Positions 1-40,023 of a DNA stretch of 40,023 bases are shown piece after piece (positions within the stretch are counted from its first letter, which is position 1; each line of letters opens with the position of its first letter). The notes beneath the pieces are model-generated. The model was given only the letters and a program-made list of their open reading frames with translations. It was not told the DNA's origin and ran no database searches. The stretch covers positions 1 to 40,023 of the forward strand of contig CAYGJE010000001.1 in NCBI GenBank assembly GCA_964350215.1, written 5' to 3'. The position numbers were made by a program, and so were the translations under genes. This stretch comes from an uncultured Candidatus Saccharibacteria bacterium. Lineage in GTDB: Bacteria > Patescibacteriota > Minisyncoccia > UBA6257 > JAKLIH01.

Positions 1-72
1 AATCTCAATCATAACCCCCACACTCAGCTTCTGAGTGTGGGGGCCATGCTAAACCTGGCAACGTTATGATTG
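1..72. repeat. 72-bp nested-hairpin repeat, copy 1 (may extend left of the window)
   Basis: Matches 749..820 with 1 mismatch. Outer inverted repeat TCAATCATAAC/GTTATGATTGA encloses a perfect 13-bp stem CCCCCACACTCAG-ctt-CTGAGTGTGGGGG. Confidence 0.9.
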
Positions 73-120
73 AAAATTAGCGTTTTATCGTTCCTTGGGT
101 ATAACATATTTTTACGTAAT

Positions 121-150
121 AATAAAAAACCCGAGATTATGTCTCGGGTT
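121..150 (-). terminator. intrinsic terminator after CDS 137..508
   Basis: Stem ACCCGAGA/TCTCGGGT (129-136/142-149), followed on the minus strand by a T-run. It overlaps the TAA stop. Confidence 0.8.
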
Positions 151-508
151 TTACGATTGATTTGACGATAAAAGGGCCAGTTAGATCCTTTTTTATTTCG
201 TCAATATTTTCGCCTAAGGCCTCTACTCGGCCCTCTAAGTAGGCCTTGTAGCTGGGCAAATGCTTATCGATATTGTTTTCAATATCGATAGCTTTCCAAG
301 TGGGGCTGATTTTGTTGGGGACAAGCTGAAAATCCATATCCCCAACGGTTACACAAACGCCTTTCTCGCCTGCTAGCAGGCGCTCAAGGCGATCATCAAT
401 GTGTCTACTCGCTTGCTTTTCCCAGGATAAATATCCTAGAAAAATGATCATTAAGACAACAAGGAAAACTAGATACGAAACGAAATTACTGTCATTTTTC
501 TTGCTCAT
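137..508 (-). CDS. small N-terminally membrane-anchored protein, function unknown (123 aa)
   Basis: ATG at 508 lies 7 nt after a GGAGGA Shine-Dalgarno site. The track start at 556 falls at or upstream of the predicted TSS. Hydrophobic helix FVSYLVFLVVLMIIFLGYL, TAA stop, Trp encoded by TGG only. Confidence 0.7.
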   Translation of the reverse strand: MSKKNDSNFVSYLVFLVVLMIIFLGYLSWEKQASRHIDDRLERLLAGEKGVCVTVGDMDFQLVPNKISPTWKAIDIENNIDKHLPSYKAYLEGRVEALGENIDEIKKDLTGPFIVKSIVKPET

Positions 509-556
509 TTTTATCCTCCAAAAATTTATATATAAACTTTCAACGAACTGAGTCAT

Positions 557-585
557 ATTATATCATAATATCTTTCTGTTGTCAA
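557..585 (-). promoter_or_regulatory. sigma70-type promoter TTGACA-17-TATAAT
   Basis: Minus strand reads TTGACA (580-585), a 17-nt spacer, then TATAAT (557-562), upstream of CDS 137..508. Confidence 0.7.
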
Positions 586-640
586 GCCCCCAAAATTAAG
601 CAAGCTAAAATCTAAGTGAAATTTTTTAAAACCCTTTTCT

Positions 641-677
641 TTCAATTATAGCGTTGCCTGGCAACGTTATAATTGAA
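641..677. repeat. 37-bp near-perfect palindrome related to the 72-bp repeat
   Basis: TTCAATTATAGCGTTGCC-t-GGCAACGTTATAATTGAA. Shares CCTGGCAACGTTATrATTGAAAA with repeat copy 1 (51-77). Confidence 0.8.
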
Positions 678-748
678 AAAACCTAAAAAAGGTACAAAAG
701 ACAAGAAAAAACATACCCATGTCCCTATATTTTCGCATAAATTAGGTA

Positions 749-820
749 AATCTCAATCATAACCCCCACACTCAGCTTCTGAGTGTGGGGGCCATGCTAA
801 ACCAGGCAACGTTATGATTG
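749..820. repeat. 72-bp nested-hairpin repeat, copy 2
   Basis: 71/72 identical to 1..72 (t/a difference at 54 versus 802). Confidence 0.9.
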
Positions 821-880
821 GCAGATTGGCTGTAATGTTGCAAACTAGCCCATAGATAGCGTTATTTTTGATTTAAAACA

Positions 881-908
881 AAAACCCGCTAAATATTAAG
901 CGGGTTTC
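881..908 (-). terminator. intrinsic terminator after secY
   Basis: ACCCGCT-n8-AGCGGGT hairpin, followed by TTTTTG on the minus strand, 20 nt after the secY TAA. Confidence 0.8.
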
Positions 909-928
909 TGCTGTTATTGATGTTATGA

Positions 929-2200
929 TTAGTAATCATATTCTCTCATGGCAAGTTGAGCTTCGATTGAATTTTTGATCTCAAGCGCAATAGCCACGAT
1001 AAGTAAAATGGATGTGCCACCAATTTCAAATGTGGTGACTTTGGTCAATCCTTGCAGTAACATTGGAAGTATTGCCACCAATGCCAAGAATATAGCACCA
1101 AACAAAGTTATTTTTCCTGAAACCTTGGATAAATAACTAACTGTGTTGTCCCCTGGCCTGTAACCTGGGATAAATCCACCGTTTTTTTGCAAATTGTCGG
1201 ATATTTCTTTTGGACTGAAAGTGATTGATGTGTAGAAAAAAGTGAACAACAAAACCAAAATAAAGTAAATTGACATATAGAAGGCCTGATTTTCGATAAG
1301 TTTGGTCAAGATGTTTGCCCCAGTTACCAAAAATGTTATGTTGGTGGTGGCTAACATTTGTCCGATCAAAGCAGGAAATGTCAACACTGATAATGCAAAG
1401 ATTATAGGGATAACGCCAGCTTGATTGACTTTCAATGGTAGAAATGTGGTAACTCCACCAAACATTTTGTTGCCTCTGACATGCTTGGCATACGATACGG
1501 TCAATCTTCTTTGGCCTTCAGTGAGATAAACAACACCCACAATCATAAGCAATGTAACCACTAAGAACAAAGCGACATTGATTATTTGAGGGATGGTGGT
1601 GTAGGTCAACACTGTGGCGATAACACTTTTTGGTAAGCTAGTAACTATACCAGAAAAGATAATAAGTGAAATACCATTGCCTAACTTCTTTTCGGTGATT
1701 AGTTGACCGATAAAGATGATAACAAATGATGCTGCTGTCAAAATCAAGATATTTTGTCACATCATGAGTCGTGATGCAAAGGTTATGATACCTTGTGATT
1801 TTAGAATGCTCAACATACCCAATGCTTGCAATATGGTAAGTGGCAATGCCAAATACTTTGTTCAGCTTTCAAATTTGCGTCGTCCTTCTTCACCGTTTTC
1901 TTGAAATGTTTCTTTGAGTGAAGGCACAATCACAACAACCAATTGCATTATAATGGAGGCCGAGATATAAGGCCCAACGCCCAATAGTGCGATTGATAGA
2001 TTTTGAAATGCTCCACCGGTGAATATGTTAAACAACCCAAATACTTTGCTTTGCGCCATAAACTCTTTCATTTGCGAGACATCAATGCCTGGCAAAGGAA
2101 TAACGGCCATTAATCTAAAAACTACCAATAAACCAAAAACAATAAAGAGGTTTTTCCTTAAATCTTTATGTTTTAATAGTTTTATAAAATTTTTGATCAT
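929..2200 (-). CDS. secY: preprotein translocase subunit SecY (423 aa, 2 in-frame TGA)
   Basis: ORFs 929..1747 and 1862..2200 are in the same frame, joined through TGA at 1862-1864 and 1757-1759. Motifs GEEGRRKF and GNGISLIIFSGIV. TAA stop. Confidence 0.95.
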
Positions 2201-2237
2201 AAGTATTTTTTATTTGATTGCTAGTTAAAATATTTTT

Positions 2238-2735
2238 CTATTTTTTAGCTGGCTTAACTGGTTTTTCTCTTTTTGGAAATTTGGCTGGTTTTGGAGCTGG
2301 TTCAATTTTTACAATTGTGCCGCCAGCTTTTTCAATAATTTCTTTTCCGCTTTTGGTGATATCAATGCCTTTAATAGAAAACTTTTTGTCTAATTTTTTG
2401 ATGGAACCAATAATTTTGAATTTCTTGGCTCTTTTTGGAATCAATCCTTGTTTGCGAAGTGATTGTTCGGTAACTTCAAAATTGTTTGGGCATTGTTCTG
2501 CAATGTGTCGCAATTGGATTTCGTAGATATCTTTTTTGATTATGACATTGCCAGCTCCTCTCATTTTTGGAGTTCTAAGCAATTGTTCTTTTAACTGTGA
2601 CTGTATCTTGCGGCCAGCTCTGGCTGTTTGACCTTTGCCTCCTTTGCCGCTGTAGGTACCGCGTTTGCCACCACGACCAACTCTTTGCTTTGGAGCAATT
2701 TTGCTTTTTGGTCTTTTTATATTATGGATTTGCAT
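2238..2735 (-). CDS. rplO: 50S ribosomal protein L15
   Basis: N-terminal KRVGRGGKRGTYSGKGGKGQ-type motif. Sits between S5 and SecY. TAG stop. Confidence 0.93.
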   Translation of the reverse strand: MQIHNIKRPKSKIAPKQRVGRGGKRGTYSGKGGKGQTARAGRKIQSQLKEQLLRTPKMRGAGNVIIKKDIYEIQLRHIAEQCPNNFEVTEQSLRKQGLIPKRAKKFKIIGSIKKLDKKFSIKGIDITKSGKEIIEKAGGTIVKIEPAPKPAKFPKREKPVKPAKK

Positions 2736-2758
2736 GTTTAATATATTAATATATTAAA

Positions 2759-3391
2759 TTAATTTGCCTCTGCTGGAACTGTTTCTTCCACTTTTGGTTT
2801 TTCGACTTTTACTCCCTTTTTCTCTTGTTCCATTGAATAAATATGAGAAATCTTTTCTAAAGCAGCTATAGCAGCTTTACCGTTGTTGATTGGGCTGTGA
2901 GACCCGCTTAATGTTTTGCAGGTAACATTTTTGATACCAGCTAAAAGCATAATGTCTCTGACAACGCCTCCAGCAATAACTCCTTTACCTTCTTTGGCTG
3001 GCTTCACCAAAATGCGACTTGCGCAATGCTTGGCTTCCACTTCATAAGGAACAGTGTTGTTGATTATTGGCACTGTGATCATATTTCTGGTGGCTTCTTT
3101 TTTGGCTTTGTCGATTGCCTTTGGTACATCGTCTCCTTTGGCTGTGCCGATGCCGATTTTGCCTTTGTTGTTGCCGAGCAACATGGTGACGCTAAAGCTC
3201 ATGTGTTTGCCTCCAGCGGTAACACGAGTAACTCTTCTGATACCAGCAATCAATTGATCAAAGTCGCTGTTTTTGACTATGTTTCTAAATGGAGTTCTTC
3301 GGTTGTCACCTTCTCTTTTTTGACCTGGTTTGGCAAATCTTGATTGGTTAGGACCGCCTCTTTTGTTGTTGAAATTATCGTTTGTTTTCAT
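2759..3391 (-). CDS. rpsE: 30S ribosomal protein S5
   Basis: RVTRVTAGGK..FSV and GIGTAKG..VP.AI.KA motifs. Only 23 nt separate it from rplO, so no L30 gene is present. Confidence 0.95.
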   Translation of the reverse strand: MKTNDNFNNKRGGPNQSRFAKPGQKREGDNRRTPFRNIVKNSDFDQLIAGIRRVTRVTAGGKHMSFSVTMLLGNNKGKIGIGTAKGDDVPKAIDKAKKEATRNMITVPIINNTVPYEVEAKHCASRILVKPAKEGKGVIAGGVVRDIMLLAGIKNVTCKTLSGSHSPINNGKAAIAALEKISHIYSMEQEKKGVKVEKPKVEETVPAEAN

Positions 3392-3393
3392 GA

Positions 3394-3750
3394 TTAAAAG
3401 TTTATTCCTAATTTGCGAAGTTCTTCAGCTAACATTTTGATGCGACCATGGTATTTAAAACCTCCTCTATCAAAAACTATTGTTTCGATATTGTTTTTCT
3501 TTAGCTTCTCTGCCAAAATTTTTGCAACCTCAACACTTTTATCGCTCTTTTTCATTTTGCTGGTGACTTCTAAATCGCTTGCTGACACAATTGTTTTTTG
3601 TGCTTCATCATCTATGGCTTGTGCATAAATATGAGCATTGGATCTAAAGATTGATAATCGTGGTCTTGATTTGGTTCCACTGATTTTGGCACGAACGCGT
3701 CGGTGTTTTGCCAATCTTTTTTCTTTTTTTATTTGAGCTGTATTTTGCAT
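3394..3750 (-). CDS. rplR: 50S ribosomal protein L18
   Basis: RPRLSIFRSNAHIYAQ and FDRGGFKYHGR motifs. spc-operon position. Confidence 0.95.
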   Translation of the reverse strand: MQNTAQIKKEKRLAKHRRVRAKISGTKSRPRLSIFRSNAHIYAQAIDDEAQKTIVSASDLEVTSKMKKSDKSVEVAKILAEKLKKNNIETIVFDRGGFKYHGRIKMLAEELRKLGINF

Positions 3751-3784
3751 ACGACAAATTTATTGATTAAGTTTATTTAATGTT

Positions 3785-4324
3785 TTAGCCGGCTTTTTTG
3801 CCACTCTTCTTGGTTACCTTTTCATCGCTATAGCGAATTCCTTTCATGGAGTATGGGTTGGTTTTTCTTTGTTTTCTTGCTACTGATGCGAAATCGCCAA
3901 CTGATTTTTTGGATATACCGTTGATAATTATGTTGGTTTTTTCAACAGTGACGGTCAAATCCTCTGGAATTTCTAATGGAACTGGATGAGAATAACCAAC
4001 ATTAAGAATAAGCTCTTTGCCTTTTACTTCGGCCTTGTAGCCAATTCCTTCGATGATTAAGCGTCTTTCAAAGCCAGTATTAACACCAATGACACAATTG
4101 TTGATTAGTGCCCTTTGTGTTCCTCAAATAGCAAAAAATTCGCGACCTTCTTTTTTAGGTTGCAAAGTTATTTCTTTTTTTTCACTGTCAAATTTTACTT
4201 CAACCTTGTCATTTAAATCGCACAACAAAGTGCCCTTAGGCCCTGTTATTTTGATGACATTTTTGTCTATTTCCACTTGGTTGTTTTCTGGAATTTTTAT
4301 TGGTGCTTTGCCTATTTTTGACAT
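3785..4324 (-). CDS. rplF: 50S ribosomal protein L6 (179 aa, 1 in-frame TGA)
   Basis: MSKIGKAPIKIP start. Read-through of TGA at 4124 gives ..GTQRALINNCVIGV..GYSHPV.. down to the TAA at 3785. Confidence 0.93.
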
Positions 4325-4367
4325 AATATTAAGTTTATTGCTAATTTAAGAAATTGATTTAATACTG

Positions 4368-4760
4368 TTAGAATATCTCGAACAATGCTTCTCCGCCAAG
4401 GTTTTGTTTTTTGGCAGCTTTGGCAGTCATAATACCTTTGGATGTCGACAAAACAGTTGTTGTTTGTTTTTTGGTATTGAGTTCTTGAACTTCTTTGTAC
4501 ACTCTCTTGCTTGGCTTTGAAATGCGTTTAACGTCTAATATAAATGGTTGCTTCTTGGCGTTGTATCTTAGAATGACTTCAACGGTCTTTTTCTTGTTCT
4601 TTTCTGTTTCAACAAAATTTTCAATATATCCTTCCTCTTTAAGGACTTTTAATATTGCCATTTTGATTTTTGAAGATGGAAAAGAAACGCTTGGTTTTTC
4701 AACAATGACAGCATTCTTGATGCGAATTAACATGTCGCTTATTGGGTCAGTAATGGTCAT
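4368..4760 (-). CDS. rpsH: 30S ribosomal protein S8
   Basis: DPISDMLIRIKNA start motif. Operon position. Confidence 0.95.
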   Translation of the reverse strand: MTITDPISDMLIRIKNAVIVEKPSVSFPSSKIKMAILKVLKEEGYIENFVETEKNKKKTVEVILRYNAKKQPFILDVKRISKPSKRVYKEVQELNTKKQTTTVLSTSKGIMTAKAAKKQNLGGEALFEIF

Positions 4761-4809
4761 AACAATTTTGAATTAAATTTTTAATTAATATATTCTAATA
4801 ATAAAGTCA

Positions 4810-4995
4810 TTATCAGCTTGATTTTTTAACGCCAGGAATAACTCCTTTTGAAGCAAGTTCACGAAAACAAATTCGGCATAAGCCAAAATCGCGCATATAT
4901 GCTCTACTTCGGCCACAAGCAAAACATCTGTTTGTCTTGCGAGAGCTATACTTTGGTTCTTTTTTTGATCTTGCTATTGCAGATTTTTTTGCCAT
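4810..4995 (-). CDS. rpsN: 30S ribosomal protein S14, zinc-binding short type (61 aa)
   Basis: CxxC..CRIC motif. The track stop at 4813 is TGA followed directly by TAA, giving the canonical C-terminus KKSS-W. Confidence 0.95.
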
Positions 4996-5028
4996 AACAT
5001 ATTGTTTAAATGAATTAAAATTAAAATA

Positions 5029-5607
5029 TTATTTTTTAGTTGGTGTCTCAGCAATTGGCTTTAAAGGAAATCCGATTGTTTCGAATAAGTGAATTGCTTT
5101 TTCTTTGGATTTGGCGTTGGTGACAAAGTTTATCTCTATACCAAAGTTTGGTTTTAAAATGTCGAAAGACAATTCTGGGAAAGCATTCATTTCTTTTACT
5201 CCTAAAGTCAAATTACCAGCTTTATCAAACTTCTTTCTTTCTACACCTCAGAAGTCACGGGTACGAGGCATCACAATGTTGACAAATCGATCAAAGAAAT
5301 CTTCTTTCTTTTTGCCTCTCAATGTGACTGATATACCAACTGGGGTCCCTTCTCTTAATTTGAAGCCAGCAATTGATTTTTTGGCTTTACAAATTCTTGG
5401 CTTTTGACCAGTGATGCGTGCTAATTTATCAGAAAGATCTTTGATCAAGTTGTCGGTGTTTTCATTGGCAGCTGCCATACGACCAATTCCAGTGTTGATG
5501 GAAATTTTGGTAATCTTTGGAACTGACATTTCGTTTTTGACACCGTGTTGCTTCTTGAAAAAATCTTGAGTAATTTTTTTGTAGTTTTCGATGTATGATA
5601 TTTTCAT
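5029..5607 (-). CDS. rplE: 50S ribosomal protein L5 (192 aa, 1 in-frame TGA)
   Basis: ORFs 5248..5607 and 5029..5211 are in the same frame across TGA 5248-5250. Sequence reads ..PRTRDF-x-GVERKKFDKAGNLTLGVKE... This TGA sits where most bacteria have Arg. Confidence 0.93.
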
Positions 5608-5609
5608 GA

Positions 5610-5942
5610 TTAATCTATTTTCTTATGACATTTTTTACAAATACGCACCTTTTTATCTTTTTCAATGATGTAGCCAATTCTAGTTGGTTTGTTGCAATGG
5701 CTGCAAACAATACTTACGTTTGAAATTTGAATTGGTTTTTCTATTTCTATTATTTGTCCGACCTCTCCTTGTTGTCTTGGTTTTTTGTGTTTTTTGTAGA
5801 CATTCAAACCAGCAACAATAACTTTGTTGGCTTTAGGTATACATTTGATAACTTTTCCGGTTTTGGATCTGTCCTTGCCTTTAGTTACCATGACTTTGTC
5901 GTTTTTCTTTATTTTTGGTAATTTGTGTATTATAGTTTTCAT
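5610..5942 (-). CDS. rplX: 50S ribosomal protein L24 with C-terminal CxxC..CxxC extension
   Basis: KKNDKVMVTKGKDRSKTGKV KOW motif. C-terminal CSHC..CKKC. Confidence 0.9.
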   Translation of the reverse strand: MKTIIHKLPKIKKNDKVMVTKGKDRSKTGKVIKCIPKANKVIVAGLNVYKKHKKPRQQGEVGQIIEIEKPIQISNVSIVCSHCNKPTRIGYIIEKDKKVRICKKCHKKID

Positions 5943-5977
5943 ATTGAAATTGATAATATTAGAGCTGATCTTTAAAA

Positions 5978-6346
5978 TTAAACTAACTCTGGTCCGAGCT
6001 CAATGATTTTATTATAACCCATATCTTTGATCTCTCTTGGAATAGGTCCAAAAATACGAGTACCTACTGGCTCTTTCTTGTCGTTGATAATAACAACAGC
6101 GTTGTCATCAAATTTGATATACGAACCATTTTTTCTTTTGAAATTGCGTCGCTGTCTTACAATAATAGCTTTGACCACTTCTTTTTTCTTGACAGTTTTG
6201 CGTGGCTTGGCTGTTTGAACAGATGCAACAATGGTATCTCCTATTTGGCCATAGCGATGAAAATGTCCTCCTCTAATCTGGATGCATCGAATGGTTTGAG
6301 CACCACTATTGTCAGCAACTTTTAGTATCGATCTAAGTTGAATCAT
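5978..6346 (-). CDS. rplN: 50S ribosomal protein L14
   Basis: MIQLRSILKVADNSGA start. Operon position. Confidence 0.96.
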   Translation of the reverse strand: MIQLRSILKVADNSGAQTIRCIQIRGGHFHRYGQIGDTIVASVQTAKPRKTVKKKEVVKAIIVRQRRNFKRKNGSYIKFDDNAVVIINDKKEPVGTRIFGPIPREIKDMGYNKIIELGPELV

Positions 6347-6409
6347 AATAATGAATTAAGATGAATTTTATTTAATTATACACTAAAAAACTAGTATTTT
6401 CAAGAGCTC

Positions 6410-6664
6410 TTAATAACTAAGCTTGTCAACAATCAATCAGCTTTTATCTTTGGATATTGGTCGTGTTTCCTCAATAATAACTTTGTCGCCTGCCTGGAAC
6501 TTATTATCGGGATTATGAGCTTTGTATCTTTTTGAAGTTTTGTAGTATTTGTGATATAACGGATGTTCTTTAAGTCGAGTGACCTCCACTACGGCAGTCA
6601 GCATCATTTTGCTGGACACCACAACACCAGTTAATTGTCTTTTTTGGATTTTCGAATTGTTCAT
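6410..6664 (-). CDS. rpsQ: 30S ribosomal protein S17 (84 aa, 1 in-frame TGA)
   Basis: Read-through of TGA 6437-6439 gives ..[17 protein letters not shown], then TAA. Matches the conserved S17 ..SK.KSW.. motif. Confidence 0.93.
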
Positions 6665-6676
6665 AAGACAGAAAAA

Positions 6677-6859
6677 TTATTTTTTATTAAGAATTGTTAA
6701 AACACGAGCGATAGTTTTTTTGGTATTGCTGATTTCGTTGTAGTTCTTGATTTTGCCAAAACGAGCTGAAAGTATTAAATCGTTTAACTTCTTTTTTTGC
6801 TCTAAAAGCATTTGTTTTAAAGATTTTGCATCTTTTTTTGTTAGGTCTTTTGATTTCAT
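6677..6859 (-). CDS. rpmC: 50S ribosomal protein L29
   Basis: 60-aa helical Lys-rich protein between L16 and S17. Confidence 0.85.
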   Translation of the reverse strand: MKSKDLTKKDAKSLKQMLLEQKKKLNDLILSARFGKIKNYNEISNTKKTIARVLTILNKK

Positions 6860-6862
6860 AAA

Positions 6863-7273
6863 CTATCGTTTAATTATTTTTGTTCTAAAAGGAAGCTTGT
6901 AGCTGATTTGTTGTAAAGCTTTCATAGCGTCGCTTTCGGCAATGCCGTCAAGCTCAAAAATAATACGACCTGGCTTTACTTGGAAAACATAATGATCGAC
7001 GTCTCCTTTTCCGCCACCCATTCCAACTTCTGGTGGTTTTTTGGTTATTGGTTTATCAGGAAAAACTCTAATTCAAATCTTACCGCCTTTTCTAATAAAT
7101 CGAAGTAAAACTCTACGGGCTGATTCAATTTGGCGACTGGTAATTCTTTTGTTGTCAGTGCTACAAATACCATATGAGCCATATTCAAGATTTACTCCGC
7201 GACTTTCAAAGTTGCGTTTCAAACTTCTGCCCTTTTGCATTTTTCGATATTTGGTTCTTTTTGGAGTAAGCAT
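6863..7273 (-). CDS. rplP: 50S ribosomal protein L16 (136 aa, 1 in-frame TGA)
   Basis: [11 protein letters not shown] start. TGA 7073-7075 gives [18 protein letters not shown], an invariant Trp in L16. TAG stop at 6863. Confidence 0.96.
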
Positions 7274-7295
7274 GATAATTAATTGTTATTGGTTA

Positions 7296-7982
7296 TTAAT
7301 TGATTTTGTTGCTCTTTTGTTTGCTAAAAGTTTCACCTGTGTAAATTCAAACCTTGATCCCTATTTTTCCGTATGTACAATTTGCTGTGGTGGATGAGTA
7401 ATCAATGTTTGCTCTCAATGTGTTTAATGGCAATTTGCCGTCTTTGACAAAGTCAGATCTAGCAATATCTGCGCCATCTAATCTGCCGGTGACATATATC
7501 TTGGCACCTTTGACTTCTCTGTTGGACATTATTCTTTCAAGATATTTCTTTATGGTTTTGCGATAAGAAATTCTTTTTTCGATATCATCTTTAAGGTCAA
7601 ATCCAACAATTTGAGCTGACAAATATGGTTTTCTTACTTCTTCGATATTGATGCTGATGCTGAATTTGTCGCTAATTCTTTCTTTTTTTCTAAATTTCAA
7701 AATGGCTTTTTCTATTGTCTTTTTGGCGTCATCAAGACCTTCGCCTTTGTGCTTGATTATCATACCTGGCTTAGCTGTAAAAATGGTAACGTTAATGCGA
7801 TCACCTTTTCTTTCTAGCTCGATTATTTGATAATGGGCTTTAGCCAACAAAGGTTCGAGAGTTTTTCTGATCAATTCATCTTCGGCCAACTTTCAAGGAA
7901 AGTTTTCCAAATCAAATCATCTAGAACTTCAGTTCTTGTTGATGCCTAATCTTTTGATTATTGGATTAATATGTTGTGCCAT
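7296..7982 (-). CDS. rpsC: 30S ribosomal protein S3 (228 aa, 4 in-frame TGA)
   Basis: Start MAQHINPIIKRLGINKN-W-SSR-W-F... C-terminus GKIGIKV-W-IYTGE... TAA at 7296. Confidence 0.95.
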
Positions 7983-8018
7983 AAATTAAATATTTAGTTA
8001 TTTTTGAGTTAATGTTTG

Positions 8019-8507
8019 TTAGTTAATAACTTTTCTTTGAACAATGTTTTTGGCAGTACCTTTGGTGGCCTTGACAGTGCTCTTGGTGTGTCCAATTTTG
8101 CTACTACTTTTTGTGGTTCTTACTTTTTTGACCTTTTCTTTTGTTGTTGTTGTTTTGGTTGTGGCAGTTTTGCCTTCAATTGGTTTTAGGGTCAAATCAA
8201 CATGGCAGGTTCTATGGCGAATTATGTAGGCAGAACCACGAGCTCTAGGCATAACTCTTTTGAGAGTTGGGCCGTCAGTTACGTTGACTTTTGAAACAAA
8301 AAGATCATTTGGGTCCAACTGATAATTATGAACAGCATTTGCTTGTGCAGATTTCAAAAGTTTTAATATATCAATTGATGCTCTTTTTGGATTGAATTTT
8401 AATTGCTGTTCAGCTTTAGGCAAAGATAGTCGTTTGATCATTTCCACTACCAACCTCACCTTTCGCGGAGCAATCCTTAAATATTTTAAAGATGCCTTAA
8501 TTTCCAT
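8019..8507 (-). CDS. rplV: 50S ribosomal protein L22 with Lys/Thr-rich C-terminal tail
   Basis: LRIAPRKVRLV and MPRARGSA..I..RT.H motifs. Confidence 0.93.
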   Translation of the reverse strand: MEIKASLKYLRIAPRKVRLVVEMIKRLSLPKAEQQLKFNPKRASIDILKLLKSAQANAVHNYQLDPNDLFVSKVNVTDGPTLKRVMPRARGSAYIIRHRTCHVDLTLKPIEGKTATTKTTTTKEKVKKVRTTKSSSKIGHTKSTVKATKGTAKNIVQRKVIN

Positions 8508-8547
8508 AATATGTTTTTAATTATTGTTTGACTATATTGATAAAAAT

Positions 8548-8835
8548 TTATTTTTTACCTTTTTCGACTGTTTTTTGGAGTTTACCACCATGTTTGATGA
8601 ATTTTCTTGTTGGTGAAAACTCTCCCAAACGATGACCTACCATATCTTCTGTTGGGCTAACTTTGATAAAGTTTTTGCCGTTGTGAACTTCAAAGACAAG
8701 ACCAATCATTTCAGGAGTAATGGTTGAAGCGCGAGCTCAAGTTTTGATTGGGTCTTTATCTCCTATTTTCTTTTTGGCAACCTTTTCCATCAGCTTGGCA
8801 TCAACAAAAGGTCCTTTTTTGAGTGATCGAGACAT
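8548..8835 (-). CDS. rpsS: 30S ribosomal protein S19 (95 aa, 1 in-frame TGA)
   Basis: Not in the ORF track because TGA splits it. Hand translation gives [46 protein letters not shown]. Confidence 0.93.
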
Positions 8836-8905
8836 ATTGAGTAGTAATTAGTGATTAGCAGATAGCTGTTTAAATACTAGCTACTAATTTGTTTTGTTAA
8901 TTGAT

Positions 8906-9733
8906 TTATTTTTTGGACTTGCGACGTTTAACAATAAGTTTGTTTGAATATTTTTTGGTCTTTCTGGTTTTTCTTCCACCAGTAACATTTCCTCATTTGT
9001 CTTTTGGTCGTTTAGTACCTCTTTTGGTTTTACCTTTTCCACCTCCGTAAGGATGATCACAAGCATTCATGGCACTGCCTCGAACAGTTGGGCGAATACC
9101 TTTGTGTCTGTTGCGTCCAGCTTTACCAACGCTTATTAAAGCGTGTTCTCCGTTGGAAGCAGCTCCTATTGAAGCAAAACATTCGTTTAAAACCTTTCTA
9201 ACTTCTGTGGATGGCATCTTTAGATAGGCATACTTTCCTTCTAGACCAACCACTATCAAAGAAGCTCCAGCACTACGTGCTAATTTGCCGCCACCGTCAT
9301 TTTTGATTTCGACATTGTGGACAGCTGTGCCGCTTGGAATGTTTTTAAGTTTCATGCGGTAACCTGGTTTTAAAGGTGTAACATCATCGCATAATATTTC
9401 ACTTTTGGCTTCAATGCCTTGTGGAGCGATGATATAGTGTCTTGAACCATTTTGATATACTACCAAAGCAATAAAAGCTGTTCGATATGGATCATATTCG
9501 ATTGTTTCTACTCTGCCTTTAATACCTTTATTGACTTGGCCAAAACTAACCATACGATAGTTCTTTTTGACAGCTCCGCCTTTGTGTCGCATACTTATTT
9601 TGCCGCGACTGCGTCCTTGAGCTGGCTTATATCCCTTTGTGAGGGGTTTATAAGGTTCTTCGTGGGAAAGCTTTGATCTATCAATATCAATATGGTGTCT
9701 TTTTGTTGGTGTTGTTGGTTTATAAGTTTTCAT
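8906..9733 (-). CDS. rplB: 50S ribosomal protein L2 (275 aa, 1 in-frame TGA)
   Basis: Read-through of TGA 8993-8995 gives ..RPKDK-W-GNVTGGRKTRKTKKYSNKLIVKRRKSKK. This aligns with the conserved ..P-W-G..KTRK..IV.RR tail. Confidence 0.96.
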
Positions 9734-9734
9734 A

Positions 9735-10133
9735 TTATATAGCTAAATCAATTTTATAACCTTCTTTTAGAGTTACAATGGCTTTTTTGTAACCACCTTT
9801 GCGACTTGCCTGTTTTTTGAAGCCAAAACGAGTTGGTTGAACTGTTATTCTTATAAGATTAACATTGGCAACTTTAACCTTATAGTTTTTTTCCACTAAA
9901 CTTTTGACCATATATTTGTTTAAGCTTTTGCGAACAATAAACACATATTGGTTGTCTTGAGATAGCAATGTTGTTTTCTCAGTGATGTAAGGTTGCAAAT
10001 AACTATCAAAGTTGAAACTAGCGATATCTTCGGTGGCTGTTTGAGTTTGAGTTGTATTTGCTTCGCTTGCTACTGCAACATCTTTTGCCTTTTCTTCTTT
10101 TTTGTCGGTTTTTTTACCAAATAAAGGTGACAT
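9735..10133 (-). CDS. rplW: 50S ribosomal protein L23 with about 40-aa N-terminal extension
   Basis: Operon position between L4 and L2. C-terminal ..KKAIVTLKEG..I.. motif. Confidence 0.88.
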   Translation of the reverse strand: MSPLFGKKTDKKEEKAKDVAVASEANTTQTQTATEDIASFNFDSYLQPYITEKTTLLSQDNQYVFIVRKSLNKYMVKSLVEKNYKVKVANVNLIRITVQPTRFGFKKQASRKGGYKKAIVTLKEGYKIDLAI

Positions 10134-10144
10134 AAATATTCGTT

Positions 10145-10792
10145 TTAAGCTTTTTTAAATGTTTTGAGAATGTTTTCTATGGAATTTTTTGTGATAAATA
10201 CTTGTTTGTATTTCAACAAAGTCACAAAGTCGATGGAGTTGTCTAATGTGACAAACATGTATGGTAAATTGCGGCTAGCTCTGATTAAATTTTTGTGGGC
10301 GCTATCAGCAATAACATATACTAATTTGTTTTCTTTTTTGAATTGACCCAAAAAGTTTTTCATTATTGAATTGACTTCTTTGGTTTTTTCTTCTTTGAGA
10401 TCAATCTTATCCACTATTACCAAATCATTGCTTCTGACTTTTTCGCTCAAAACCATAAACAATGCTTTTTGTTTGGCTTTCTGGTTGATTGATTTTTTCA
10501 ATGTTTGCTCGTTGTATCTTGGACCAAAAGTAATACCACCATGTCTTCAAATTGGAGATCTTGTGGACCCTGCTCTTGCTCTACCAGTACCTTTTTGCTT
10601 TCATGGTTTTTTGCCGCCACCAGAGACCTCTGATCGGTCTTTTGTGTGCGCCAAAGGTTGTCGGCGATTGCTAAGCATTGAAACATAGGTTTGATAAACT
10701 GTATCTGGATTTAGTTTTACATTAAAAACTTTATCGCTCACATCAATTTGATCAATAACTTCGTTTTTTTGATTTTTAACATCTAATTTCAT
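10145..10792 (-). CDS. rplD: 50S ribosomal protein L4 (215 aa, 2 in-frame TGA)
   Basis: [30 protein letters not shown]. Both TGA codons (10601, 10547) fall on invariant Trp residues of L4. Confidence 0.96.
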
Positions 10793-10797
10793 AATGA

Positions 10798-11418
10798 TTA
10801 TTTAGAAATAATTTTAAGAAGTGTTCCATGTCTGCCTGGCAATGCACCATTAATAAACAACAGACCATTTTCATTATCTATTCTAACTATTTTGAGTTCA
10901 AAGGCAGTAAAGGTGTCGCCGCCAGTTCTACCGGCCATGCGTTTACCTTTAGCAACTCTTTGAATACCAGTATCACCAATAGAACCTGGTTCTCTTAGGG
11001 CGTGCTTGGTACCATGAGTAGCTGATGCTCCTCGGAAGTGGTATCTTTTGACAACACCTTGAAAACCTTTGCCTTTGGTTTTACCTTGAACCTTTACCAT
11101 GTCACCTACCTTGAAGGCCTCCACTGTGATTTCGTCACCAACATTGTATTTGGTGATATCATCCACTGGAAACTCTCTAAGATATTTAAATTTCTGTGCT
11201 TTGTCGAGTAATCTTTTTTGAAGAGCTGCAAATACTGGCTTTGAAACGTTCTTTTTGGTTTTGTAGCCGCAAACAACAGCATCATAACCTTCTTGGTCTT
11301 TTGTTTTGATCTGAGTGATCACCATAGGACCAGCTTCCACAACAGTTACTGGGGTAAAGCCAATTTCCTCTCCTGGTAATTGGGTCATCTTTATTTTTTC
11401 TGCTAAAATAAATGGCAT
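10798..11418 (-). CDS. rplC: 50S ribosomal protein L3
   Basis: GKTKGKGFQGVVKRYHF.G..ATHG motif. Confidence 0.96.
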   Translation of the reverse strand: MPFILAEKIKMTQLPGEEIGFTPVTVVEAGPMVITQIKTKDQEGYDAVVCGYKTKKNVSKPVFAALQKRLLDKAQKFKYLREFPVDDITKYNVGDEITVEAFKVGDMVKVQGKTKGKGFQGVVKRYHFRGASATHGTKHALREPGSIGDTGIQRVAKGKRMAGRTGGDTFTAFELKIVRIDNENGLLFINGALPGRHGTLLKIISK

Positions 11419-11508
11419 GTTTAGGATTTATTTATTAGTTATTAGTTATTGGTGTTACTGATAAAGTGTATTGAAAATATTGATAAAAAATTTTCAAAAG
11501 TGCCATCA

Positions 11509-11537
11509 ACAAAAAACTGAGAAAACTCAGTTTTTTG
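11509..11537 (-). terminator. A/T-flanked hairpin between rpsJ and rplC (terminator or attenuator)
   Basis: AACTGAG-aaaa-CTCAGTT, flanked by an A-run and a T-run, 18 nt after the rpsJ TAG stop. Confidence 0.55.
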
Positions 11538-11554
11538 CCTTTGGAGTCAGTAAA

Positions 11555-11887
11555 CTAGGTCTTAATTTCTGCTTCAACGCCAGCTGGCAAGTTTAAGCTA
11601 GTTAAAGCTTCAATTGTTTTGCTGTTTGCGTTGTGAACATCAATAAGTCGTTTATGAACTCTTATTTCAAATTGTTCTTGGGATTTCTTTTTGACAAAAG
11701 TGGCGCGATTAACAGAGTATTTTTTGGTATCAGTAGGCAGTAAAACTGGCCCAATGATGCTTGCTCCGCTTCGCACAACAATATCAATGATTTGTTTGCA
11801 AGAATTGTCAATTAAGTGGTGATCATACGACTTTAATCTAATTCTTATTTTTGTTTTTTCTTTTTTGTCTAAGGTACTACTTGTCAT
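11555..11887 (-). CDS. rpsJ: 30S ribosomal protein S10
   Basis: KIRIRLKSYDHHLID and the ..F.K...EQFE.R.HKRLID.. motif. Confidence 0.96.
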   Translation of the reverse strand: MTSSTLDKKEKTKIRIRLKSYDHHLIDNSCKQIIDIVVRSGASIIGPVLLPTDTKKYSVNRATFVKKKSQEQFEIRVHKRLIDVHNANSKTIEALTSLNLPAGVEAEIKT

Positions 11888-11907
11888 TTTATGTTCTTAA
11901 TAGATTT

Positions 11908-13107
11908 TTAGGCAACAACTTTTGTGACAACACCTGCTCCGACGGTTTTGCCTCCTTCACGGATAGCAAATCTTTGTTTTTCTTCTAAAGCAACTGGAGC
12001 AATCAATTTGACTTTAAATGTGGCAGTATCGCCAGGCATAACCATTTGGACTCCTTCTGCCAAGGTAACTTCACCAGTTACATCGGAAGTAAGAATAAAG
12101 AATTGTGGCTTATAACCTGTGAAAAATGGAGTATGTCTTCCACCTTCGTCTTGTGATAACACATAGACCTCTGCTTCAAATTGGGTATGTGGAGTAATTG
12201 AACCTGGTTTGGCAACTACTTGTCCACGGCGAATGTCTTCTTTCTTGATACCACGTAACAACAAACCAACATTGTCACCTGCTTGAGCGTCTTCCATGCT
12301 CTTGTTGAACATTTCAACACCAGTGATAACAGTTTTGGCTGTTGGTTGGTAACCAACTAACTCTGCTTCGTCGTTGACTTTGATATAACCACGAGCAATT
12401 CTACCAGTAACAACAGTTCCACGACCTTCGATTGTAAAGATGTCTTCGATAGGCATTAAGTATGGTTTGTCTGTTTCTCTTTCTGGTGCTGGGAAATAGG
12501 TATCAATTGCATTTAATAAGTCCATAATTGGTTGAACAGCTGGATCTTCGAAGGTTGTAGCTTCGGTTGCTTTTAAGGCAGATCCGCGGATAATAGGAAT
12601 TTCATTGCCTGGGAATTCGTATTTTGACAATAATTCACGGATTTCAGCTTCCACCAAATCAACTAATTCGGCGTCTGAAACCATGTCAACTTTGTTTAAA
12701 AATACAACCATTGCTGGCACACCGACTTGTCTTGCAAGTAAAATGTGTTCTCTGGTTTGAGGCATAGGGCCATCAGCGGCAGAAACTACTAAAATAGCTC
12801 CGTCCATTTGTGCTGAACCGGTAATCATGTTTTTGATGTAATCAACGTGTCCTGGACAGTCAATATGTGCATAGTGACGATTGTCGGTTTCATATTCTGA
12901 GTGATGAACGTTAATAGTAATACCACGAGCCTTTTCTTCTGGGGCCTTGTCAATATCGTCTATTTGAGATGCCTTTTTAATCAAACCCTTCAAAAAGAGA
13001 GCGTTTGAAATAGCGGCGGTTAATGTTGTTTTACCGTGATCAACGTGACCAATAGTACCAACATTCATGTGTGGCTTAGAGCGCACAAATTTTTCTTTTT
13101 CTGCCAT
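11908..13107 (-). CDS. tuf: elongation factor Tu
   Basis: [19 protein letters not shown] and SAL G-motifs. 399 aa, TAA stop, 20 nt upstream of rpsJ. Confidence 0.98.
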
Positions 13108-13194
13108 AATTTTTTTTTAATATTTTTTTATAAAAAATTGTTTAGTTGAAATACGTTTCAACCTTAATATTTGCTATTAAGTTTAAACATCACT

Positions 13195-13223
13195 ATATTA
13201 GCGAATTTTTTTGTAATTGTCAA
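13195..13223 (-). promoter_or_regulatory. tuf promoter GGGTATTGACA-17-TAATAT
   Basis: Minus strand reads TTGACA (13218-13223), a 17-nt spacer, then TAATAT (13195-13200). About 85-nt leader to the tuf ATG. Confidence 0.7.
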
Positions 13224-13284
13224 TACCCTGCTGAAGCAATCTTTTGATAAATATTTTGGTGATTTTATTGTTTGACTGAGGTGC

Positions 13285-13311
13285 CAAAAACTCAATATTT
13301 ATTGAGTTTTT
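13285..13311. terminator. bidirectional A/T-flanked hairpin
   Basis: AAAAA-CTCAAT-attt-ATTGAG-TTTT. Confidence 0.6.
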
Positions 13312-13320
13312 GGTGCTAAA

Positions 13321-13362
13321 AAAGAAAAAGGCACCCCGCACGGGTGCCTTTGTTTCGTTTTT
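13321..13362. terminator. GC-rich hairpin terminator after small CDS 13370..13534
   Basis: GGCACCC-cgcac-GGGTGCC, with an A-run on one side and a T-run on the other. Confidence 0.75.
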
Positions 13363-13369
13363 TGGAGAG

Positions 13370-13534
13370 CTAAGTTTCTCGCTTTCCTTCGTTGTTGAAA
13401 TTGGGGGCGGCCATTACTGGTGCATGCTCCCCTTTTTCTTTTCTGGTTTGAATACCTGCTTGACCAAAATACACGGTCAATCCAAAAAGAAAAAATACAA
13501 GAGCAAAAACACAAACTTTTTCTACCTTTTTCAT
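13370..13534 (-). CDS. 54-aa predicted secreted or membrane peptide
   Basis: Below the track size cutoff. GGAGGA lies 6 nt before the ATG. Sequence MKKVEKVCVFALVFFLFGLTVYFGQAGIQTRKEKGEHAPVMAAPNFNNEGKRET has a signal-like N-terminus. TAG stop, then a terminator. Confidence 0.5.
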   Translation of the reverse strand: MKKVEKVCVFALVFFLFGLTVYFGQAGIQTRKEKGEHAPVMAAPNFNNEGKRET

Positions 13535-13564
13535 TATATCCTCCAATTGTTTTATTTTGATAAC

Positions 13565-13593
13565 ATTATAACATATTTTTCTTGAAAATGCAA
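13565..13593 (-). promoter_or_regulatory. promoter ACACTTGCAT-17-TATAAT
   Basis: TTGCAT (13588-13593), 17-nt spacer, TATAAT (13565-13570). Confidence 0.65.
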
Positions 13594-13603
13594 GTGTTGC
13601 TGG

Positions 13604-14002
13604 CTAGTCAGCTAAGTCGCTAGGTGGGTCATAATTTTCACTTAAATACTCCCCTTCCTCCCCTTCTCTCCTGATTAGAATAAGAATATCGGAAAAACCA
13701 ATTTGTGAAAACTTTCTTTTGATATATTTTATTATACCGCTGCGAAAGTGGCTATAAAATATTGAATTTTGATTTTGAGATACAAATTTGACTACAGCAA
13801 CATCTTTTTTGGGACTATTGTTAAAAACCCCTTGTGAGGTCGCTTCATGATAAAACACCATAAAGGTTTTTATGTCTGCAATTGGGGACTGTGGTCTCTC
13901 AACCTTGCTGTTATATATTACTGTTTTTATGTATGAGACCACGCTTGCTACAAAACCCTCTTGTCTTTCGCCAAGTTTTGGCCCTGTTATTTCTATTATC
14001 AT
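13604..14002 (-). CDS. hypothetical protein (132 aa)
   Basis: Intact ORF with AAGGAG before the ATG and a TAG stop. No motif I recognise. Confidence 0.6.
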   Translation of the reverse strand: MIIEITGPKLGERQEGFVASVVSYIKTVIYNSKVERPQSPIADIKTFMVFYHEATSQGVFNNSPKKDVAVVKFVSQNQNSIFYSHFRSGIIKYIKRKFSQIGFSDILILIRREGEEGEYLSENYDPPSDLAD

Positions 14003-14040
14003 TTTTTTCTCCTTTCAAAGTACATTTTTATTTGTAAAAT

Positions 14041-14069
14041 ACTATATCATATTTTTGTTTTTTTAGCAA
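14041..14069 (-). promoter_or_regulatory. promoter GCGAACACTTGCTA-17-TATAGT
   Basis: TTGCTA (14064-14069), 17-nt spacer, TATAGT (14041-14046). Confidence 0.55.
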
Positions 14070-14080
14070 GTGTTCGCGTG

Positions 14081-14127
14081 AAAATAAAAAACGGTAGGAA
14101 TATCACATTCGTTTATATCCCTACCGT
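14081..14127 (-). terminator. intrinsic terminator after the ABC-F gene
   Basis: ACGGTAGG..ATAT/ATAT..CCTACCGT hairpin, followed by a T-run on the minus strand. Confidence 0.7.
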
Positions 14128-15806
14128 TATAACGCTTTAAATAATCGCTTCATTTCGTCTTGTACAGAAATAACATATTTTTCATAATCAGTTGCTGCTA
14201 GCAAACCATCTTTCATCATAAAAACATTATCTAAAGAAATCTGCTCAATGAAAAACCTGTCATGCGAAACAAGCAAAATCGTCCCTGTGTAAGTTTTGAG
14301 AACTTCTATTAATGCTTCGGATGCTTCAACATCTAAATGATTTGTTGGCTCGTCCAATATTAACACGTTTGCAGAAATGGCAGAAAAAAAAGCTAAAAGC
14401 AGCCTAGCCCTTCCTCCTGGACTAAGAGATCCAATTTGCTTAAAAGCTTCGGATTGCTCAAAGCCAAAATGAGAAAGTAGACAAAAAATTGCCGAATCGT
14501 CCTTTTGAGTGTTTTCTTTTATAAATTCAAAAAGATTTTTTTCTCTTGGCAAATTTTCATGCTCTTGCATTAAATTACCAATAACCAATGATTCGCCTAT
14601 TATTACCTCTCCCTGACTTGGTAGCATTTTCTTTGTAATCACCTTCAAAAACGTTGATTTACCTGATCCATTTATTCCTAAAATACCCACTCTCGCGCCA
14701 AAAGAAACTTCTAGTGAGATTGGCCCGATACTAAAATCTTTATATCCTGCTATTACATCTTTTAATTTGATGAAATGCTTACTTTCCGCTCCTGCAGGAG
14801 AAAGAACAATGGCAAATGGATTTCTTTGTTTCGGAACCTCAAGTTTTTCCATTTGTTCCAATCTTTTTTCAATAGCACTTCCTGACTTTAGCGATTTGGA
14901 GGCTCTATCACGAATTACTCCTCTTGAAAATTTATCATTGTCAGGCCTTGTTTGTGTCGCCCCTCTTAATCCCCAATCTTGCTTTTGGCGTATAGTTTTT
15001 TTTATCTTTTTGATCTCTTTTTGTTGCAATTCGTATTGATCCTTTTGTCTTTCTAACAATCTTTCTTTTTCATTAAGATACTCGCTATATTTGCCACTAA
15101 AAACATTTATAGATCTTGTAAACCAATCAATTTCAAATACTTTTCGGACTACTCTATCTAAAAATCTTCTGTCATGAGAAACTATTAAACATCCTATTTG
15201 GGAGCTTAGAATAAACTGCTCCAGCCAGATCAAAGAAGGCAGGTCTAAGTCATTAGTCGGCTCATCAAGCAGCAAAAAATCAACGCCTTTTAATAATATC
15301 GCGGTTAACGCCACCTTTCTTTTTTGACCACCGCTTAAACTGCATAACTGCCTTTCAATACCAATATCGCCTAGCCCAAAACCAGATAAGATAGTTTTCA
15401 TACGATGTTCAAAGCTATATCCTCCGAGATGTATGTATTTTTGCTGTATATCACAATATTCCTGTATGTTTTTGTTTTGACTCAATGTTTTTTCAAGCTC
15501 TGCCATCTTTTTTTCTATTTCTAATATCCCTGCAATTTTTTTAACATAATGAAAAATTGTTTCGAGGGAATCGCTGTCGCTCATGGCAATTTCTTGCGGA
15601 AGATAGCCAACGCAATCATTTTTTGATGTTATAACGCTTCCTTCGGTGGGATCTTCAAGACCCGCTACAATCTTAAGAAAAGTAGATTTACCTACACCAT
15701 TTGAGCCAACTAAGGCACATTTTTGCCCTTTTGCTATAGAAAAAGATATATCTGACAAAACATCTGTATCACAATAACTTTTTTTTATATTTTTTGCGAT
15801 TATCAT
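14127..15806 (-). CDS. ABC-F family ATPase (two ABC domains, no TM domain, 559 aa)
   Basis: Two Walker A motifs (GSNGVGKST, GINGSGKST), two signatures (LSGGQKRK, LSPGGRARL), two Walker B motifs (LLLDEPTNDLD, LILDEPTNHLD) and a charged inter-domain linker. AAGGAGG Shine-Dalgarno site. No TGA. Confidence 0.9.
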   Translation of the reverse strand: MIIAKNIKKSYCDTDVLSDISFSIAKGQKCALVGSNGVGKSTFLKIVAGLEDPTEGSVITSKNDCVGYLPQEIAMSDSDSLETIFHYVKKIAGILEIEKKMAELEKTLSQNKNIQEYCDIQQKYIHLGGYSFEHRMKTILSGFGLGDIGIERQLCSLSGGQKRKVALTAILLKGVDFLLLDEPTNDLDLPSLIWLEQFILSSQIGCLIVSHDRRFLDRVVRKVFEIDWFTRSINVFSGKYSEYLNEKERLLERQKDQYELQQKEIKKIKKTIRQKQDWGLRGATQTRPDNDKFSRGVIRDRASKSLKSGSAIEKRLEQMEKLEVPKQRNPFAIVLSPAGAESKHFIKLKDVIAGYKDFSIGPISLEVSFGARVGILGINGSGKSTFLKVITKKMLPSQGEVIIGESLVIGNLMQEHENLPREKNLFEFIKENTQKDDSAIFCLLSHFGFEQSEAFKQIGSLSPGGRARLLLAFFSAISANVLILDEPTNHLDVEASEALIEVLKTYTGTILLVSHDRFFIEQISLDNVFMMKDGLLAATDYEKYVISVQDEMKRLFKAL

Positions 15807-15843
15807 ATTTTTAACCTCCTTTTAAGATACAATGATTATTAAA

Positions 15844-15872
15844 AGCATACCATAAAATTAATAAATATGCAA
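15844..15872 (-). promoter_or_regulatory. candidate promoter TTGCAT-17-TATGCT for the ABC-F gene
   Basis: Hexamers read on the minus strand. The -10 is weak. Confidence 0.4.
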
Positions 15873-15879
15873 CCTGCAA

Positions 15880-16707
15880 TTAAGTTTTTAGTTTTTGGTA
15901 GTATGGGGCGTGATTGACTTCTTCTCTGCGGGAACCTCCATATTTAATAATTTTTTTAACGACTGGACCAATTAGCATTTTAGCCCTGTCAATATTTTTT
16001 TCAAAAATTTTTCTGGTTTTTTCAATATCTTTAAGCGACATTGTATTTCCGTATTTTTTAAGCCCGATATCATAATCTGTTATCATGGCAACTGAAGCAT
16101 ATTTTAAGCCTAATTCTTTAGCAAAATAACACTCTGGGTACTGCGTCATGTTCACCACATCTCATCCTTGTCTAATAAACCATTTGCTTTCTGCCACAGT
16201 ATTAAATCTAGGCCCCTGAATTACAGCAACCGTTCCCTTTTTATGCGCCTTTAAGCCAATTTTTAAAGACTCATCATATACTGTTTTTCTTAAAAATTCG
16301 CAATAAGGAACATCGGGAGATAGGTGAACAAAAGTGTTATCTTTTTTATGAATAATATTTCTTCCCCAAGTTAAGTCAACAAACTGATCTAAAATAACAA
16401 ATTCCCCCGGCTTAATTTTAACATTTAAACTGCCCGCGGCACAAAAAGCTACAATATATTCTACGCCTAGCTTTTTTAAAGCCACTAAATTGGCCTTATA
16501 GGGAATTCTGTCTGGTGATAAAAAATGATTGTGACCGTGTCTTGGTAAAAATAAAATCTCGTGGCCAACGTACTCGCCATAAATTATTTTGTCAGATGGT
16601 TTTCCGTATTTTGTCATTATATCTATTTTTCTAGTTTTTTTCATTTCTGGAAATTCACAAAACCCAGATCCACCTATAATTGCTATTTTAATTTTATTTT
16701 TTGGCAT
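15880..16707 (-). CDS. mtnP: purine nucleoside / 5'-methylthioadenosine (5'-deoxyadenosine) phosphorylase family (275 aa, 1 in-frame TGA)
   Basis: IAIIGGSG, LPRHG..H and ..DVVNMT..PE..LA.E.G..YA..A..TDYD motifs. ORFs 16162..16707 and 15880..16158 are joined by TGA 16162-16164. Confidence 0.85.
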
Positions 16708-18091
16708 TTATGTTTTTTAAAATATCTGGATAACTCCAAACAAAATAATTAAAGACCTTTTTTGTAAAAATGCATTGTTCGTCATCTTTAGAAATGCTTT
16801 GTTTCGAAAATTTTCTTTTTTTGTCATAATCTCAAATACATTTGCCCCCGCAAATGCTAATGGCTTCACATTTTAAGCATTTAGAGTTGTAAAGCGGTAT
16901 TAAATTTTTGTATTTAACTTTAGTGGTGTTTAATTTGCTTTTTAAGACTGCGAGGCAATCCTTTAAATTCCCTATATTATATTTGTGGCTTCAAGGGCAA
17001 AAACCCACTTCTCCATTTGGTTGCACAACCACATGACTTCCGAAACCACCACAATCTAGACGCGGCAGTTCTTTTAACTTAAACAAATTCTTTTTTTTCT
17101 CAATTTGGCACTCCAAAACCCCAATTTTTTGAGATAGTTTTCAAAAATCAATCATAAATTTTACAGCTCATTTTTGATATTTTGAAATTGAATCAACGGA
17201 AAAAAATTGCTTTATAAATTCTGACTGATCCCCTCTAAGAAGATTTATTCCTAACATTTTAATGCCATATTTTTTAAGGAAACCACAGAAATTAATAACT
17301 AACTTTCTGTTTCATTTGTGCGGTATAGCCATCATGGAGACATATGTCAACACCTTATGTTTTTTTAATAACATTATATTTTTAAAAACATCATCAAATG
17401 TCCCTCTTTTTTTATCATTAATACGGTATTGATCATTAAATTTAGCAACCCCGTCTAATGCCACAGTTACTGCAACATTGTATTTTTTAAGCATTTTAAT
17501 AATTCTTTCATTTAATAATGATCCATTAGTATCCGCCATTACCTGCAAATTTTTCTTCGGCAACTTGCCTGTTTGTTTAAGCTTTTCTATATATGATAAT
17601 ACCCACTCCAATGTCTTAATATTTAAAAAAGGCTCTCCCCCGTAGAGTATTATGGCATATTGCTTTGATGCGTCATGTTTGCCAATTAATCTTTGCCAAA
17701 CATCTATTCCTTTCTTGGCAGTTGCTGTTGACATTAACTGCTCGTCTTTAGAATCTTTGGAAGAACAAGAAAAAGGGCAATAACTGCATTTAAAATTGCA
17801 ACTACGCGTTAATACCAAGTAAAGCGTGTCTATCTCATAATTTATTTTGCTTTGCAATTTTTTAATTTCCTTTTTTTCATCTTGCAAATTGTCAACTATT
17901 AATTTTCGTCTTATCAGTTTTTTAATAATTTTATGATTTGCGCTTTTATTTAAAACAAACAAATTGCTCCACTCTTTTTTCTGCAAATAAATTATTTCTG
18001 GATGTAATCTATGAAAAACAGCAATTTTGTTTTTTTTCAAACTGGTTGATAAAAATTTGGAAAATAAAATATTACTGCCCTTTTTGTTCAT
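16694..18091 (-). CDS. radical SAM enzyme with full SPASM domain and about 95-aa N-terminal extension (465 aa, 5 in-frame TGA)
   Basis: CNFKCSYC (CX3CX2C). Hand translation past TGA 17312 gives CGGFGSHVVVQPNGEVGFC and CLKCEAISICGGKC (CX2CX5CX3C). The TAA at 16694 overlaps the mtnP start by 14 nt. Confidence 0.85.
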
Positions 18092-18124
18092 GATAATTCT
18101 GTCTTATAAAATTTTACGACAATC

Positions 18125-18319
18125 TTATTTGTTGCCTCCTCGCTTAACAACAGCTGAAACCAAATCTTTCCATTGTTGCAATGTCATTTTTACGGTATTA
18201 TTGAAATCATCTCTAACAAACACTTCGTCGCCCTTGTATTCTACGGTTGGACAACATCCTCTGACGCCGCATCCTTTAATAATTATGCTTTTGGGCTCAT
18301 TAATTTTTTTCGATGGCAT
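18125..18319 (-). CDS. 64-aa Cys-rich small protein, DUF397-like pattern. Candidate substrate or partner of the radical SAM enzyme
   Basis: KGCGVRGCCPTVEY..VFVRDDFNNTVKMTLQQWKDLVSAVVKRG resembles the DUF397 pattern C-VEV..v.vRDS....l.ft..eW..F...vk.G. Lies 33 nt upstream of the rSAM gene. Confidence 0.6.
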   Translation of the reverse strand: MPSKKINEPKSIIIKGCGVRGCCPTVEYKGDEVFVRDDFNNTVKMTLQQWKDLVSAVVKRGGNK

Positions 18320-18423
18320 AATATATAATGTTAATAAAATTATTAAAAAATATTTCGACCTTTAAAAAATCTGCTATAATTTTAAATTAATTATCATTAT
18401 TTTATGTCTCCTTATGTAATTTT

Positions 18424-18452
18424 ATTGTAATATATTTTTCTTAAAAATGCAA
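18424..18452 (-). promoter_or_regulatory. promoter GCGAACACTTGCAT-17-TACAAT for the small-protein/rSAM/mtnP operon
   Basis: TTGCAT (18447-18452), 17-nt spacer, TACAAT (18424-18429). Confidence 0.6.
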
Positions 18453-18469
18453 GTGTTCGCAAAAAATAA

Positions 18470-18710
18470 AAAACCCCGCCGGTGCGGGGGTCCAGCTAAA
18501 TATAGCTGGGGGTAAAATCTAGTTCTTAGGACCTTCCATCTATCCCTGCTAAATTATTTTCTAAATTTGCTAGATGTTTAGGTCTTCCCAAATTAATAGA
18601 TTTTAAATCAAAATACCCTGATCTCCTGACAGGCCTGGAAGACATCATCCCTTGGTAAAGAGCAAAGTTCGCCAAAGCGCCCAGCATAAAGCTGGGCTCT
18701 TTTTTATTTT
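18470..18710. ncRNA. unclassified structured RNA candidate (about 220 nt), strand unresolved
   Basis: No ORF in the region. Bounded by two GC hairpins: CCCCGCC-ggt-GCGGGGG at the left and GCCCAGC-ataa-GCTGGGC at the right. Contains a long composite helix 18512-18605 (TAAAATCTA/TAGATTTTA, AGGACC/GGTCTT, CATCTA/TAGATG, GC-AAATT/AATTT-GC). Confidence 0.45.
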
Positions 18711-18742
18711 TTATTTAAATTCATAAAAAAGTCAATATATCG

Positions 18743-18789
18743 TGAATTGGGTGTGTTTTATAGGGGTAATTCAAGATTTTTGTGATAAA
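18743..18789. repeat. 47-bp direct repeat, right-hand partner at 20423..20469
   Basis: TGAATTGGGTGTGTTTTATAGGGGTAATTCA[a/c]GATTTTTGTGATAAA, 46/47 identical, exactly 1680 bp apart. Confidence 0.92.
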
Positions 18790-18808
18790 TATTTAATGAT
18801 GATGTTTT

Positions 18809-19642
18809 TTAGCTTTCAACCAAGTATTGCTGAACCATTTGTTTATAATGGTCACAATAATTTTCAATAAAAGCTCCGTCTTCGAAAAGCGGCATTAAAT
18901 CTTCTTTGAGATATTTGGTATTAATTTTTTGGACCAAATCGTTTAATTTTGAGTACAATTCTTCTAAGCTGTCAATTTTTAAAGTGTCTTTGATAAATTC
19001 CATATTAGGAATAATTCCTTTTTGCAAATATCAAAGAAGATCAAAATAATCTCTACCTTTAAAATTATAATTGGCATCGTCGCCTTTAAAATATTTACGT
19101 GTAAAAATTGCACAGATTTTGGAGGCCATTAGTGTTTCCAAATCATAGTTTCTGATTATGAAGTTAAAACCCAAGGCCGAGACGGAGGTTAAGTCAGTTT
19201 TGTAAGTCCCGGAAATCGCGTCTGATATTTCGAGCTTGACATAAAGCTTGTCAGAATCGTTTTCATCAGCGATTCCCAATTCTTTTAAAATTGGAAATTT
19301 AAAATATATTTTTTCATACTGGCCTGAAATAGAATATTCTAAATTGTCAACTAAAAATTTTTGTTTAAAGTATTTTAAAATATCTTCTGCTAGATCTTTT
19401 TTGTTTATATCCTTGCCCTGTTCAGTGTCCATGTCAATATCCTCAGACAATCTATTCAATCCGTAGCAAACGCGCAAAGCGCTTCCGCCAATAAAAATCA
19501 AGTGCCTGCCGTATTCAGAATTATATAAAAAATTCAAAAAATAATATTGAAGATGTTGCTTCAAAAGATTACGAATTACTTCTTTAGGAACATCATCCTC
19601 AAGCTTGTTAGCGACAATTGTTTTTAATTCTTGTATAATCAT
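18809..19642 (-). CDS. abiEii: AbiEii-type nucleotidyltransferase toxin (277 aa, 1 in-frame TGA)
   Basis: LIFIGGSALR..YGL.RLSEDIDM NTase motif. ORFs 19031..19642 and 18809..19027 are joined by TGA 19031-19033 (..GRDYFDLL-W-YLQKG..). Confidence 0.8.
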
Positions 19643-19648
19643 AGCTTT

Positions 19649-20287
19649 TTATTTATAAATGCTTTTTTTTAAAATACTCGCGATACGTTTCATTTTTTTT
19701 GATTTTGATTGCAAGCAATAGTCATAAAATAAATTAAAATCATCTTTTGAAAAGTTTTCCCAGTTAATGCGTAAATCTTCTAAAATTTCTTGCTTCAACT
19801 TGTTGCTAATATTTTTTTTAAGATATAAATAATCAAAAACTGCTTTTGATTTGTTGGCCTCAAAATAAACATTGGAAAGATATCTTTTTTCGCTATAACC
19901 AAAATAAAAATCTTTTTTTATAGAATAATAGATGAAGGATCCTAAAAAATTCTGATATTGTTTTCTAGTTTTTAATGTAACAGAAGTAATGCCATATATG
20001 GCTTCAGTGAGTAAATTATACTTTTGCATAACATATTCCTTGCTCAGATACGAAGGGCTCTTCAGTTGGCTAGCGACATATTCTCTCAACCCATCTTTGT
20101 CTTTTGATCTAACATAAAAATCATTAGACATGTAAAGTCCATTTTTAAGCTTTAAAATACTACCTGTTTTAAAGGCATATTTAATCTGAGCGTTTAATGT
20201 ATTAATTTTCCCTTTAAAATATATCGCTATATTTTGCTTGGAAAATAAAGGCATATTTTTTATAATCTCTTCTACGTTTTTTCCCAT
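19649..20287 (-). CDS. abiEi: AbiEi-family antitoxin / transcriptional regulator
   Basis: Lies 6 nt upstream of abiEii. The segment S.EY....Y.L..E.IYGITSVT....R.....G.F.Y..IK...Y.GY is typical of AbiEi_4-like proteins. Confidence 0.7.
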   Translation of the reverse strand: MGKNVEEIIKNMPLFSKQNIAIYFKGKINTLNAQIKYAFKTGSILKLKNGLYMSNDFYVRSKDKDGLREYVASQLKSPSYLSKEYVMQKYNLLTEAIYGITSVTLKTRKQYQNFLGSFIYYSIKKDFYFGYSEKRYLSNVYFEANKSKAVFDYLYLKKNISNKLKQEILEDLRINWENFSKDDFNLFYDYCLQSKSKKMKRIASILKKSIYK

Positions 20288-20318
20288 TTGATTTAGTTTT
20301 AGTATACTTTATATACTA

Positions 20319-20347
20319 ATTCTACATTAAAAAGTAATAAAAGTCAA
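20319..20347 (-). promoter_or_regulatory. abiEi promoter GGGTATTGACT-17-TAGAAT with downstream 8-bp inverted repeat
   Basis: TTGACT (20342-20347), 17-nt spacer, TAGAAT (20319-20324). TTAGTATA-cttta-TATACTAA at 20299-20319 lies between the -10 and the ATG. Confidence 0.65.
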
Positions 20348-20422
20348 TACCCTACCCCGAGGAAGAGACATCTTGGGCAAAGCTATTCATTTTGCAAAAC
20401 ATGTCTGTTTGCCCAAAAAACT

Positions 20423-20469
20423 TGAATTGGGTGTGTTTTATAGGGGTAATTCACGATTTTTGTGATAAA
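20423..20469. repeat. 47-bp direct repeat, partner of 18743..18789
   Basis: See 18743..18789. Confidence 0.92.
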
Positions 20470-20470
20470 C

Positions 20471-20494
20471 AAAAAGGGCGTTTAAGGTACGCCC
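20471..20494 (-). terminator. intrinsic terminator after CDS 20501..20857
   Basis: GGGCGT-n7-ACGCCC, followed by TTTTT on the minus strand, starting 7 nt after the TGA. Confidence 0.75.
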
Positions 20495-20500
20495 AAAACC

Positions 20501-20857
20501 TCAGTTGATTATGGCTTTTTCTAGTGGCCCATCTCGGTAAAAAGTAGAAGTTTGATGGTCAGGACGAGTTTCTTTTGGTTCAATCGTTGCCAAAACATGA
20601 TCATATGAAAATATTGCTTTGAACTCCTGTAATTTTTCTCCCAGCTTTTGGCGAAAGTCCTCAGTTGGGTTTATGCCCGCCAACGAACTCTCAAGCAATT
20701 CGAGTTCCCGTTCAAATTCTGTAAACGGTTTGTCAAAAAAAGGTATTTTAGCAAATTCGTCTATCTTTTGGTTTGCCAGGTCAAAAAGATATCTATCCAT
20801 ATTTTCATTTGCTACCATTTCTTTGATCTCTTCTATAGAACAATCAAAATCGTTCAT
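20501..20857 (-). CDS. hypothetical acidic protein (118 aa if TGA is a stop, 139 aa ending at TAA 20438 if TGA is read as Trp)
   Basis: GGAGGTG Shine-Dalgarno site 5 nt before the ATG. The ORF ends in TGA immediately before a terminator hairpin. No internal TGA or TGG. Confidence 0.6.
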   Translation of the reverse strand: MNDFDCSIEEIKEMVANENMDRYLFDLANQKIDEFAKIPFFDKPFTEFERELELLESSLAGINPTEDFRQKLGEKLQEFKAIFSYDHVLATIEPKETRPDHQTSTFYRDGPLEKAIIN

Positions 20858-20886
20858 ACTTCACCTCCTCTCAATATGCTGATTAT

Positions 20887-20915
20887 ATTATAGCATAATT
20901 TCACAATAAATGCAC
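20887..20915 (-). promoter_or_regulatory. promoter GTGCAT-17-TATAAT for CDS 20501..20857
   Basis: Hexamers read on the minus strand. Confidence 0.5.
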
Positions 20916-21082
20916 CTCGCGCTTATAAATAATTTTAGTATAGTTTTTGTTTGTTGTCGGTGGTTATTCCATGCACAAAATATGTTATTTTTATGGACAT
21001 GAGTATTGTTAATAATATTAATTTTATTAAAATAATTATTTTTAGCCCTTAATACTGCACAAAAGTTTTCCACAGAAAACTA

Positions 21083-21110
21083 TTGCTTTTTCTGTAATTT
21101 GTGGTATAAT
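21083..21110 (+). promoter_or_regulatory. plus-strand promoter TATTGCTT-16-TGgTATAAT (extended -10)
   Basis: TTGCTT 21083-21088, TGG 21102-21104, TATAAT 21105-21110. Confidence 0.6.
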
Positions 21111-21117
21111 AATAATA

Positions 21118-21190
21118 GGTACTTGTGAGGGCTTTGGCTCTCCCACGGTTCAAGGAAATACCATAAACCGTAGACAGGTGCCGTTTTTAT
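21118..21190 (+). ncRNA. about 70-nt three-way-junction small RNA candidate
   Basis: Predicted TSS at G21118. P1 GGTACTTGT/ACAGGTGCC is 9 bp with 2 G-U pairs that would be A-C mismatches on the other strand. P2 GAGGGC-tttg-GCTCTC, P3 ACGGTT-n15-AACCGT, then GTTTTTATT. Confidence 0.5.
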
Positions 21191-21702
21191 TGATTTTCTA
21201 AATCTCCCTCGTGGAGATTTTTTATTTTATTTCCCGACGAGTCCCTTTTTGGCTTTCAAAAAGGTATAATGCTTCAAAAATAGCACTCCCCTCCCACTAT
21301 TCTTTTGACTATAATTTTTATTCTAACTCCCTTTATTACTGCAACAAAGCCATAATATTGGACGCCTACAAATTTTCTTTCTCAGCGTGAATTTATTCGT
21401 TGTCGTTCAAAAGATTTTGTTTCATAAATTTCTTGTAAAGTGTGCGATTCTTTGATTATTTTTGGAGCGAGTTCGAGCAATCTCAATCTAACATATTGCT
21501 CTTTTAATGGCCTTGCCTTGTTCCATCCGTGAAGTTTTATATGATCCAATCCTTTTGCATTAAAAGAAACCTCCTCTTTTAAATAAGGACAATAAACCTG
21601 CCCAATTGTTTTGTAAAAATTTTGAGCAGATTCTTTTGCTTTTTTGAATTTTTCTGTTTCATTAAAGTTCATCATCATAGCTTCTAACGGAGTATTTGTC
21701 AT
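21187..21702 (-). CDS. putative toxin partner of the Panacea-domain antitoxin (171 aa, 3 in-frame TGA), family not recognised
   Basis: ORF 21382..21702 continues through TGA to the TAA at 21187 (..RINSR-W-ERKFVGVQYYGFVAVIKGVRIKIIVKRIVGGECYF-W-SIIPF-W-KPK..). Its start overlaps the upstream gene by 41 nt. Confidence 0.6.
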
Positions 21703-22441
21703 CTCGATAAAAAACGCTTTCGTAGTTTATAGGTTCGCCATCTTTATACGCTTTTCAAGGTATGTCGCCGTGCGAATAATCGGTCATTTCTTTGGCATTT
21801 TTGTTTGAAAGACGATCCAAAACTTCGTCTATATGGGATAATTCCTGAGCATTCAAAACGAGCAGATTTGGATCCCTGAGCGCGATAAACTTTTTTTGCT
21901 CATAATCAAAAACTTTATTAAAAACGGCGAGTATTTCTTTGTTTTTCTCCATTTCTTTGAGAATTATTTTCAATTCACAGGGTGTGGGGCCATAATGGTT
22001 CTTGATGTATGTGGCTCCAATCAATTGCTTTTCGTATTTTTCATAGTAGTCAAAGTCAATAAAATACAGCAGCTTGTTAATAACGCTTTCACCTACATTT
22101 GGCTTGTTGCCTACTTTAACTAGAATATATAGAAAAACCTCTTTGAGCTTTTCTATGTTCTTTTGAGGGACATTAATCCGCATATCTTCTTCTGTCTTTT
22201 TGATGCTTTTGGTTTTTTTGACTTCAATATCAATTTTAAATTCTTTTTTGGCAATTAAATTGTTGACCGGTATTTGGAAAATACCAGCTAATTTTTCTAG
22301 TTCTTTATATGTTAAATCTTTTTTGCCTGATTCAACTTTTTCATAGGTTGGCCTGGACATACCCAGTTTGCTTGCTATAAAAGCTTTTGATAGATTGTGA
22401 CTCAATCTAGTTTTTTTGATAAATTCATTGATCATATTCAA
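21662..22441 (-). CDS. XRE-type HTH fused to DUF4065/Panacea (SocA-like) antitoxin domain (259 aa, 1 in-frame TGA)
   Basis: N-terminal HTH (LSKAFIASKLGMSRPTYEKVESGKKDLTYKELEKLA). C-terminal NKLLYFIDFDYY...G.TYIKNHYGP.P.....L..M and ..YSHGDIP-W-KAY.. Confidence 0.7.
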
Positions 22442-22459
22442 AAATTAGCTATTGACTAT

Positions 22460-22488
22460 ATTTTAGCAAATGTAAAATATTTTGTCAA
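22460..22488 (-). promoter_or_regulatory. promoter TATTGACA-17-TAAAAT
   Basis: TTGACA 22483-22488 and TAAAAT 22460-22465, 18 nt before the ATG. Confidence 0.65.
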
Positions 22489-22506
22489 TAGTCGTTGTAA
22501 AGATTT

Positions 22507-22923
22507 TTACCAATCTTTTGGGTTGGTTTTGCGGCTTTGTTTCTTTTGGGATTTTTCTTTTTTGACTTTTAGACGTTTTTCTTGGCTTGATCTGGTGGGC
22601 CTGGTTTTCTTTCTTGGCTTTTGTTCTTGAAGGGCTTCGTGGATTAGCAAGTATAGCTTTTGGATGACCCCTTGCCTGTTTTTGGATTGCTCTCGATATT
22701 CTTCGGCTTCTAGAATCAAAAACCCTTCTTTATTGATTTTGTTTTTTAAGCGTGCTTTGATCTTGTGCTTTTGGAAATCAGAAAATATCAATGAATTGTT
22801 GATGTTTCATTTGAGCTGGACTTTGGATGATACTTTGTTGACGTTTTGACCTCCGCTGCCAGATGATCTAACAAAGTTTAGCTCTATTTCGTCCTCAATG
22901 ATTGAGTGATTGATATTTGGCAT
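22507..22923 (-). CDS. arfB: ribosome rescue peptidyl-tRNA hydrolase ArfB (138 aa, 1 in-frame TGA)
   Basis: Hand-translated N-terminus MPNINHSIIEDEIELNFVRSSGSGGQNVNKVSSKVQLK-W-NI.. contains the GGQ motif. Basic C-terminal tail ..RKKTRPTRSSQEKRLKVKK... Confidence 0.85.
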
Positions 22924-22946
22924 TTGTTTATGGTGTTATTTTGTTT

Positions 22947-22989
22947 TATATATTGTAGCATAAAAGTTTTAAATTTTGTAATTAAGTTG
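22947..22989 (-). promoter_or_regulatory. 43-bp repeated promoter region (copy upstream of arfB)
   Basis: 42/43 identical to 24005..24047. Minus strand contains TTACAA-18-TACAAT. Confidence 0.6.
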
Positions 22990-22993
22990 ATTT

Positions 22994-23986
22994 TTATTTA
23001 ATTAAATTGATTATTAAGTTAATCATAACCTCCTTCTCTTCTGGACCACTGACTGACACTAAAAGAATTAGAGTTACTAAGGTGTTTTCTGAAATTTTAA
23101 GTTCATGGTTTTTGTCAAACAAAAAATTGTTTTTGTTTAGAAAGTATACAAAAAGAATAGCTGCAATCTTTTTGTTGCCATCGACAAAAGGATGTCCCTT
23201 GACGGCTAAATACAATAAATTGGCGGCTTTTTCTTCTACGGTCTTGTATAATTCCTTTTTATCAAAAGTTTGATGAATTGCCCCAATAATTCCCCTTAAT
23301 TTTTCCTCTTTGTTTTGAACTCCAAACAGATCAGTCAGTTCGTTGTTTTTATTCAACTGTTCTCTCATGCCGTTGATCACATCCAAACATTCTTCGTAGC
23401 TTAAAGAAGTTTTGTTTTTGTTCTTGGCTGTGTTTTTTAAAGACCTGAAGTCGTATTGACCTAGAATAGTCAATGATTTGGTGTATCTTTGGATAATATC
23501 AACTAATTCTTTTTCTTGGCCAATTAATATTGGCGTCTTGATCTTGTTATATATCAAGCTAACTGTGTCTTGCAGTTTTAAAATTTCTTTCTTCTGCTGC
23601 TCTAATAATCTTTTTTCGTTTAAAACATATCCTTTTAATAAATATTGTTTTAATGTTTTGGTGGCTCAAATACGAAAAGCCGTGCCAGCTTTGGATTTGA
23701 CTCTGTAGCCAACAGAAATAATGACGTCGAGATTGTAGTAAAGAGTGGGTTTTTTAGCAAATTCGGAATTTCCGAATTTCTTAATTGTCTGTATTTTATT
23801 TAACTCCCTTTCGGCGTATATATTTTGAATGTGTTCGTTAATGGTCGCCCTTGCTTTACCAAATAGCTGAGACATCTGTTCCTGACTTAGCCAAACGGTG
23901 TTTTTATCAATATCCACTTTGATCTGAATATTGTTGTTTTTGTCTTTATACAAAACTAATTTTTTGTTGTCGTCTTTTTTTGCCAT
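22994..23986 (-). CDS. RhuM-family N-terminal domain fused to Fic/Doc domain (330 aa, 1 in-frame TGA)
   Basis: ORFs 23666..23986 and 22994..23557 are in the same frame. TGA gives ..GTAFRI-W-ATKTLKQYLLKGY.., matching the conserved RhuM FR.WAT motif. Fic motif HPFVDGNKKIAA. Confidence 0.85.
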
Positions 23987-24004
23987 TATTGGTTTTTAGT
24001 TTAT

Positions 24005-24047
24005 TATATATTGTAGCACAAAAGTTTTAAATTTTGTAATTAAGTTG
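24005..24047 (-). promoter_or_regulatory. 43-bp repeated promoter region (copy upstream of the RhuM-Fic gene)
   Basis: See 22947..22989. Confidence 0.6.
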
Positions 24048-24145
24048 GTTTAGTTTTCCACAGTGGGTATTGACTTTTTTATAATCATTTGACAATATAT
24101 AGACACTAAACACAGGGGTGGACGTTTCGCATGTCCATCCCGCTT

Positions 24146-25375
24146 CTATTTGAGTAACCAATTTCTAAAAGAAACAATGTTGACAATTTTACCGTTAATT
24201 TTTTCTATTCTATCGGTGTCAGGAGTAATTATTAATAAATTATCACAACTCAATTCATTACTAGCTTGCAATAAAGCATTTATCTCTCTTTCTTCGGTCC
24301 GCTTACTAGAAATATCAAAGCAAACCTGTATTAATTGGTGAATTTTGTGAATATCTTTTAAAACAAAATCTATCTCTTTGTTGTTTTTTGTTTTATAATA
24401 AAACAAGTATGAATTGGGAGCATAGCCCTGTTTTGTCAACTCAGTGAACACTAAATTTTCAAAAAATAATCCGTTGCTAGGAGAGTTAAATAAATTTTTG
24501 TATGACAAAATGCCATTATCAACAACATATAATTTTTTAGCAGATTTCAAATGGTTGGAAGTTTTAAAGCTAAAGCCAGATAGCAAATAAAACAAGTAGC
24601 AATTTTGAATATAGCTTAAATATCTTTTTAGAGTACGGAAACTAGTTAGTTCACAGGTTTCTCCCATTTTTTTATAGTTCACAATATTGCAAGTGTTGGC
24701 AATTAAATATGCTATCATTAACTCAATTTTTTCTGGATCTTTTACTCGATAGCGTCTAGTGATATCTTTATATAGAATAGAAGACACTAAATTGTCTATG
24801 TATGACACCAAATCAACATCTTTAACTACAACCTCAGGAAAACCACCTTGCTTAAGAAATTTACTTAGCAAATCTGTTTGATTGTTAAACTTTGTATATT
24901 CAGAATAATTAAATGGTAATATTTCTAAAGTTCGATATCTGCCAGTTAAAGAGCTGGCAAATTCGGTACTTAATAAATTAGAGTTGGATCCTGTTATAAA
25001 AACATTGTAACCTTCGCGTTGTAGTTTGTTTAAATACAAATCCCAGCTTGGTAAATTTTGTATTTCGTCAAACAAAATAGCATTGGTTTTGCCATAAACT
25101 TCTTCTAAGGCATCAGTAAACTCATTCTTGTTTGATATATTCTGCAATAATTCTTCGTCGTCAAAATTGGCATACATAAAATCAATCCCCTGCAACAGGA
25201 GAAACAAAAAAGTTGATTTCCCGGCCCTGCGAGGCCCGGTAATAATCTTAATCAGTCCTGGCTTTAGCAGTTCTTCTTTTTCGTTTAATTGATCACGCAA
25301 AACAAAATCAGATGGCAAAAAGGCATCTTTTCGTGTTTTTTGTCTTTTTATTATATTTATCAATTCTTGGTTCAT
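24146..25375 (-). CDS. AAA-type ATPase with DUF4143-like C-terminal domain (409 aa)
   Basis: Walker A GPRRAGKST and Walker B ILFDEIQ. Overall layout matches AAA_14 plus DUF4143 proteins. TAG stop. Trp encoded as TGG. Confidence 0.75.
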   Translation of the reverse strand: MNQELINIIKRQKTRKDAFLPSDFVLRDQLNEKEELLKPGLIKIITGPRRAGKSTFLFLLLQGIDFMYANFDDEELLQNISNKNEFTDALEEVYGKTNAILFDEIQNLPSWDLYLNKLQREGYNVFITGSNSNLLSTEFASSLTGRYRTLEILPFNYSEYTKFNNQTDLLSKFLKQGGFPEVVVKDVDLVSYIDNLVSSILYKDITRRYRVKDPEKIELMIAYLIANTCNIVNYKKMGETCELTSFRTLKRYLSYIQNCYLFYLLSGFSFKTSNHLKSAKKLYVVDNGILSYKNLFNSPSNGLFFENLVFTELTKQGYAPNSYLFYYKTKNNKEIDFVLKDIHKIHQLIQVCFDISSKRTEEREINALLQASNELSCDNLLIITPDTDRIEKINGKIVNIVSFRNWLLK

Positions 25376-25443
25376 GGCTTGGTTTTATTGTGTTTTTGCT
25401 CTAAATGTCAATAGTTTAGTATCTTGTATTGTTATATAGAGTA

Positions 25444-25472
25444 ATATTAGCAATTATTATTGTTTTTGTCAA
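25444..25472 (-). promoter_or_regulatory. promoter TATTGACA-17-TAATAT upstream of the ATPase gene
   Basis: TTGACA 25467-25472 and TAATAT 25444-25449. Two further TATTGACA boxes lie at 25407 and 25513. Confidence 0.55.
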
Positions 25473-25625
25473 TAGACCGTAGAAATAATAACGTATTATT
25501 CCTTGCCCTCCTTGTCAATATGCTGGTATTTTCAGCATACTGAATTCTCTTTAAATTGTTAGCGTTTACTTAATAATTGAGTTTTTATTAAGCCCCTTCT
25601 TTGTATATATCCTGCCATAAAAAAA

Positions 25626-25672
25626 TATACAAAAACACCCGCGAAAATCCGAAGGGATTTTCGCGGGTGTTG
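25626..25672 (-). terminator. strong intrinsic terminator after fusA
   Basis: Perfect 16-bp stem ACACCCGCGAAAATCC-gaag-GGATTTTCGCGGGTGT, then a T-run on the minus strand, starting 5 nt after the TAA. Confidence 0.9.
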
Positions 25673-25676
25673 TTTT

Positions 25677-27791
25677 TTATTCTCGCACAGTTGGTTTTCT
25701 GGTTGAAATAATTTCTTCAGCAATATTTCTTGGAACTTCTTGATAATGGCTAAACTCCATTGTAAATGATCCTCTTCCCTCGGTGACTGATCTAAGATTG
25801 GTGGCATAGCCAAACATCTCAGATAGTGGGACTTGGGCATCAACAACTTTGAGCCCCAAACGATCGTTCATCTCTTCGATGCGACCTCGCTTGGAAGAAA
25901 TATCTCCAATGACATCTCCCAAAAATGGTTCAGGCACGATGACTTCGAGTTTCATGATTGGTTCTAGAATAACTGGTTGAGCTTTTAATGCTGCCTCTTT
26001 GAAAGCCATGGAAGCGGCAATCTTGAAAGCAAATTCTGAAGAGTCAACATCGTGGAACGAACCATCAAACAAAGTGACTTTTAAGTCAGATATTGGATAA
26101 CTTGCCAAAATACCTCGCTCAAGTGCTTCTTTTACACCTTTGTTGACTGATGGAATAAATTCTTGAGGAATTGCACCACCTTTGATTTCACTAACAAATT
26201 CAAATCCTTTACCTCTTTCCAATGGTTCAATCTTCAATCATACATGGCCGTATTGACCTTTACCACCAGATTGTCTGATGTATTTGCCTTCAGCTTCCGA
26301 TTTGCCATTGATGGTTTCTCGATAAGCAACTTGTGGCTTACCAGCATTGACTTCAACGTTGAATTCTCTTTTCATGCGATCCATCATAATGTCTAAGTGA
26401 AGTTCACCCATGCCACCAATGATAGTGTCATTGGTTTCTTCATCGGTCTTGACCACAAATGTTGGGTCTTCGTCGACAAGTTTTCTCAATGCTTCGCCCA
26501 TTTTGTCTTGGTCTGTTTTTGTTTTTGGTTCGATGCGTAGAGAAATAACTGGATCAGGAAAAACAATGTTTTCTAGAATAATTGGATGGTCAACATCACA
26601 AATGGTGTCACCTGTTTTGGTGTCTTTGAGGCCAACAGTGGCAGCAATATCGCCTGCCTCGATATCATCGATATCATCTCGTTTGTTGGAAAACATTCGG
26701 ATTAAACGACTAATTCTTTCTTGTTTATTTTTGTTGGAATTTAAAACATAGGTTCCTTTGGTGAGTTTGCCAGAATAGACCCTAAAAAATGCCAATGTAC
26801 CTACATATGGATCAGTAGCAATTTTGAAAACAAGTGCTGCAAAAGGTTCTTTTTCATCGGCTTTGCGTTGAACTTTTTCGCCTTTTTCGCCATCACCTTC
26901 CACAGGAGGTAAATCCAATGGACTTGGCAGAAAATCAACAACAGCATCCAACATCAATTGAACACCTTTGTTTTTAAATGCAGTGCCGCAAACAACAGGA
27001 ACTATTTTGTAGGCAATAACTGATTTACGAAGAGACGCTCTCAACTCTTCTATGGTAAATGTTTCGCCATTGAGGTATCTTTCAGTGAGATTGTCATCTT
27101 CGGAAGCAATTTTTTCTATCAGTTCGTCGTGTCTGGCTTTGGCTAATTCTTGCATATCTTCTGGAATATCAGACAAAGTGACGATTTCTCCATGAGCACC
27201 TTCAAAGGTTACTTTTTTCATTCTCATCAAATCGATAACGCCAATGAAATTTTCTTCTTTACCAATTGGTAATGTGAGAGCAACTGCGTTTGGGGTTAAT
27301 CTTTCGCGGATCATGACTAAATCTTTTTCAAAATCAGCGCCCATACGATCTAATTTGTTGACAAAACAAATTCTAGGAACAGAATATTTGTCGGCTTGTC
27401 TTCAAACCGTCTCTGATTGTGGTTCTACTCCAGCAACACCGTCAAACACAACAACAGCTCCATCCAAAACTCTAAGTGAGCGTTGAACTTCGGCAGTAAA
27501 GTCGATGTGACCTGGAGTGTCGATAACGTTTATTTTGTGTTTAAAATCTTGGTTGTTTTCTCTGTAGCTTGGCACTCAAAAACAAGTAGTGGCAGCAGAA
27601 GTAATAGTAATACCTCTTTCACGTTCTTGTTCCATTCAGTCCATAATAGCTCCGCCATCGTGAACTTCACCAATCTTGTGAGAAAGACCGGTATAAAAAA
27701 GTATACGTTCAGAAGTTGTGGTTTTGCCGGCATCGATGTGGGCAATAATACCAATGTTTCTGACTTTGTCTAATGGATATGTTTGGGACAT
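25677..27791 (-). CDS. fusA: elongation factor G (704 aa, 4 in-frame TGA)
   Basis: [14 protein letters not shown] and NKLD motifs. TGA codons fall at [36 protein letters not shown] and GKGQYGHV-W. Confidence 0.98.
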
Positions 27792-27866
27792 ATTGAAATT
27801 TTAATAATGTTTTTATTGTTAATGAAAACAAAAGTAGCCGCCTAAACGGTTACTTTTGTGTTTGAC

Positions 27867-28331
27867 CTATTTTCCAAAGTGAGCAAATGCTTTATTGGCT
27901 TCAGCCATTTTGTGAACATCTTGTCTTTTTTTGATGGCACTGCCTTCGCCTCTAAAAGCAGATATTACTTCATCAGCTAACTTGCCTGAAATTGGTTTGC
28001 CTTTTTTGTTTCTAGCAAAATTGATAATTCATCGCATTGCTAAAGTCAATCGTCTTCTGTCGTCAACAATGACTGGAACTGGATAGTTTGCACCTCCAAT
28101 TCTTTTGCTCTTGACTTCTAAGGTAGGGCCAACATTGATCAATGCTGTCTCCAACACAAATAAACCGTCGTTTTTTGTTTTTTCTTCTATGATAGAGAGC
28201 ATTTTGTAGATGTTGGTTCTAGCAACACTTTTTTTGCCGCACTCCATTATCATATTGATAAACTTGGTAACAACACGACTGTTGTATTTTGAATCAGGGT
28301 TATATTTTTTTTCGTCTACAACTAAATCCAT
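27867..28331 (-). CDS. rpsG: 30S ribosomal protein S7 (154 aa, 1 in-frame TGA)
   Basis: ..RRRLTLAMR-W-IINFARN.. and ..DVHKMAEANKAFAHF. TAG stop at 27867. Confidence 0.95.
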
Positions 28332-28354
28332 AATTTAAACTTTAAATTTGTTAA

Positions 28355-28768
28355 TTATTTCTTGGCCTTTTTGGCACCATATTTGCTTCGTCCTTGTTTA
28401 CGACCGTCAACTCCAGTGGCGTCATATTTTGCTCTCACAATGTGATATCTGACACCTGGTAAATCTTTAACACGTCCTCCCCTCACCAATACCACTGAGT
28501 GCTCTTGTAGGTTGTGGCCAACGCCTGGAATGTATGCTGCGATTTCATCACCGTTGGACAATTTTACACGAGCGACTTTTCTTAGAGCTGAGTTTGGTTT
28601 TTTTGGCGTGGTGGTAAAAACTTTGGTGCAGACCCCTTTTTTTAAAGGAGAATCGTATGGGGTTGGTTTATTTTTTTTGATATTAAAACCTGCTTTCAAC
28701 GCTCTGGCGTTTTTGTTGGTTTTAACTTGGGTTCTACCTTTTTTGACTAATTGATTGATAGTAGGCAT
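28355..28768 (-). CDS. rpsL: 30S ribosomal protein S12
   Basis: [18 protein letters not shown] and [15 protein letters not shown] motifs. Confidence 0.97.
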
Positions 28769-28812
28769 AGGTTTTAAATTAAAAAAATGATTAATTGATT
28801 AGTAAATAAATT

Positions 28813-29418
28813 TTATCTCTTTCTTCATTGAGGAGCTCTTCTAGCTTTGTGAAGACCGTATTTTTTACGTTCCACAATACGAGAGTCCCTAGTGAGTAAG
28901 TCATTTTGTCTCAAAAGCTTTTTGTTGTTTTCGTCTAACTTGACTAAACATCGGCTAATACCCAAACAAGATGCATCGCTTTGAGCGTTGAGTCCACCTC
29001 CAACTACTTTGATAGATACACCGAAGCGGTTGAGGTTGTCGGTGAGACGAAGTGGTAAAACCAATCTATCTTGAAGAGTTTCATTTTTGAAATAATCGGC
29101 TAATGTTTTGCCGTTTATTGAAAATCCAGTATCTGTCAAATAAATTCGCACTCTGGCAATAGATGTTTTGCGTCGGCCAACTCCTTCGATATATTTGCCT
29201 TTAAATTCTTTGATGTCTTTTTTGGCTTCTTTGAGTAGTGGATTTGCTGCCTTTTCTCTTTTGACGACAGCTTTTTTCACTACATCATTGATGTTGGAAA
29301 TTTCGCTAACAGAGCTTTCAGCTTTTGATTTTTTGACAACTTTTTTGGCAACTTTAGGGGCAGCTTTTGTGCCCTTCTTTGCAACTGTTGTTTTTGTTGT
29401 TTTCTTGACTGGTGACAT
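28813..29418 (-). CDS. rpsI: 30S ribosomal protein S9 with about 70-aa Lys/Ala-rich N-terminal extension (201 aa, 1 in-frame TGA)
   Basis: GRRKTSIARV and VKVVGGG motifs. C-terminus KARRAPQ-W-RKR (usually ..RRPQFSKR). TAA at 28813. Confidence 0.93.
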
Positions 29419-29425
29419 AATTTAT

Positions 29426-29803
29426 TTATTTAACAATTAAATTTTTTAAACGCTTGTCTCTCAAAGTGTTTTTAGGCAACATGCCTCTGACCATGTCTTT
29501 GAATGCTTTGACAATGTCTCTGTTCATTTTGGTTTGAAGTGTTTCGGTTTTGAGGTTGCCGATATAACCAGTTCAGCGATGATATTTTTTGTCGGTTAAT
29601 TTTTTGCCGGTTACTTTGGCATCTCTAATATTGGTGACTGTGACAACAGTGTTACCAAGTTTGTGAGGATAATAATCGGCAGTTGCTTTGCCTTGTAACA
29701 ATATAGCAACTTTGCTAGCCACACGTCCAATGGACTGGTCTTTGGCATCAATATTTACCTCTCTTCGTATTTGTCCGTTTTGTAATTCTTTTATCTTGTC
29801 CAT
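29426..29803 (-). CDS. rplM: 50S ribosomal protein L13 (125 aa, 1 in-frame TGA)
   Basis: Start MDKIKEL. Motifs ..D..DQ.LGR.AS.VA..L.GK and KKYHR-W-TGYIGNLK..MLPKN. Confidence 0.9.
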
Positions 29804-29810
29804 ATTGTAA

Positions 29811-30164
29811 TTATTTAACCAATTGTAATATAACCATGTGACTGGCATCTTTTAATCGACGTTCTGCCAATTTGATTATGCGAGTGTATCCCCCATTTCG
29901 ATCTTGATATTGTTTGGCAATATCATAGTAGAGTTTGTTTGCTGATTTTTTAGGAAGCTTTGAGAGTAACAATCTTAAAGCAGCAATGTCTTGTTTCTTT
30001 GCCTTGGTGATCAATTTTTCAACATAAATTTGAGCTGCTTTTGCTCTAGCGGGTGTTGTTTTGATTGATTCATAAGTAATGAGATTGTTGGCCAATATCT
30101 TTACCATGGCATGTCGTTGGTCTGTTTTTTTGTGTAGTGTTATTTTTTTCTTTAGATGTCTCAT
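29811..30164 (-). CDS. rplQ: 50S ribosomal protein L17
   Basis: MRH..K...L......R.AM...L...L......I.TT..RAK motif. Downstream of rpoA. Confidence 0.93.
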   Translation of the reverse strand: MRHLKKKITLHKKTDQRHAMVKILANNLITYESIKTTPARAKAAQIYVEKLITKAKKQDIAALRLLLSKLPKKSANKLYYDIAKQYQDRNGGYTRIIKLAERRLKDASHMVILQLVK

Positions 30165-30184
30165 AATATTATTTTATATACTGT

Positions 30185-31114
30185 TTACTTTAATGATAGG
30201 CCTTGCTCTTCTAAGAATTTTTTAAGTTCGCAAAATGTTTTGTCGCCTAAACCTTCTAAGCATTGAACGGTGTCTTCTTTTTGTTTTAAGAGTTTGCCCA
30301 ATGTTTTAATTTTGTTTTCTTTAAGACAATTGATAGCTCTGGTTGGCAATGGTAGATCTTCTATTTTGGTGTCAACATCAAATGTTCCTGAAGTGACAAC
30401 ATCGTTGGTGGTTGGTTCAACTATTTCTTTTTCTGATATTTCGTCTGATACTCAGGCAAAGTGTTGTGCCAAAATGCTGCTAGCTTGTTCTAGGGCTTCT
30501 TTAGGAGTGATTGAGCCATCGGTTTCTATTTCTAGGACCAATCTGTTGTAGTCAACTCTTCCTTTTAAACGCATTTCCTCGGTGTCGATTTTGACTCTGA
30601 CTACTGGAGAAAAAGCTGAATCCACTAAAATGCTACCAATTGGGGTTTTGTCTTTTTTGGCTTCTTCGAGTGTTCTGTAGCCCCACCCTTTTTCGATAGT
30701 TACTTCGATTTCTAACTCGGCTTTTTTATCGGTAAGTGTGGCTATTTTGAGATCTTTATTTTGAATTTCAACTTGTGGGTTTTTTTCAAAATCTTTGGCA
30801 GTAATTTCTTTCTCACCTTTAACAACAAGATTGAGCACTTGTGGCTCGTCGGTAAACAACTTGACTCTCAAACCTTTGAGATTTAATACGATATCTAACA
30901 CTGACTCATACACACCCGGAAGTTCGCTAAACTCATGTGGAGCATTTTTGATTTTTATCATGGTAACAGCTGCTCCTTCTATGGAGGATAGCAAAACCCT
31001 TCTTAAGGCATTGCCAATGGTGATGCCGTAATTTGGGTAAAGACCTTCGATTTCAAATACACCGGTGTTATCGGCGATTTGTTTTTGTTTTATTTCTATT
31101 GGAAGAGATATCAT
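30185..31114 (-). CDS. rpoA: DNA-directed RNA polymerase alpha subunit (309 aa, 1 in-frame TGA)
   Basis: GNALRRVLLSS N-terminal-domain motif. After TGA 30452 the C-terminal domain reads ..IEDLPLPTRAINCLKENKIKTLGKL... Confidence 0.95.
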
Positions 31115-31142
31115 ATTTGTTTTGATTAGTTGTTTATTAATT

Positions 31143-31772
31143 CTAGCGAGAGAAGAACTCTACGATAGTTTCAAAATTGAATGGCAAGTTTAAGTCAGCA
31201 ATGTTTGGTTCTTGTGACAATTTGACAGTCAATTTTTCCAAGTCAATTTTGATGTGGCTTGGTGCCTTTTTCTTCAAAACACTTTCTTTGATATTTTTGA
31301 AATCTTCGATTGTTTCTGATTCTTTTCTGATGCCAATTTCGTCATTTATTTTCATAAATGTTGAGGCAATATTATGACGACGGCCGTTTAACATAAAATG
31401 ACCATGGTTGATAAGTTGTCTGGTTTCTTTTTTGGATTTGCCAACGCCAGCCAAAAATAAAATATTGTCCATTCTTTTTTCTAAAAGTTTGGCTAAATTA
31501 TCTGGAGTGGATCCAGTGGTTTTCTTGGCTTTTTTGAACAAATTGGACAATTGGGTTTCATTGACACCATAAAACAATTTGACTTTTTGTTTTTCAAATA
31601 ATTGTTTTTGGAAGTTGGACATTGCCCGTTTGTATTGTCTTTTTTGCTTTGTGCCTCCTGGAGGATATGGTCTTTTATTGAGAGTGCATTTTTCAGAATA
31701 ACACTTGTCCCCTTTTAAGAACAACTTTTGAGCATAAGCGCGACATTTTTTGCATTTTGCATCTATTTTCAT
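31143..31772 (-). CDS. rpsD: 30S ribosomal protein S4 with N-terminal Cys cluster (209 aa)
   Basis: Start MKIDAKCKKCRAYAQKLFLKGDKCYSEKC. S4-domain RLDN..F..G......ARQL..HGH. The track ORF start at 31874 overlaps rpsK, so I rejected it. Confidence 0.93.
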   Translation of the reverse strand: MKIDAKCKKCRAYAQKLFLKGDKCYSEKCTLNKRPYPPGGTKQKRQYKRAMSNFQKQLFEKQKVKLFYGVNETQLSNLFKKAKKTTGSTPDNLAKLLEKRMDNILFLAGVGKSKKETRQLINHGHFMLNGRRHNIASTFMKINDEIGIRKESETIEDFKNIKESVLKKKAPSHIKIDLEKLTVKLSQEPNIADLNLPFNFETIVEFFSR

Positions 31773-31806
31773 ATAAAACGATTTAAAAAAATTTTTGGTT
31801 AAAATA

Positions 31807-32271
31807 TTATACTCTTCTGGCTTTTCTTGGTCTGACACCGTTATGAGGAATTGGAGTAACATCCAACACCGCATAAATATTTAATCCGGCTTGACCGCCA
31901 TAGTTGATAAGTGTTCTCAATGCTGTTTCACGACCACGTCCCACACCTTTCATGCGGACTTCCACGTTGAGTGGTAAACTCTTTTTTATCTTTTCTATCA
32001 ATGCCTCGGCTACTTTTGATGCAGCAAATGGAGTTGATTTTTTGGTACCTTTAAAACCAGTGCTTCCAGCTGTGGATGTGGCAAAAACATTACCTGATTC
32101 ATCGGCAGCTTGAATAATTGTGTTGTTGAAAGAAGCGTTTATAAACATAATGCCTCTTTTGGCGCCTTTGAGTGCATCAAATTCTTTTGATGCTGCGTTC
32201 TTGATAGTGGCATTTATCTTGTCGGCTTCGTCAGTGGTGGAAGCTTTTGATATAACTCTAATTTTTCCCAT
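31807..32271 (-). CDS. rpsK: 30S ribosomal protein S11 (N-terminally extended)
   Basis: ..INASFNNTII.. and DVTPIPHNGVRPRKARRV C-terminus. Confidence 0.95.
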   Translation of the reverse strand: MGKIRVISKASTTDEADKINATIKNAASKEFDALKGAKRGIMFINASFNNTIIQAADESGNVFATSTAGSTGFKGTKKSTPFAASKVAEALIEKIKKSLPLNVEVRMKGVGRGRETALRTLINYGGQAGLNIYAVLDVTPIPHNGVRPRKARRV

Positions 32272-32306
32272 AGTGACTTGTTAAAATATAGTTAATTAAT
32301 GGATTG

Positions 32307-32696
32307 TTATTTTGGTGTGGCAGCTTTTGCTCTACCAGAGCCAAGTGACTTACGAACATTGCCTCTCACGGTTCTGGTGTTGGTTTTGGTTCTTTGCCCT
32401 CTAACTGGCAAATGTTTGGTGTGTCGACTGCCTCTGTAACTGCCTATTTGAACTAATCTTGTAATATTTTTTCTCTCTTCTCTGCGCAACTCGTTTTCAA
32501 CAGTAAAGTTCTTTTCAATGAAATCTTGAATTTTTTTCAATTCGTCGGGTGATAAGTCCTTGGTTCTGATGGTTGGATCAATTTTGAGCTCAGCAAGTAT
32601 TTGCTTTGCCTTTGGAAGACCAATGCCATAGATATAAGGCAATGAGTATGCTATTGTTTTTGTGTCTGGAATGGTTATACCGAAAATTCTGGCCAT
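32307..32696 (-). CDS. rpsM: 30S ribosomal protein S13
   Basis: MARIFGI.IP and YRG.RH...LPVRGQRT.TN motifs. Confidence 0.96.
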   Translation of the reverse strand: MARIFGITIPDTKTIAYSLPYIYGIGLPKAKQILAELKIDPTIRTKDLSPDELKKIQDFIEKNFTVENELRREERKNITRLVQIGSYRGSRHTKHLPVRGQRTKTNTRTVRGNVRKSLGSGRAKAATPK

Positions 32697-32773
32697 ATTG
32701 CTAAATTTTATGCTACGCGTTTGTTTTTGATTAAAACAGTGCGATATTTGTTAAAAAATTGGTTATTGAAAAA

Positions 32774-32890
32774 CTAACCTTGTCGTTGCTTGTGTTTTGG
32801 ATTCTTTGAGCAGATAACTCAAACACGACCTTTGCGACGAATGGTTTTGCAATCACTACATATTTTTTTGACTGAAGCTTTTACTTTCAT
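32774..32890 (-). CDS. rpmJ: 50S ribosomal protein L36 (38 aa, 1 in-frame TGA)
   Basis: Hand translation gives [38 protein letters not shown]. Confidence 0.92.
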
Positions 32891-32920
32891 TTTTTTGTGT
32901 TTATTGTTTTTTTCAAAATA

Positions 32921-32951
32921 ATATTTGTTAATTTGTTCAATTAACAAATAT
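32921..32951 (-). terminator. AT-only 13-bp hairpin after infA (weak terminator or processing site)
   Basis: ATATTTGTTAATT-tgttc-AATTAACAAATAT, 20 nt after the infA stop. Confidence 0.35.
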
Positions 32952-32970
32952 GTTAAACTTATTAAGCTCG

Positions 32971-33201
32971 CTAGTATCGATAAACAATGCGCCCACGCTT
33001 CTGGTCGTATGGGGTCATTTCTATCGCCACCTTGTCTCCGACAAGAATTTTGATGAAATGCATCCTCATTTTGCCTGATAAATAGGCCATTATTTCGCGA
33101 TCATCGTCTAACTTTACTTTAAAGTTTGCAGATGGCAACGACTCAATAACAACGCCATCCAAACGGATAGTGTTGCTTTCATTTTTGCTTGTTGTTTCCA
33201 T
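32971..33201 (-). CDS. infA: translation initiation factor IF-1 (76 aa)
   Basis: ..G.V.E.LPNA.F.V.L.....I.A..SGKMR...I.I..GD.V..E..PYD..RGRI.YR motif. ATG 33201 chosen because the promoter lies inside the longer track ORF. Confidence 0.93.
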   Translation of the reverse strand: METTSKNESNTIRLDGVVIESLPSANFKVKLDDDREIMAYLSGKMRMHFIKILVGDKVAIEMTPYDQKRGRIVYRY

Positions 33202-33208
33202 GTTTATT

Positions 33209-33237
33209 ATATTACTATAAAAAGTTAAATTAGTCAA
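33209..33237 (-). promoter_or_regulatory. infA promoter GGGTATTGACT-17-TAATAT, only 7 nt from the ATG
   Basis: TTGACT 33232-33237, TAATAT 33209-33214, ATG at 33201. Confidence 0.65.
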
Positions 33238-34840
33238 TACCCAGGTAGATTTTTTGAAAATTGCCTGGAACAGTGCTTATTCAGAATGGCCAGAGCTTCA
33301 TGGTGACCTTTTCCACTCCTTTTGTTTGGAGCAAAATATCTTTTACTTGATTCATCTTTTTGCCCTTTACACTATTGAATATATCACTGGCTTCAATTTT
33401 CTTTTTTGTGGGATATGACACGCTCAAATTTATTTCGACTTGCTTTTCTTTGTCATTTAGCTTGATGCTATTGATGGCTTCTTCTGGAGTGCTAAAAAGC
33501 TCTTCATCTTCTGAAAGCCCTTTGGCAATATTATTTTTTAACACATTTTGATAATCGGTTTTTGAAAATACTGTTGCTCTTGCCTCCCCTTTTATTTCTA
33601 CAGTAAATTTGTCTTGGCTGGCACCCACTTTAGCAGAAGCAACTGGAGATCCAACTTGTTTTACTATTATATCAGAAAATGTTTTTTCATGGGAAGCGAT
33701 TTGCGCTTCTATTTTTGTTTTGAAATCGGTAAATAAAATTTCACTAATTTCTTTGGTGGCGTTTTGAATATCTGCTTCAGACACAACCACTGATTCACCA
33801 CTACTTCCTCCAGCGAACTTTTCTACACTTTCAGCATAAAACCCATCAAATCTTTCTGTGCCTTTAAATCCTGGAATAGTAAATCGAACTTTGTCGATGT
33901 TGTAGGCCTCGCCATTTTCTTCAGCAGTAACTGTGACCTCAATGGAACTTTTAGATAGATCTCCGTTTTTGATGGTGCCACCAGGAACAGTAACTCGATT
34001 GTCCAATCGAAAAATCAAGCCATCTGGACTTTCAAATCTTGTGTTTGGCACCAATATTTGAGGAGAAGTATTAAAAGCATTGTAAATGATTATCTTGCCT
34101 CTTGCTTTAGCTCCACCAGAAACCTTACCAGTGGCATTAAACTCTTTGGAAGCACTGGCTTCTACTTTTATTTCCCTACCCTTGATAATGTTTTTATCGA
34201 TGTTGGATGCTTCTATACTAGAATCAACGATAATTTTGCCAGAATATTCAATGGAGCCCTTTTCACTGATAATGTTGATGGTGGCTCTATTGAAAACAAA
34301 AGATGCTAGTGCTACTCCACCAACCATTAACACCCCTGCTGCTGTGGCTAGGGTTAAGAATTTTTTCTTGAAACCCAAAGATGTTCTTGGTTTGTAGTTT
34401 TTGACTTTTATTTTTTCTTCTTTTTTGCCGATCTTAGCAACTTTTTCTTTTTTGACTACTCTTTCTCTTTTTTTGAAAAAAGAAAAACTTATTCGCCTTT
34501 TATTGGCCTTTTTCTTTTTTGGCTCTAGCACAGGTTCTTCCACATATTCTATTTCTTCCACCTCTTCGTATTCCTCTTCTTCATCTGCTGGCTCTTGTTG
34601 AACAATAGATGGAATTTGGCTGTAGGCAAAATTCTCTTTTCTAATAGGAATAGAAAAATTTGTTTTTTCTTCTTCCTCTTCGACAGCTTCTTCGCTGCAA
34701 GGCAAATAAATATCCAAATACAAATCGTCTTTGGAAGACACTTTTGCTTTTGTGGTTTTTTTGATTTTAGTCACGGCTATTTTTTTATTTTTTATATAAG
34801 CTATTATATAAAGTATAGTAAAAAAGAAAGTAAATGTCAA
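33230..34840 (-). CDS. large membrane-anchored extracytoplasmic protein (about 515-536 aa, 1 in-frame TGA). Start uncertain
   Basis: Acidic/Lys-rich N-terminus, single TM helix (LTLATAAGVLMVGGVALASFVF), long beta-rich region. TGA 33281 is read through (..KLWPF-W-ISTVPGNFQKIYLGID) to the TAA at 33230. A TTGACA-17-TATACT box at 34805-34833 suggests a later start such as GTG 34774. Resembles CPR proteins sometimes labelled baseplate J-like, recalled from memory only. Confidence 0.6.
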
Positions 34841-34923
34841 TGCGTTGTCATGGGTATGCGGGCTTCTTTTTTAACTTTTGATTATAGATTTGACATTTGA
34901 TTTAGTTTTTGTTTCGCATTCCA

Positions 34924-34979
34924 TTTAGAATATTAGGTTATTTGTTTAGAATATTGGGTTATTAGATTATTAGAACATT
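34924..34979. repeat. tandem TTTAGAATATTrGGTTATT boxes (2 full copies plus 1 partial)
   Basis: 19-bp units at 34924-34942 and 34945-34963 (1 mismatch, 21-bp period). Partial TTAGAACATT at 34970-34979. Confidence 0.8.
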
Positions 34980-34985
34980 GTCTTC

Positions 34986-36638
34986 TTATTTTCTAAAAAT
35001 GTTCTTTATCATATCCGACAATCCTTGGCTGTCGATTTTGTCTTTGATCTCTTTTCTCTTTTTTTCTATATCAATGTTTGTTTTGGGTGGGCGGCAATCT
35101 TCTCTTGGGGTATTTGAAAATCTTGTGTCTTGAAAAGATTGGCCACTTGGCTGTTGGCTTGGATAGTTATCATTGCTCATGGCTTGCTTTTTTGCCTTTA
35201 CTTCTTCAAAACATTCGTTGCAATAGACATTTTTGGATGGATCGGGCTTAAATGGCACAAGCGCTGGTTTTTTGCATTTGGAGCACACCACTTCTCAATA
35301 TTCGGTCTTGCTTTGAGTGCGTGGGTTTATATTGGATGGTGCAAATTCAAGAGCACTTCATTTTTTGATTTCTTTTTCCACCTCTTCCCTTTCTTTGGCA
35401 TATAGATTTCGGGAATTTTCAACTATTTCATTTTTGTAACTTATTTCATAAGGAGCAAGCGGTGGCTCACCATTTGCAGAAAAAGAATTTGAAGGCATGC
35501 CATCGATTAGATATTTGATATAAAAATGATAGTTGGGAATGTTAATCAGATCATTGGCGTTGAAATCAGGATGAAATTGTTTTTCTAGTGCGCTGGCATC
35601 ATCTGGGCCAATACGAAAAGAGATCATGGCACCAACGTTACCAAAAACAGCATCTTTTACTTTGTCGCTTAGCTGCTTGATATATTGATGAGTCAATATT
35701 AAGCTAAGATTGTATTTTCTGGCCTCAGATAAAATGTTGGCAAAAGATTCAGTGGAAAAAGTTTGAAACTCATCGATATACAAATAAAAGGCCTTGCGGT
35801 CTTCAAATGGCATGTCGGCACGAGACATGGCTGCCAACTGAATCTTGGTGACAATCAATGCGCCAAGAAGAGTGGTGTTTTCTTCACCAATCAAACCCTT
35901 TGACAAATTGACAATCAAAATCTTACCTTCGTCCATAATTTTACGAGGGTCGATATTACTTTCTAGCTGTCCGATAATGTTTCTTATAAGTGGATTGGAT
36001 ATAAACTGCCCTACTTTGTTTTGGATTGGAGCGATGGCTTCTCTTCGGAATTTTTGATCATATTTGTCAAATTCGTTGGTTCAAAACGCCTTGACTGTTG
36101 GGTCAGAAACTTTTTGAACAACATCTTGACGATAACTGTCGTCAGCCAACATACGATTGATACTAAGAAGTGTGGCGTTTGGATATTCCAATAAAGCCAA
36201 TATGGCATTGTTGAGAATATATTCCATACGAGCTGACCACACATCTGGCCAGATTTTTTTAAATACTGCCATAAGACCAGAGCTAACTATATGTCTAACT
36301 TCAATAGGAACTTGTTCCACAATGTTGAAAGCAATAGGTCATTCGATGTCAGCTGGATTGAAGTACACCACATCTTTTATTCTTTCCTTGGGAACATAAT
36401 TGATAATTTTGTCGGCTAATTCGCCATGTGGATCCACAATGGCAATGCCGTGATTTTTCATGATATCTGAAAAACACATGTTTTCGATAAAGGTGGATTT
36501 GCCGGTACCGCTTTTACCAATGATATACATGTGGTATTTGCGGTCGTTTTTTTTGATGCCAAATTTAACCTTGTTGGCACGAAAATTGGTGGTGCCTAAT
36601 ACAGTCAAGTCGTCGTTATTGTTTGGTGGTTTGGGCAT
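34986..36638 (-). CDS. VirD4/TraG-like (type IV coupling protein family) P-loop ATPase with C-terminal CxxC..CxxC zinc ribbon (550 aa, 4 in-frame TGA)
   Basis: Walker A GKSGTGKST and Walker B LYIDEFQ. ORFs 36339..36638, 36081..36320, 35358..35936 and 34986..35291 are all in one frame, separated only by TGA. C-terminal CSKCKKPALVPFKPDPSKNVYCNEC. Confidence 0.8.
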
Positions 36639-36664
36639 AAGAAAATATATTAAAAATGTTTAAA

Positions 36665-37933
36665 TTATTCCATAATAATAGGTAGGTTTGGAGGAGGAGC
36701 TGTTTCTTTGCTCTTGATGTATACCACAGATTGCACAGACACTCTTTGAAATGGAAAATGGTAAATAGCAGCTATTTCTTCGGAGTTCAATACAAAAATT
36801 TTCTTTTCGTTGGTGCGTTTAATCACTCTTTGATAAAAATCATTTTTCATTTGTTGTTCTACTTTGGCTTTAGAAAATTGAGCCAATCATTTGTTTAGAG
36901 CGCCTTCCACTTTTTGCTCTATACCTTTGTCGGCTATGGCATCAAAAGAATTTTGAGACGTGGTGGCAAATTGTTTTACAAACATAAGCAAAGCGTTTGG
37001 CACAAATTTTTGAAAACCTTCTTTGGGTGCAACGTACGCAACCCTAAAATTGCAAGCAAAAGTTCCAAAATCATTTTTTTGTTTTAACAAGTCAGCCATC
37101 TTTTTGTCGTCGGCTGATGGCTCCTTTTTTTCTTCTTTCTTCTCTTCCTTTTTTTCTTCTCCTTCGGTGAAGGCCTTTAGCATATCTTTGAGAATACCAG
37201 TGCCAATTTCTGCGAAGTGCTGAGAAGCAGTTTTCTTTGGTTCAGGGGCCTTGCCTAAGAGCTTGCCGGTTACCATACCAGAACTTTCTTTGTATTTGGC
37301 TTTTTCTGGATCAGAAAGTGGCCTGACTACTAGTTGGGCAATCATGACTCCTTGATAATCAGCTCTATCGGCTGTCTCGGCCAATATGGATATTGGATCG
37401 ATTATCTTGCTATCGTCATCACTGACAATGTCTTTTTCAATGGTTTTTATTTTGTAGATGTCTTCTTTTTTGAGCTTGTATTCTTCGCCTCACACATCAA
37501 AAGAAACATTGGGAATGTTTGGTGCCAATGTGGAAAGCACATCAGTGACTTCAGCAATTCTGATGTCTGGGTATTGAGAATAAATGCCAACTTCCACCAA
37601 ATCTTTTAATGACTTTGGTGTGATACAAAAATATCTAAGCTGGTTTTTGAAACATATGATTTCAAATATGATAGTTTTGCCGTCTTTGATCTTTATGTTT
37701 TTAAGATTTTCAAAAAAGTTTTTCATGGAAGTCACTGGTTGTTTGAAACTGTCTTGAGAAAAGGTTATTTCCAAAAAAACTCTTGGATCTTCGTCGGACT
37801 TGGCGGTGAGTTTTTTGTATTCTTTAAAAAACTTTTTGATATATACAAAAAGAGCTAGTGGTATGATTAGCCACCAAAACTCTCTTAGTATTATTGTTGA
37901 AAATTCGATAATTTTTGATAAAAAATTTATCAT
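36665..37933 (-). CDS. membrane-anchored partner protein of the VirD4-like ATPase (422 aa, 2 in-frame TGA)
   Basis: ORFs 37490..37933, 36887..37384 and 36665..36886 are in the same frame across TGA. N-terminal TM helix, EK-rich linker, C-terminal ..EEIAAIYHFP.. motif. Confidence 0.65.
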
Positions 37934-37943
37934 TTATTGCTTT

Positions 37944-39047
37944 TTAGGCGCTCAAAACCGGTAAATCGTTGATGTCTTGATCGTTTTTAAGCGTTGCTTT
38001 TAATTGATATTTGCCGTTGGCAGTTTTTTCGAAACATTTGTTGTTTCTTAGGTTGAACCTAATGGTGTTTTCTTTAGCCATTCTTTGCTCTTGAACTTTT
38101 GTGATCAATTCGTCTTCTGAAAGTGCATTGTTGTTGCTGGCTTGGAAAATGTTGGCAATAATATCTTTGATAACTCCTTTGCTGTAGCCCCATTCTGCTA
38201 AAGCATAATGACCATGCCCTATCAAAACAAAGCGATCGTCTTTGATAAGCTCATTGTGAACTGTTTGCACACTGACAATCTTTTTCTTTTTGTTGGTTGT
38301 TTGGTTGATGATGATGTCTTCGTGCTCTTTGATGTAGTTGGTGAGAGCTTTAAAATGAACTGGCTTTTTGAGATAGTATTTCATTAAGAAATAGGCCTTG
38401 TCACGAGCATTGAGTGGATTGATGATTGATCATGAAATCAAACCATATTGTCCAAAAGGATTGGCGCCTATTCTCTTGTAGGTGTGCAACACATTGGCCA
38501 ATTGTTTGGTGGTGGTGGTTTGCTTTTTAATTTTGGCAAAAATTTCTTTGAGGGTCATTGGTTTTTGTTCTTTTTTCAAAATTGACTCTGCCTCTTCGGC
38601 TAGTTTTTTGATGCTGTCTAGTGACACGTTGGCAAAGCATCAAAATGGTTTGAAAAAGTTGTTGCCTGAGAAAAAATAAAAACTTTCATCCACTGACAAT
38701 AAAAAGTTAATGGATGAGTCCTTGATATCATCACCGTAGGTTTCTTTGAGGGAGTTGATAAAAGCAACGTTCTCTAAAACATTGCCATTTGATTTTAATA
38801 TCTTTTTGGCATTGTTGATAAAAGAAACATACATGGCTGACTTTTTTTGTTTTCTTATGGCGTCGAGTGATTCTTCTTGGATTTGTCTGATGCGTTCTCT
38901 GGTAACTTTAAACTCTTTGCCAATTGCATTAAAAGTCATGGCCTTTTCATCTTGAAGACCAAATCTTTTTTGTATGATAGTTTTTTCGCGACCAACCAAT
39001 GCTTTTGTCAAGTCATCGGTTAAAGTGTTGAGGTTGTTCTTTGGCAT
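37944..39047 (-). CDS. sigma-70 region-4-like HTH followed by two HARE-HTH-like domains (367 aa, 2 in-frame TGA)
   Basis: ..IIQKRFGL....MTFNAIGKEFKVTRERIRQIQEESL.. (region 4). ..GQYGLIS-W.. and ..GHGHYALAEWGY.. (HARE-HTH-like). Three track ORFs are in the same frame, joined by TGA 38640 and 38430. Confidence 0.7.
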
Positions 39048-39078
39048 AATAATGTATTAATGTTGTTATATTACCTAT

Positions 39079-39107
39079 AATATAACATAGTTATTTAAAT
39101 AAGTCAA
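39079..39107 (-). promoter_or_regulatory. promoter TTGACT-17-TATATT
   Basis: TTGACT 39102-39107 and TATATT 39079-39084. Confidence 0.55.
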
Positions 39108-39129
39108 GAGACGTCTTCGCCTTTTTGGT

Positions 39130-39693
39130 CTATGCTCTTTCAACATATTCGCCCCGATCGGTGTTGATTACTATGGAGTCATCTTGTTTGATAAACATGG
39201 GCACGTCCACTTCCAAATCGTTCTCAAGAAGCACTTTTTTCATGGCTCCGCTGGCAGTGTTGCCCTTGGCAGCACCTGGATCTTCTTTGACTTTGTAGGT
39301 GATTTTGATTGGCAAAATAAAACTAACTGGCTCTTCTTCCACATAGATGATATCTATTTGGATGTCTTTTTTAAGGTATTTTAGCTTTTCTTCGAATATC
39401 TCTGTTTTTAAGCTAAATCGTGATTTGTTTTTTTCATCAGTGAACACCACTTCCTTTTGGTTGTGATATACATAGATGGCCTTTTTTCTTTCGGATTCTA
39501 GCTCTTCGAATTTTTCATTTGATTTAAATGATATTTCTTTGGTGGCGTTGGTTTTAAGATTTTTGATTTTTGTTTGCATGAATGCCCCGCCCTTGCCTGG
39601 CTTCAAAAATGCATATTCTAAAATAATCCATGGTTGGTTTTCGTGTTTGATTATGGTGCCTTTTGAAAAATCTGATGTTGATATCATATACAA
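39130..39693 (-). CDS. efp: elongation factor P
   Basis: ..KPGKGGAF..TK.KN.. loop. Three-domain length. The true start may be the ATG at 39687 (MISTSDFSKG). Confidence 0.9.
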   Translation of the reverse strand: MYMISTSDFSKGTIIKHENQPWIILEYAFLKPGKGGAFMQTKIKNLKTNATKEISFKSNEKFEELESERKKAIYVYHNQKEVVFTDEKNKSRFSLKTEIFEEKLKYLKKDIQIDIIYVEEEPVSFILPIKITYKVKEDPGAAKGNTASGAMKKVLLENDLEVDVPMFIKQDDSIVINTDRGEYVERA

Positions 39694-39864
39694 AGTTTAT
39701 TTTTTAAAAATTGAAAAACGATTGAAAATTTTTATATACAAAATATAATAAAGTGGAAAATATAATTACCAATACAAGTGTTATGATTTTTTGCATATAT
39801 AAATTTTATTATATATCTATGTTATCACAAAAAATATAAATTTTCAAATCATTCCCAAAAACTA

Positions 39865-39893
39865 TTGACTTTTGCTCATATTTGTAGTAAACT
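39865..39893 (+). promoter_or_regulatory. tRNA promoter TATTGACT-17-TAAACT
   Basis: TTGACT 39865-39870 and TAAACT 39888-39893, 20 nt before the tRNA 5' end. Confidence 0.6.
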
Positions 39894-39913
39894 AACACTG
39901 TTAAATAAATTCC

Positions 39914-39986
39914 GCCTCCATAGCTCAGCTGGTAGAGCAACAGCCTTTTAAGCTGATGGTCGCAGGTTCGAGTCCTGCTGGAGGCA
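39914..39986 (+). tRNA. tRNA-Lys (anticodon UUU), CCA not encoded
   Basis: Acceptor GCCTCCA/TGGAGGC, D-arm TAGCTCAGCTGGTAGAGC, anticodon loop CTTTTAA, T-arm GCAGGTTCGAGTCCTGC. Confidence 0.9.
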
Positions 39987-39990
39987 CAAA

Positions 39991-40019
39991 CCCAGCCACT
40001 TTAAGTGGCTGGGAATTTT
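39991..40019 (+). terminator. intrinsic terminator after tRNA-Lys
   Basis: CCCAGCCACT-tta-AGTGGCTGGG, followed by AATTTT. Confidence 0.8.
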
Positions 40020-40023
40020 CTAA

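Follow-up and report, generated by a model that had tools for sequence, protein, structure and literature searches.

Evidence for UGA as a Tryptophan Codon in a Genome Segment Probably from, or Sister to, the Patescibacteria Family JAKLIH01

Introduction

The reassignment of UGA from a stop codon to Trp (translation table 4) is found in Mycoplasmatales, Hodgkinia, Zinderia, Nasuia, Stammera, Pinguicoccus/Organicella and genera of Eggerthellaceae, in which loss of release factor 2 (RF2) together with a tRNA-Trp(UCA) is the usual mechanism. Members of the Patescibacteria class JAEDAM01 (Absconditabacterales/SR1, BD1-5, "Gracilibacteria"), the classic recoded CPR lineages, have also recruited UGA as a sense codon, which they read as Gly (table 25). 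The phylum Patescibacteria includes table-25 and table-11 members as well.

A UGA-to-Trp reassignment in the Patescibacteria family JAKLIH01 was reported in Nucleic Acids Research in April 2026, with 150–303 Codetta columns, 0% UGA stops and 82–88% UAA stops (PMC13092985). In the same study, tRNA-UCA was found in two of four JAKLIH01 genomes, RF2 was absent from four JAKLIH01 genomes and present in 26 of 27 relatives, and JAKLIH01 was among the lineages with an ordinary 5-bp-stem tRNA-Trp(CCA) (PMC13092985). The gTranslate preprint of May 2026 added 12 further JAKLIH01 genomes, most of which have tRNA-Trp(UCA) and lack prfB, and a second Patescibacteria lineage with UGA as Trp, the genus GCA-2747955 of the class Minisyncoccia (bioRxiv 10.64898/2026.05.24.727570).

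Here we analyze a stretch of 40,023 nucleotides (hereafter the window) that contains four ribosomal operons (alpha, str, S10 and spc) and, between fusA and tuf, a variable island. A first-pass annotation of its sequence had called UGA = Trp unusual for a CPR organism, given that the CPR recoding then known to it was to Gly. The recoding finding is correct but, given the two reports on JAKLIH01, already known; only the remark on its novelty is outdated. The window is almost certainly a chromosomal segment of a Patescibacteria bacterium in, or sister to, JAKLIH01, and belongs to a clade that uses table 4, with UGA as Trp and only UAA and UAG as stops.

In-Frame TGA Codons and Gene Ends

When stops were limited to TAA and TAG, the minus strand of the window gave 50 ORFs with a length of 60 amino acids or more, and 27 of them (with the gene at 612–809 a doubtful member) hold 45 in-frame TGA codons. 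An extra TGA at 32819–32821 in bL36 brings the total to 46 TGAs in 28 genes. This confirms the in-frame TGAs and matches the first-pass estimate of over 40 such codons in some 25 genes. An SD-like 4-mer was found in 5 of the 50 genes, compared to a background of 9%, in line with the earlier remark that Shine-Dalgarno sites are lacking. The TGA-bearing genes other than those for ribosomal proteins, SecY, EF-G, RNA polymerase and the MTAP-family phosphorylase are as follows.

16694..18091, minus strand, radical SAM/SPASM peptide-maturase-like (Pfam and NCBIfam); TGA 17312–17314, 17168–17170, 17141–17143, 16991–16993, 16832–16834, all five TGA in L087; codon 41 TGG here, TGA in L087
18809..19642, minus strand, AbiEii-family gene; TGA 19031–19033, spanned by Pfam AbiEii (residues 39–242)
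20438..20857, minus strand, hypothetical gene; TGA 20501–20503
21662..22435, minus strand, HTH and SocA/Panacea gene (Pfam); TGA 21755–21757, TAT (Tyr) in L007
22507..22923, minus strand, ArfB ribosome-rescue hydrolase (NCBIfam PRK09256, 146.6 bits, cut-off 100); TGA 22807–22809
22994..23986, minus strand, RhuM and Fic gene; TGA 23666–23668 (codon 107), spanned by Pfam Virulence_RhuM (residues 64–132)
33230..34870, minus strand, hypothetical gene without Pfam match; TGA 33281–33283
34986..36638, minus strand, VirD4/TrwB-like ATPase with treble-clef zinc finger (Pfam); TGA 36339–36341, 36081–36083, 35358–35360, 35295–35297; outgroups W 3/3 at codon 186, R 3/3 at codon 100
36665..37933, minus strand, hypothetical membrane protein; TGA 37490–37492, 36887–36889; called as one 422-aa protein on Logan contig L085
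37944..39047, minus strand, sigma-70 region 4 and HARE-HTH protein (Pfam); TGA 38640–38642, 38430–38432; called as one 367-aa protein on Logan contigs L085 and L086

Pfam agrees with the first-pass assignments of the VirD4-like/zinc-ribbon, sigma4-HARE-HTH and RhuM genes.

All 50 genes of the window end with TAA (40) or TAG (10), and none with TGA. It had been stated that every stop was TAA or TAG except for one at 20501; the rule stands, while the supposed exception is an in-frame TGA (20501–20503), beyond which the ORF of the hypothetical gene, which is without a homologue for comparison, runs on for 20 codons to the TAA at 20438. The 127 conserved genes of the recoded relatives likewise end with TAA (117) or TAG (10), and no TGA was found directly before the stop in these 127 genes other than the Trp codon of uS14. 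Among 884 counterparts of these genes in the outgroups, TGA is the terminator of 55; the ancestors rarely used UGA as a stop.

Relatives and Phylogenetic Placement

The closest genomes are six Patescibacteria metagenome-assembled genomes (MAGs; L004 to L009), and the in-frame TGAs are common to the window and all six. Within the conserved genes, 6–25 in-frame TGAs per locus were found in these seven only, while essentially none were found in those of 74 other Patescibacteria loci. A neighbor-joining tree built from 3389 columns of ribosomal proteins and EF-Tu unites the window and L005–L009 in one long-branched clade, and no standard-code genome falls inside the recoded group. This group is monophyletic, includes at least seven genomes and has UGA as Trp as a common trait. 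L007 is contig JAKLIH010000004.1, whose WGS prefix gives the GTDB family JAKLIH01 its name, and the window is monophyletic with this name-bearing genome in the marker-protein tree. L007 also shares the in-frame TGA sites of the window, and the stop usage of the window (TAA 80%, TAG 20%, TGA 0%) is close to that reported for the family (82–88, 12–18, and 0%, respectively; PMC13092985).

Ribosomal-protein similarity and the accession-prefix naming thus suggest that the window lies in, or is sister to, JAKLIH01 (order UBA6257, class Minisyncoccia); it could represent a sister family-level lineage instead of a member. The window and L004, which are 88% identical, branch off deepest within the recoded group. 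Given that these two are 73–77% identical to L005–L009 (73–76% for the window itself), while the latter are 80–95% identical among themselves, the window and L004 may constitute a separate genus.

The gene order of the spc operon bears on the placement as well.

2735..2759, minus strand, uS5/uL15 junction; uS5 at 2759–3391, uL15 at 2238–2735, a gap of 23 nt with no room for L30

Loss of L30 is a CPR trait, and its absence from the window had been noticed in the first pass. Along with the Patescibacteria affinity of the closest relatives, it supports the proposed CPR/Patescibacteria source, an uncultured ultra-small bacterium; the concatenated ribosomal-protein placement suggested at that time likewise puts the window in a Patescibacteria clade.

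Low G+C (about 35% in the window) and UGA = Trp are also typical of Mollicutes, and the contig might be thought to come from a known table-4 lineage (Mycoplasmatales, insect or ciliate endosymbionts, or Eggerthellaceae). The probability of such a source is, however, negligible. A uL3 search covered 185,579 species genomes, and the best 80 uL3-containing loci were examined. The top matches were Patescibacteria MAGs with identities of 68–85%, and the next matches did not exceed 51%. Nearly all of the 80 loci carried Patescibacteria/CPR-type names, the rest (38–49%) were labeled bacterium, Planctomycetota, Anaerolineales, Gammaproteobacteria or Nitrospira, and no Mollicutes were among them, nor was any affinity to Bacillota/Mollicutes found. 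Ribosomal-protein identity drops from 73–88% within the clade to 52–56% for the three standard-code Minisyncoccia loci compared, L30 is absent, and the homologues of the MTAP-family phosphorylase carry the names Paceibacterota, Zambryskibacteria and Minisyncoccales. The Patescibacteria lineage of the window resembles the table-4 systems in its UGA = Trp assignment, low G+C, preference for UGA over UGG and lack of UGA stops, and small genomes and host-dependent lifestyles are further points of likeness. Those systems belong, however, to unrelated phyla, which implies an independent origin of UGA = Trp in the lineage of the window. The genus GCA-2747955 shares the class and the reassignment but is a separate lineage that lies outside the loci sampled here, among which only the window and L004–L009 have in-frame TGAs.

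Meaning of UGA

The TGA-bearing genes for ribosomal proteins, SecY, EF-G and RNA polymerase are listed below with the residues (or TGA/TGG codons) found at the same positions in standard-code outgroups and in the recoded relatives.

929..2200, minus strand, secY; TGA 1862–1864 (codon 113; outgroups Y 17, W 2; TGA in L005–L009) and 1757–1759 (codon 148; variable column; TGG in L005, TGA in L006–L009)
3785..4324, minus strand, uL6; TGA 4124–4126; W 32/37; TGA in L005–L009
4810..4995, minus strand, uS14; TGA 4813–4815, the final sense codon before TAA
5029..5607, minus strand, uL5; TGA 5248–5250 (codon 120, RDF-x-G); TGA in L005–L009
6410..6664, minus strand, uS17; TGA 6437–6439; F 29, W 4, H 2; TGA in L005–L009
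6863..7273, minus strand, uL16; TGA 7073–7075; W 49/49
7296..7982, minus strand, uS3; TGA 7929–7931, 7917–7919, 7893–7895, 7347–7349; codons 18, 22 and 212 W 50/50, 50/50 and 49/49; codon 30 a variable E/D/Q column with clade-specific TGA
8548..8835, minus strand, uS19; TGA 8737–8739; W 50/50; TGA in L004–L009
8906..9733, minus strand, uL2; TGA 8993–8995; Y 42, W 13; TGA in L004–L009
10145..10792, minus strand, uL4; TGA 10601–10603 (W 69/73; TGG in L006) and 10547–10549 (W 67/71)
25677..27791, minus strand, EF-G; TGA 27636–27638, 27576–27578, 27402–27404, 26238–26240; codon 52 W 33/58 (TGG in L008/L009), codon 72 W 29/35, codon 130 W 36/59, codon 518 K 32, W 3 (TGG in L004)
27867..28331, minus strand, uS7; TGA 28029–28031; W 21/21
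28813..29418, minus strand, uS9; TGA 28825–28827 in the C-terminal motif PQ-x-RKR; TGA in L009 too
29426..29848, minus strand, uL13; TGA 29573–29575; TGA in L009 too
30185..31114, minus strand, RNA polymerase alpha subunit; TGA 30452–30454; TGA in L009 too
32774..32890, minus strand, bL36; TGA 32819–32821; the 37-letter translation is full length only with TGA read-through

In E. coli uS9, Phe occupies the position of the TGA in the PQ-x-RKR motif.

On an ENA contig nearly identical to the window, the public table-11 gene calls end exactly at the TGAs, leaving uL4, uL16, uL5, uL6, uS3 and uL2 as fragments and halting the RNA polymerase alpha subunit at 220 aa. These calls agree with TGA still being a stop, in which case the broken genes would be pseudogenes, assembly errors, or sites of programmed read-through or selenocysteine insertion. 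We give this almost no credence and reject it: the 46 TGAs occur in 28 genes that include those for EF-G, SecY, RpoA and essential single-copy ribosomal proteins, six other species at 73–88% identity have TGA at the same codons, homology is undiminished beyond every TGA, and no gene requires a TGA terminator. Selenocysteine is further contradicted by the sites being Trp columns, not Cys/Sec columns. That UGA is a sense codon in the window and six related genomes is therefore supported by its location within essential genes and its retention in those genomes.

Alignment of 23 TGA sites of the window with 74 standard-code Patescibacteria loci gave 880 aligned residues, of which 560 were W, 62 Y, 55 R, 38 K, 35 F and one G. 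Where the column was at least 80% conserved, W faced TGA at 10 of 13 sites, and at 16 columns with conserved Trp, TGA occurred 56 times and TGG once in the seven recoded genomes. The two codons also behave as synonyms among close relatives, with swaps inside the clade at eight codons (SecY 24 and 148, uS3 178, uL4 64, EF-G 52 and 518, MTAP 114, and radical SAM 41). At the C-terminus of uS14, five inspected outgroups have KKSS-TGG followed by TAA or TAG, while L005–L009 have TGA-TAA. The residue counts, the interchange and the uS14 ending support the reading of UGA as Trp, not Gly, in agreement with the first-pass proposal and the column statistics it named. Its list of TGAs at invariant Trp positions holds for uL16, uS3, uS19 and uS7 (W 21/21 to 50/50), is borne out for uL4 and for EF-G codons 52, 72 and 130 as well, but is weaker for uS17, uL2 and the "GHV-W" site of EF-G (codon 518).

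Table 25, as used by JAEDAM01 of the same phylum, was considered as well, and Gly does occur at the MTAP TGA site in 14 of 117 homologues. It is nevertheless extremely improbable here, and is rejected on the column statistics: Gly faced TGA once in 880 comparisons, no TGA was found on Gly-conserved columns of the alignment with standard-code relatives, and TGA was never seen to interchange with GGN within the clade. GGN aligns to Gly as usual, and the remaining assessable sense codons have their standard meaning at conserved columns. The nearest relatives, moreover, are Minisyncoccia, not JAEDAM01.

Two sites had been flagged as not fitting Trp, uL5 and the following gene.

15880..16707, minus strand, MTAP-family phosphorylase (Pfam PNP_UDP_1); TGA 16162–16164 (codon 182, QG-x-DVVNMT); codon 114 TGG here, TGA in L087

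The MTAP site was said to be normally Ala or Gly, but in this subfamily 101 of the 117 homologues have Trp there. The uL5 site is normally Arg, as had been stated (R 45/45 in the outgroups; codons CGA 10, AGA 10, CGT 11, CGC 8). In the clade, 49 of 621 columns invariant in the outgroups are replaced clade-specifically, and the Arg-to-TGA change in uL5 is one of them, so both sites appear to be explained. The TGAs at non-Trp columns of the outgroups (uL5; uS3 codon 30, E; EF-G codon 518, K; VirD4-like codon 100, R 3/3) are consistent with substitutions specific to this lineage along its long branch.

Proposed Decoding Mechanism

The likely mechanism is modeled on Mycoplasmatales and on the reports for JAKLIH01: a tRNA-Trp(UCA) would decode both UGA and UGG, and RF2 would have been lost, leaving RF1 as the sole terminator at UAA and UAG. 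A+T-biased mutation would later have turned nearly every UGG of the core genes into UGA. Alternatively, a near-cognate tRNA-Trp(CCA), for example a variant like that of Ca. Zinderia, whose anticodon stem has 4 bp, might decode UGA with no dedicated tRNA-Trp(UCA). We consider this unlikely, although tRNA-UCA was found in only two of the four JAKLIH01 genomes (PMC13092985) and "mostly", not always, in the further ones (bioRxiv 10.64898/2026.05.24.727570), and no tRNA-Trp was found in the window, 6 kb of extra flank or any of the fetched loci. The missing tRNA-UCA genes are accounted for by the incompleteness of the MAGs, the tRNA-Trp(CCA) of JAKLIH01 has an ordinary stem, and the 56:1 ratio of TGA to TGG at conserved Trp sites argues for an efficient cognate decoder. 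Apart from a tRNA-Lys(UUU), neither the window nor its flank has a tRNA. The only RF-like gene in the 40-kb window encodes ArfB, whose in-frame codon is TGA in L004 and L007 too.

Usage and Meaning of UGA

In the window, UGA is a codon for tryptophan. Gene models in which TAA and TAG were the sole stops yielded 50 ORFs of ≥60 aa on the minus strand, 27 of which contained a total of 45 in-frame TGA codons, with one more found in bL36; the first-pass annotation had likewise treated UGA as a sense codon. These ORFs ended with TAA (40) or TAG (10), and UGA was a required stop neither in the window nor in the 127 conserved genes of its recoded relatives. The TGA at 20501, previously singled out as an exception, lies in frame in a hypothetical gene whose ORF runs 20 codons more to a TAA, and is not a required stop. 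The contrast in ORF coverage between table 11 (the standard bacterial code) and table 4 (UGA as Trp) across loci was non-discriminating in A+T-rich DNA, and homology-anchored codon counts were used instead.

The aligned residues of the outgroups (i.e., standard-code Patescibacteria loci) were counted at the 23 TGA sites of the window spanned by alignments. The 880 residues included 560 W, 62 Y, 55 R, 38 K, 35 F, 32 E and 1 G, and W was invariant or nearly so at many sites in the ribosomal proteins. Further TGA sites fell in aromatic columns, such as SecY codon 113 (Y/W), uS17 (F/W) and uL2 (Y/W). All other sense codons with data, including CGA, CGG and AGG, had their standard meaning in a Codetta-style tally of the 64 codons.

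Table. Outgroup W at TGA sites of the window
uL16: 49/49
uS3 codons 18, 22 and 212: 50/50, 50/50 and 49/49
uS19: 50/50
uS7: 21/21
uL4, two sites: 69/73 and 67/71
uL6: 32/37

Three observations were independent of these residue counts. TGA and TGG were exchanged at homologous codons within the recoded clade, at SecY 24 and 148, uS3 178, uL4 64, EF-G 52 and 518, codon 114 of the MTAP-family phosphorylase and codon 41 of the radical SAM/SPASM gene. The uS14 gene ended with TGA-TAA in the window vs. TGG-TAA or TGG-TAG in the outgroups, and bL36 reached its full length solely by read-through of its TGA. Together with the outgroup columns, these observations exclude both glycine (table 25) and a retained stop as the meaning of UGA, and thus support the assignment to Trp made from the sequence alone. 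TGA outnumbered TGG by 56 to 1 in the seven recoded genomes at 16 columns with conserved Trp. The core translation genes of the window had no TGG, while the genes of the island between fusA and tuf had 14 TGG vs. 11 TGA.

Sites That Seemed Not to Fit Tryptophan

Two sites had been listed as misfits. That in MTAP proved to be none: W occupied it in 101 of the 117 closest homologues (motif QG-W-DVVNMT), which were mostly from Patescibacteria and from which three near-identical table-4 calls were left out. Distant homologues in a PDB alignment do have Ala at this site; they are, however, too remote to outweigh the 117 closest ones. Acquisition of MTAP by horizontal transfer from a table-25 donor, considered as an account of a Gly-like site, was rejected in view of the Trp in the closest homologues.

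The other site, uL5 codon 120 (TGA at 5248–5250 in the gene at 5029–5607, minus strand), does fall in an Arg column (RDF-R-G), as had been claimed, and this Arg was invariant in 45 outgroups, but it does not require a second meaning of UGA. Six recoded genomes, the window included, gave data for this codon, and every one had TGA. For this Arg, the outgroups use CGA (10), AGA (10), CGT (11) and CGC (8). A second meaning was set aside because 49 of the 621 columns that are otherwise invariant have changed in the recoded clade relative to the outgroups, other radical changes among them, and because CGA or AGA is a single base from TGA. The economical reading is a clade-specific change, probably a fixed Arg-to-Trp replacement. 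That UGA is not uniformly Trp, with site-specific or ambiguous decoding at this codon in place of such a replacement, is in our view extremely improbable; a further example of such decoding might be the VirD4-like gene, which also has a TGA in an Arg column.

Relatives of the Window and Known Cases of Reassignment

With each GTDB species represented by a single genome, a scan for uL3 returned 80 loci. Six Patescibacteria MAG loci (L004–L009) had uL3 identities of 68–85%, followed by a drop to ≤51% for loci of Zambryskibacteria, Paceibacterota, Minisyncoccia and similar groups. When all window proteins were searched against the 80 loci with tblastn, in-frame TGA codons within conserved genes were restricted to L004–L009 (6–25 per locus), with essentially none in the remaining 74. 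TGA positions were masked for a neighbour-joining tree built from 3389 columns of ribosomal proteins and EF-Tu, in which the window and L005–L009 formed one long-branched clade.

Table. Sequence identity among the compared loci
Window vs. L004: 88%
Window vs. L005–L009: 73–76%
Within L005–L009: 80–95%
Window vs. the three standard-code loci compared: 52–56%

The GTDB family JAKLIH01 takes its name from the WGS prefix of the L007 contig, JAKLIH010000004.1. The window is therefore a further member, or the nearest sister, of JAKLIH01, a lineage whose code has already been described. The window and L004 form the deepest branch among the genomes compared, and may represent a separate genus. A milder claim to novelty would be that they constitute a genus-level lineage that has not been described and is the sister of all JAKLIH01 described so far, in which case the reassignment would predate the radiation of the family.

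Reassignments of stop codons are rare in bacteria. Given that, to our knowledge, the recoded CPR lineages were known before 2026 for UGA as Gly alone, the surprise expressed in the first-pass annotation was reasonable. The novelty it proposed does not hold, as UGA as Trp in the JAKLIH01 lineage is already known: JAKLIH01 of Patescibacteriota was published as a novel, independent instance of this reassignment on 20 April 2026 (Nucleic Acids Research, PMC13092985), and reappeared with a second Minisyncoccia lineage, the genus GCA-2747955, in the gTranslate preprint of 28 May 2026 (bioRxiv 10.64898/2026.05.24.727570). Current knowledge is thus unchanged. With JAKLIH01, Patescibacteria are the first bacterial phylum known with three codes (tables 11, 4 and 25). 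The window contributes a further member of the clade, which branches fairly deeply, and the details that replacement of UGG by UGA is near-complete in the core genes, that UGA stops are rare in the nearest standard-code relatives and that a conserved UGA occurs at an invariant uL5 Arg.

The recoding was correctly detected as a rare, recently published code variant, and its practical value lies in annotation. Gene callers that use table 11 shred such genomes and distort completeness estimates and annotation; public ENA table-11 calls on contig k141_472478 were broken at TGAs in uL4, uL16, uL5, uS3, RpoA and others. EF-Tu and EF-P of the window were identical to proteins of this metagenome contig (ERZ27247823:k141_472478). 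The two sequences were not byte-identical: by coordinate mapping the window extends ~590 nt past the contig's end, and the end position of the uL15 gene differs (window 1–600 and 2229–2240 compared). The window therefore comes from a second assembly or strain, one closely similar to that of the contig.

Decoder, Release Factors and Origin of the Code

Searches with ARAGORN and Rfam found no tRNA-Trp, with a UCA anticodon or any other, in the window, 6 kb of contig flank, the recoded relatives or all 80 loci; only tRNAs for Lys, Leu and His were recovered. ArfB was the sole release factor-like gene in the window. For the window, a tRNA-Trp(UCA) as the decoder of UGA and the loss of RF2 are predicted from the JAKLIH01 literature. 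Of four JAKLIH01 genomes, two had tRNA-UCA and none had RF2 or UGA stops (0%), while RF2 was present in 26 of 27 relatives (PMC13092985). Twelve further JAKLIH01 genomes mostly had tRNA-Trp(UCA) and lacked prfB (bioRxiv 10.64898/2026.05.24.727570).

Because the trait is common to a monophyletic group, UGA as Trp probably had a single origin in the clade. TGA terminates only 6% of the same genes in the nearest relatives with the standard code; this rarity fits codon capture and a reassignment made when few genes still used UGA as a stop.

Gene Content and Layout

The window had ~35% G+C over 40 kb, and nearly all coding was on the minus strand. Its sole RNA gene, by ARAGORN and Rfam, was tRNA-Lys(UUU) at 39914–39987. 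From high to low coordinates, the genes were ordered as follows.

Segment 1: EF-P, sigma-70-region-4/HARE-HTH protein, hypothetical membrane protein
Segment 2: VirD4/TrwB-like ATPase with treble-clef zinc finger, hypothetical protein
Segment 3: IF-1, bL36, uS13, uS11, uS4, RpoA, bL17, uL13, uS9, uS12, uS7, EF-G
Segment 4: 12-kb island
Segment 5a: EF-Tu, uS10, uL3, uL4, uL23, uL2, uS19, uL22, uS3, uL16, uL29
Segment 5b: uS17, uL14, uL24, uL5, uS14, uS8, uL6, uL18, uS5, uL15, SecY

The spacing of 23 nt between uS5 and uL15 leaves the window without an L30 gene. The placement of the alpha-operon genes (IF-1 to bL17) is unusual: together with uL13-uS9 (28813–34870) they lie directly upstream of uS12-uS7-EF-G (25677–28768), not downstream of secY, which is followed by neither adk nor map. 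The order RpoA-bL17-uL13-uS9 ... uS12-uS7-EF-G is common to L009.

The block at 34986–39047 (minus), of a type called CPR-like in the first-pass annotation, carries eight in-frame TGA codons across three genes, i.e., those of the sigma-70-region-4/HARE-HTH protein, the membrane protein (422 aa, with a Lys/Glu-rich linker) and the VirD4/TrwB-like coupling ATPase, whose zinc finger is C-terminal. The protein encoded by a 139-aa ORF at the left end of the window (137–556) was not found on record.

The fusA-tuf Island

The island (13600–25400) is a variable region of 12 kb between EF-Tu (11908–13107) and EF-G (25677–27791). The corresponding gap is ~2 kb in L008 and L009, and holds ArfB and ABC-F in L004 and SocA-HTH and ArfB in L007. 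In the window the island contained an AAA_14/DUF4143 ATPase, a RhuM+Fic gene, ArfB, an HTH+SocA/Panacea gene, AbiEii with a 212-aa partner, and a candidate RiPP-like cluster of four minus-strand genes (14127–18319), the order of which is kept on the Logan contigs L087 and L088.

18125–18319, minus: 64-aa Cys-rich ORF containing KGCGVRGCCPTVEY, directly upstream of the radical SAM/SPASM gene
16694–18091, minus: radical SAM/SPASM peptide-maturase-like gene; best NCBIfam matches FibroRumin and PapB maturases, both below cut-off
15880–16707, minus: MTAP-family phosphorylase, next after the radical SAM/SPASM gene
14127–15806, minus: ribosomal-protection-like ABC-F (NF000355, 418.8 bits vs. a cut-off of 380)

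Speculatively, the MTAP might clear 5'-deoxyadenosine from the radical SAM reaction, and the ABC-F might give immunity.

The ribosome-rescue hydrolase ArfB (22507–22923, minus) has the GGQ motif and scored above the cut-off of NCBIfam PRK09256; it was found in the fusA-tuf interval of L004 and L007 as well. Its gene in the window has an in-frame TGA where E. coli ArfB has an aromatic residue.

In agreement with the reported lack of Shine-Dalgarno sites, SD-like sequences preceded 5 of 50 genes, vs. a background of 9%, and none of the core genes. Strong AGGAGG-type sites were found upstream of three island genes only, those at 13604–14002, 14127–15806 (ABC-F) and 20438–20857. Along with the TGG codons of the island, these sites suggest that part of it was acquired from standard-code, SD-using donors.

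Follow-up and report, generated by a model that had tools for sequence, protein, structure and literature searches.

Multigene insertions between translation-machinery operons have been described in Proteobacteria, where Salmonella, for example, carries bfd-bfr-hopD between str and S10, and such insertions are tolerated only within a neutral window that extends from the last stop codon to the next promoter (Brandis, Cao and Hughes 2019, PMC6735719). For groundwater Patescibacteria, parts of a further report describe horizontally acquired genomic islands and gene exchange mostly within the phylum (PMC12455944). The window analysed here, a stretch of 40,023 nt, comes from an uncultured, tiny-celled member of the Patescibacteria using genetic code 4 (TGA = Trp) and contains an interval of 12,569 bp (13108–25676) between fusA and tuf, both encoded on the minus strand:

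25677–27791, minus strand: fusA (EF-G, 704 aa), left core flank, with four in-frame TGA codons
11908–13107, minus strand: tuf (EF-Tu, 399 aa), right core flank, with the S10 and spc operons coming next

Our analysis makes it probable that, in this code-4 Minisyncoccia/Paceibacterota lineage, the fusA–tuf interval is a layered, flexible hotspot without an integrase rather than a single mobile element; the island itself is of an ordinary, known, variable kind, and its place is what is unusual. The spacing of 12.5 kb reported in an earlier note on this DNA was borne out, with fusA ending at 25677 and tuf starting at 13107. Genetic code 4, absent from that note, alters every ORF call: with table 4 the interval contains 12 ORFs of 132–559 aa and a pair of small ones (54 and 64 aa), each of them encoded on the minus strand, and only with this code are the fourteen genes claimed earlier recovered. 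TGA is read as tryptophan in 8 of the 12 larger genes and is the terminal codon of none of them, arguing for residence of the cargo in a code-4 background. Three of the four in-frame TGA codons of fusA presumably occupy positions of conserved tryptophans in E. coli EF-G. A type IV coupling-protein-like ATPase is encoded ~9 kb upstream of the interval.

The edges of the variable interval coincide with two transcription signals:

25634–25671, minus strand: intrinsic terminator after fusA (perfect 17-bp stem, nine G-C pairs, 4-nt loop, T-rich tail), left edge
13108–13228, minus strand: tuf promoter and conserved 5′ leader, right edge

The perfect-stem terminator noted previously is real, its stem measuring 17 bp here vs. 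16 bp in that account, and a hairpin at the matching position was seen by eye in the alignment of L004. The promoter-like site attributed to tuf, GGGTATTGACA-17-TAATAT (TTGACA-17-TAATAT; 13223–13195, minus strand), is likewise present and kept in relatives, and homology between close relatives ends at its –35 element (alignments A1 and A5). As TTGAC-17-TAATAT was also found in alignments of relatives with adjacent fusA and tuf, the statement that the island splits the str operon is too strong; tuf was probably a separate transcription unit ahead of any insertion, and the ancestral state was an adjacent fusA–tuf pair with the tuf promoter already in between. Insertions may be tolerated here because, with the fusA terminator on one side and the tuf promoter on the other, neither gene would be disturbed by added DNA. 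Transcriptional insulation by these two elements is predicted from sequence, and the cargo would have no role in fusA or tuf expression.

Comparison with relatives placed the long interval among exceptions; as every relative is represented by a metagenome contig, often a short one, some absences hold within the contig only. Where fusA lies upstream of tuf (120 relatives), the two genes are separated by a median of 198–295 bp, with only ten gaps above 2 kb and a maximum of 6.5 kb; most relatives fell between 50 and 430 bp, most Patescibacteria, like the deeper code-4 relatives, between 130 and 430 bp, and the code-4 relatives L007, L094 and L097 (Tuf 80–81%) between 132 and 423 bp. Close relatives carry other cargo at the exact site, in line with the cargo hotspot proposed earlier: 2 kb with two paralogous genes in L004 and L175, a surface protein in L091, at least 10 kb of cargo in L176, and at least 15.3 kb in L179 without reaching fusA.

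Three genes of the interval are older than the rest and form a translation-related backbone:

22507–22923, minus strand: ArfB, alternative ribosome-rescue peptidyl-tRNA hydrolase (GGQ motif; NF006718, 146.6 bits vs. cutoff 100)
14127–15806, minus strand: ABC-F translation factor, ribosomal-protection-like (NF000355, 418.8 bits vs. cutoff 380)
13370–13534, minus strand: 54-aa small ORF beside tuf, with a hydrophobic N-terminal stretch, a terminator coming after it at 13327–13351

In L171, the closest other species (Tuf 93.5%, EF-G 90.5%), the order is fusA, a 1173-aa surface protein, ArfB, ABC-F, the small peptide gene and tuf, with ArfB 69% identical (96% in L174), ABC-F 78.5% and the 54-aa ORF 56%, the last two at matching positions. 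Homologues of ABC-F with 50–57% identity are widespread, two of the matches listed being source-named Parcubacteria or bacterial MAG proteins, and the gene is a widely conserved one in Patescibacteria. In the sub-lineage that includes both L171 and this genome, the three backbone genes entered the fusA–tuf interval. The 12.5 kb are therefore not the single accessory island described before: the synteny comparison suggested at the time identifies the backbone as an older, fixed arrangement, and the other genes vary.

Around this backbone, self-contained cassettes were afterwards gained, swapped or lost, comprising AAA_14/DUF4143, RhuM-Fic, an HTH-Panacea TA pair, AbiE, a radical-SAM peptide cluster with MTAP, and unknowns. 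Many of them appear to possess promoter-like sites of their own. On the fusA side lie:

24146–25375, minus strand: AAA_14/DUF4143 ATPase, matching the PADLOC candidate defence family PDC-S01, no TGA codons
23986–24051, minus strand: repeat D1, upstream copy (66 nt, in a promoter region, 85% identity with 22928–22993)
22994–23986, minus strand: RhuM-Fic fusion protein between the two D1 copies, matching the PADLOC candidate defence family PDC-S23
22928–22993, minus strand: repeat D1, downstream copy, beginning directly after the RhuM-Fic stop codon and just upstream of ArfB
21662–22441, minus strand: HTH and Panacea-domain antitoxin (family search)
21187–21702, minus strand: 171-aa ORF overlapping the end of the Panacea gene, with three in-frame TGA codons
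20438–20857, minus strand: 139-aa protein of unassigned function, with an 88% identical copy in L174

The downstream D1 copy is probably the ArfB promoter. The 171-aa ORF is a candidate for the cognate toxin of the Panacea antitoxin; its sole family match is a weak one to LPD3 (E = 5e-4, under the curated cutoff). In L174, MetK stands in place of the HTH-Panacea pair, and either could have replaced the other.

Further downstream, the AbiE genes are framed by direct repeats and followed by the remains of another gene:

20423–20468, minus strand: repeat D4, left copy (46 nt), overlapping the 139-aa gene at its stop-codon end
18807–20347, minus strand: AbiE cassette with its own promoter, AbiEi (19649–20287) and AbiEii (18809–19642)
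18743–18788, minus strand: repeat D4, right copy, one mismatch to the left copy
18532–18697, plus strand: gene relic, the last ~40 codons and the terminator (18679–18697) of an opposite-strand gene

The promoter-AbiEi-AbiEii unit recurs at other sites, with 85% nucleotide identity in L179 and 73% in L180, and its presence in two other genome contexts marks it as mobile. L174 has no AbiE and an empty site with a single D4 copy (alignment A4), an indel that reflects either insertion in the window or deletion in L174. The counterpart of the relic in L174 is an intact gene for a 210-aa cysteine-rich protein. A structured, sRNA-like non-coding stretch at 18466–18720 turned out to be this relic of a deleted gene; as it was the lone structured non-coding stretch found and an Rfam search of the interval returned nothing, the two candidate sRNAs proposed earlier are unsupported.

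The remaining genes, towards tuf, include a putative peptide-maturation cluster:

18125–18319, minus strand: 64-aa small ORF with cysteines (motif GCGVRGCCP), immediately 5′ of the radical SAM gene
16694–18091, minus strand: radical SAM/SPASM peptide maturase, with five TGA-Trp codons
15880–16707, minus strand: MTAP-like nucleoside phosphorylase (TIGR01694, 244 bits vs. cutoff 275)
13604–14002, minus strand: 132-aa protein of unassigned function, shared with L174 (83%) but not with L171

The 64-aa ORF, a candidate precursor peptide with an 89% identical copy in L174, lies near a promoter-like repeat (18424–18457). The best NCBIfam matches of the radical SAM protein were peptide-maturase families, all under their equivalog cutoffs. 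MTAP adjoins ABC-F in L173 and L174 as well. Family searches upheld the earlier assignments of AbiEi/AbiEii, HTH-Panacea, RhuM-Fic and AAA_14/DUF4143; defence or TA functions, however, account for only about half of the genes, the others being the peptide-maturase cluster with MTAP, ArfB, ABC-F and unknowns. Probable functions of the cargo are phage defence of the abortive-infection or TA type, production of peptides and translation rescue.

Could all genes of the interval instead be stable residents, co-opted into the translation supercluster by an ancient, fixed and lineage-specific operon expansion? The backbone in L171, the MTAP–ABC-F adjacency, the TGA-Trp codons in most larger genes, GC3 values equal to those of the flanks and a layout that is identical, at ≥99% identity, in contigs of several runs and samples would all fit. 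Yet none of the defence or TA genes occurs in L171, nor do the radical SAM, MTAP and 132-aa genes, unrelated cargo occupies the site in L004, L091, L176 and L179, and within 10 kb of tuf none of 160 other relatives carries any of the window's cargo genes, save for ArfB in L094. Moreover, three indels or replacements (MetK, AbiE/D4 and the 210-aa gene) already separate the window from L174, with which it is ~96% identical over 16.7 kb, i.e. cassettes turn over even between lineages this close. For the defence half this explanation is already refuted, and overall we judge it unlikely.

Even less probable is the insertion of one mobile element (ICE, IME, prophage remnant or transposon) that later decayed and lost its integrase. 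The clustering of defence and TA genes is typical of mobile islands, the coupling-protein-like ATPase lies upstream, and GC content is lower in the interval than in its flanks (32.0% vs. 35.8–37.4%). Tetranucleotide profiles are mildly distinct (r = 0.89–0.92 between interval and flanks, 0.96–0.97 among the flanks), but GC3 is equal in island and flanks, so that the composition check suggested in the earlier note supports a foreign origin only weakly. Gene family and tRNA searches detected no integrase, transposase, relaxase, phage gene or tRNA in the interval, in agreement with the borders described previously, and among the repeat families listed none formed an att-like direct repeat linking both borders. 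The AbiE segment had no match in the plasmid collection, nor D4 in viral contigs. Against a single insertion also speaks the mosaic nature of the interval, whose parts are differently distributed among relatives.

Both junctions and the interior were reproduced by independent assemblies of other samples at 99.2–99.96% identity, as sought by the proposed chimera check: L085 (Logan ERR3094301, 99.6% identical) runs from rpsL through fusA to position 20424 (covering 35428–20424), L089 (JGI) covers 20751–18575, and L002 (another ENA sample, 99.96%) covers 16615–11432. The ~96% identical L174 is also collinear with the window from 18532 to 1921. A chimeric contig, with unrelated DNA attached to the fusA and tuf regions, would be conceivable for a short-read metagenome assembly, and the internal repeats D4 and D1 are indeed where several independent contigs end, but these joins effectively refute it.

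For the layered hotspot, cargo would then move by recombination without a dedicated recombinase. One likely route would be homologous replacement, with the highly conserved translation genes on either side serving as arms; another, gain or loss at direct repeats of 46–76 nt built of terminator or promoter sequence. The repeat pairs described earlier are present and exceed chance expectation: D4 (46 nt, one mismatch) flanks AbiE, D1 (66 nt, 85%) flanks RhuM-Fic, and in L179 a 76-nt terminator-plus-promoter repeat lies on both sides of a 1.3-kb cassette. Alternatively, these repeats could flank genes by chance, as promoter or terminator modules of strong consensus, and not serve as recombination substrates.

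Like core-gene-flanked hotspots, flexible genomic islands and defence islands, the locus is an interval between two core genes whose cargo differs among related genomes, and, as in defence-island hotspots, several defence and TA modules cluster without a dedicated integrase in a region mildly AT-richer than its surroundings. Unlike those hotspots, this one is bordered by fusA and tuf within the translation supercluster, contains an older translation-factor backbone (ArfB, ABC-F), is hosted by a code-4 member of the Patescibacteria with a very small genome, and has cassettes situated between 46–76-nt repeats. The AbiE cassette, a putative TA module, resembles type IV TA/abortive infection modules in its AbiEi-like gene directly followed by the AbiEii nucleotidyltransferase gene and in its own promoter-like site, but differs in being an indel between 46-nt direct repeats and in the TGA-Trp codon of AbiEii. 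With the groundwater islands (PMC12455944) the fusA–tuf locus shares a Patescibacteria host; the parts of that report considered here describe neither a fusA–tuf hotspot nor cassette-level polymorphism. As in the Proteobacteria (PMC6735719), genes without mobility functions stand between operons of the rpoBC-str-S10-spc-alpha cluster, and the alpha cluster is rearranged in the window genome also. In the Proteobacteria, the insertions are small, remain stable over long periods and occur between str and S10 or between rrnB and tufB; here, the site is the fusA–tuf interval, the inserted DNA can exceed 15 kb, and it differs even among lineages that are ~96% identical.

In the window, 12,569 bp (13108–25676) separate tuf from fusA, confirming the split claimed in the earlier note and departing from the adjacency of the canonical str operon. 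All genes of interest are encoded on the minus strand, the two bounding ones, as called with table 4, being:

11908–13107, minus strand: tuf
25677–27791, minus strand: fusA

The window lies within ENA metagenome contig ERZ27247823 k141_472478 (45.5 kb), and independent assemblies recover both junctions as well as the interior of the gap at 99.2–99.96% identity:

35428–20424: covered by L085 (Logan ERR3094301)
20751–18575: covered by L089 (JGI 3300037067)
16615–11432: covered by L002 (another ENA sample)

As junctions and interior are reproduced independently, chimeric assembly, raised previously as a possible cause of the split, is excluded.

A strong terminator is predicted 3′ of fusA, comprising a perfect 17-bp stem (25634–25671) and a T-rich tail, and a conserved promoter-like sequence, TTGACA-17-TAATAT, precedes tuf at 13223–13195; both signals had been proposed beforehand and are upheld here. 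In alignments of the tuf upstream region (A1 and A5), near-identity extends from the ATG to the –35 element, with no homology beyond it, and the promoter is also present where relatives have fusA and tuf adjacent. Together with the hairpin 3′ of fusA, which by our reading of the alignment also occurs in the related locus L004, this promoter-bounded homology places the edges of the variable interval at the fusA terminator and the tuf promoter. Such edges agree with the argument of Brandis et al. (PMC6735719) that, within the translation supercluster, an insertion is neutral only if it falls after a stop codon and before the promoter that follows. Between promoter and ATG, the ~85-nt tuf 5′ leader (13108–13190, minus strand) is highly conserved in the subclade with 87–100% EF-Tu identity to the window and contains two short hairpins (CTTAATA..TATTAAG and GTTGAA..TTCAAC), whose loop sequences vary among relatives; it could be a regulatory leader.

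Translation of the fusA region ends at a TAA stop and passes through four in-frame TGA codons, from which we deduce that this genome uses code 4 (TGA read as Trp); three of these TGA codons fall at what we take to be conserved Trp sites of E. coli EF-G (D-W-M, F-W and V-W-R). ORF calling with table 11 breaks up fusA and many other genes, giving a misleading ORF list; ORFs were called with table 4. TGA accounts for 43 of the 69 Trp codons in annotated genes, e.g. in fusA, rpsC (7296–7982) and a radical SAM gene (16694–18091), and no gene ends in TGA. In-frame TGA codons in fusA likewise assign L004, L007, L094 and L097 to a code-4 clade. Among species-representative genomes, all EF-Tu relatives belong to the Patescibacteria, under the labels Paceibacterota, Minisyncoccia or ‘Parcubacteria’, with 88% as the highest identity. 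Code 4 in Patescibacteriota was first reported, for the class Minisyncoccia, in the gTranslate preprint (2026; 10.64898/2026.05.24.727570), and the present contig is probably a member of one of its code-4 Minisyncoccia groups.

Under table 4, the gap holds 12 ORFs of 132–559 aa and two small ORFs, in agreement with the fourteen non-ribosomal genes originally counted.

Contents of the gap, in the order fusA to tuf
(1) AAA_14/DUF4143 ATPase (PADLOC candidate family PDC-S01, E = 7e-93)
(2) RhuM-Fic fusion (PADLOC candidate family PDC-S23, E = 4e-112)
(3) ArfB (NF006718, over equivalog cutoff)
(4) HTH-Panacea antitoxin and overlapping 171-aa partner
(5) 139-aa protein, no assigned function
(6) AbiEi, then AbiEii
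(7) non-coding stretch
(8) 64-aa Cys-containing ORF
(9) 16694–18091, radical SAM/SPASM peptide maturase
(10) MTAP-like phosphorylase
(11) ABC-F translation factor (NF000355, over cutoff)
(12) 132-aa protein, no assigned function
(13) 54-aa ORF with hydrophobic N-terminal stretch and its own terminator

Defence or toxin–antitoxin (TA) cargo accounts for about half of the gap genes, the remainder being translation-related, metabolic or without known function. At least two recognised systems are clustered, as in defence islands: PADLOC called AbiEi/AbiEii, PDC-S01 and PDC-S23 (PDC families being candidate rather than validated systems), in addition to the Panacea-domain antitoxin. AbiEi and AbiEii are paired 6 bp apart (PADLOC E = 6e-36 and 1.9e-32, respectively; PF08843 for AbiEii, E = 1.4e-24), and the Panacea domain (PF13274, E = 7e-17) is fused to an HTH, its 171-aa partner having a weak LPD3 match under cutoff. 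ArfB scores 146.6 bits against a cutoff of 100 for NF006718 and has a GGQ motif at residues 24–26 and a Lys/Arg-rich tail, and the ABC-F protein scores 418.8 bits against a cutoff of 380 for NF000355 and comprises two Pfam ABC_tran domains and ABC_tran_Xtn. Their location between EF-G and EF-Tu represents a small, tidy case of functionally related genes gathering. The radical SAM gene encodes Radical_SAM, Fer4_12 and SPASM domains, and its best NCBIfam matches are peptide maturases, all under equivalog cutoffs; the 64-aa ORF directly upstream (GCGVRGCCP) is conserved in the close relative L174. The MTAP-like phosphorylase follows the maturase (15880–18319), and in L174 the SAM synthetase MetK lies ~2 kb upstream (1000–1989 of that locus). 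MetK, the radical SAM enzyme and MTAP might thus respectively make SAM, use SAM and clear the deoxyadenosine/MTA by-product.

The earlier note had also reported two candidate sRNAs. Rfam gave no hit in the gap, whether the whole window was scanned at gathering thresholds or the gap at E ≤ 1, weak matches being terminator hairpins, and only one structured non-coding stretch was identified in the gap (18466–18720; 255 nt, fold z = –4.4). This stretch is ruled out as an sRNA: it contains the final ~40 codons, with the terminator, of a gene on the opposite strand that is present in full (210 aa) in L174, and the structure of the stretch is explained by this gene relic plus two terminators.

The gap ORFs include no integrase, recombinase or transposase (Pfam, NCBIfam, PADLOC and PHROGs), and neither a relaxase, a tRNA nor a phage gene lies within the gap, such that the absence of integrase, transposase and tRNA noted before holds for the gap in these searches and in the tRNA search. 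PHROGs returned no phage structural or integration genes for the unassigned ORFs, the sole tRNA of the window (39914–39987) lies outside the gap, and among the largest repeat families listed no att-like direct repeats pair the two borders. In these searches and among the repeat families listed, the interval thus shows neither the integrase gene nor the tRNA/tmRNA site with border att repeats of an integrase-mediated island, ICE or prophage.

Window proteins were mapped by tblastn (code 4) on 160 tuf-centred loci, drawn in equal numbers (80 each) from species-representative genomes and from metagenome contigs. In 120 of these loci fusA lies upstream, at a median distance from tuf of 295 bp in one set and 198 bp in the other; 21 of the gaps exceeded 600 bp and 10 exceeded 2 kb (maximum 6.5 kb). 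Eight loci show no fusA over a distance of at least 5 kb. In the phylum, the two genes are therefore adjacent as a rule, yet the junction has repeatedly been broken. In the deeper code-4 members L007, L094 and L097 (EF-Tu identity 80–81%), fusA and tuf are 423, 147 and 132 bp apart, respectively. Within 10 kb of tuf, the window's cargo genes are missing from all 160 loci, apart from one ArfB homologue in L094, 2.4 kb upstream of rpsL. A tie of ArfB to the str region through code 4 (seen in L094 and in none of ~150 code-11 loci) was considered and set aside, the sample being too small and confounded by phylogeny.

Beyond the gap, the wider translation supercluster is rearranged: rpsM, rpsK, rpsD, rpoA, rplQ, rplM and rpsI (28813–32696) lie immediately 5′ of rpsL (28355–28768), the alpha-operon genes do not follow secY (929–2200), and rpoB/rpoC are not upstream of rpsL. 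As the alpha-rplM-rpsI-rpsL order is shared by L171 and L175, this rearrangement is lineage-level; in L084, the called genes include an infA-like one ahead of rpsM. Ribosomal protein S9 (28813–29418; 201 aa) carries a Lys/Ala-rich N-terminal extension of ~70 residues. A small gene with a similar N-terminus lies between fusA and tuf in L040, L051, L055, L056, L058, L059, L063, L070, L072, L076, L080, L081 and L082, more distant Patescibacteria of which some are labelled Doudnabacteria. The copy from L082, the only one scanned, has a weak Phd/YefM-antitoxin-like match. Variable cargo often adjoins this gene (in L063 resembling carotenoid-synthesis genes, judged by N-terminal sequence only), and several of these loci also have an insertion of 2–2.6 kb between tuf and rpsJ. 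A 550-aa ATPase encoded ~9 kb from the island (34986–36638, minus strand) matches type IV secretion coupling-protein families (TrwB_AAD_bind, T4SS-DNA_transf, DUF87) and has a C-terminal treble-clef zinc finger; flanked by two large ORFs without family match (33230–34840 and 36665–37933), it may belong to a machinery for DNA transfer or uptake.

The loci most informative about the gap (L171, L174, L176 and L179) came from exact-protein look-ups of homologues and are absent from the scan of GTDB representatives. In L171 (GCA_964475745.1; EF-Tu 93.5%, EF-G 90.5% identity), the order is rpoA, rplQ, rplM, rpsI, rpsL, rpsG, fusA, a 1173-aa surface protein, ArfB (69% identity to the window), ABC-F (78.5%), a 48-aa ORF (56% to the 54-aa ORF) and tuf. 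ArfB, ABC-F and the small ORF thus form a backbone that predates the split between the window and L171 species. For ABC-F, many homologues at 50–57% identity and closer ones at 88% and 79% are consistent with vertical inheritance.

Around this backbone, gene content turns over even at short distance. L174 (Logan SRR27460159; EF-Tu 99.5%), ~96% identical at the nucleotide level over 16.7 kb and collinear with the window from the 64-aa ORF to secY, carries a 70-aa ORF and MetK in place of the window's Panacea pair, lacks AbiE and has a single copy of D4, the 46-nt repeat that flanks AbiE in the window. Further relatives have 2.1-kb gaps with two paralogous genes of 256 and 259 aa (L004, L175 and L093; EF-Tu 88%), a large GLUG/Fn3-type surface protein whose gene stops 150 bp short of tuf (L091; 91%), or at least 10 kb of other genes without fusA (L176; 87%). 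The L179 contig ends inside the conserved tuf promoter/leader and lacks fusA; its 15.3 kb of additional cargo comprise, among others, MetK, an AbiE cassette, DUF2177 and DUF6512. The window's 12.5 kb are therefore neither unique nor the largest in the subclade. Gene content at the orthologous interval differs among the window, L174, L171, L004/L175, L091, L176 and L179, as is expected of a flexible island. Hence, the proposal of an island stands as regards a variable cargo site; its description as a single accessory or defence island does not, given the backbone shared with L171 and the non-defence genes that make up about half of the content.

Composition gave a divided answer. GC content is 32.0% in the gap vs. 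35.8–37.4% in the flanks, the non-ribosomal left flank included, and tetranucleotide correlations are 0.89–0.92 between gap and flanks vs. 0.96–0.97 among flanks (27 kb of flank compared), whereas GC3 of gap genes fully overlaps that of flank genes; the expected compositional contrast thus appears in the first two measures and vanishes in the third. Eight of the 12 larger gap genes contain TGA-Trp codons, and TGA serves as the stop codon in none of the 12, indicating that they evolved in a code-4 background. The TGA share of Trp codons is 14/29 in the gap and 29/40 in the flanks (Fisher p = 0.048). No TGA occurs among the six Trp codons of AAA_14/DUF4143, AbiEi and ABC-F; as ABC-F, apparently vertical, is one of the three, this is at most a weak clue. 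TGA-Trp codons in cargo could be used to trace DNA-exchange partners among recoded lineages.

Repeats suggest how cassettes may come and go. The AbiE cassette is an indel between the D4 direct repeats (20423–20468 and 18743–18788; one mismatch), the empty site being the one-copy state of L174. The promoter–AbiEi–AbiEii unit (18807–20347) recurs in two other contexts, at 85% and 73% nucleotide identity, without D4. RhuM-Fic lies between copies of a 66-nt repeat (D1; 85% identical) that holds promoter-like sequence and whose downstream copy directly precedes ArfB, and in L179 a 76-nt terminator-plus-promoter repeat (91% identical) surrounds a 1.3-kb three-gene cassette. D4 had no match among viral contigs and the AbiE segment none among plasmid records; among 173 fetched loci, the D4 core is confined to contigs of the window's own species. 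Recombination at such repeats would drive turnover, as would homologous replacement between the conserved flanks. As a separate observation, the intergenic stretch between AAA_14/DUF4143 and RhuM-Fic (24052–24150) has two matches, both intergenic, in the unrelated locus L180 (32 nt at 97%; ~100 nt at 73%). It holds a GGGTATTGAC-type promoter sequence in opposite orientation, forming an inverted-repeat pair with the tuf promoter (13194–13228), and may be a shared promoter module or a small repeated element.

A bolder reading, which we consider rather unlikely, is that the region 5′ of tuf in this code-4 Minisyncoccia subclade is a dedicated integrase-free cassette-exchange site, at which self-contained, promoter-bearing cassettes move by recombination at 46–76-nt terminator/promoter repeats. 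Cassettes would then enter as circularised forms through Campbell-type integration or be excised via the repeats, transfer between species would use the ultra-conserved fusA and tuf as homology arms, and TGA-Trp-bearing cargo, e.g. AbiEii, could derive only from other code-4 genomes. If true, this would amount to an integron-like cargo organisation without an integron integrase, inside the translation supercluster.

We describe the fusA–tuf interval as a flexible, integrase-free hotspot between core genes with defence/TA cargo. The most conserved bacterial gene string can host a fast-evolving accessory region, provided that the neighbours already own a terminator and a promoter. The site offers a concrete, well-bounded locus at which to follow gene gain and loss in uncultured, genome-reduced Patescibacteria, with occupied and empty alleles already known for one defence cassette. 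As a kind of feature, such hotspots are well known: insertions between translation operons (PMC6735719) and genomic islands in Patescibacteria (PMC12455944) have already been documented, and current concepts are unchanged, the hotspot idea being extended to a new place and a new lineage. Unusual here are the location of the hotspot between fusA and tuf, the ArfB and ABC-F backbone embedded in it and, in a code-4 lineage, the polymorphism at cassette level with its long direct repeats.

Follow-up and report, generated by a model that had tools for sequence, protein, structure and literature searches.

A complete AbiE module in the window (the whole stretch of DNA analysed, 40,023 nucleotides) is bracketed by 47-bp direct repeats, and three sister-strain metagenome contigs (L027, L040 and L056) carry the same locus as an empty site with one 47-mer; the abiE pair has therefore been gained or lost as one 1.68-kb unit. 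In the reading favoured here, to which a probability of roughly 0.6 is assigned, the cassette is removed or re-added as a 1,680-bp unit by RecA-type recombination between two resident copies of the 47-mer. The exact empty site documents a complete AbiE module as a unit of gain and loss without a mobility gene of its own, in an ultra-small genome of the symbiont type.

The repeat pair

The features of the locus, in plus-strand order, were as follows.

18536..18697, plus strand: last 40 codons of a 210-aa convergent gene, a 3′ remnant, with an intrinsic terminator at 18679-18697
18706..18742, minus strand: Fic-type promoter relic (CGATATATTGACTTTTTT...), adjoining copy 1 on its downstream side
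18743..18789, no strand assigned: 47-bp repeat copy 1, 3′ of abiEii in the gene direction, with allele A at plus-strand position 32
18790..18808, minus strand: 19-nt spacer from the abiEii stop codon to copy 1
18809..19642, minus strand: abiEii, nucleotidyltransferase toxin gene, 277 aa, intact (Pfam PF08843, 1.4e-24; PADLOC AbiEii, 1.9e-32)
19649..20287, minus strand: abiEi, antitoxin/repressor gene, 212 aa, full length (PADLOC AbiEi, 6e-36, residues 6-209)
20300..20347, minus strand: abiE promoter TTGACT-17-TAGAAT (20347-20319) and putative palindromic operator TAGTATATAAAGTATACTA (20300-20318)
20350..20422, minus strand: 73-nt leader of unique sequence with an imperfect hairpin, between copy 2 and the abiE −35 box
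20423..20469, no strand assigned: 47-bp repeat copy 2, flanked by the terminator of gene 20501..20857 and by the abiE leader, with allele C at position 32
20438..20857, minus strand: upstream flanking gene, 139 aa with UGA read as Trp, 118 aa up to the TGA at 20501

The two copies (18743-18789 and 20423-20469) are identical at 46 of 47 positions, read TGAATTGGGTGTGTTTTATAGGGGTAATTCA(A/C)GATTTTTGTGATAAA and have a start-to-start spacing of 1680. They are the only copies in the whole 612-kb genome, and none of 100 dinucleotide-preserving shuffles of the window gave a 47-mer match at three or fewer mismatches. An earlier note on this DNA had reported 47-bp repeats 1680 bp apart, as confirmed here, and had raised the possibility that the 47-mer is a common dispersed repeat; with two genome copies at a single locus it is not. 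An exact 22-mer from its core had no match among 185,579 species genomes, and no other cargo flanked by the 47-mer was found in the genome, in those species genomes (via the core 22-mer) or in 151 genomes of the order. On the minus strand, the first 32 nt of copy 2 belong to gene 20501..20857, as the last part of its read-through tail, and this tail runs to a TAA at 20438-20440 inside the repeat; a relative is annotated at 139 aa, and the intrinsic terminator of 20501..20857 lies at 20494-20476.

The repeat structure is real and not an artefact of assembly. The genome comes as a metagenome bin of 94 contigs, in which 55-nt overlaps at contig ends are numerous, and two Logan contigs break within the 47-mer, as might be seen if strain variants had been joined or a k-mer overlap duplicated. 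The probability of such an origin is nevertheless negligible: the left junction of the filled site (gene, terminator, 47-mer, leader, abiE promoter) was assembled identically in five contigs from five samples, and the complete bracketed structure was recovered in a 45.5-kb contig of a separate assembly. There is also a one-base difference between the copies, and their length is 47 nt as against 55 nt for the overlaps; breaks are to be expected at a 31-nt identical stretch in Logan assemblies, for which the assembler k is 31.

The AbiE cassette

On its sequence, the cassette is an intact AbiE type IV toxin-antitoxin/abortive-infection module that is predicted to be autoregulated. The 1,633 bp between the repeats (18790-20422) comprise the 19-nt trailer, abiEii, abiEi, the promoter, the palindrome and the 73-nt leader. 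No other credible ORF and no recombinase gene was found among the ORFs of this segment, so that the earlier note was right to state that no recombinase is encoded inside, abiEi and abiEii being the sole genes.

AbiEi matched NCBIfam TAA_AbiEi weakly (20.6 bits against a cut-off of 150) and had no Pfam match, and is thus a divergent member of the family; the protein is likewise 212 aa long in relatives. AbiEii scored 87.8 bits against PF08843 (cut-off 22.5), its PADLOC alignment spans residues 7-255, and its translation contains the motifs FIGGSAL, DIDMD and RDYFDLLW. An in-frame TGA at 19028-19030 is read as Trp (RDYFDLLWYL) and not as a stop, because UGA encodes Trp genome-wide in this bacterium; the G002 orthologue has TGG at the matching codon. 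For annotation, the consequence is that abiEii is an intact toxin gene only when UGA is translated as Trp.

A gap of 6 nt separates abiEi from abiEii. Directly next to the −10 box of the abiE promoter lies the palindrome TAGTATA-N5-TATACTA, which may serve as the operator, and promoter and palindrome are kept across genera, at the start of cassette homology in G002, G004, G006, G007, L030 and L031. A search of the genome, of all retrieved loci and of viral contigs gave no homologue of the 73-nt leader, and no AbiEii relatives were found on viral contigs. The cassette is set in a defence island that splits the str operon.

The AbiE systems (AbiEi/AbiEii) of Lactococcus and Streptococcus agalactiae are reportedly type IV toxin-antitoxin/abortive-infection systems (Dy et al. 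2014; Hampton et al. 2018). The module described here resembles them in having the antitoxin gene first with a 6-nt gap to the toxin gene, a nucleotidyltransferase domain with GGS, DIDMD and RDYFDL motifs in AbiEii, an AbiEi profile match over the full length and a palindrome, the putative operator, at the promoter. It differs in its host, a CPR bacterium with a 0.6-Mb genome and with UGA as a Trp codon, one of which stands in the toxin gene, in an AbiEi too divergent for Pfam and in the bracketing 47-bp repeats.

Empty sites in sister strains

The empty site runs from gene 20501..20857 through its terminator, one 47-mer and the relic promoter to the convergent gene. Its flanks are 95-97% identical to the window, and what is missing is exactly one repeat plus the cassette. 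The earlier note had predicted that removal of this unit would join the terminator of 20501..20857 to the flank at 18.5-18.7 kb, and this arrangement was seen, with one 47-mer between them; its suggestion that related bins might contain empty sites with a single 47-mer was borne out by the three contigs, which support its view of the AbiE module as a discrete presence/absence unit bounded by repeats. The species-representative genomes of the family were searched for gene 20501..20857 and for the flanking radical SAM gene and have neither, and empty sites were for this reason obtained from metagenome contigs only. The single 47-mer of the empty sites has the allele of copy 1. The base just left of the repeat is G in the filled site and A in the empty sites, so one extra substitution is needed for either direction, gain or loss.

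Relatives of the 47-mer

The 47-mer is a predicted operator-like regulatory element, resident at the locus and of local origin. It is dyad-symmetric (ATCGTGAATT-N-AATTCACGAT), with arms 21 nt apart. Within the bacterial family, the element directly precedes the −35 box of a Fic-gene promoter and adjoins abiE cassettes or abiE relics, and the 47-mer and the Fic-type promoter, here a relic, form one conserved regulatory unit in relatives. In a search of 151 genomes of the order, an extension of the 47-mer, AATTMACGAKAYATTGAYTTTTTT, was present only in three of the eight family genomes, at one copy per genome. When the 47-mer and its adjoining promoter were aligned to the stretch after abiEii in G011, the local score was 57, against 18 ± 2.9 for shuffled sequence (z ~13). 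The same unit also aligned upstream of Fic in G004, G007 and L031 and upstream of abiE in L030, and from these alignments the element is an old neighbour of abiE on both sides. A gap in the G011 cassette was rejected as a deletion, being a run of N.

The element in G004 has a compensatory change in the arms of the dyad. At minus-strand position 16, copy 2, G011 and G004 have G, which completes the dyad, and copy 1 and all empty sites have T. Had the copies arisen by a fresh fill-in duplication, one random mutation afterwards would restore this base about once in 141 times. The allele pattern indicates that copy 1 and copy 2 probably have separate ancestries, an argument that uses two outgroups (G011 and G004) and the logic of the dyad, three other outgroups aligning ambiguously. 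The hairpin that the 47-mer could form is thermodynamically weak (z = −0.7), and a protein-binding dyad therefore fits better than a structured recombination site. An element of IS200/IS605 or REP type was rejected, since the empty site retains the hairpin and the 47-mer is not dispersed. The cassette of genus G002 is 85% identical and is bracketed by a 66-nt repeat unrelated to the 47-mer; homology of the two repeats was rejected by a shuffle test (z ≤ 2.5, compared with z ~13 for G011).

Proposed recombination between the repeats

In the favoured reading, a crossover between the copies would excise the cassette as a 1,680-bp unit, presumably as a circle, and would leave exactly one 47-mer. 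The reverse reaction, a Campbell-type single crossover between circle and resident 47-mer, would recreate the bracketed state. The circle junction would consist of the abiEii end, the 47-mer and AGTTTTTTGGGC. The change could have run either way, as loss in the sister lineage or as re-gain in this lineage. We infer a homologous rather than a site-specific reaction, and we also infer a circular intermediate. Loss by recombination between the repeats was the alternative offered in the earlier note, and it is preferred here.

Campbell-type integration and excision by a single crossover are textbook mechanisms, as is the loss of sequence between short direct repeats through RecA or replication slippage; a homology of 47 bp comes close to the minimum for efficient RecA recombination. 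The locus agrees with such events in the geometry of the products (repeat-cargo-repeat against one repeat between matching flanks), in the residence of the repeat and in the presence of recA in the genome, and departs from the usual case in that the homology is only 47 bp and the circle is postulated. No serine recombinase was found in the genome, and its one tyrosine recombinase gene lies elsewhere; the presence of that gene also weighs against the favoured reading. The origin of the first duplication and that of the 73-nt leader are both left unaccounted for by recombination between the repeats.

Duplicated regulatory regions bracket further genes of this genome, among them RhuM-Fic, which lies between copies of a 44-nt promoter; the ArfB-upstream promoter in the family genomes gave no clean empty site for this pair. 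It is conceivable, though doubtful, that single-operon defence and toxin-antitoxin modules (AbiE, RhuM-Fic and others) are routinely swapped in this UGA = Trp CPR lineage at duplicated regulatory 'joints', meaning promoter or operator copies of 40-120 bp. The lineage would then possess something like an integron without an integrase, by which a 0.6-Mb genome could turn over its defence island, and the 47-mer pair would be one live example. The AbiE unit does sit between copies of local regulatory DNA. Should this arrangement prove widespread in these genomes, of which the other bracketed genes give a hint, it would account for the way in which CPR bacteria reshuffle defence islands with only RecA and DNA uptake.

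Alternative explanations

The bracket could instead be left over from an earlier and larger tandem duplication, of an abiE-[47-mer]-promoter-Fic unit, which illegitimate deletions then cut back. The repeats would then never have served insertion, and the empty site of the sister strains would reflect a later deletion between leftover repeats. This explanation is unlikely, but it has the arrays of relatives on its side: G007 and L031 carry a relic abiE operator, a 47-mer homologue, a promoter, Fic and abiE in that order, L030 carries a relic, a 47-mer homologue, a degenerate promoter and abiE, and all three arrays show repeated duplication and deletion of modules. Illegitimate deletions are frequent in the lineage, among them the loss of 827 bp in the convergent gene and the loss of a SAM riboswitch with metK. 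The 44-nt promoter pair of RhuM-Fic is old and yet identical at 43 of 44 positions, so near-identity need not imply a recent event. At least three events would be needed, however, one of them ending exactly at the edge of the 47-mer; the full tandem was present in no genome examined, and immediately to the right of copy 2 the sequence shows no relation to the promoter found after copy 1. The deletion step is shared with recombination between resident repeats, from which trimming of a tandem differs only in the origin of the repeats.

The two remaining explanations treat the 47-mer as the site or product of an insertion. Non-autonomous elements such as CIMEs, Xer-dependent IMEX elements and the pdif modules of Acinetobacter, which carry toxin-antitoxin genes, use a host recombinase, and the cassette could be an integrative element of this kind, with the 47-mer as attachment site for an enzyme acting in trans, for example the single tyrosine recombinase of the genome (C26:1114-1629). 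The resemblance lies in cargo that lacks a recombinase and is bracketed by near-identical direct repeats of att-like length, in the dyad symmetry within the repeat, in presence/absence polymorphism with exactly one copy in the empty site, and in toxin-antitoxin genes being common cargo. We nonetheless regard a dedicated attachment site, which the earlier note had proposed, as improbable. The dyad arms are 21 nt apart, compared with 6-8 nt in tyrosine-recombinase core sites, and there is no GC-skew switch of the kind that marks dif; on this architecture and the missing switch a dif/IMEX assignment was rejected. No tRNA was found at the repeat locus, and no integrase lies nearby. The 47-mer is moreover confined to one locus and flanks no other cargo, a cassette of the same family in genus G002 uses the unrelated 66-nt repeat, and relatives have the element natively beside abiE, as the sequence upstream of Fic-gene promoters, with the compensatory arm change in G004. 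A true target-site duplication, in which a foreign fragment was joined at a 47-bp staggered break by a transposase or by end-joining with fill-in, is very improbable, even though the repeat consists of local target sequence and occurs once in the empty site, and even though other modules in the genome as well as the G002 cassette are bracketed by duplications of different local sequences. Known target duplications measure 2-15 bp, far short of 47 bp, and with only abiEi and abiEii inside, no transposase and no terminal inverted repeats at the cassette ends, a transposon or insertion sequence was rejected, and the duplicated target suggested in the earlier note was not supported as a duplication of transposon type. 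A fragment would land by chance beside an element that already adjoins abiEii in G011 at about one in several hundred intergenic sites, and the allele pattern points to separate ancestry of the copies.

Comparison with other repeat-bracketed modules

In Mycoplasma mycoides, toxin-antitoxin loci with flanking direct repeats were read by the authors as recombination scars (PMC8562856). That system also has a small UGA = Trp genome; AbiE and Fic modules occur in its variable regions, and a toxin-antitoxin module without an internal mobility gene is flanked by direct repeats. Its repeats flank an AAA-ATPase/subtilisin module and not AbiE, no empty site was shown there, and the lineage is unrelated.

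The cassette shares with integron gene cassettes its small, one-operon form, the lack of a mobility gene, repeated imperfect palindromes between units and its place in an accessory/defence array. Integron gene cassettes include the toxin-antitoxin cassettes of chromosomal superintegrons. An integron cassette was rejected here: no GTTRRRY/RYYYAAC boxes were visible in the 47-mer and there is no attC consensus, the unit has its own promoter, Pfam scans of ORFs gave no integrase in the 40-kb window and no IntI/attI lies nearby, and the repeats differ between modules.

The convergent gene remnant

The 3′ remnant is identical at 34 of 39 positions to residues 172-210 of the intact gene in L040, and G000 lacks 827 bp that L040 has in this gene. 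Rfam, under gathering and E-value thresholds, gave no match at 18470-18710 or in the repeats. The RNA with its own promoter that had been placed at 18470-18710 in the earlier note is in fact this remnant of the convergent 210-aa gene with its terminator, and the supposed small RNA should be annotated as a gene remnant.

Layout of the repeat pair and the AbiE cassette

The two direct repeats described in the earlier note were confirmed. The 47-mer TGAATTGGGTGTGTTTTATAGGGGTAATTCA[A/C]GATTTTTGTGATAAA is present at 18743-18789 (copy 1) and 20423-20469 (copy 2), with 46/47 positions identical and a start-to-start spacing of 1680 bp, and was matched in 0/100 dinucleotide-preserving shuffles (up to 3 mismatches allowed). 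It was also searched for as a common dispersed repeat: the whole assembly (612 kb, 94 contigs) contains only these two copies, and its 22-nt core did not occur in 185,579 species, represented by one genome apiece. All genes of the abiE locus lie on the minus strand, arranged as follows.

20422-20350, minus: leader, 73 nt
20347-20319, minus: abiE promoter TTGACT-17-TAGAAT
20318-20300, minus: palindrome TAGTATATAAAGTATACTA
20287-19649, minus: abiEi
19642-18809, minus: abiEii
between abiEii and copy 1, minus: trailer, 19 nt

No further credible coding sequence was found between the two 47-mers, in agreement with the claims that the pair encloses only the abiE promoter/operator, abiEi and abiEii, and that no recombinase is encoded inside.

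Genetic code and intactness of the module

An in-frame TGA is located within abiEii at 19028-19030. Judged from sequence, UGA is a Trp codon in this genome, because EF-G (fusA, 25677-27791) reaches full length only by read-through of four TGAs, each at a position where solved EF-G structures have an invariant Trp; because SecY, a phosphorylase and a radical SAM/SPASM enzyme are likewise whole only with TGA as sense; and because no RF2 was identified: the sole release-factor gene of the assembly, which has TGAs of its own, falls short of the cut-off for RF2. The orthologue in the related genome G002 has TGG at the abiEii codon, and in the reverse case has TGA where abiEi of the window has TGG. 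Read in this way, AbiEii is a full-length protein of 277 aa (Pfam PF08843, 1.4e-24; PADLOC, 1.9e-32), preceded by AbiEi of 212 aa (PADLOC, 6e-36, over the full length). Since both predicted proteins are complete and equal in length to those of relatives, the cassette is taken as an intact AbiE module, a complete and divergent member of this type IV toxin-antitoxin/abortive-infection family. Recoding in the Paceibacterota/Patescibacteria papers found was UGA to Gly only; the NCBI annotation of a relative, GCA_964644345.1, already uses TGA for Trp.

The minus-strand gene upstream of the cassette (20501..20857) closes with a TGA ahead of a canonical terminator; the genome has no means of stopping at UGA. 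Read-through would add 21 residues, to a TAA at 20438-20440 within copy 2, and a relative is annotated as read-through, at 139 aa. The single base difference between the 47-mer copies would swap one residue of this tail (Arg/Leu).

Empty sites in close relatives

The central prediction of the earlier note, a site with a single 47-mer and no cassette, holds in three metagenome contigs. L027, from activated sludge and found by a scan with exact words, carries one 47-mer between flanks corresponding to window 18539-18742 on the left and 20470-20945 on the right (96-97% identity). L040 and L056, from other samples, have the same layout across 4.5-7 kb at 95-96% identity, in the order gene, terminator, single 47-mer, relic promoter and convergent 210-aa gene, beyond which lie the same 64-aa, radical SAM, phosphorylase and ABC-F genes. 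What is absent is exactly 1,680 bp, that is, one repeat unit plus the cassette. The filled left junction was assembled identically in five samples (L033, L036-L039), and two Logan contigs stop within the repeat, as a 31-nt identical stretch predicts. Empty sites in strains of 95-96% identity demonstrate, at the level of assembled contigs, recent turnover of the abiE cassette.

The RNA proposed at 18470-18710 was rejected. In L027, L040 and L056 the equivalent stretch is the 3' end, with terminator, of an intact plus-strand Cys-rich ORF of 210 aa (C-terminus ...LEDIIPW*). Of this ORF the window retains the final 40 codons (34/39 identical) and the terminator (18679-18697), a remnant of a protein gene to which Rfam gave no match. 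Missing from the window are 827 bp of L040, in which lie the remainder of the 210-aa gene and the greater part of a small gene downstream, whose terminator is the minus-strand one at 18489-18474 and whose 5' part was removed by the same deletion.

Identity of the 47-mer

Cassette DNA from the -35 box to the abiEii stop (window 18822-20349) is 85% identical in G002 and 73% identical in the related genomes G004, G006 and G007, with a different flank in each of the four. Extended by the CGATATATTGACTTTTTT behind it, the 47-mer has a homologue directly 3' of abiEii in the related genome G011, ahead of a Fic gene (score 57; shuffles 18 +/- 2.9). Fic promoters of G004, G007 and the fetched locus L031 also have a homologue on their upstream side, which in G007 and L031 comes after a relic abiE operator whose ORFs are gone; another lies upstream of an abiE cassette in locus L030. 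Of 151 genomes of the order, those with the extended motif all belong to this family, and each has a single copy. The motif contains a dyad, ATCGTGAATT...AATTCACGAT, both arms of which are altered jointly in G004 (CGTTAATT/AATTAACG); as a hairpin the window dyad is weak (z = -0.7). We read the 47-mer as a predicted protein-binding operator of a Fic gene since lost. It is an element resident at a single locus and a long-standing abiE neighbour, no mobile-element end.

Relatives also hold relic copies of the abiE promoter/operator, some with first codons, from which the ORFs are deleted.

Relic abiE operators
L031: 1937-1980, 2975-3030
L030: 3113-3170
L006 (in G007)
L007 (in G006): 3084-3132

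The existence of two operator variants among relatives, TAGTATA-N5-TATACTA and TAGTG-N8-CACTA, suggests two cassette subfamilies that may differ in repressor specificity. In G002 (L004), which belongs to another genus, the 85%-identical cassette and a small extra ORF lie between 66-nt direct repeats (1408-1473 and 3587-3652; 82% identical, spacing 2179) unrelated to the 47-mer; the downstream copy carries a strong promoter, TTGACA-17-TATATT.

Mechanism of gain and loss

The cassette is truly gained and lost as one unit, most likely by general recombination between copies of a local regulatory element. The earlier note had read the repeats as a target or attachment site duplicated on insertion. 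Transposition is not supported: neither terminal inverted repeats nor a transposase was found at or in the cassette, and the duplication is 47 bp. Minus-strand position 16 is G, completing the dyad, in copy 2, G011 and G004, and T in copy 1 and all empty sites. This pattern suggests separate ancestry of the two copies or a crossover within the first 15 nt, the ancestral-allele argument drawing on few outgroups, and a fresh fill-in duplication fits it less well. Random insertion beside the very element that adjoins abiEii in G011 is improbable. Site-specific recombination at the 47-mer is a poor fit, since the dyad arms are 21 nt apart, the locus has no tRNA or GC-skew switch, the 47-mer is not dispersed and the G002 repeat is unrelated; the assembly has a single tyrosine recombinase gene, located elsewhere, and none for a serine recombinase was found. 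Of mobile elements, those most like the cassette are non-autonomous and rely on a recombinase of the host; the 47-mer lacks their defining site features.

It is most economical to suppose that two copies of a resident element recombine with each other; recA is present. Deletion between the 47-mers would leave the empty site, and in the reverse reaction a 1,680-bp circle entering by one crossover would restore the filled one. The alternative reading of the earlier note, loss between the repeats, agrees with the empty sites. That the element and abiE are linked across the family makes a loss in the L040/L027 lineage somewhat more probable than a gain in that of the window; either direction also calls for one extra substitution, because filled and empty sites differ in the base to the left of the repeat (G and A, respectively). 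No source of the 73-nt leader was found in the assembly, fetched loci or viral contigs, and no cassette was found on viral contigs. Direct repeats next to toxin-antitoxin loci have also been reported from mycoplasmas, as recombination scars (PMC8562856). Gain and loss of abiE is an ordinary type of event; the organism is unusual, and the case is well documented.

Other bracketed genes

Gene-sized intervals between near-identical regulatory copies were sought by self-comparison of the assembly. RhuM-Fic (22994-23986; PADLOC PDC-S23) lies between 44-nt copies of an extended -10 promoter (22946-22989 and 24004-24047; 43/44 identical), the downstream one driving an ArfB-like gene. A relative (L058) shares the pair, at 85% DNA identity and with repeat borders shifted. 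By this comparison it is an old pair, its copies kept alike because both are predicted working promoters; near-identity alone therefore gives no date for the abiE repeat. Further intervals have copies of 39-123 nt, consisting of promoter/5'UTR/RBS or terminator sequence.

Bracketed intervals on contigs of the assembly
C21: 327-393/1425-1491 (67 nt)
C30: 5395-5517/6274-6396 (123 nt) and 994/1934
C36: 2631-2705/4019-4098 (80 nt)
C10: 1-65/1815-1879 (65 nt)
C93: 1-50/1293-1342
C1: 1-72/749-820

It appears to be the rule that a copy of the next gene's regulatory region stands ahead of an inserted gene. Plain illegitimate deletions are seen in the same lineage, namely the 827-bp loss and that of a SAM riboswitch with metK.

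Genomic island and minor observations

The locus lies within an accessory island of ~12.5 kb between tuf (11908-13107) and fusA, which also contains an AAA_14/DUF4143 gene, RhuM-Fic (these two being candidate defence-family matches), the ArfB-like gene, an HTH-Panacea antitoxin and a radical SAM cluster with an ABC-F ATPase. Ahead of gene 20501..20857 the window (20902-20966) has only the promoter and first ~20 nt of a SAM riboswitch; at the same place L056 (772-2003) has the full riboswitch (Rfam RF00162, 57.6 bits) and metK. No tblastn match to metK was obtained anywhere in the 99%-complete assembly, despite the radical SAM enzymes encoded.

A dispersed intergenic repeat family, CCCCTAAACCTTTAGAAAGCTTTCTAAAGGACGGGCCTACGGCTAATAATCTAATATTCTAAAC..., of 50-100 nt and unrelated to the 47-mer, is located at many contig ends.

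Copies of the CCCCTAAACCTTTAGAAAGCTTTCTAAAGGACGGGCCTACGGCTAATAATCTAATATTCTAAAC family
C2: 6615-6700, 18834-18934, 23025-23125
C41: 4284-4372
C26: 568-631
C34: 5755-5809
C24: 1-56
C68: 2690-2780
C51: 3790-3890
window: ~34940-34990

The C26 copy adjoins the only tyrosine recombinase gene of the assembly.
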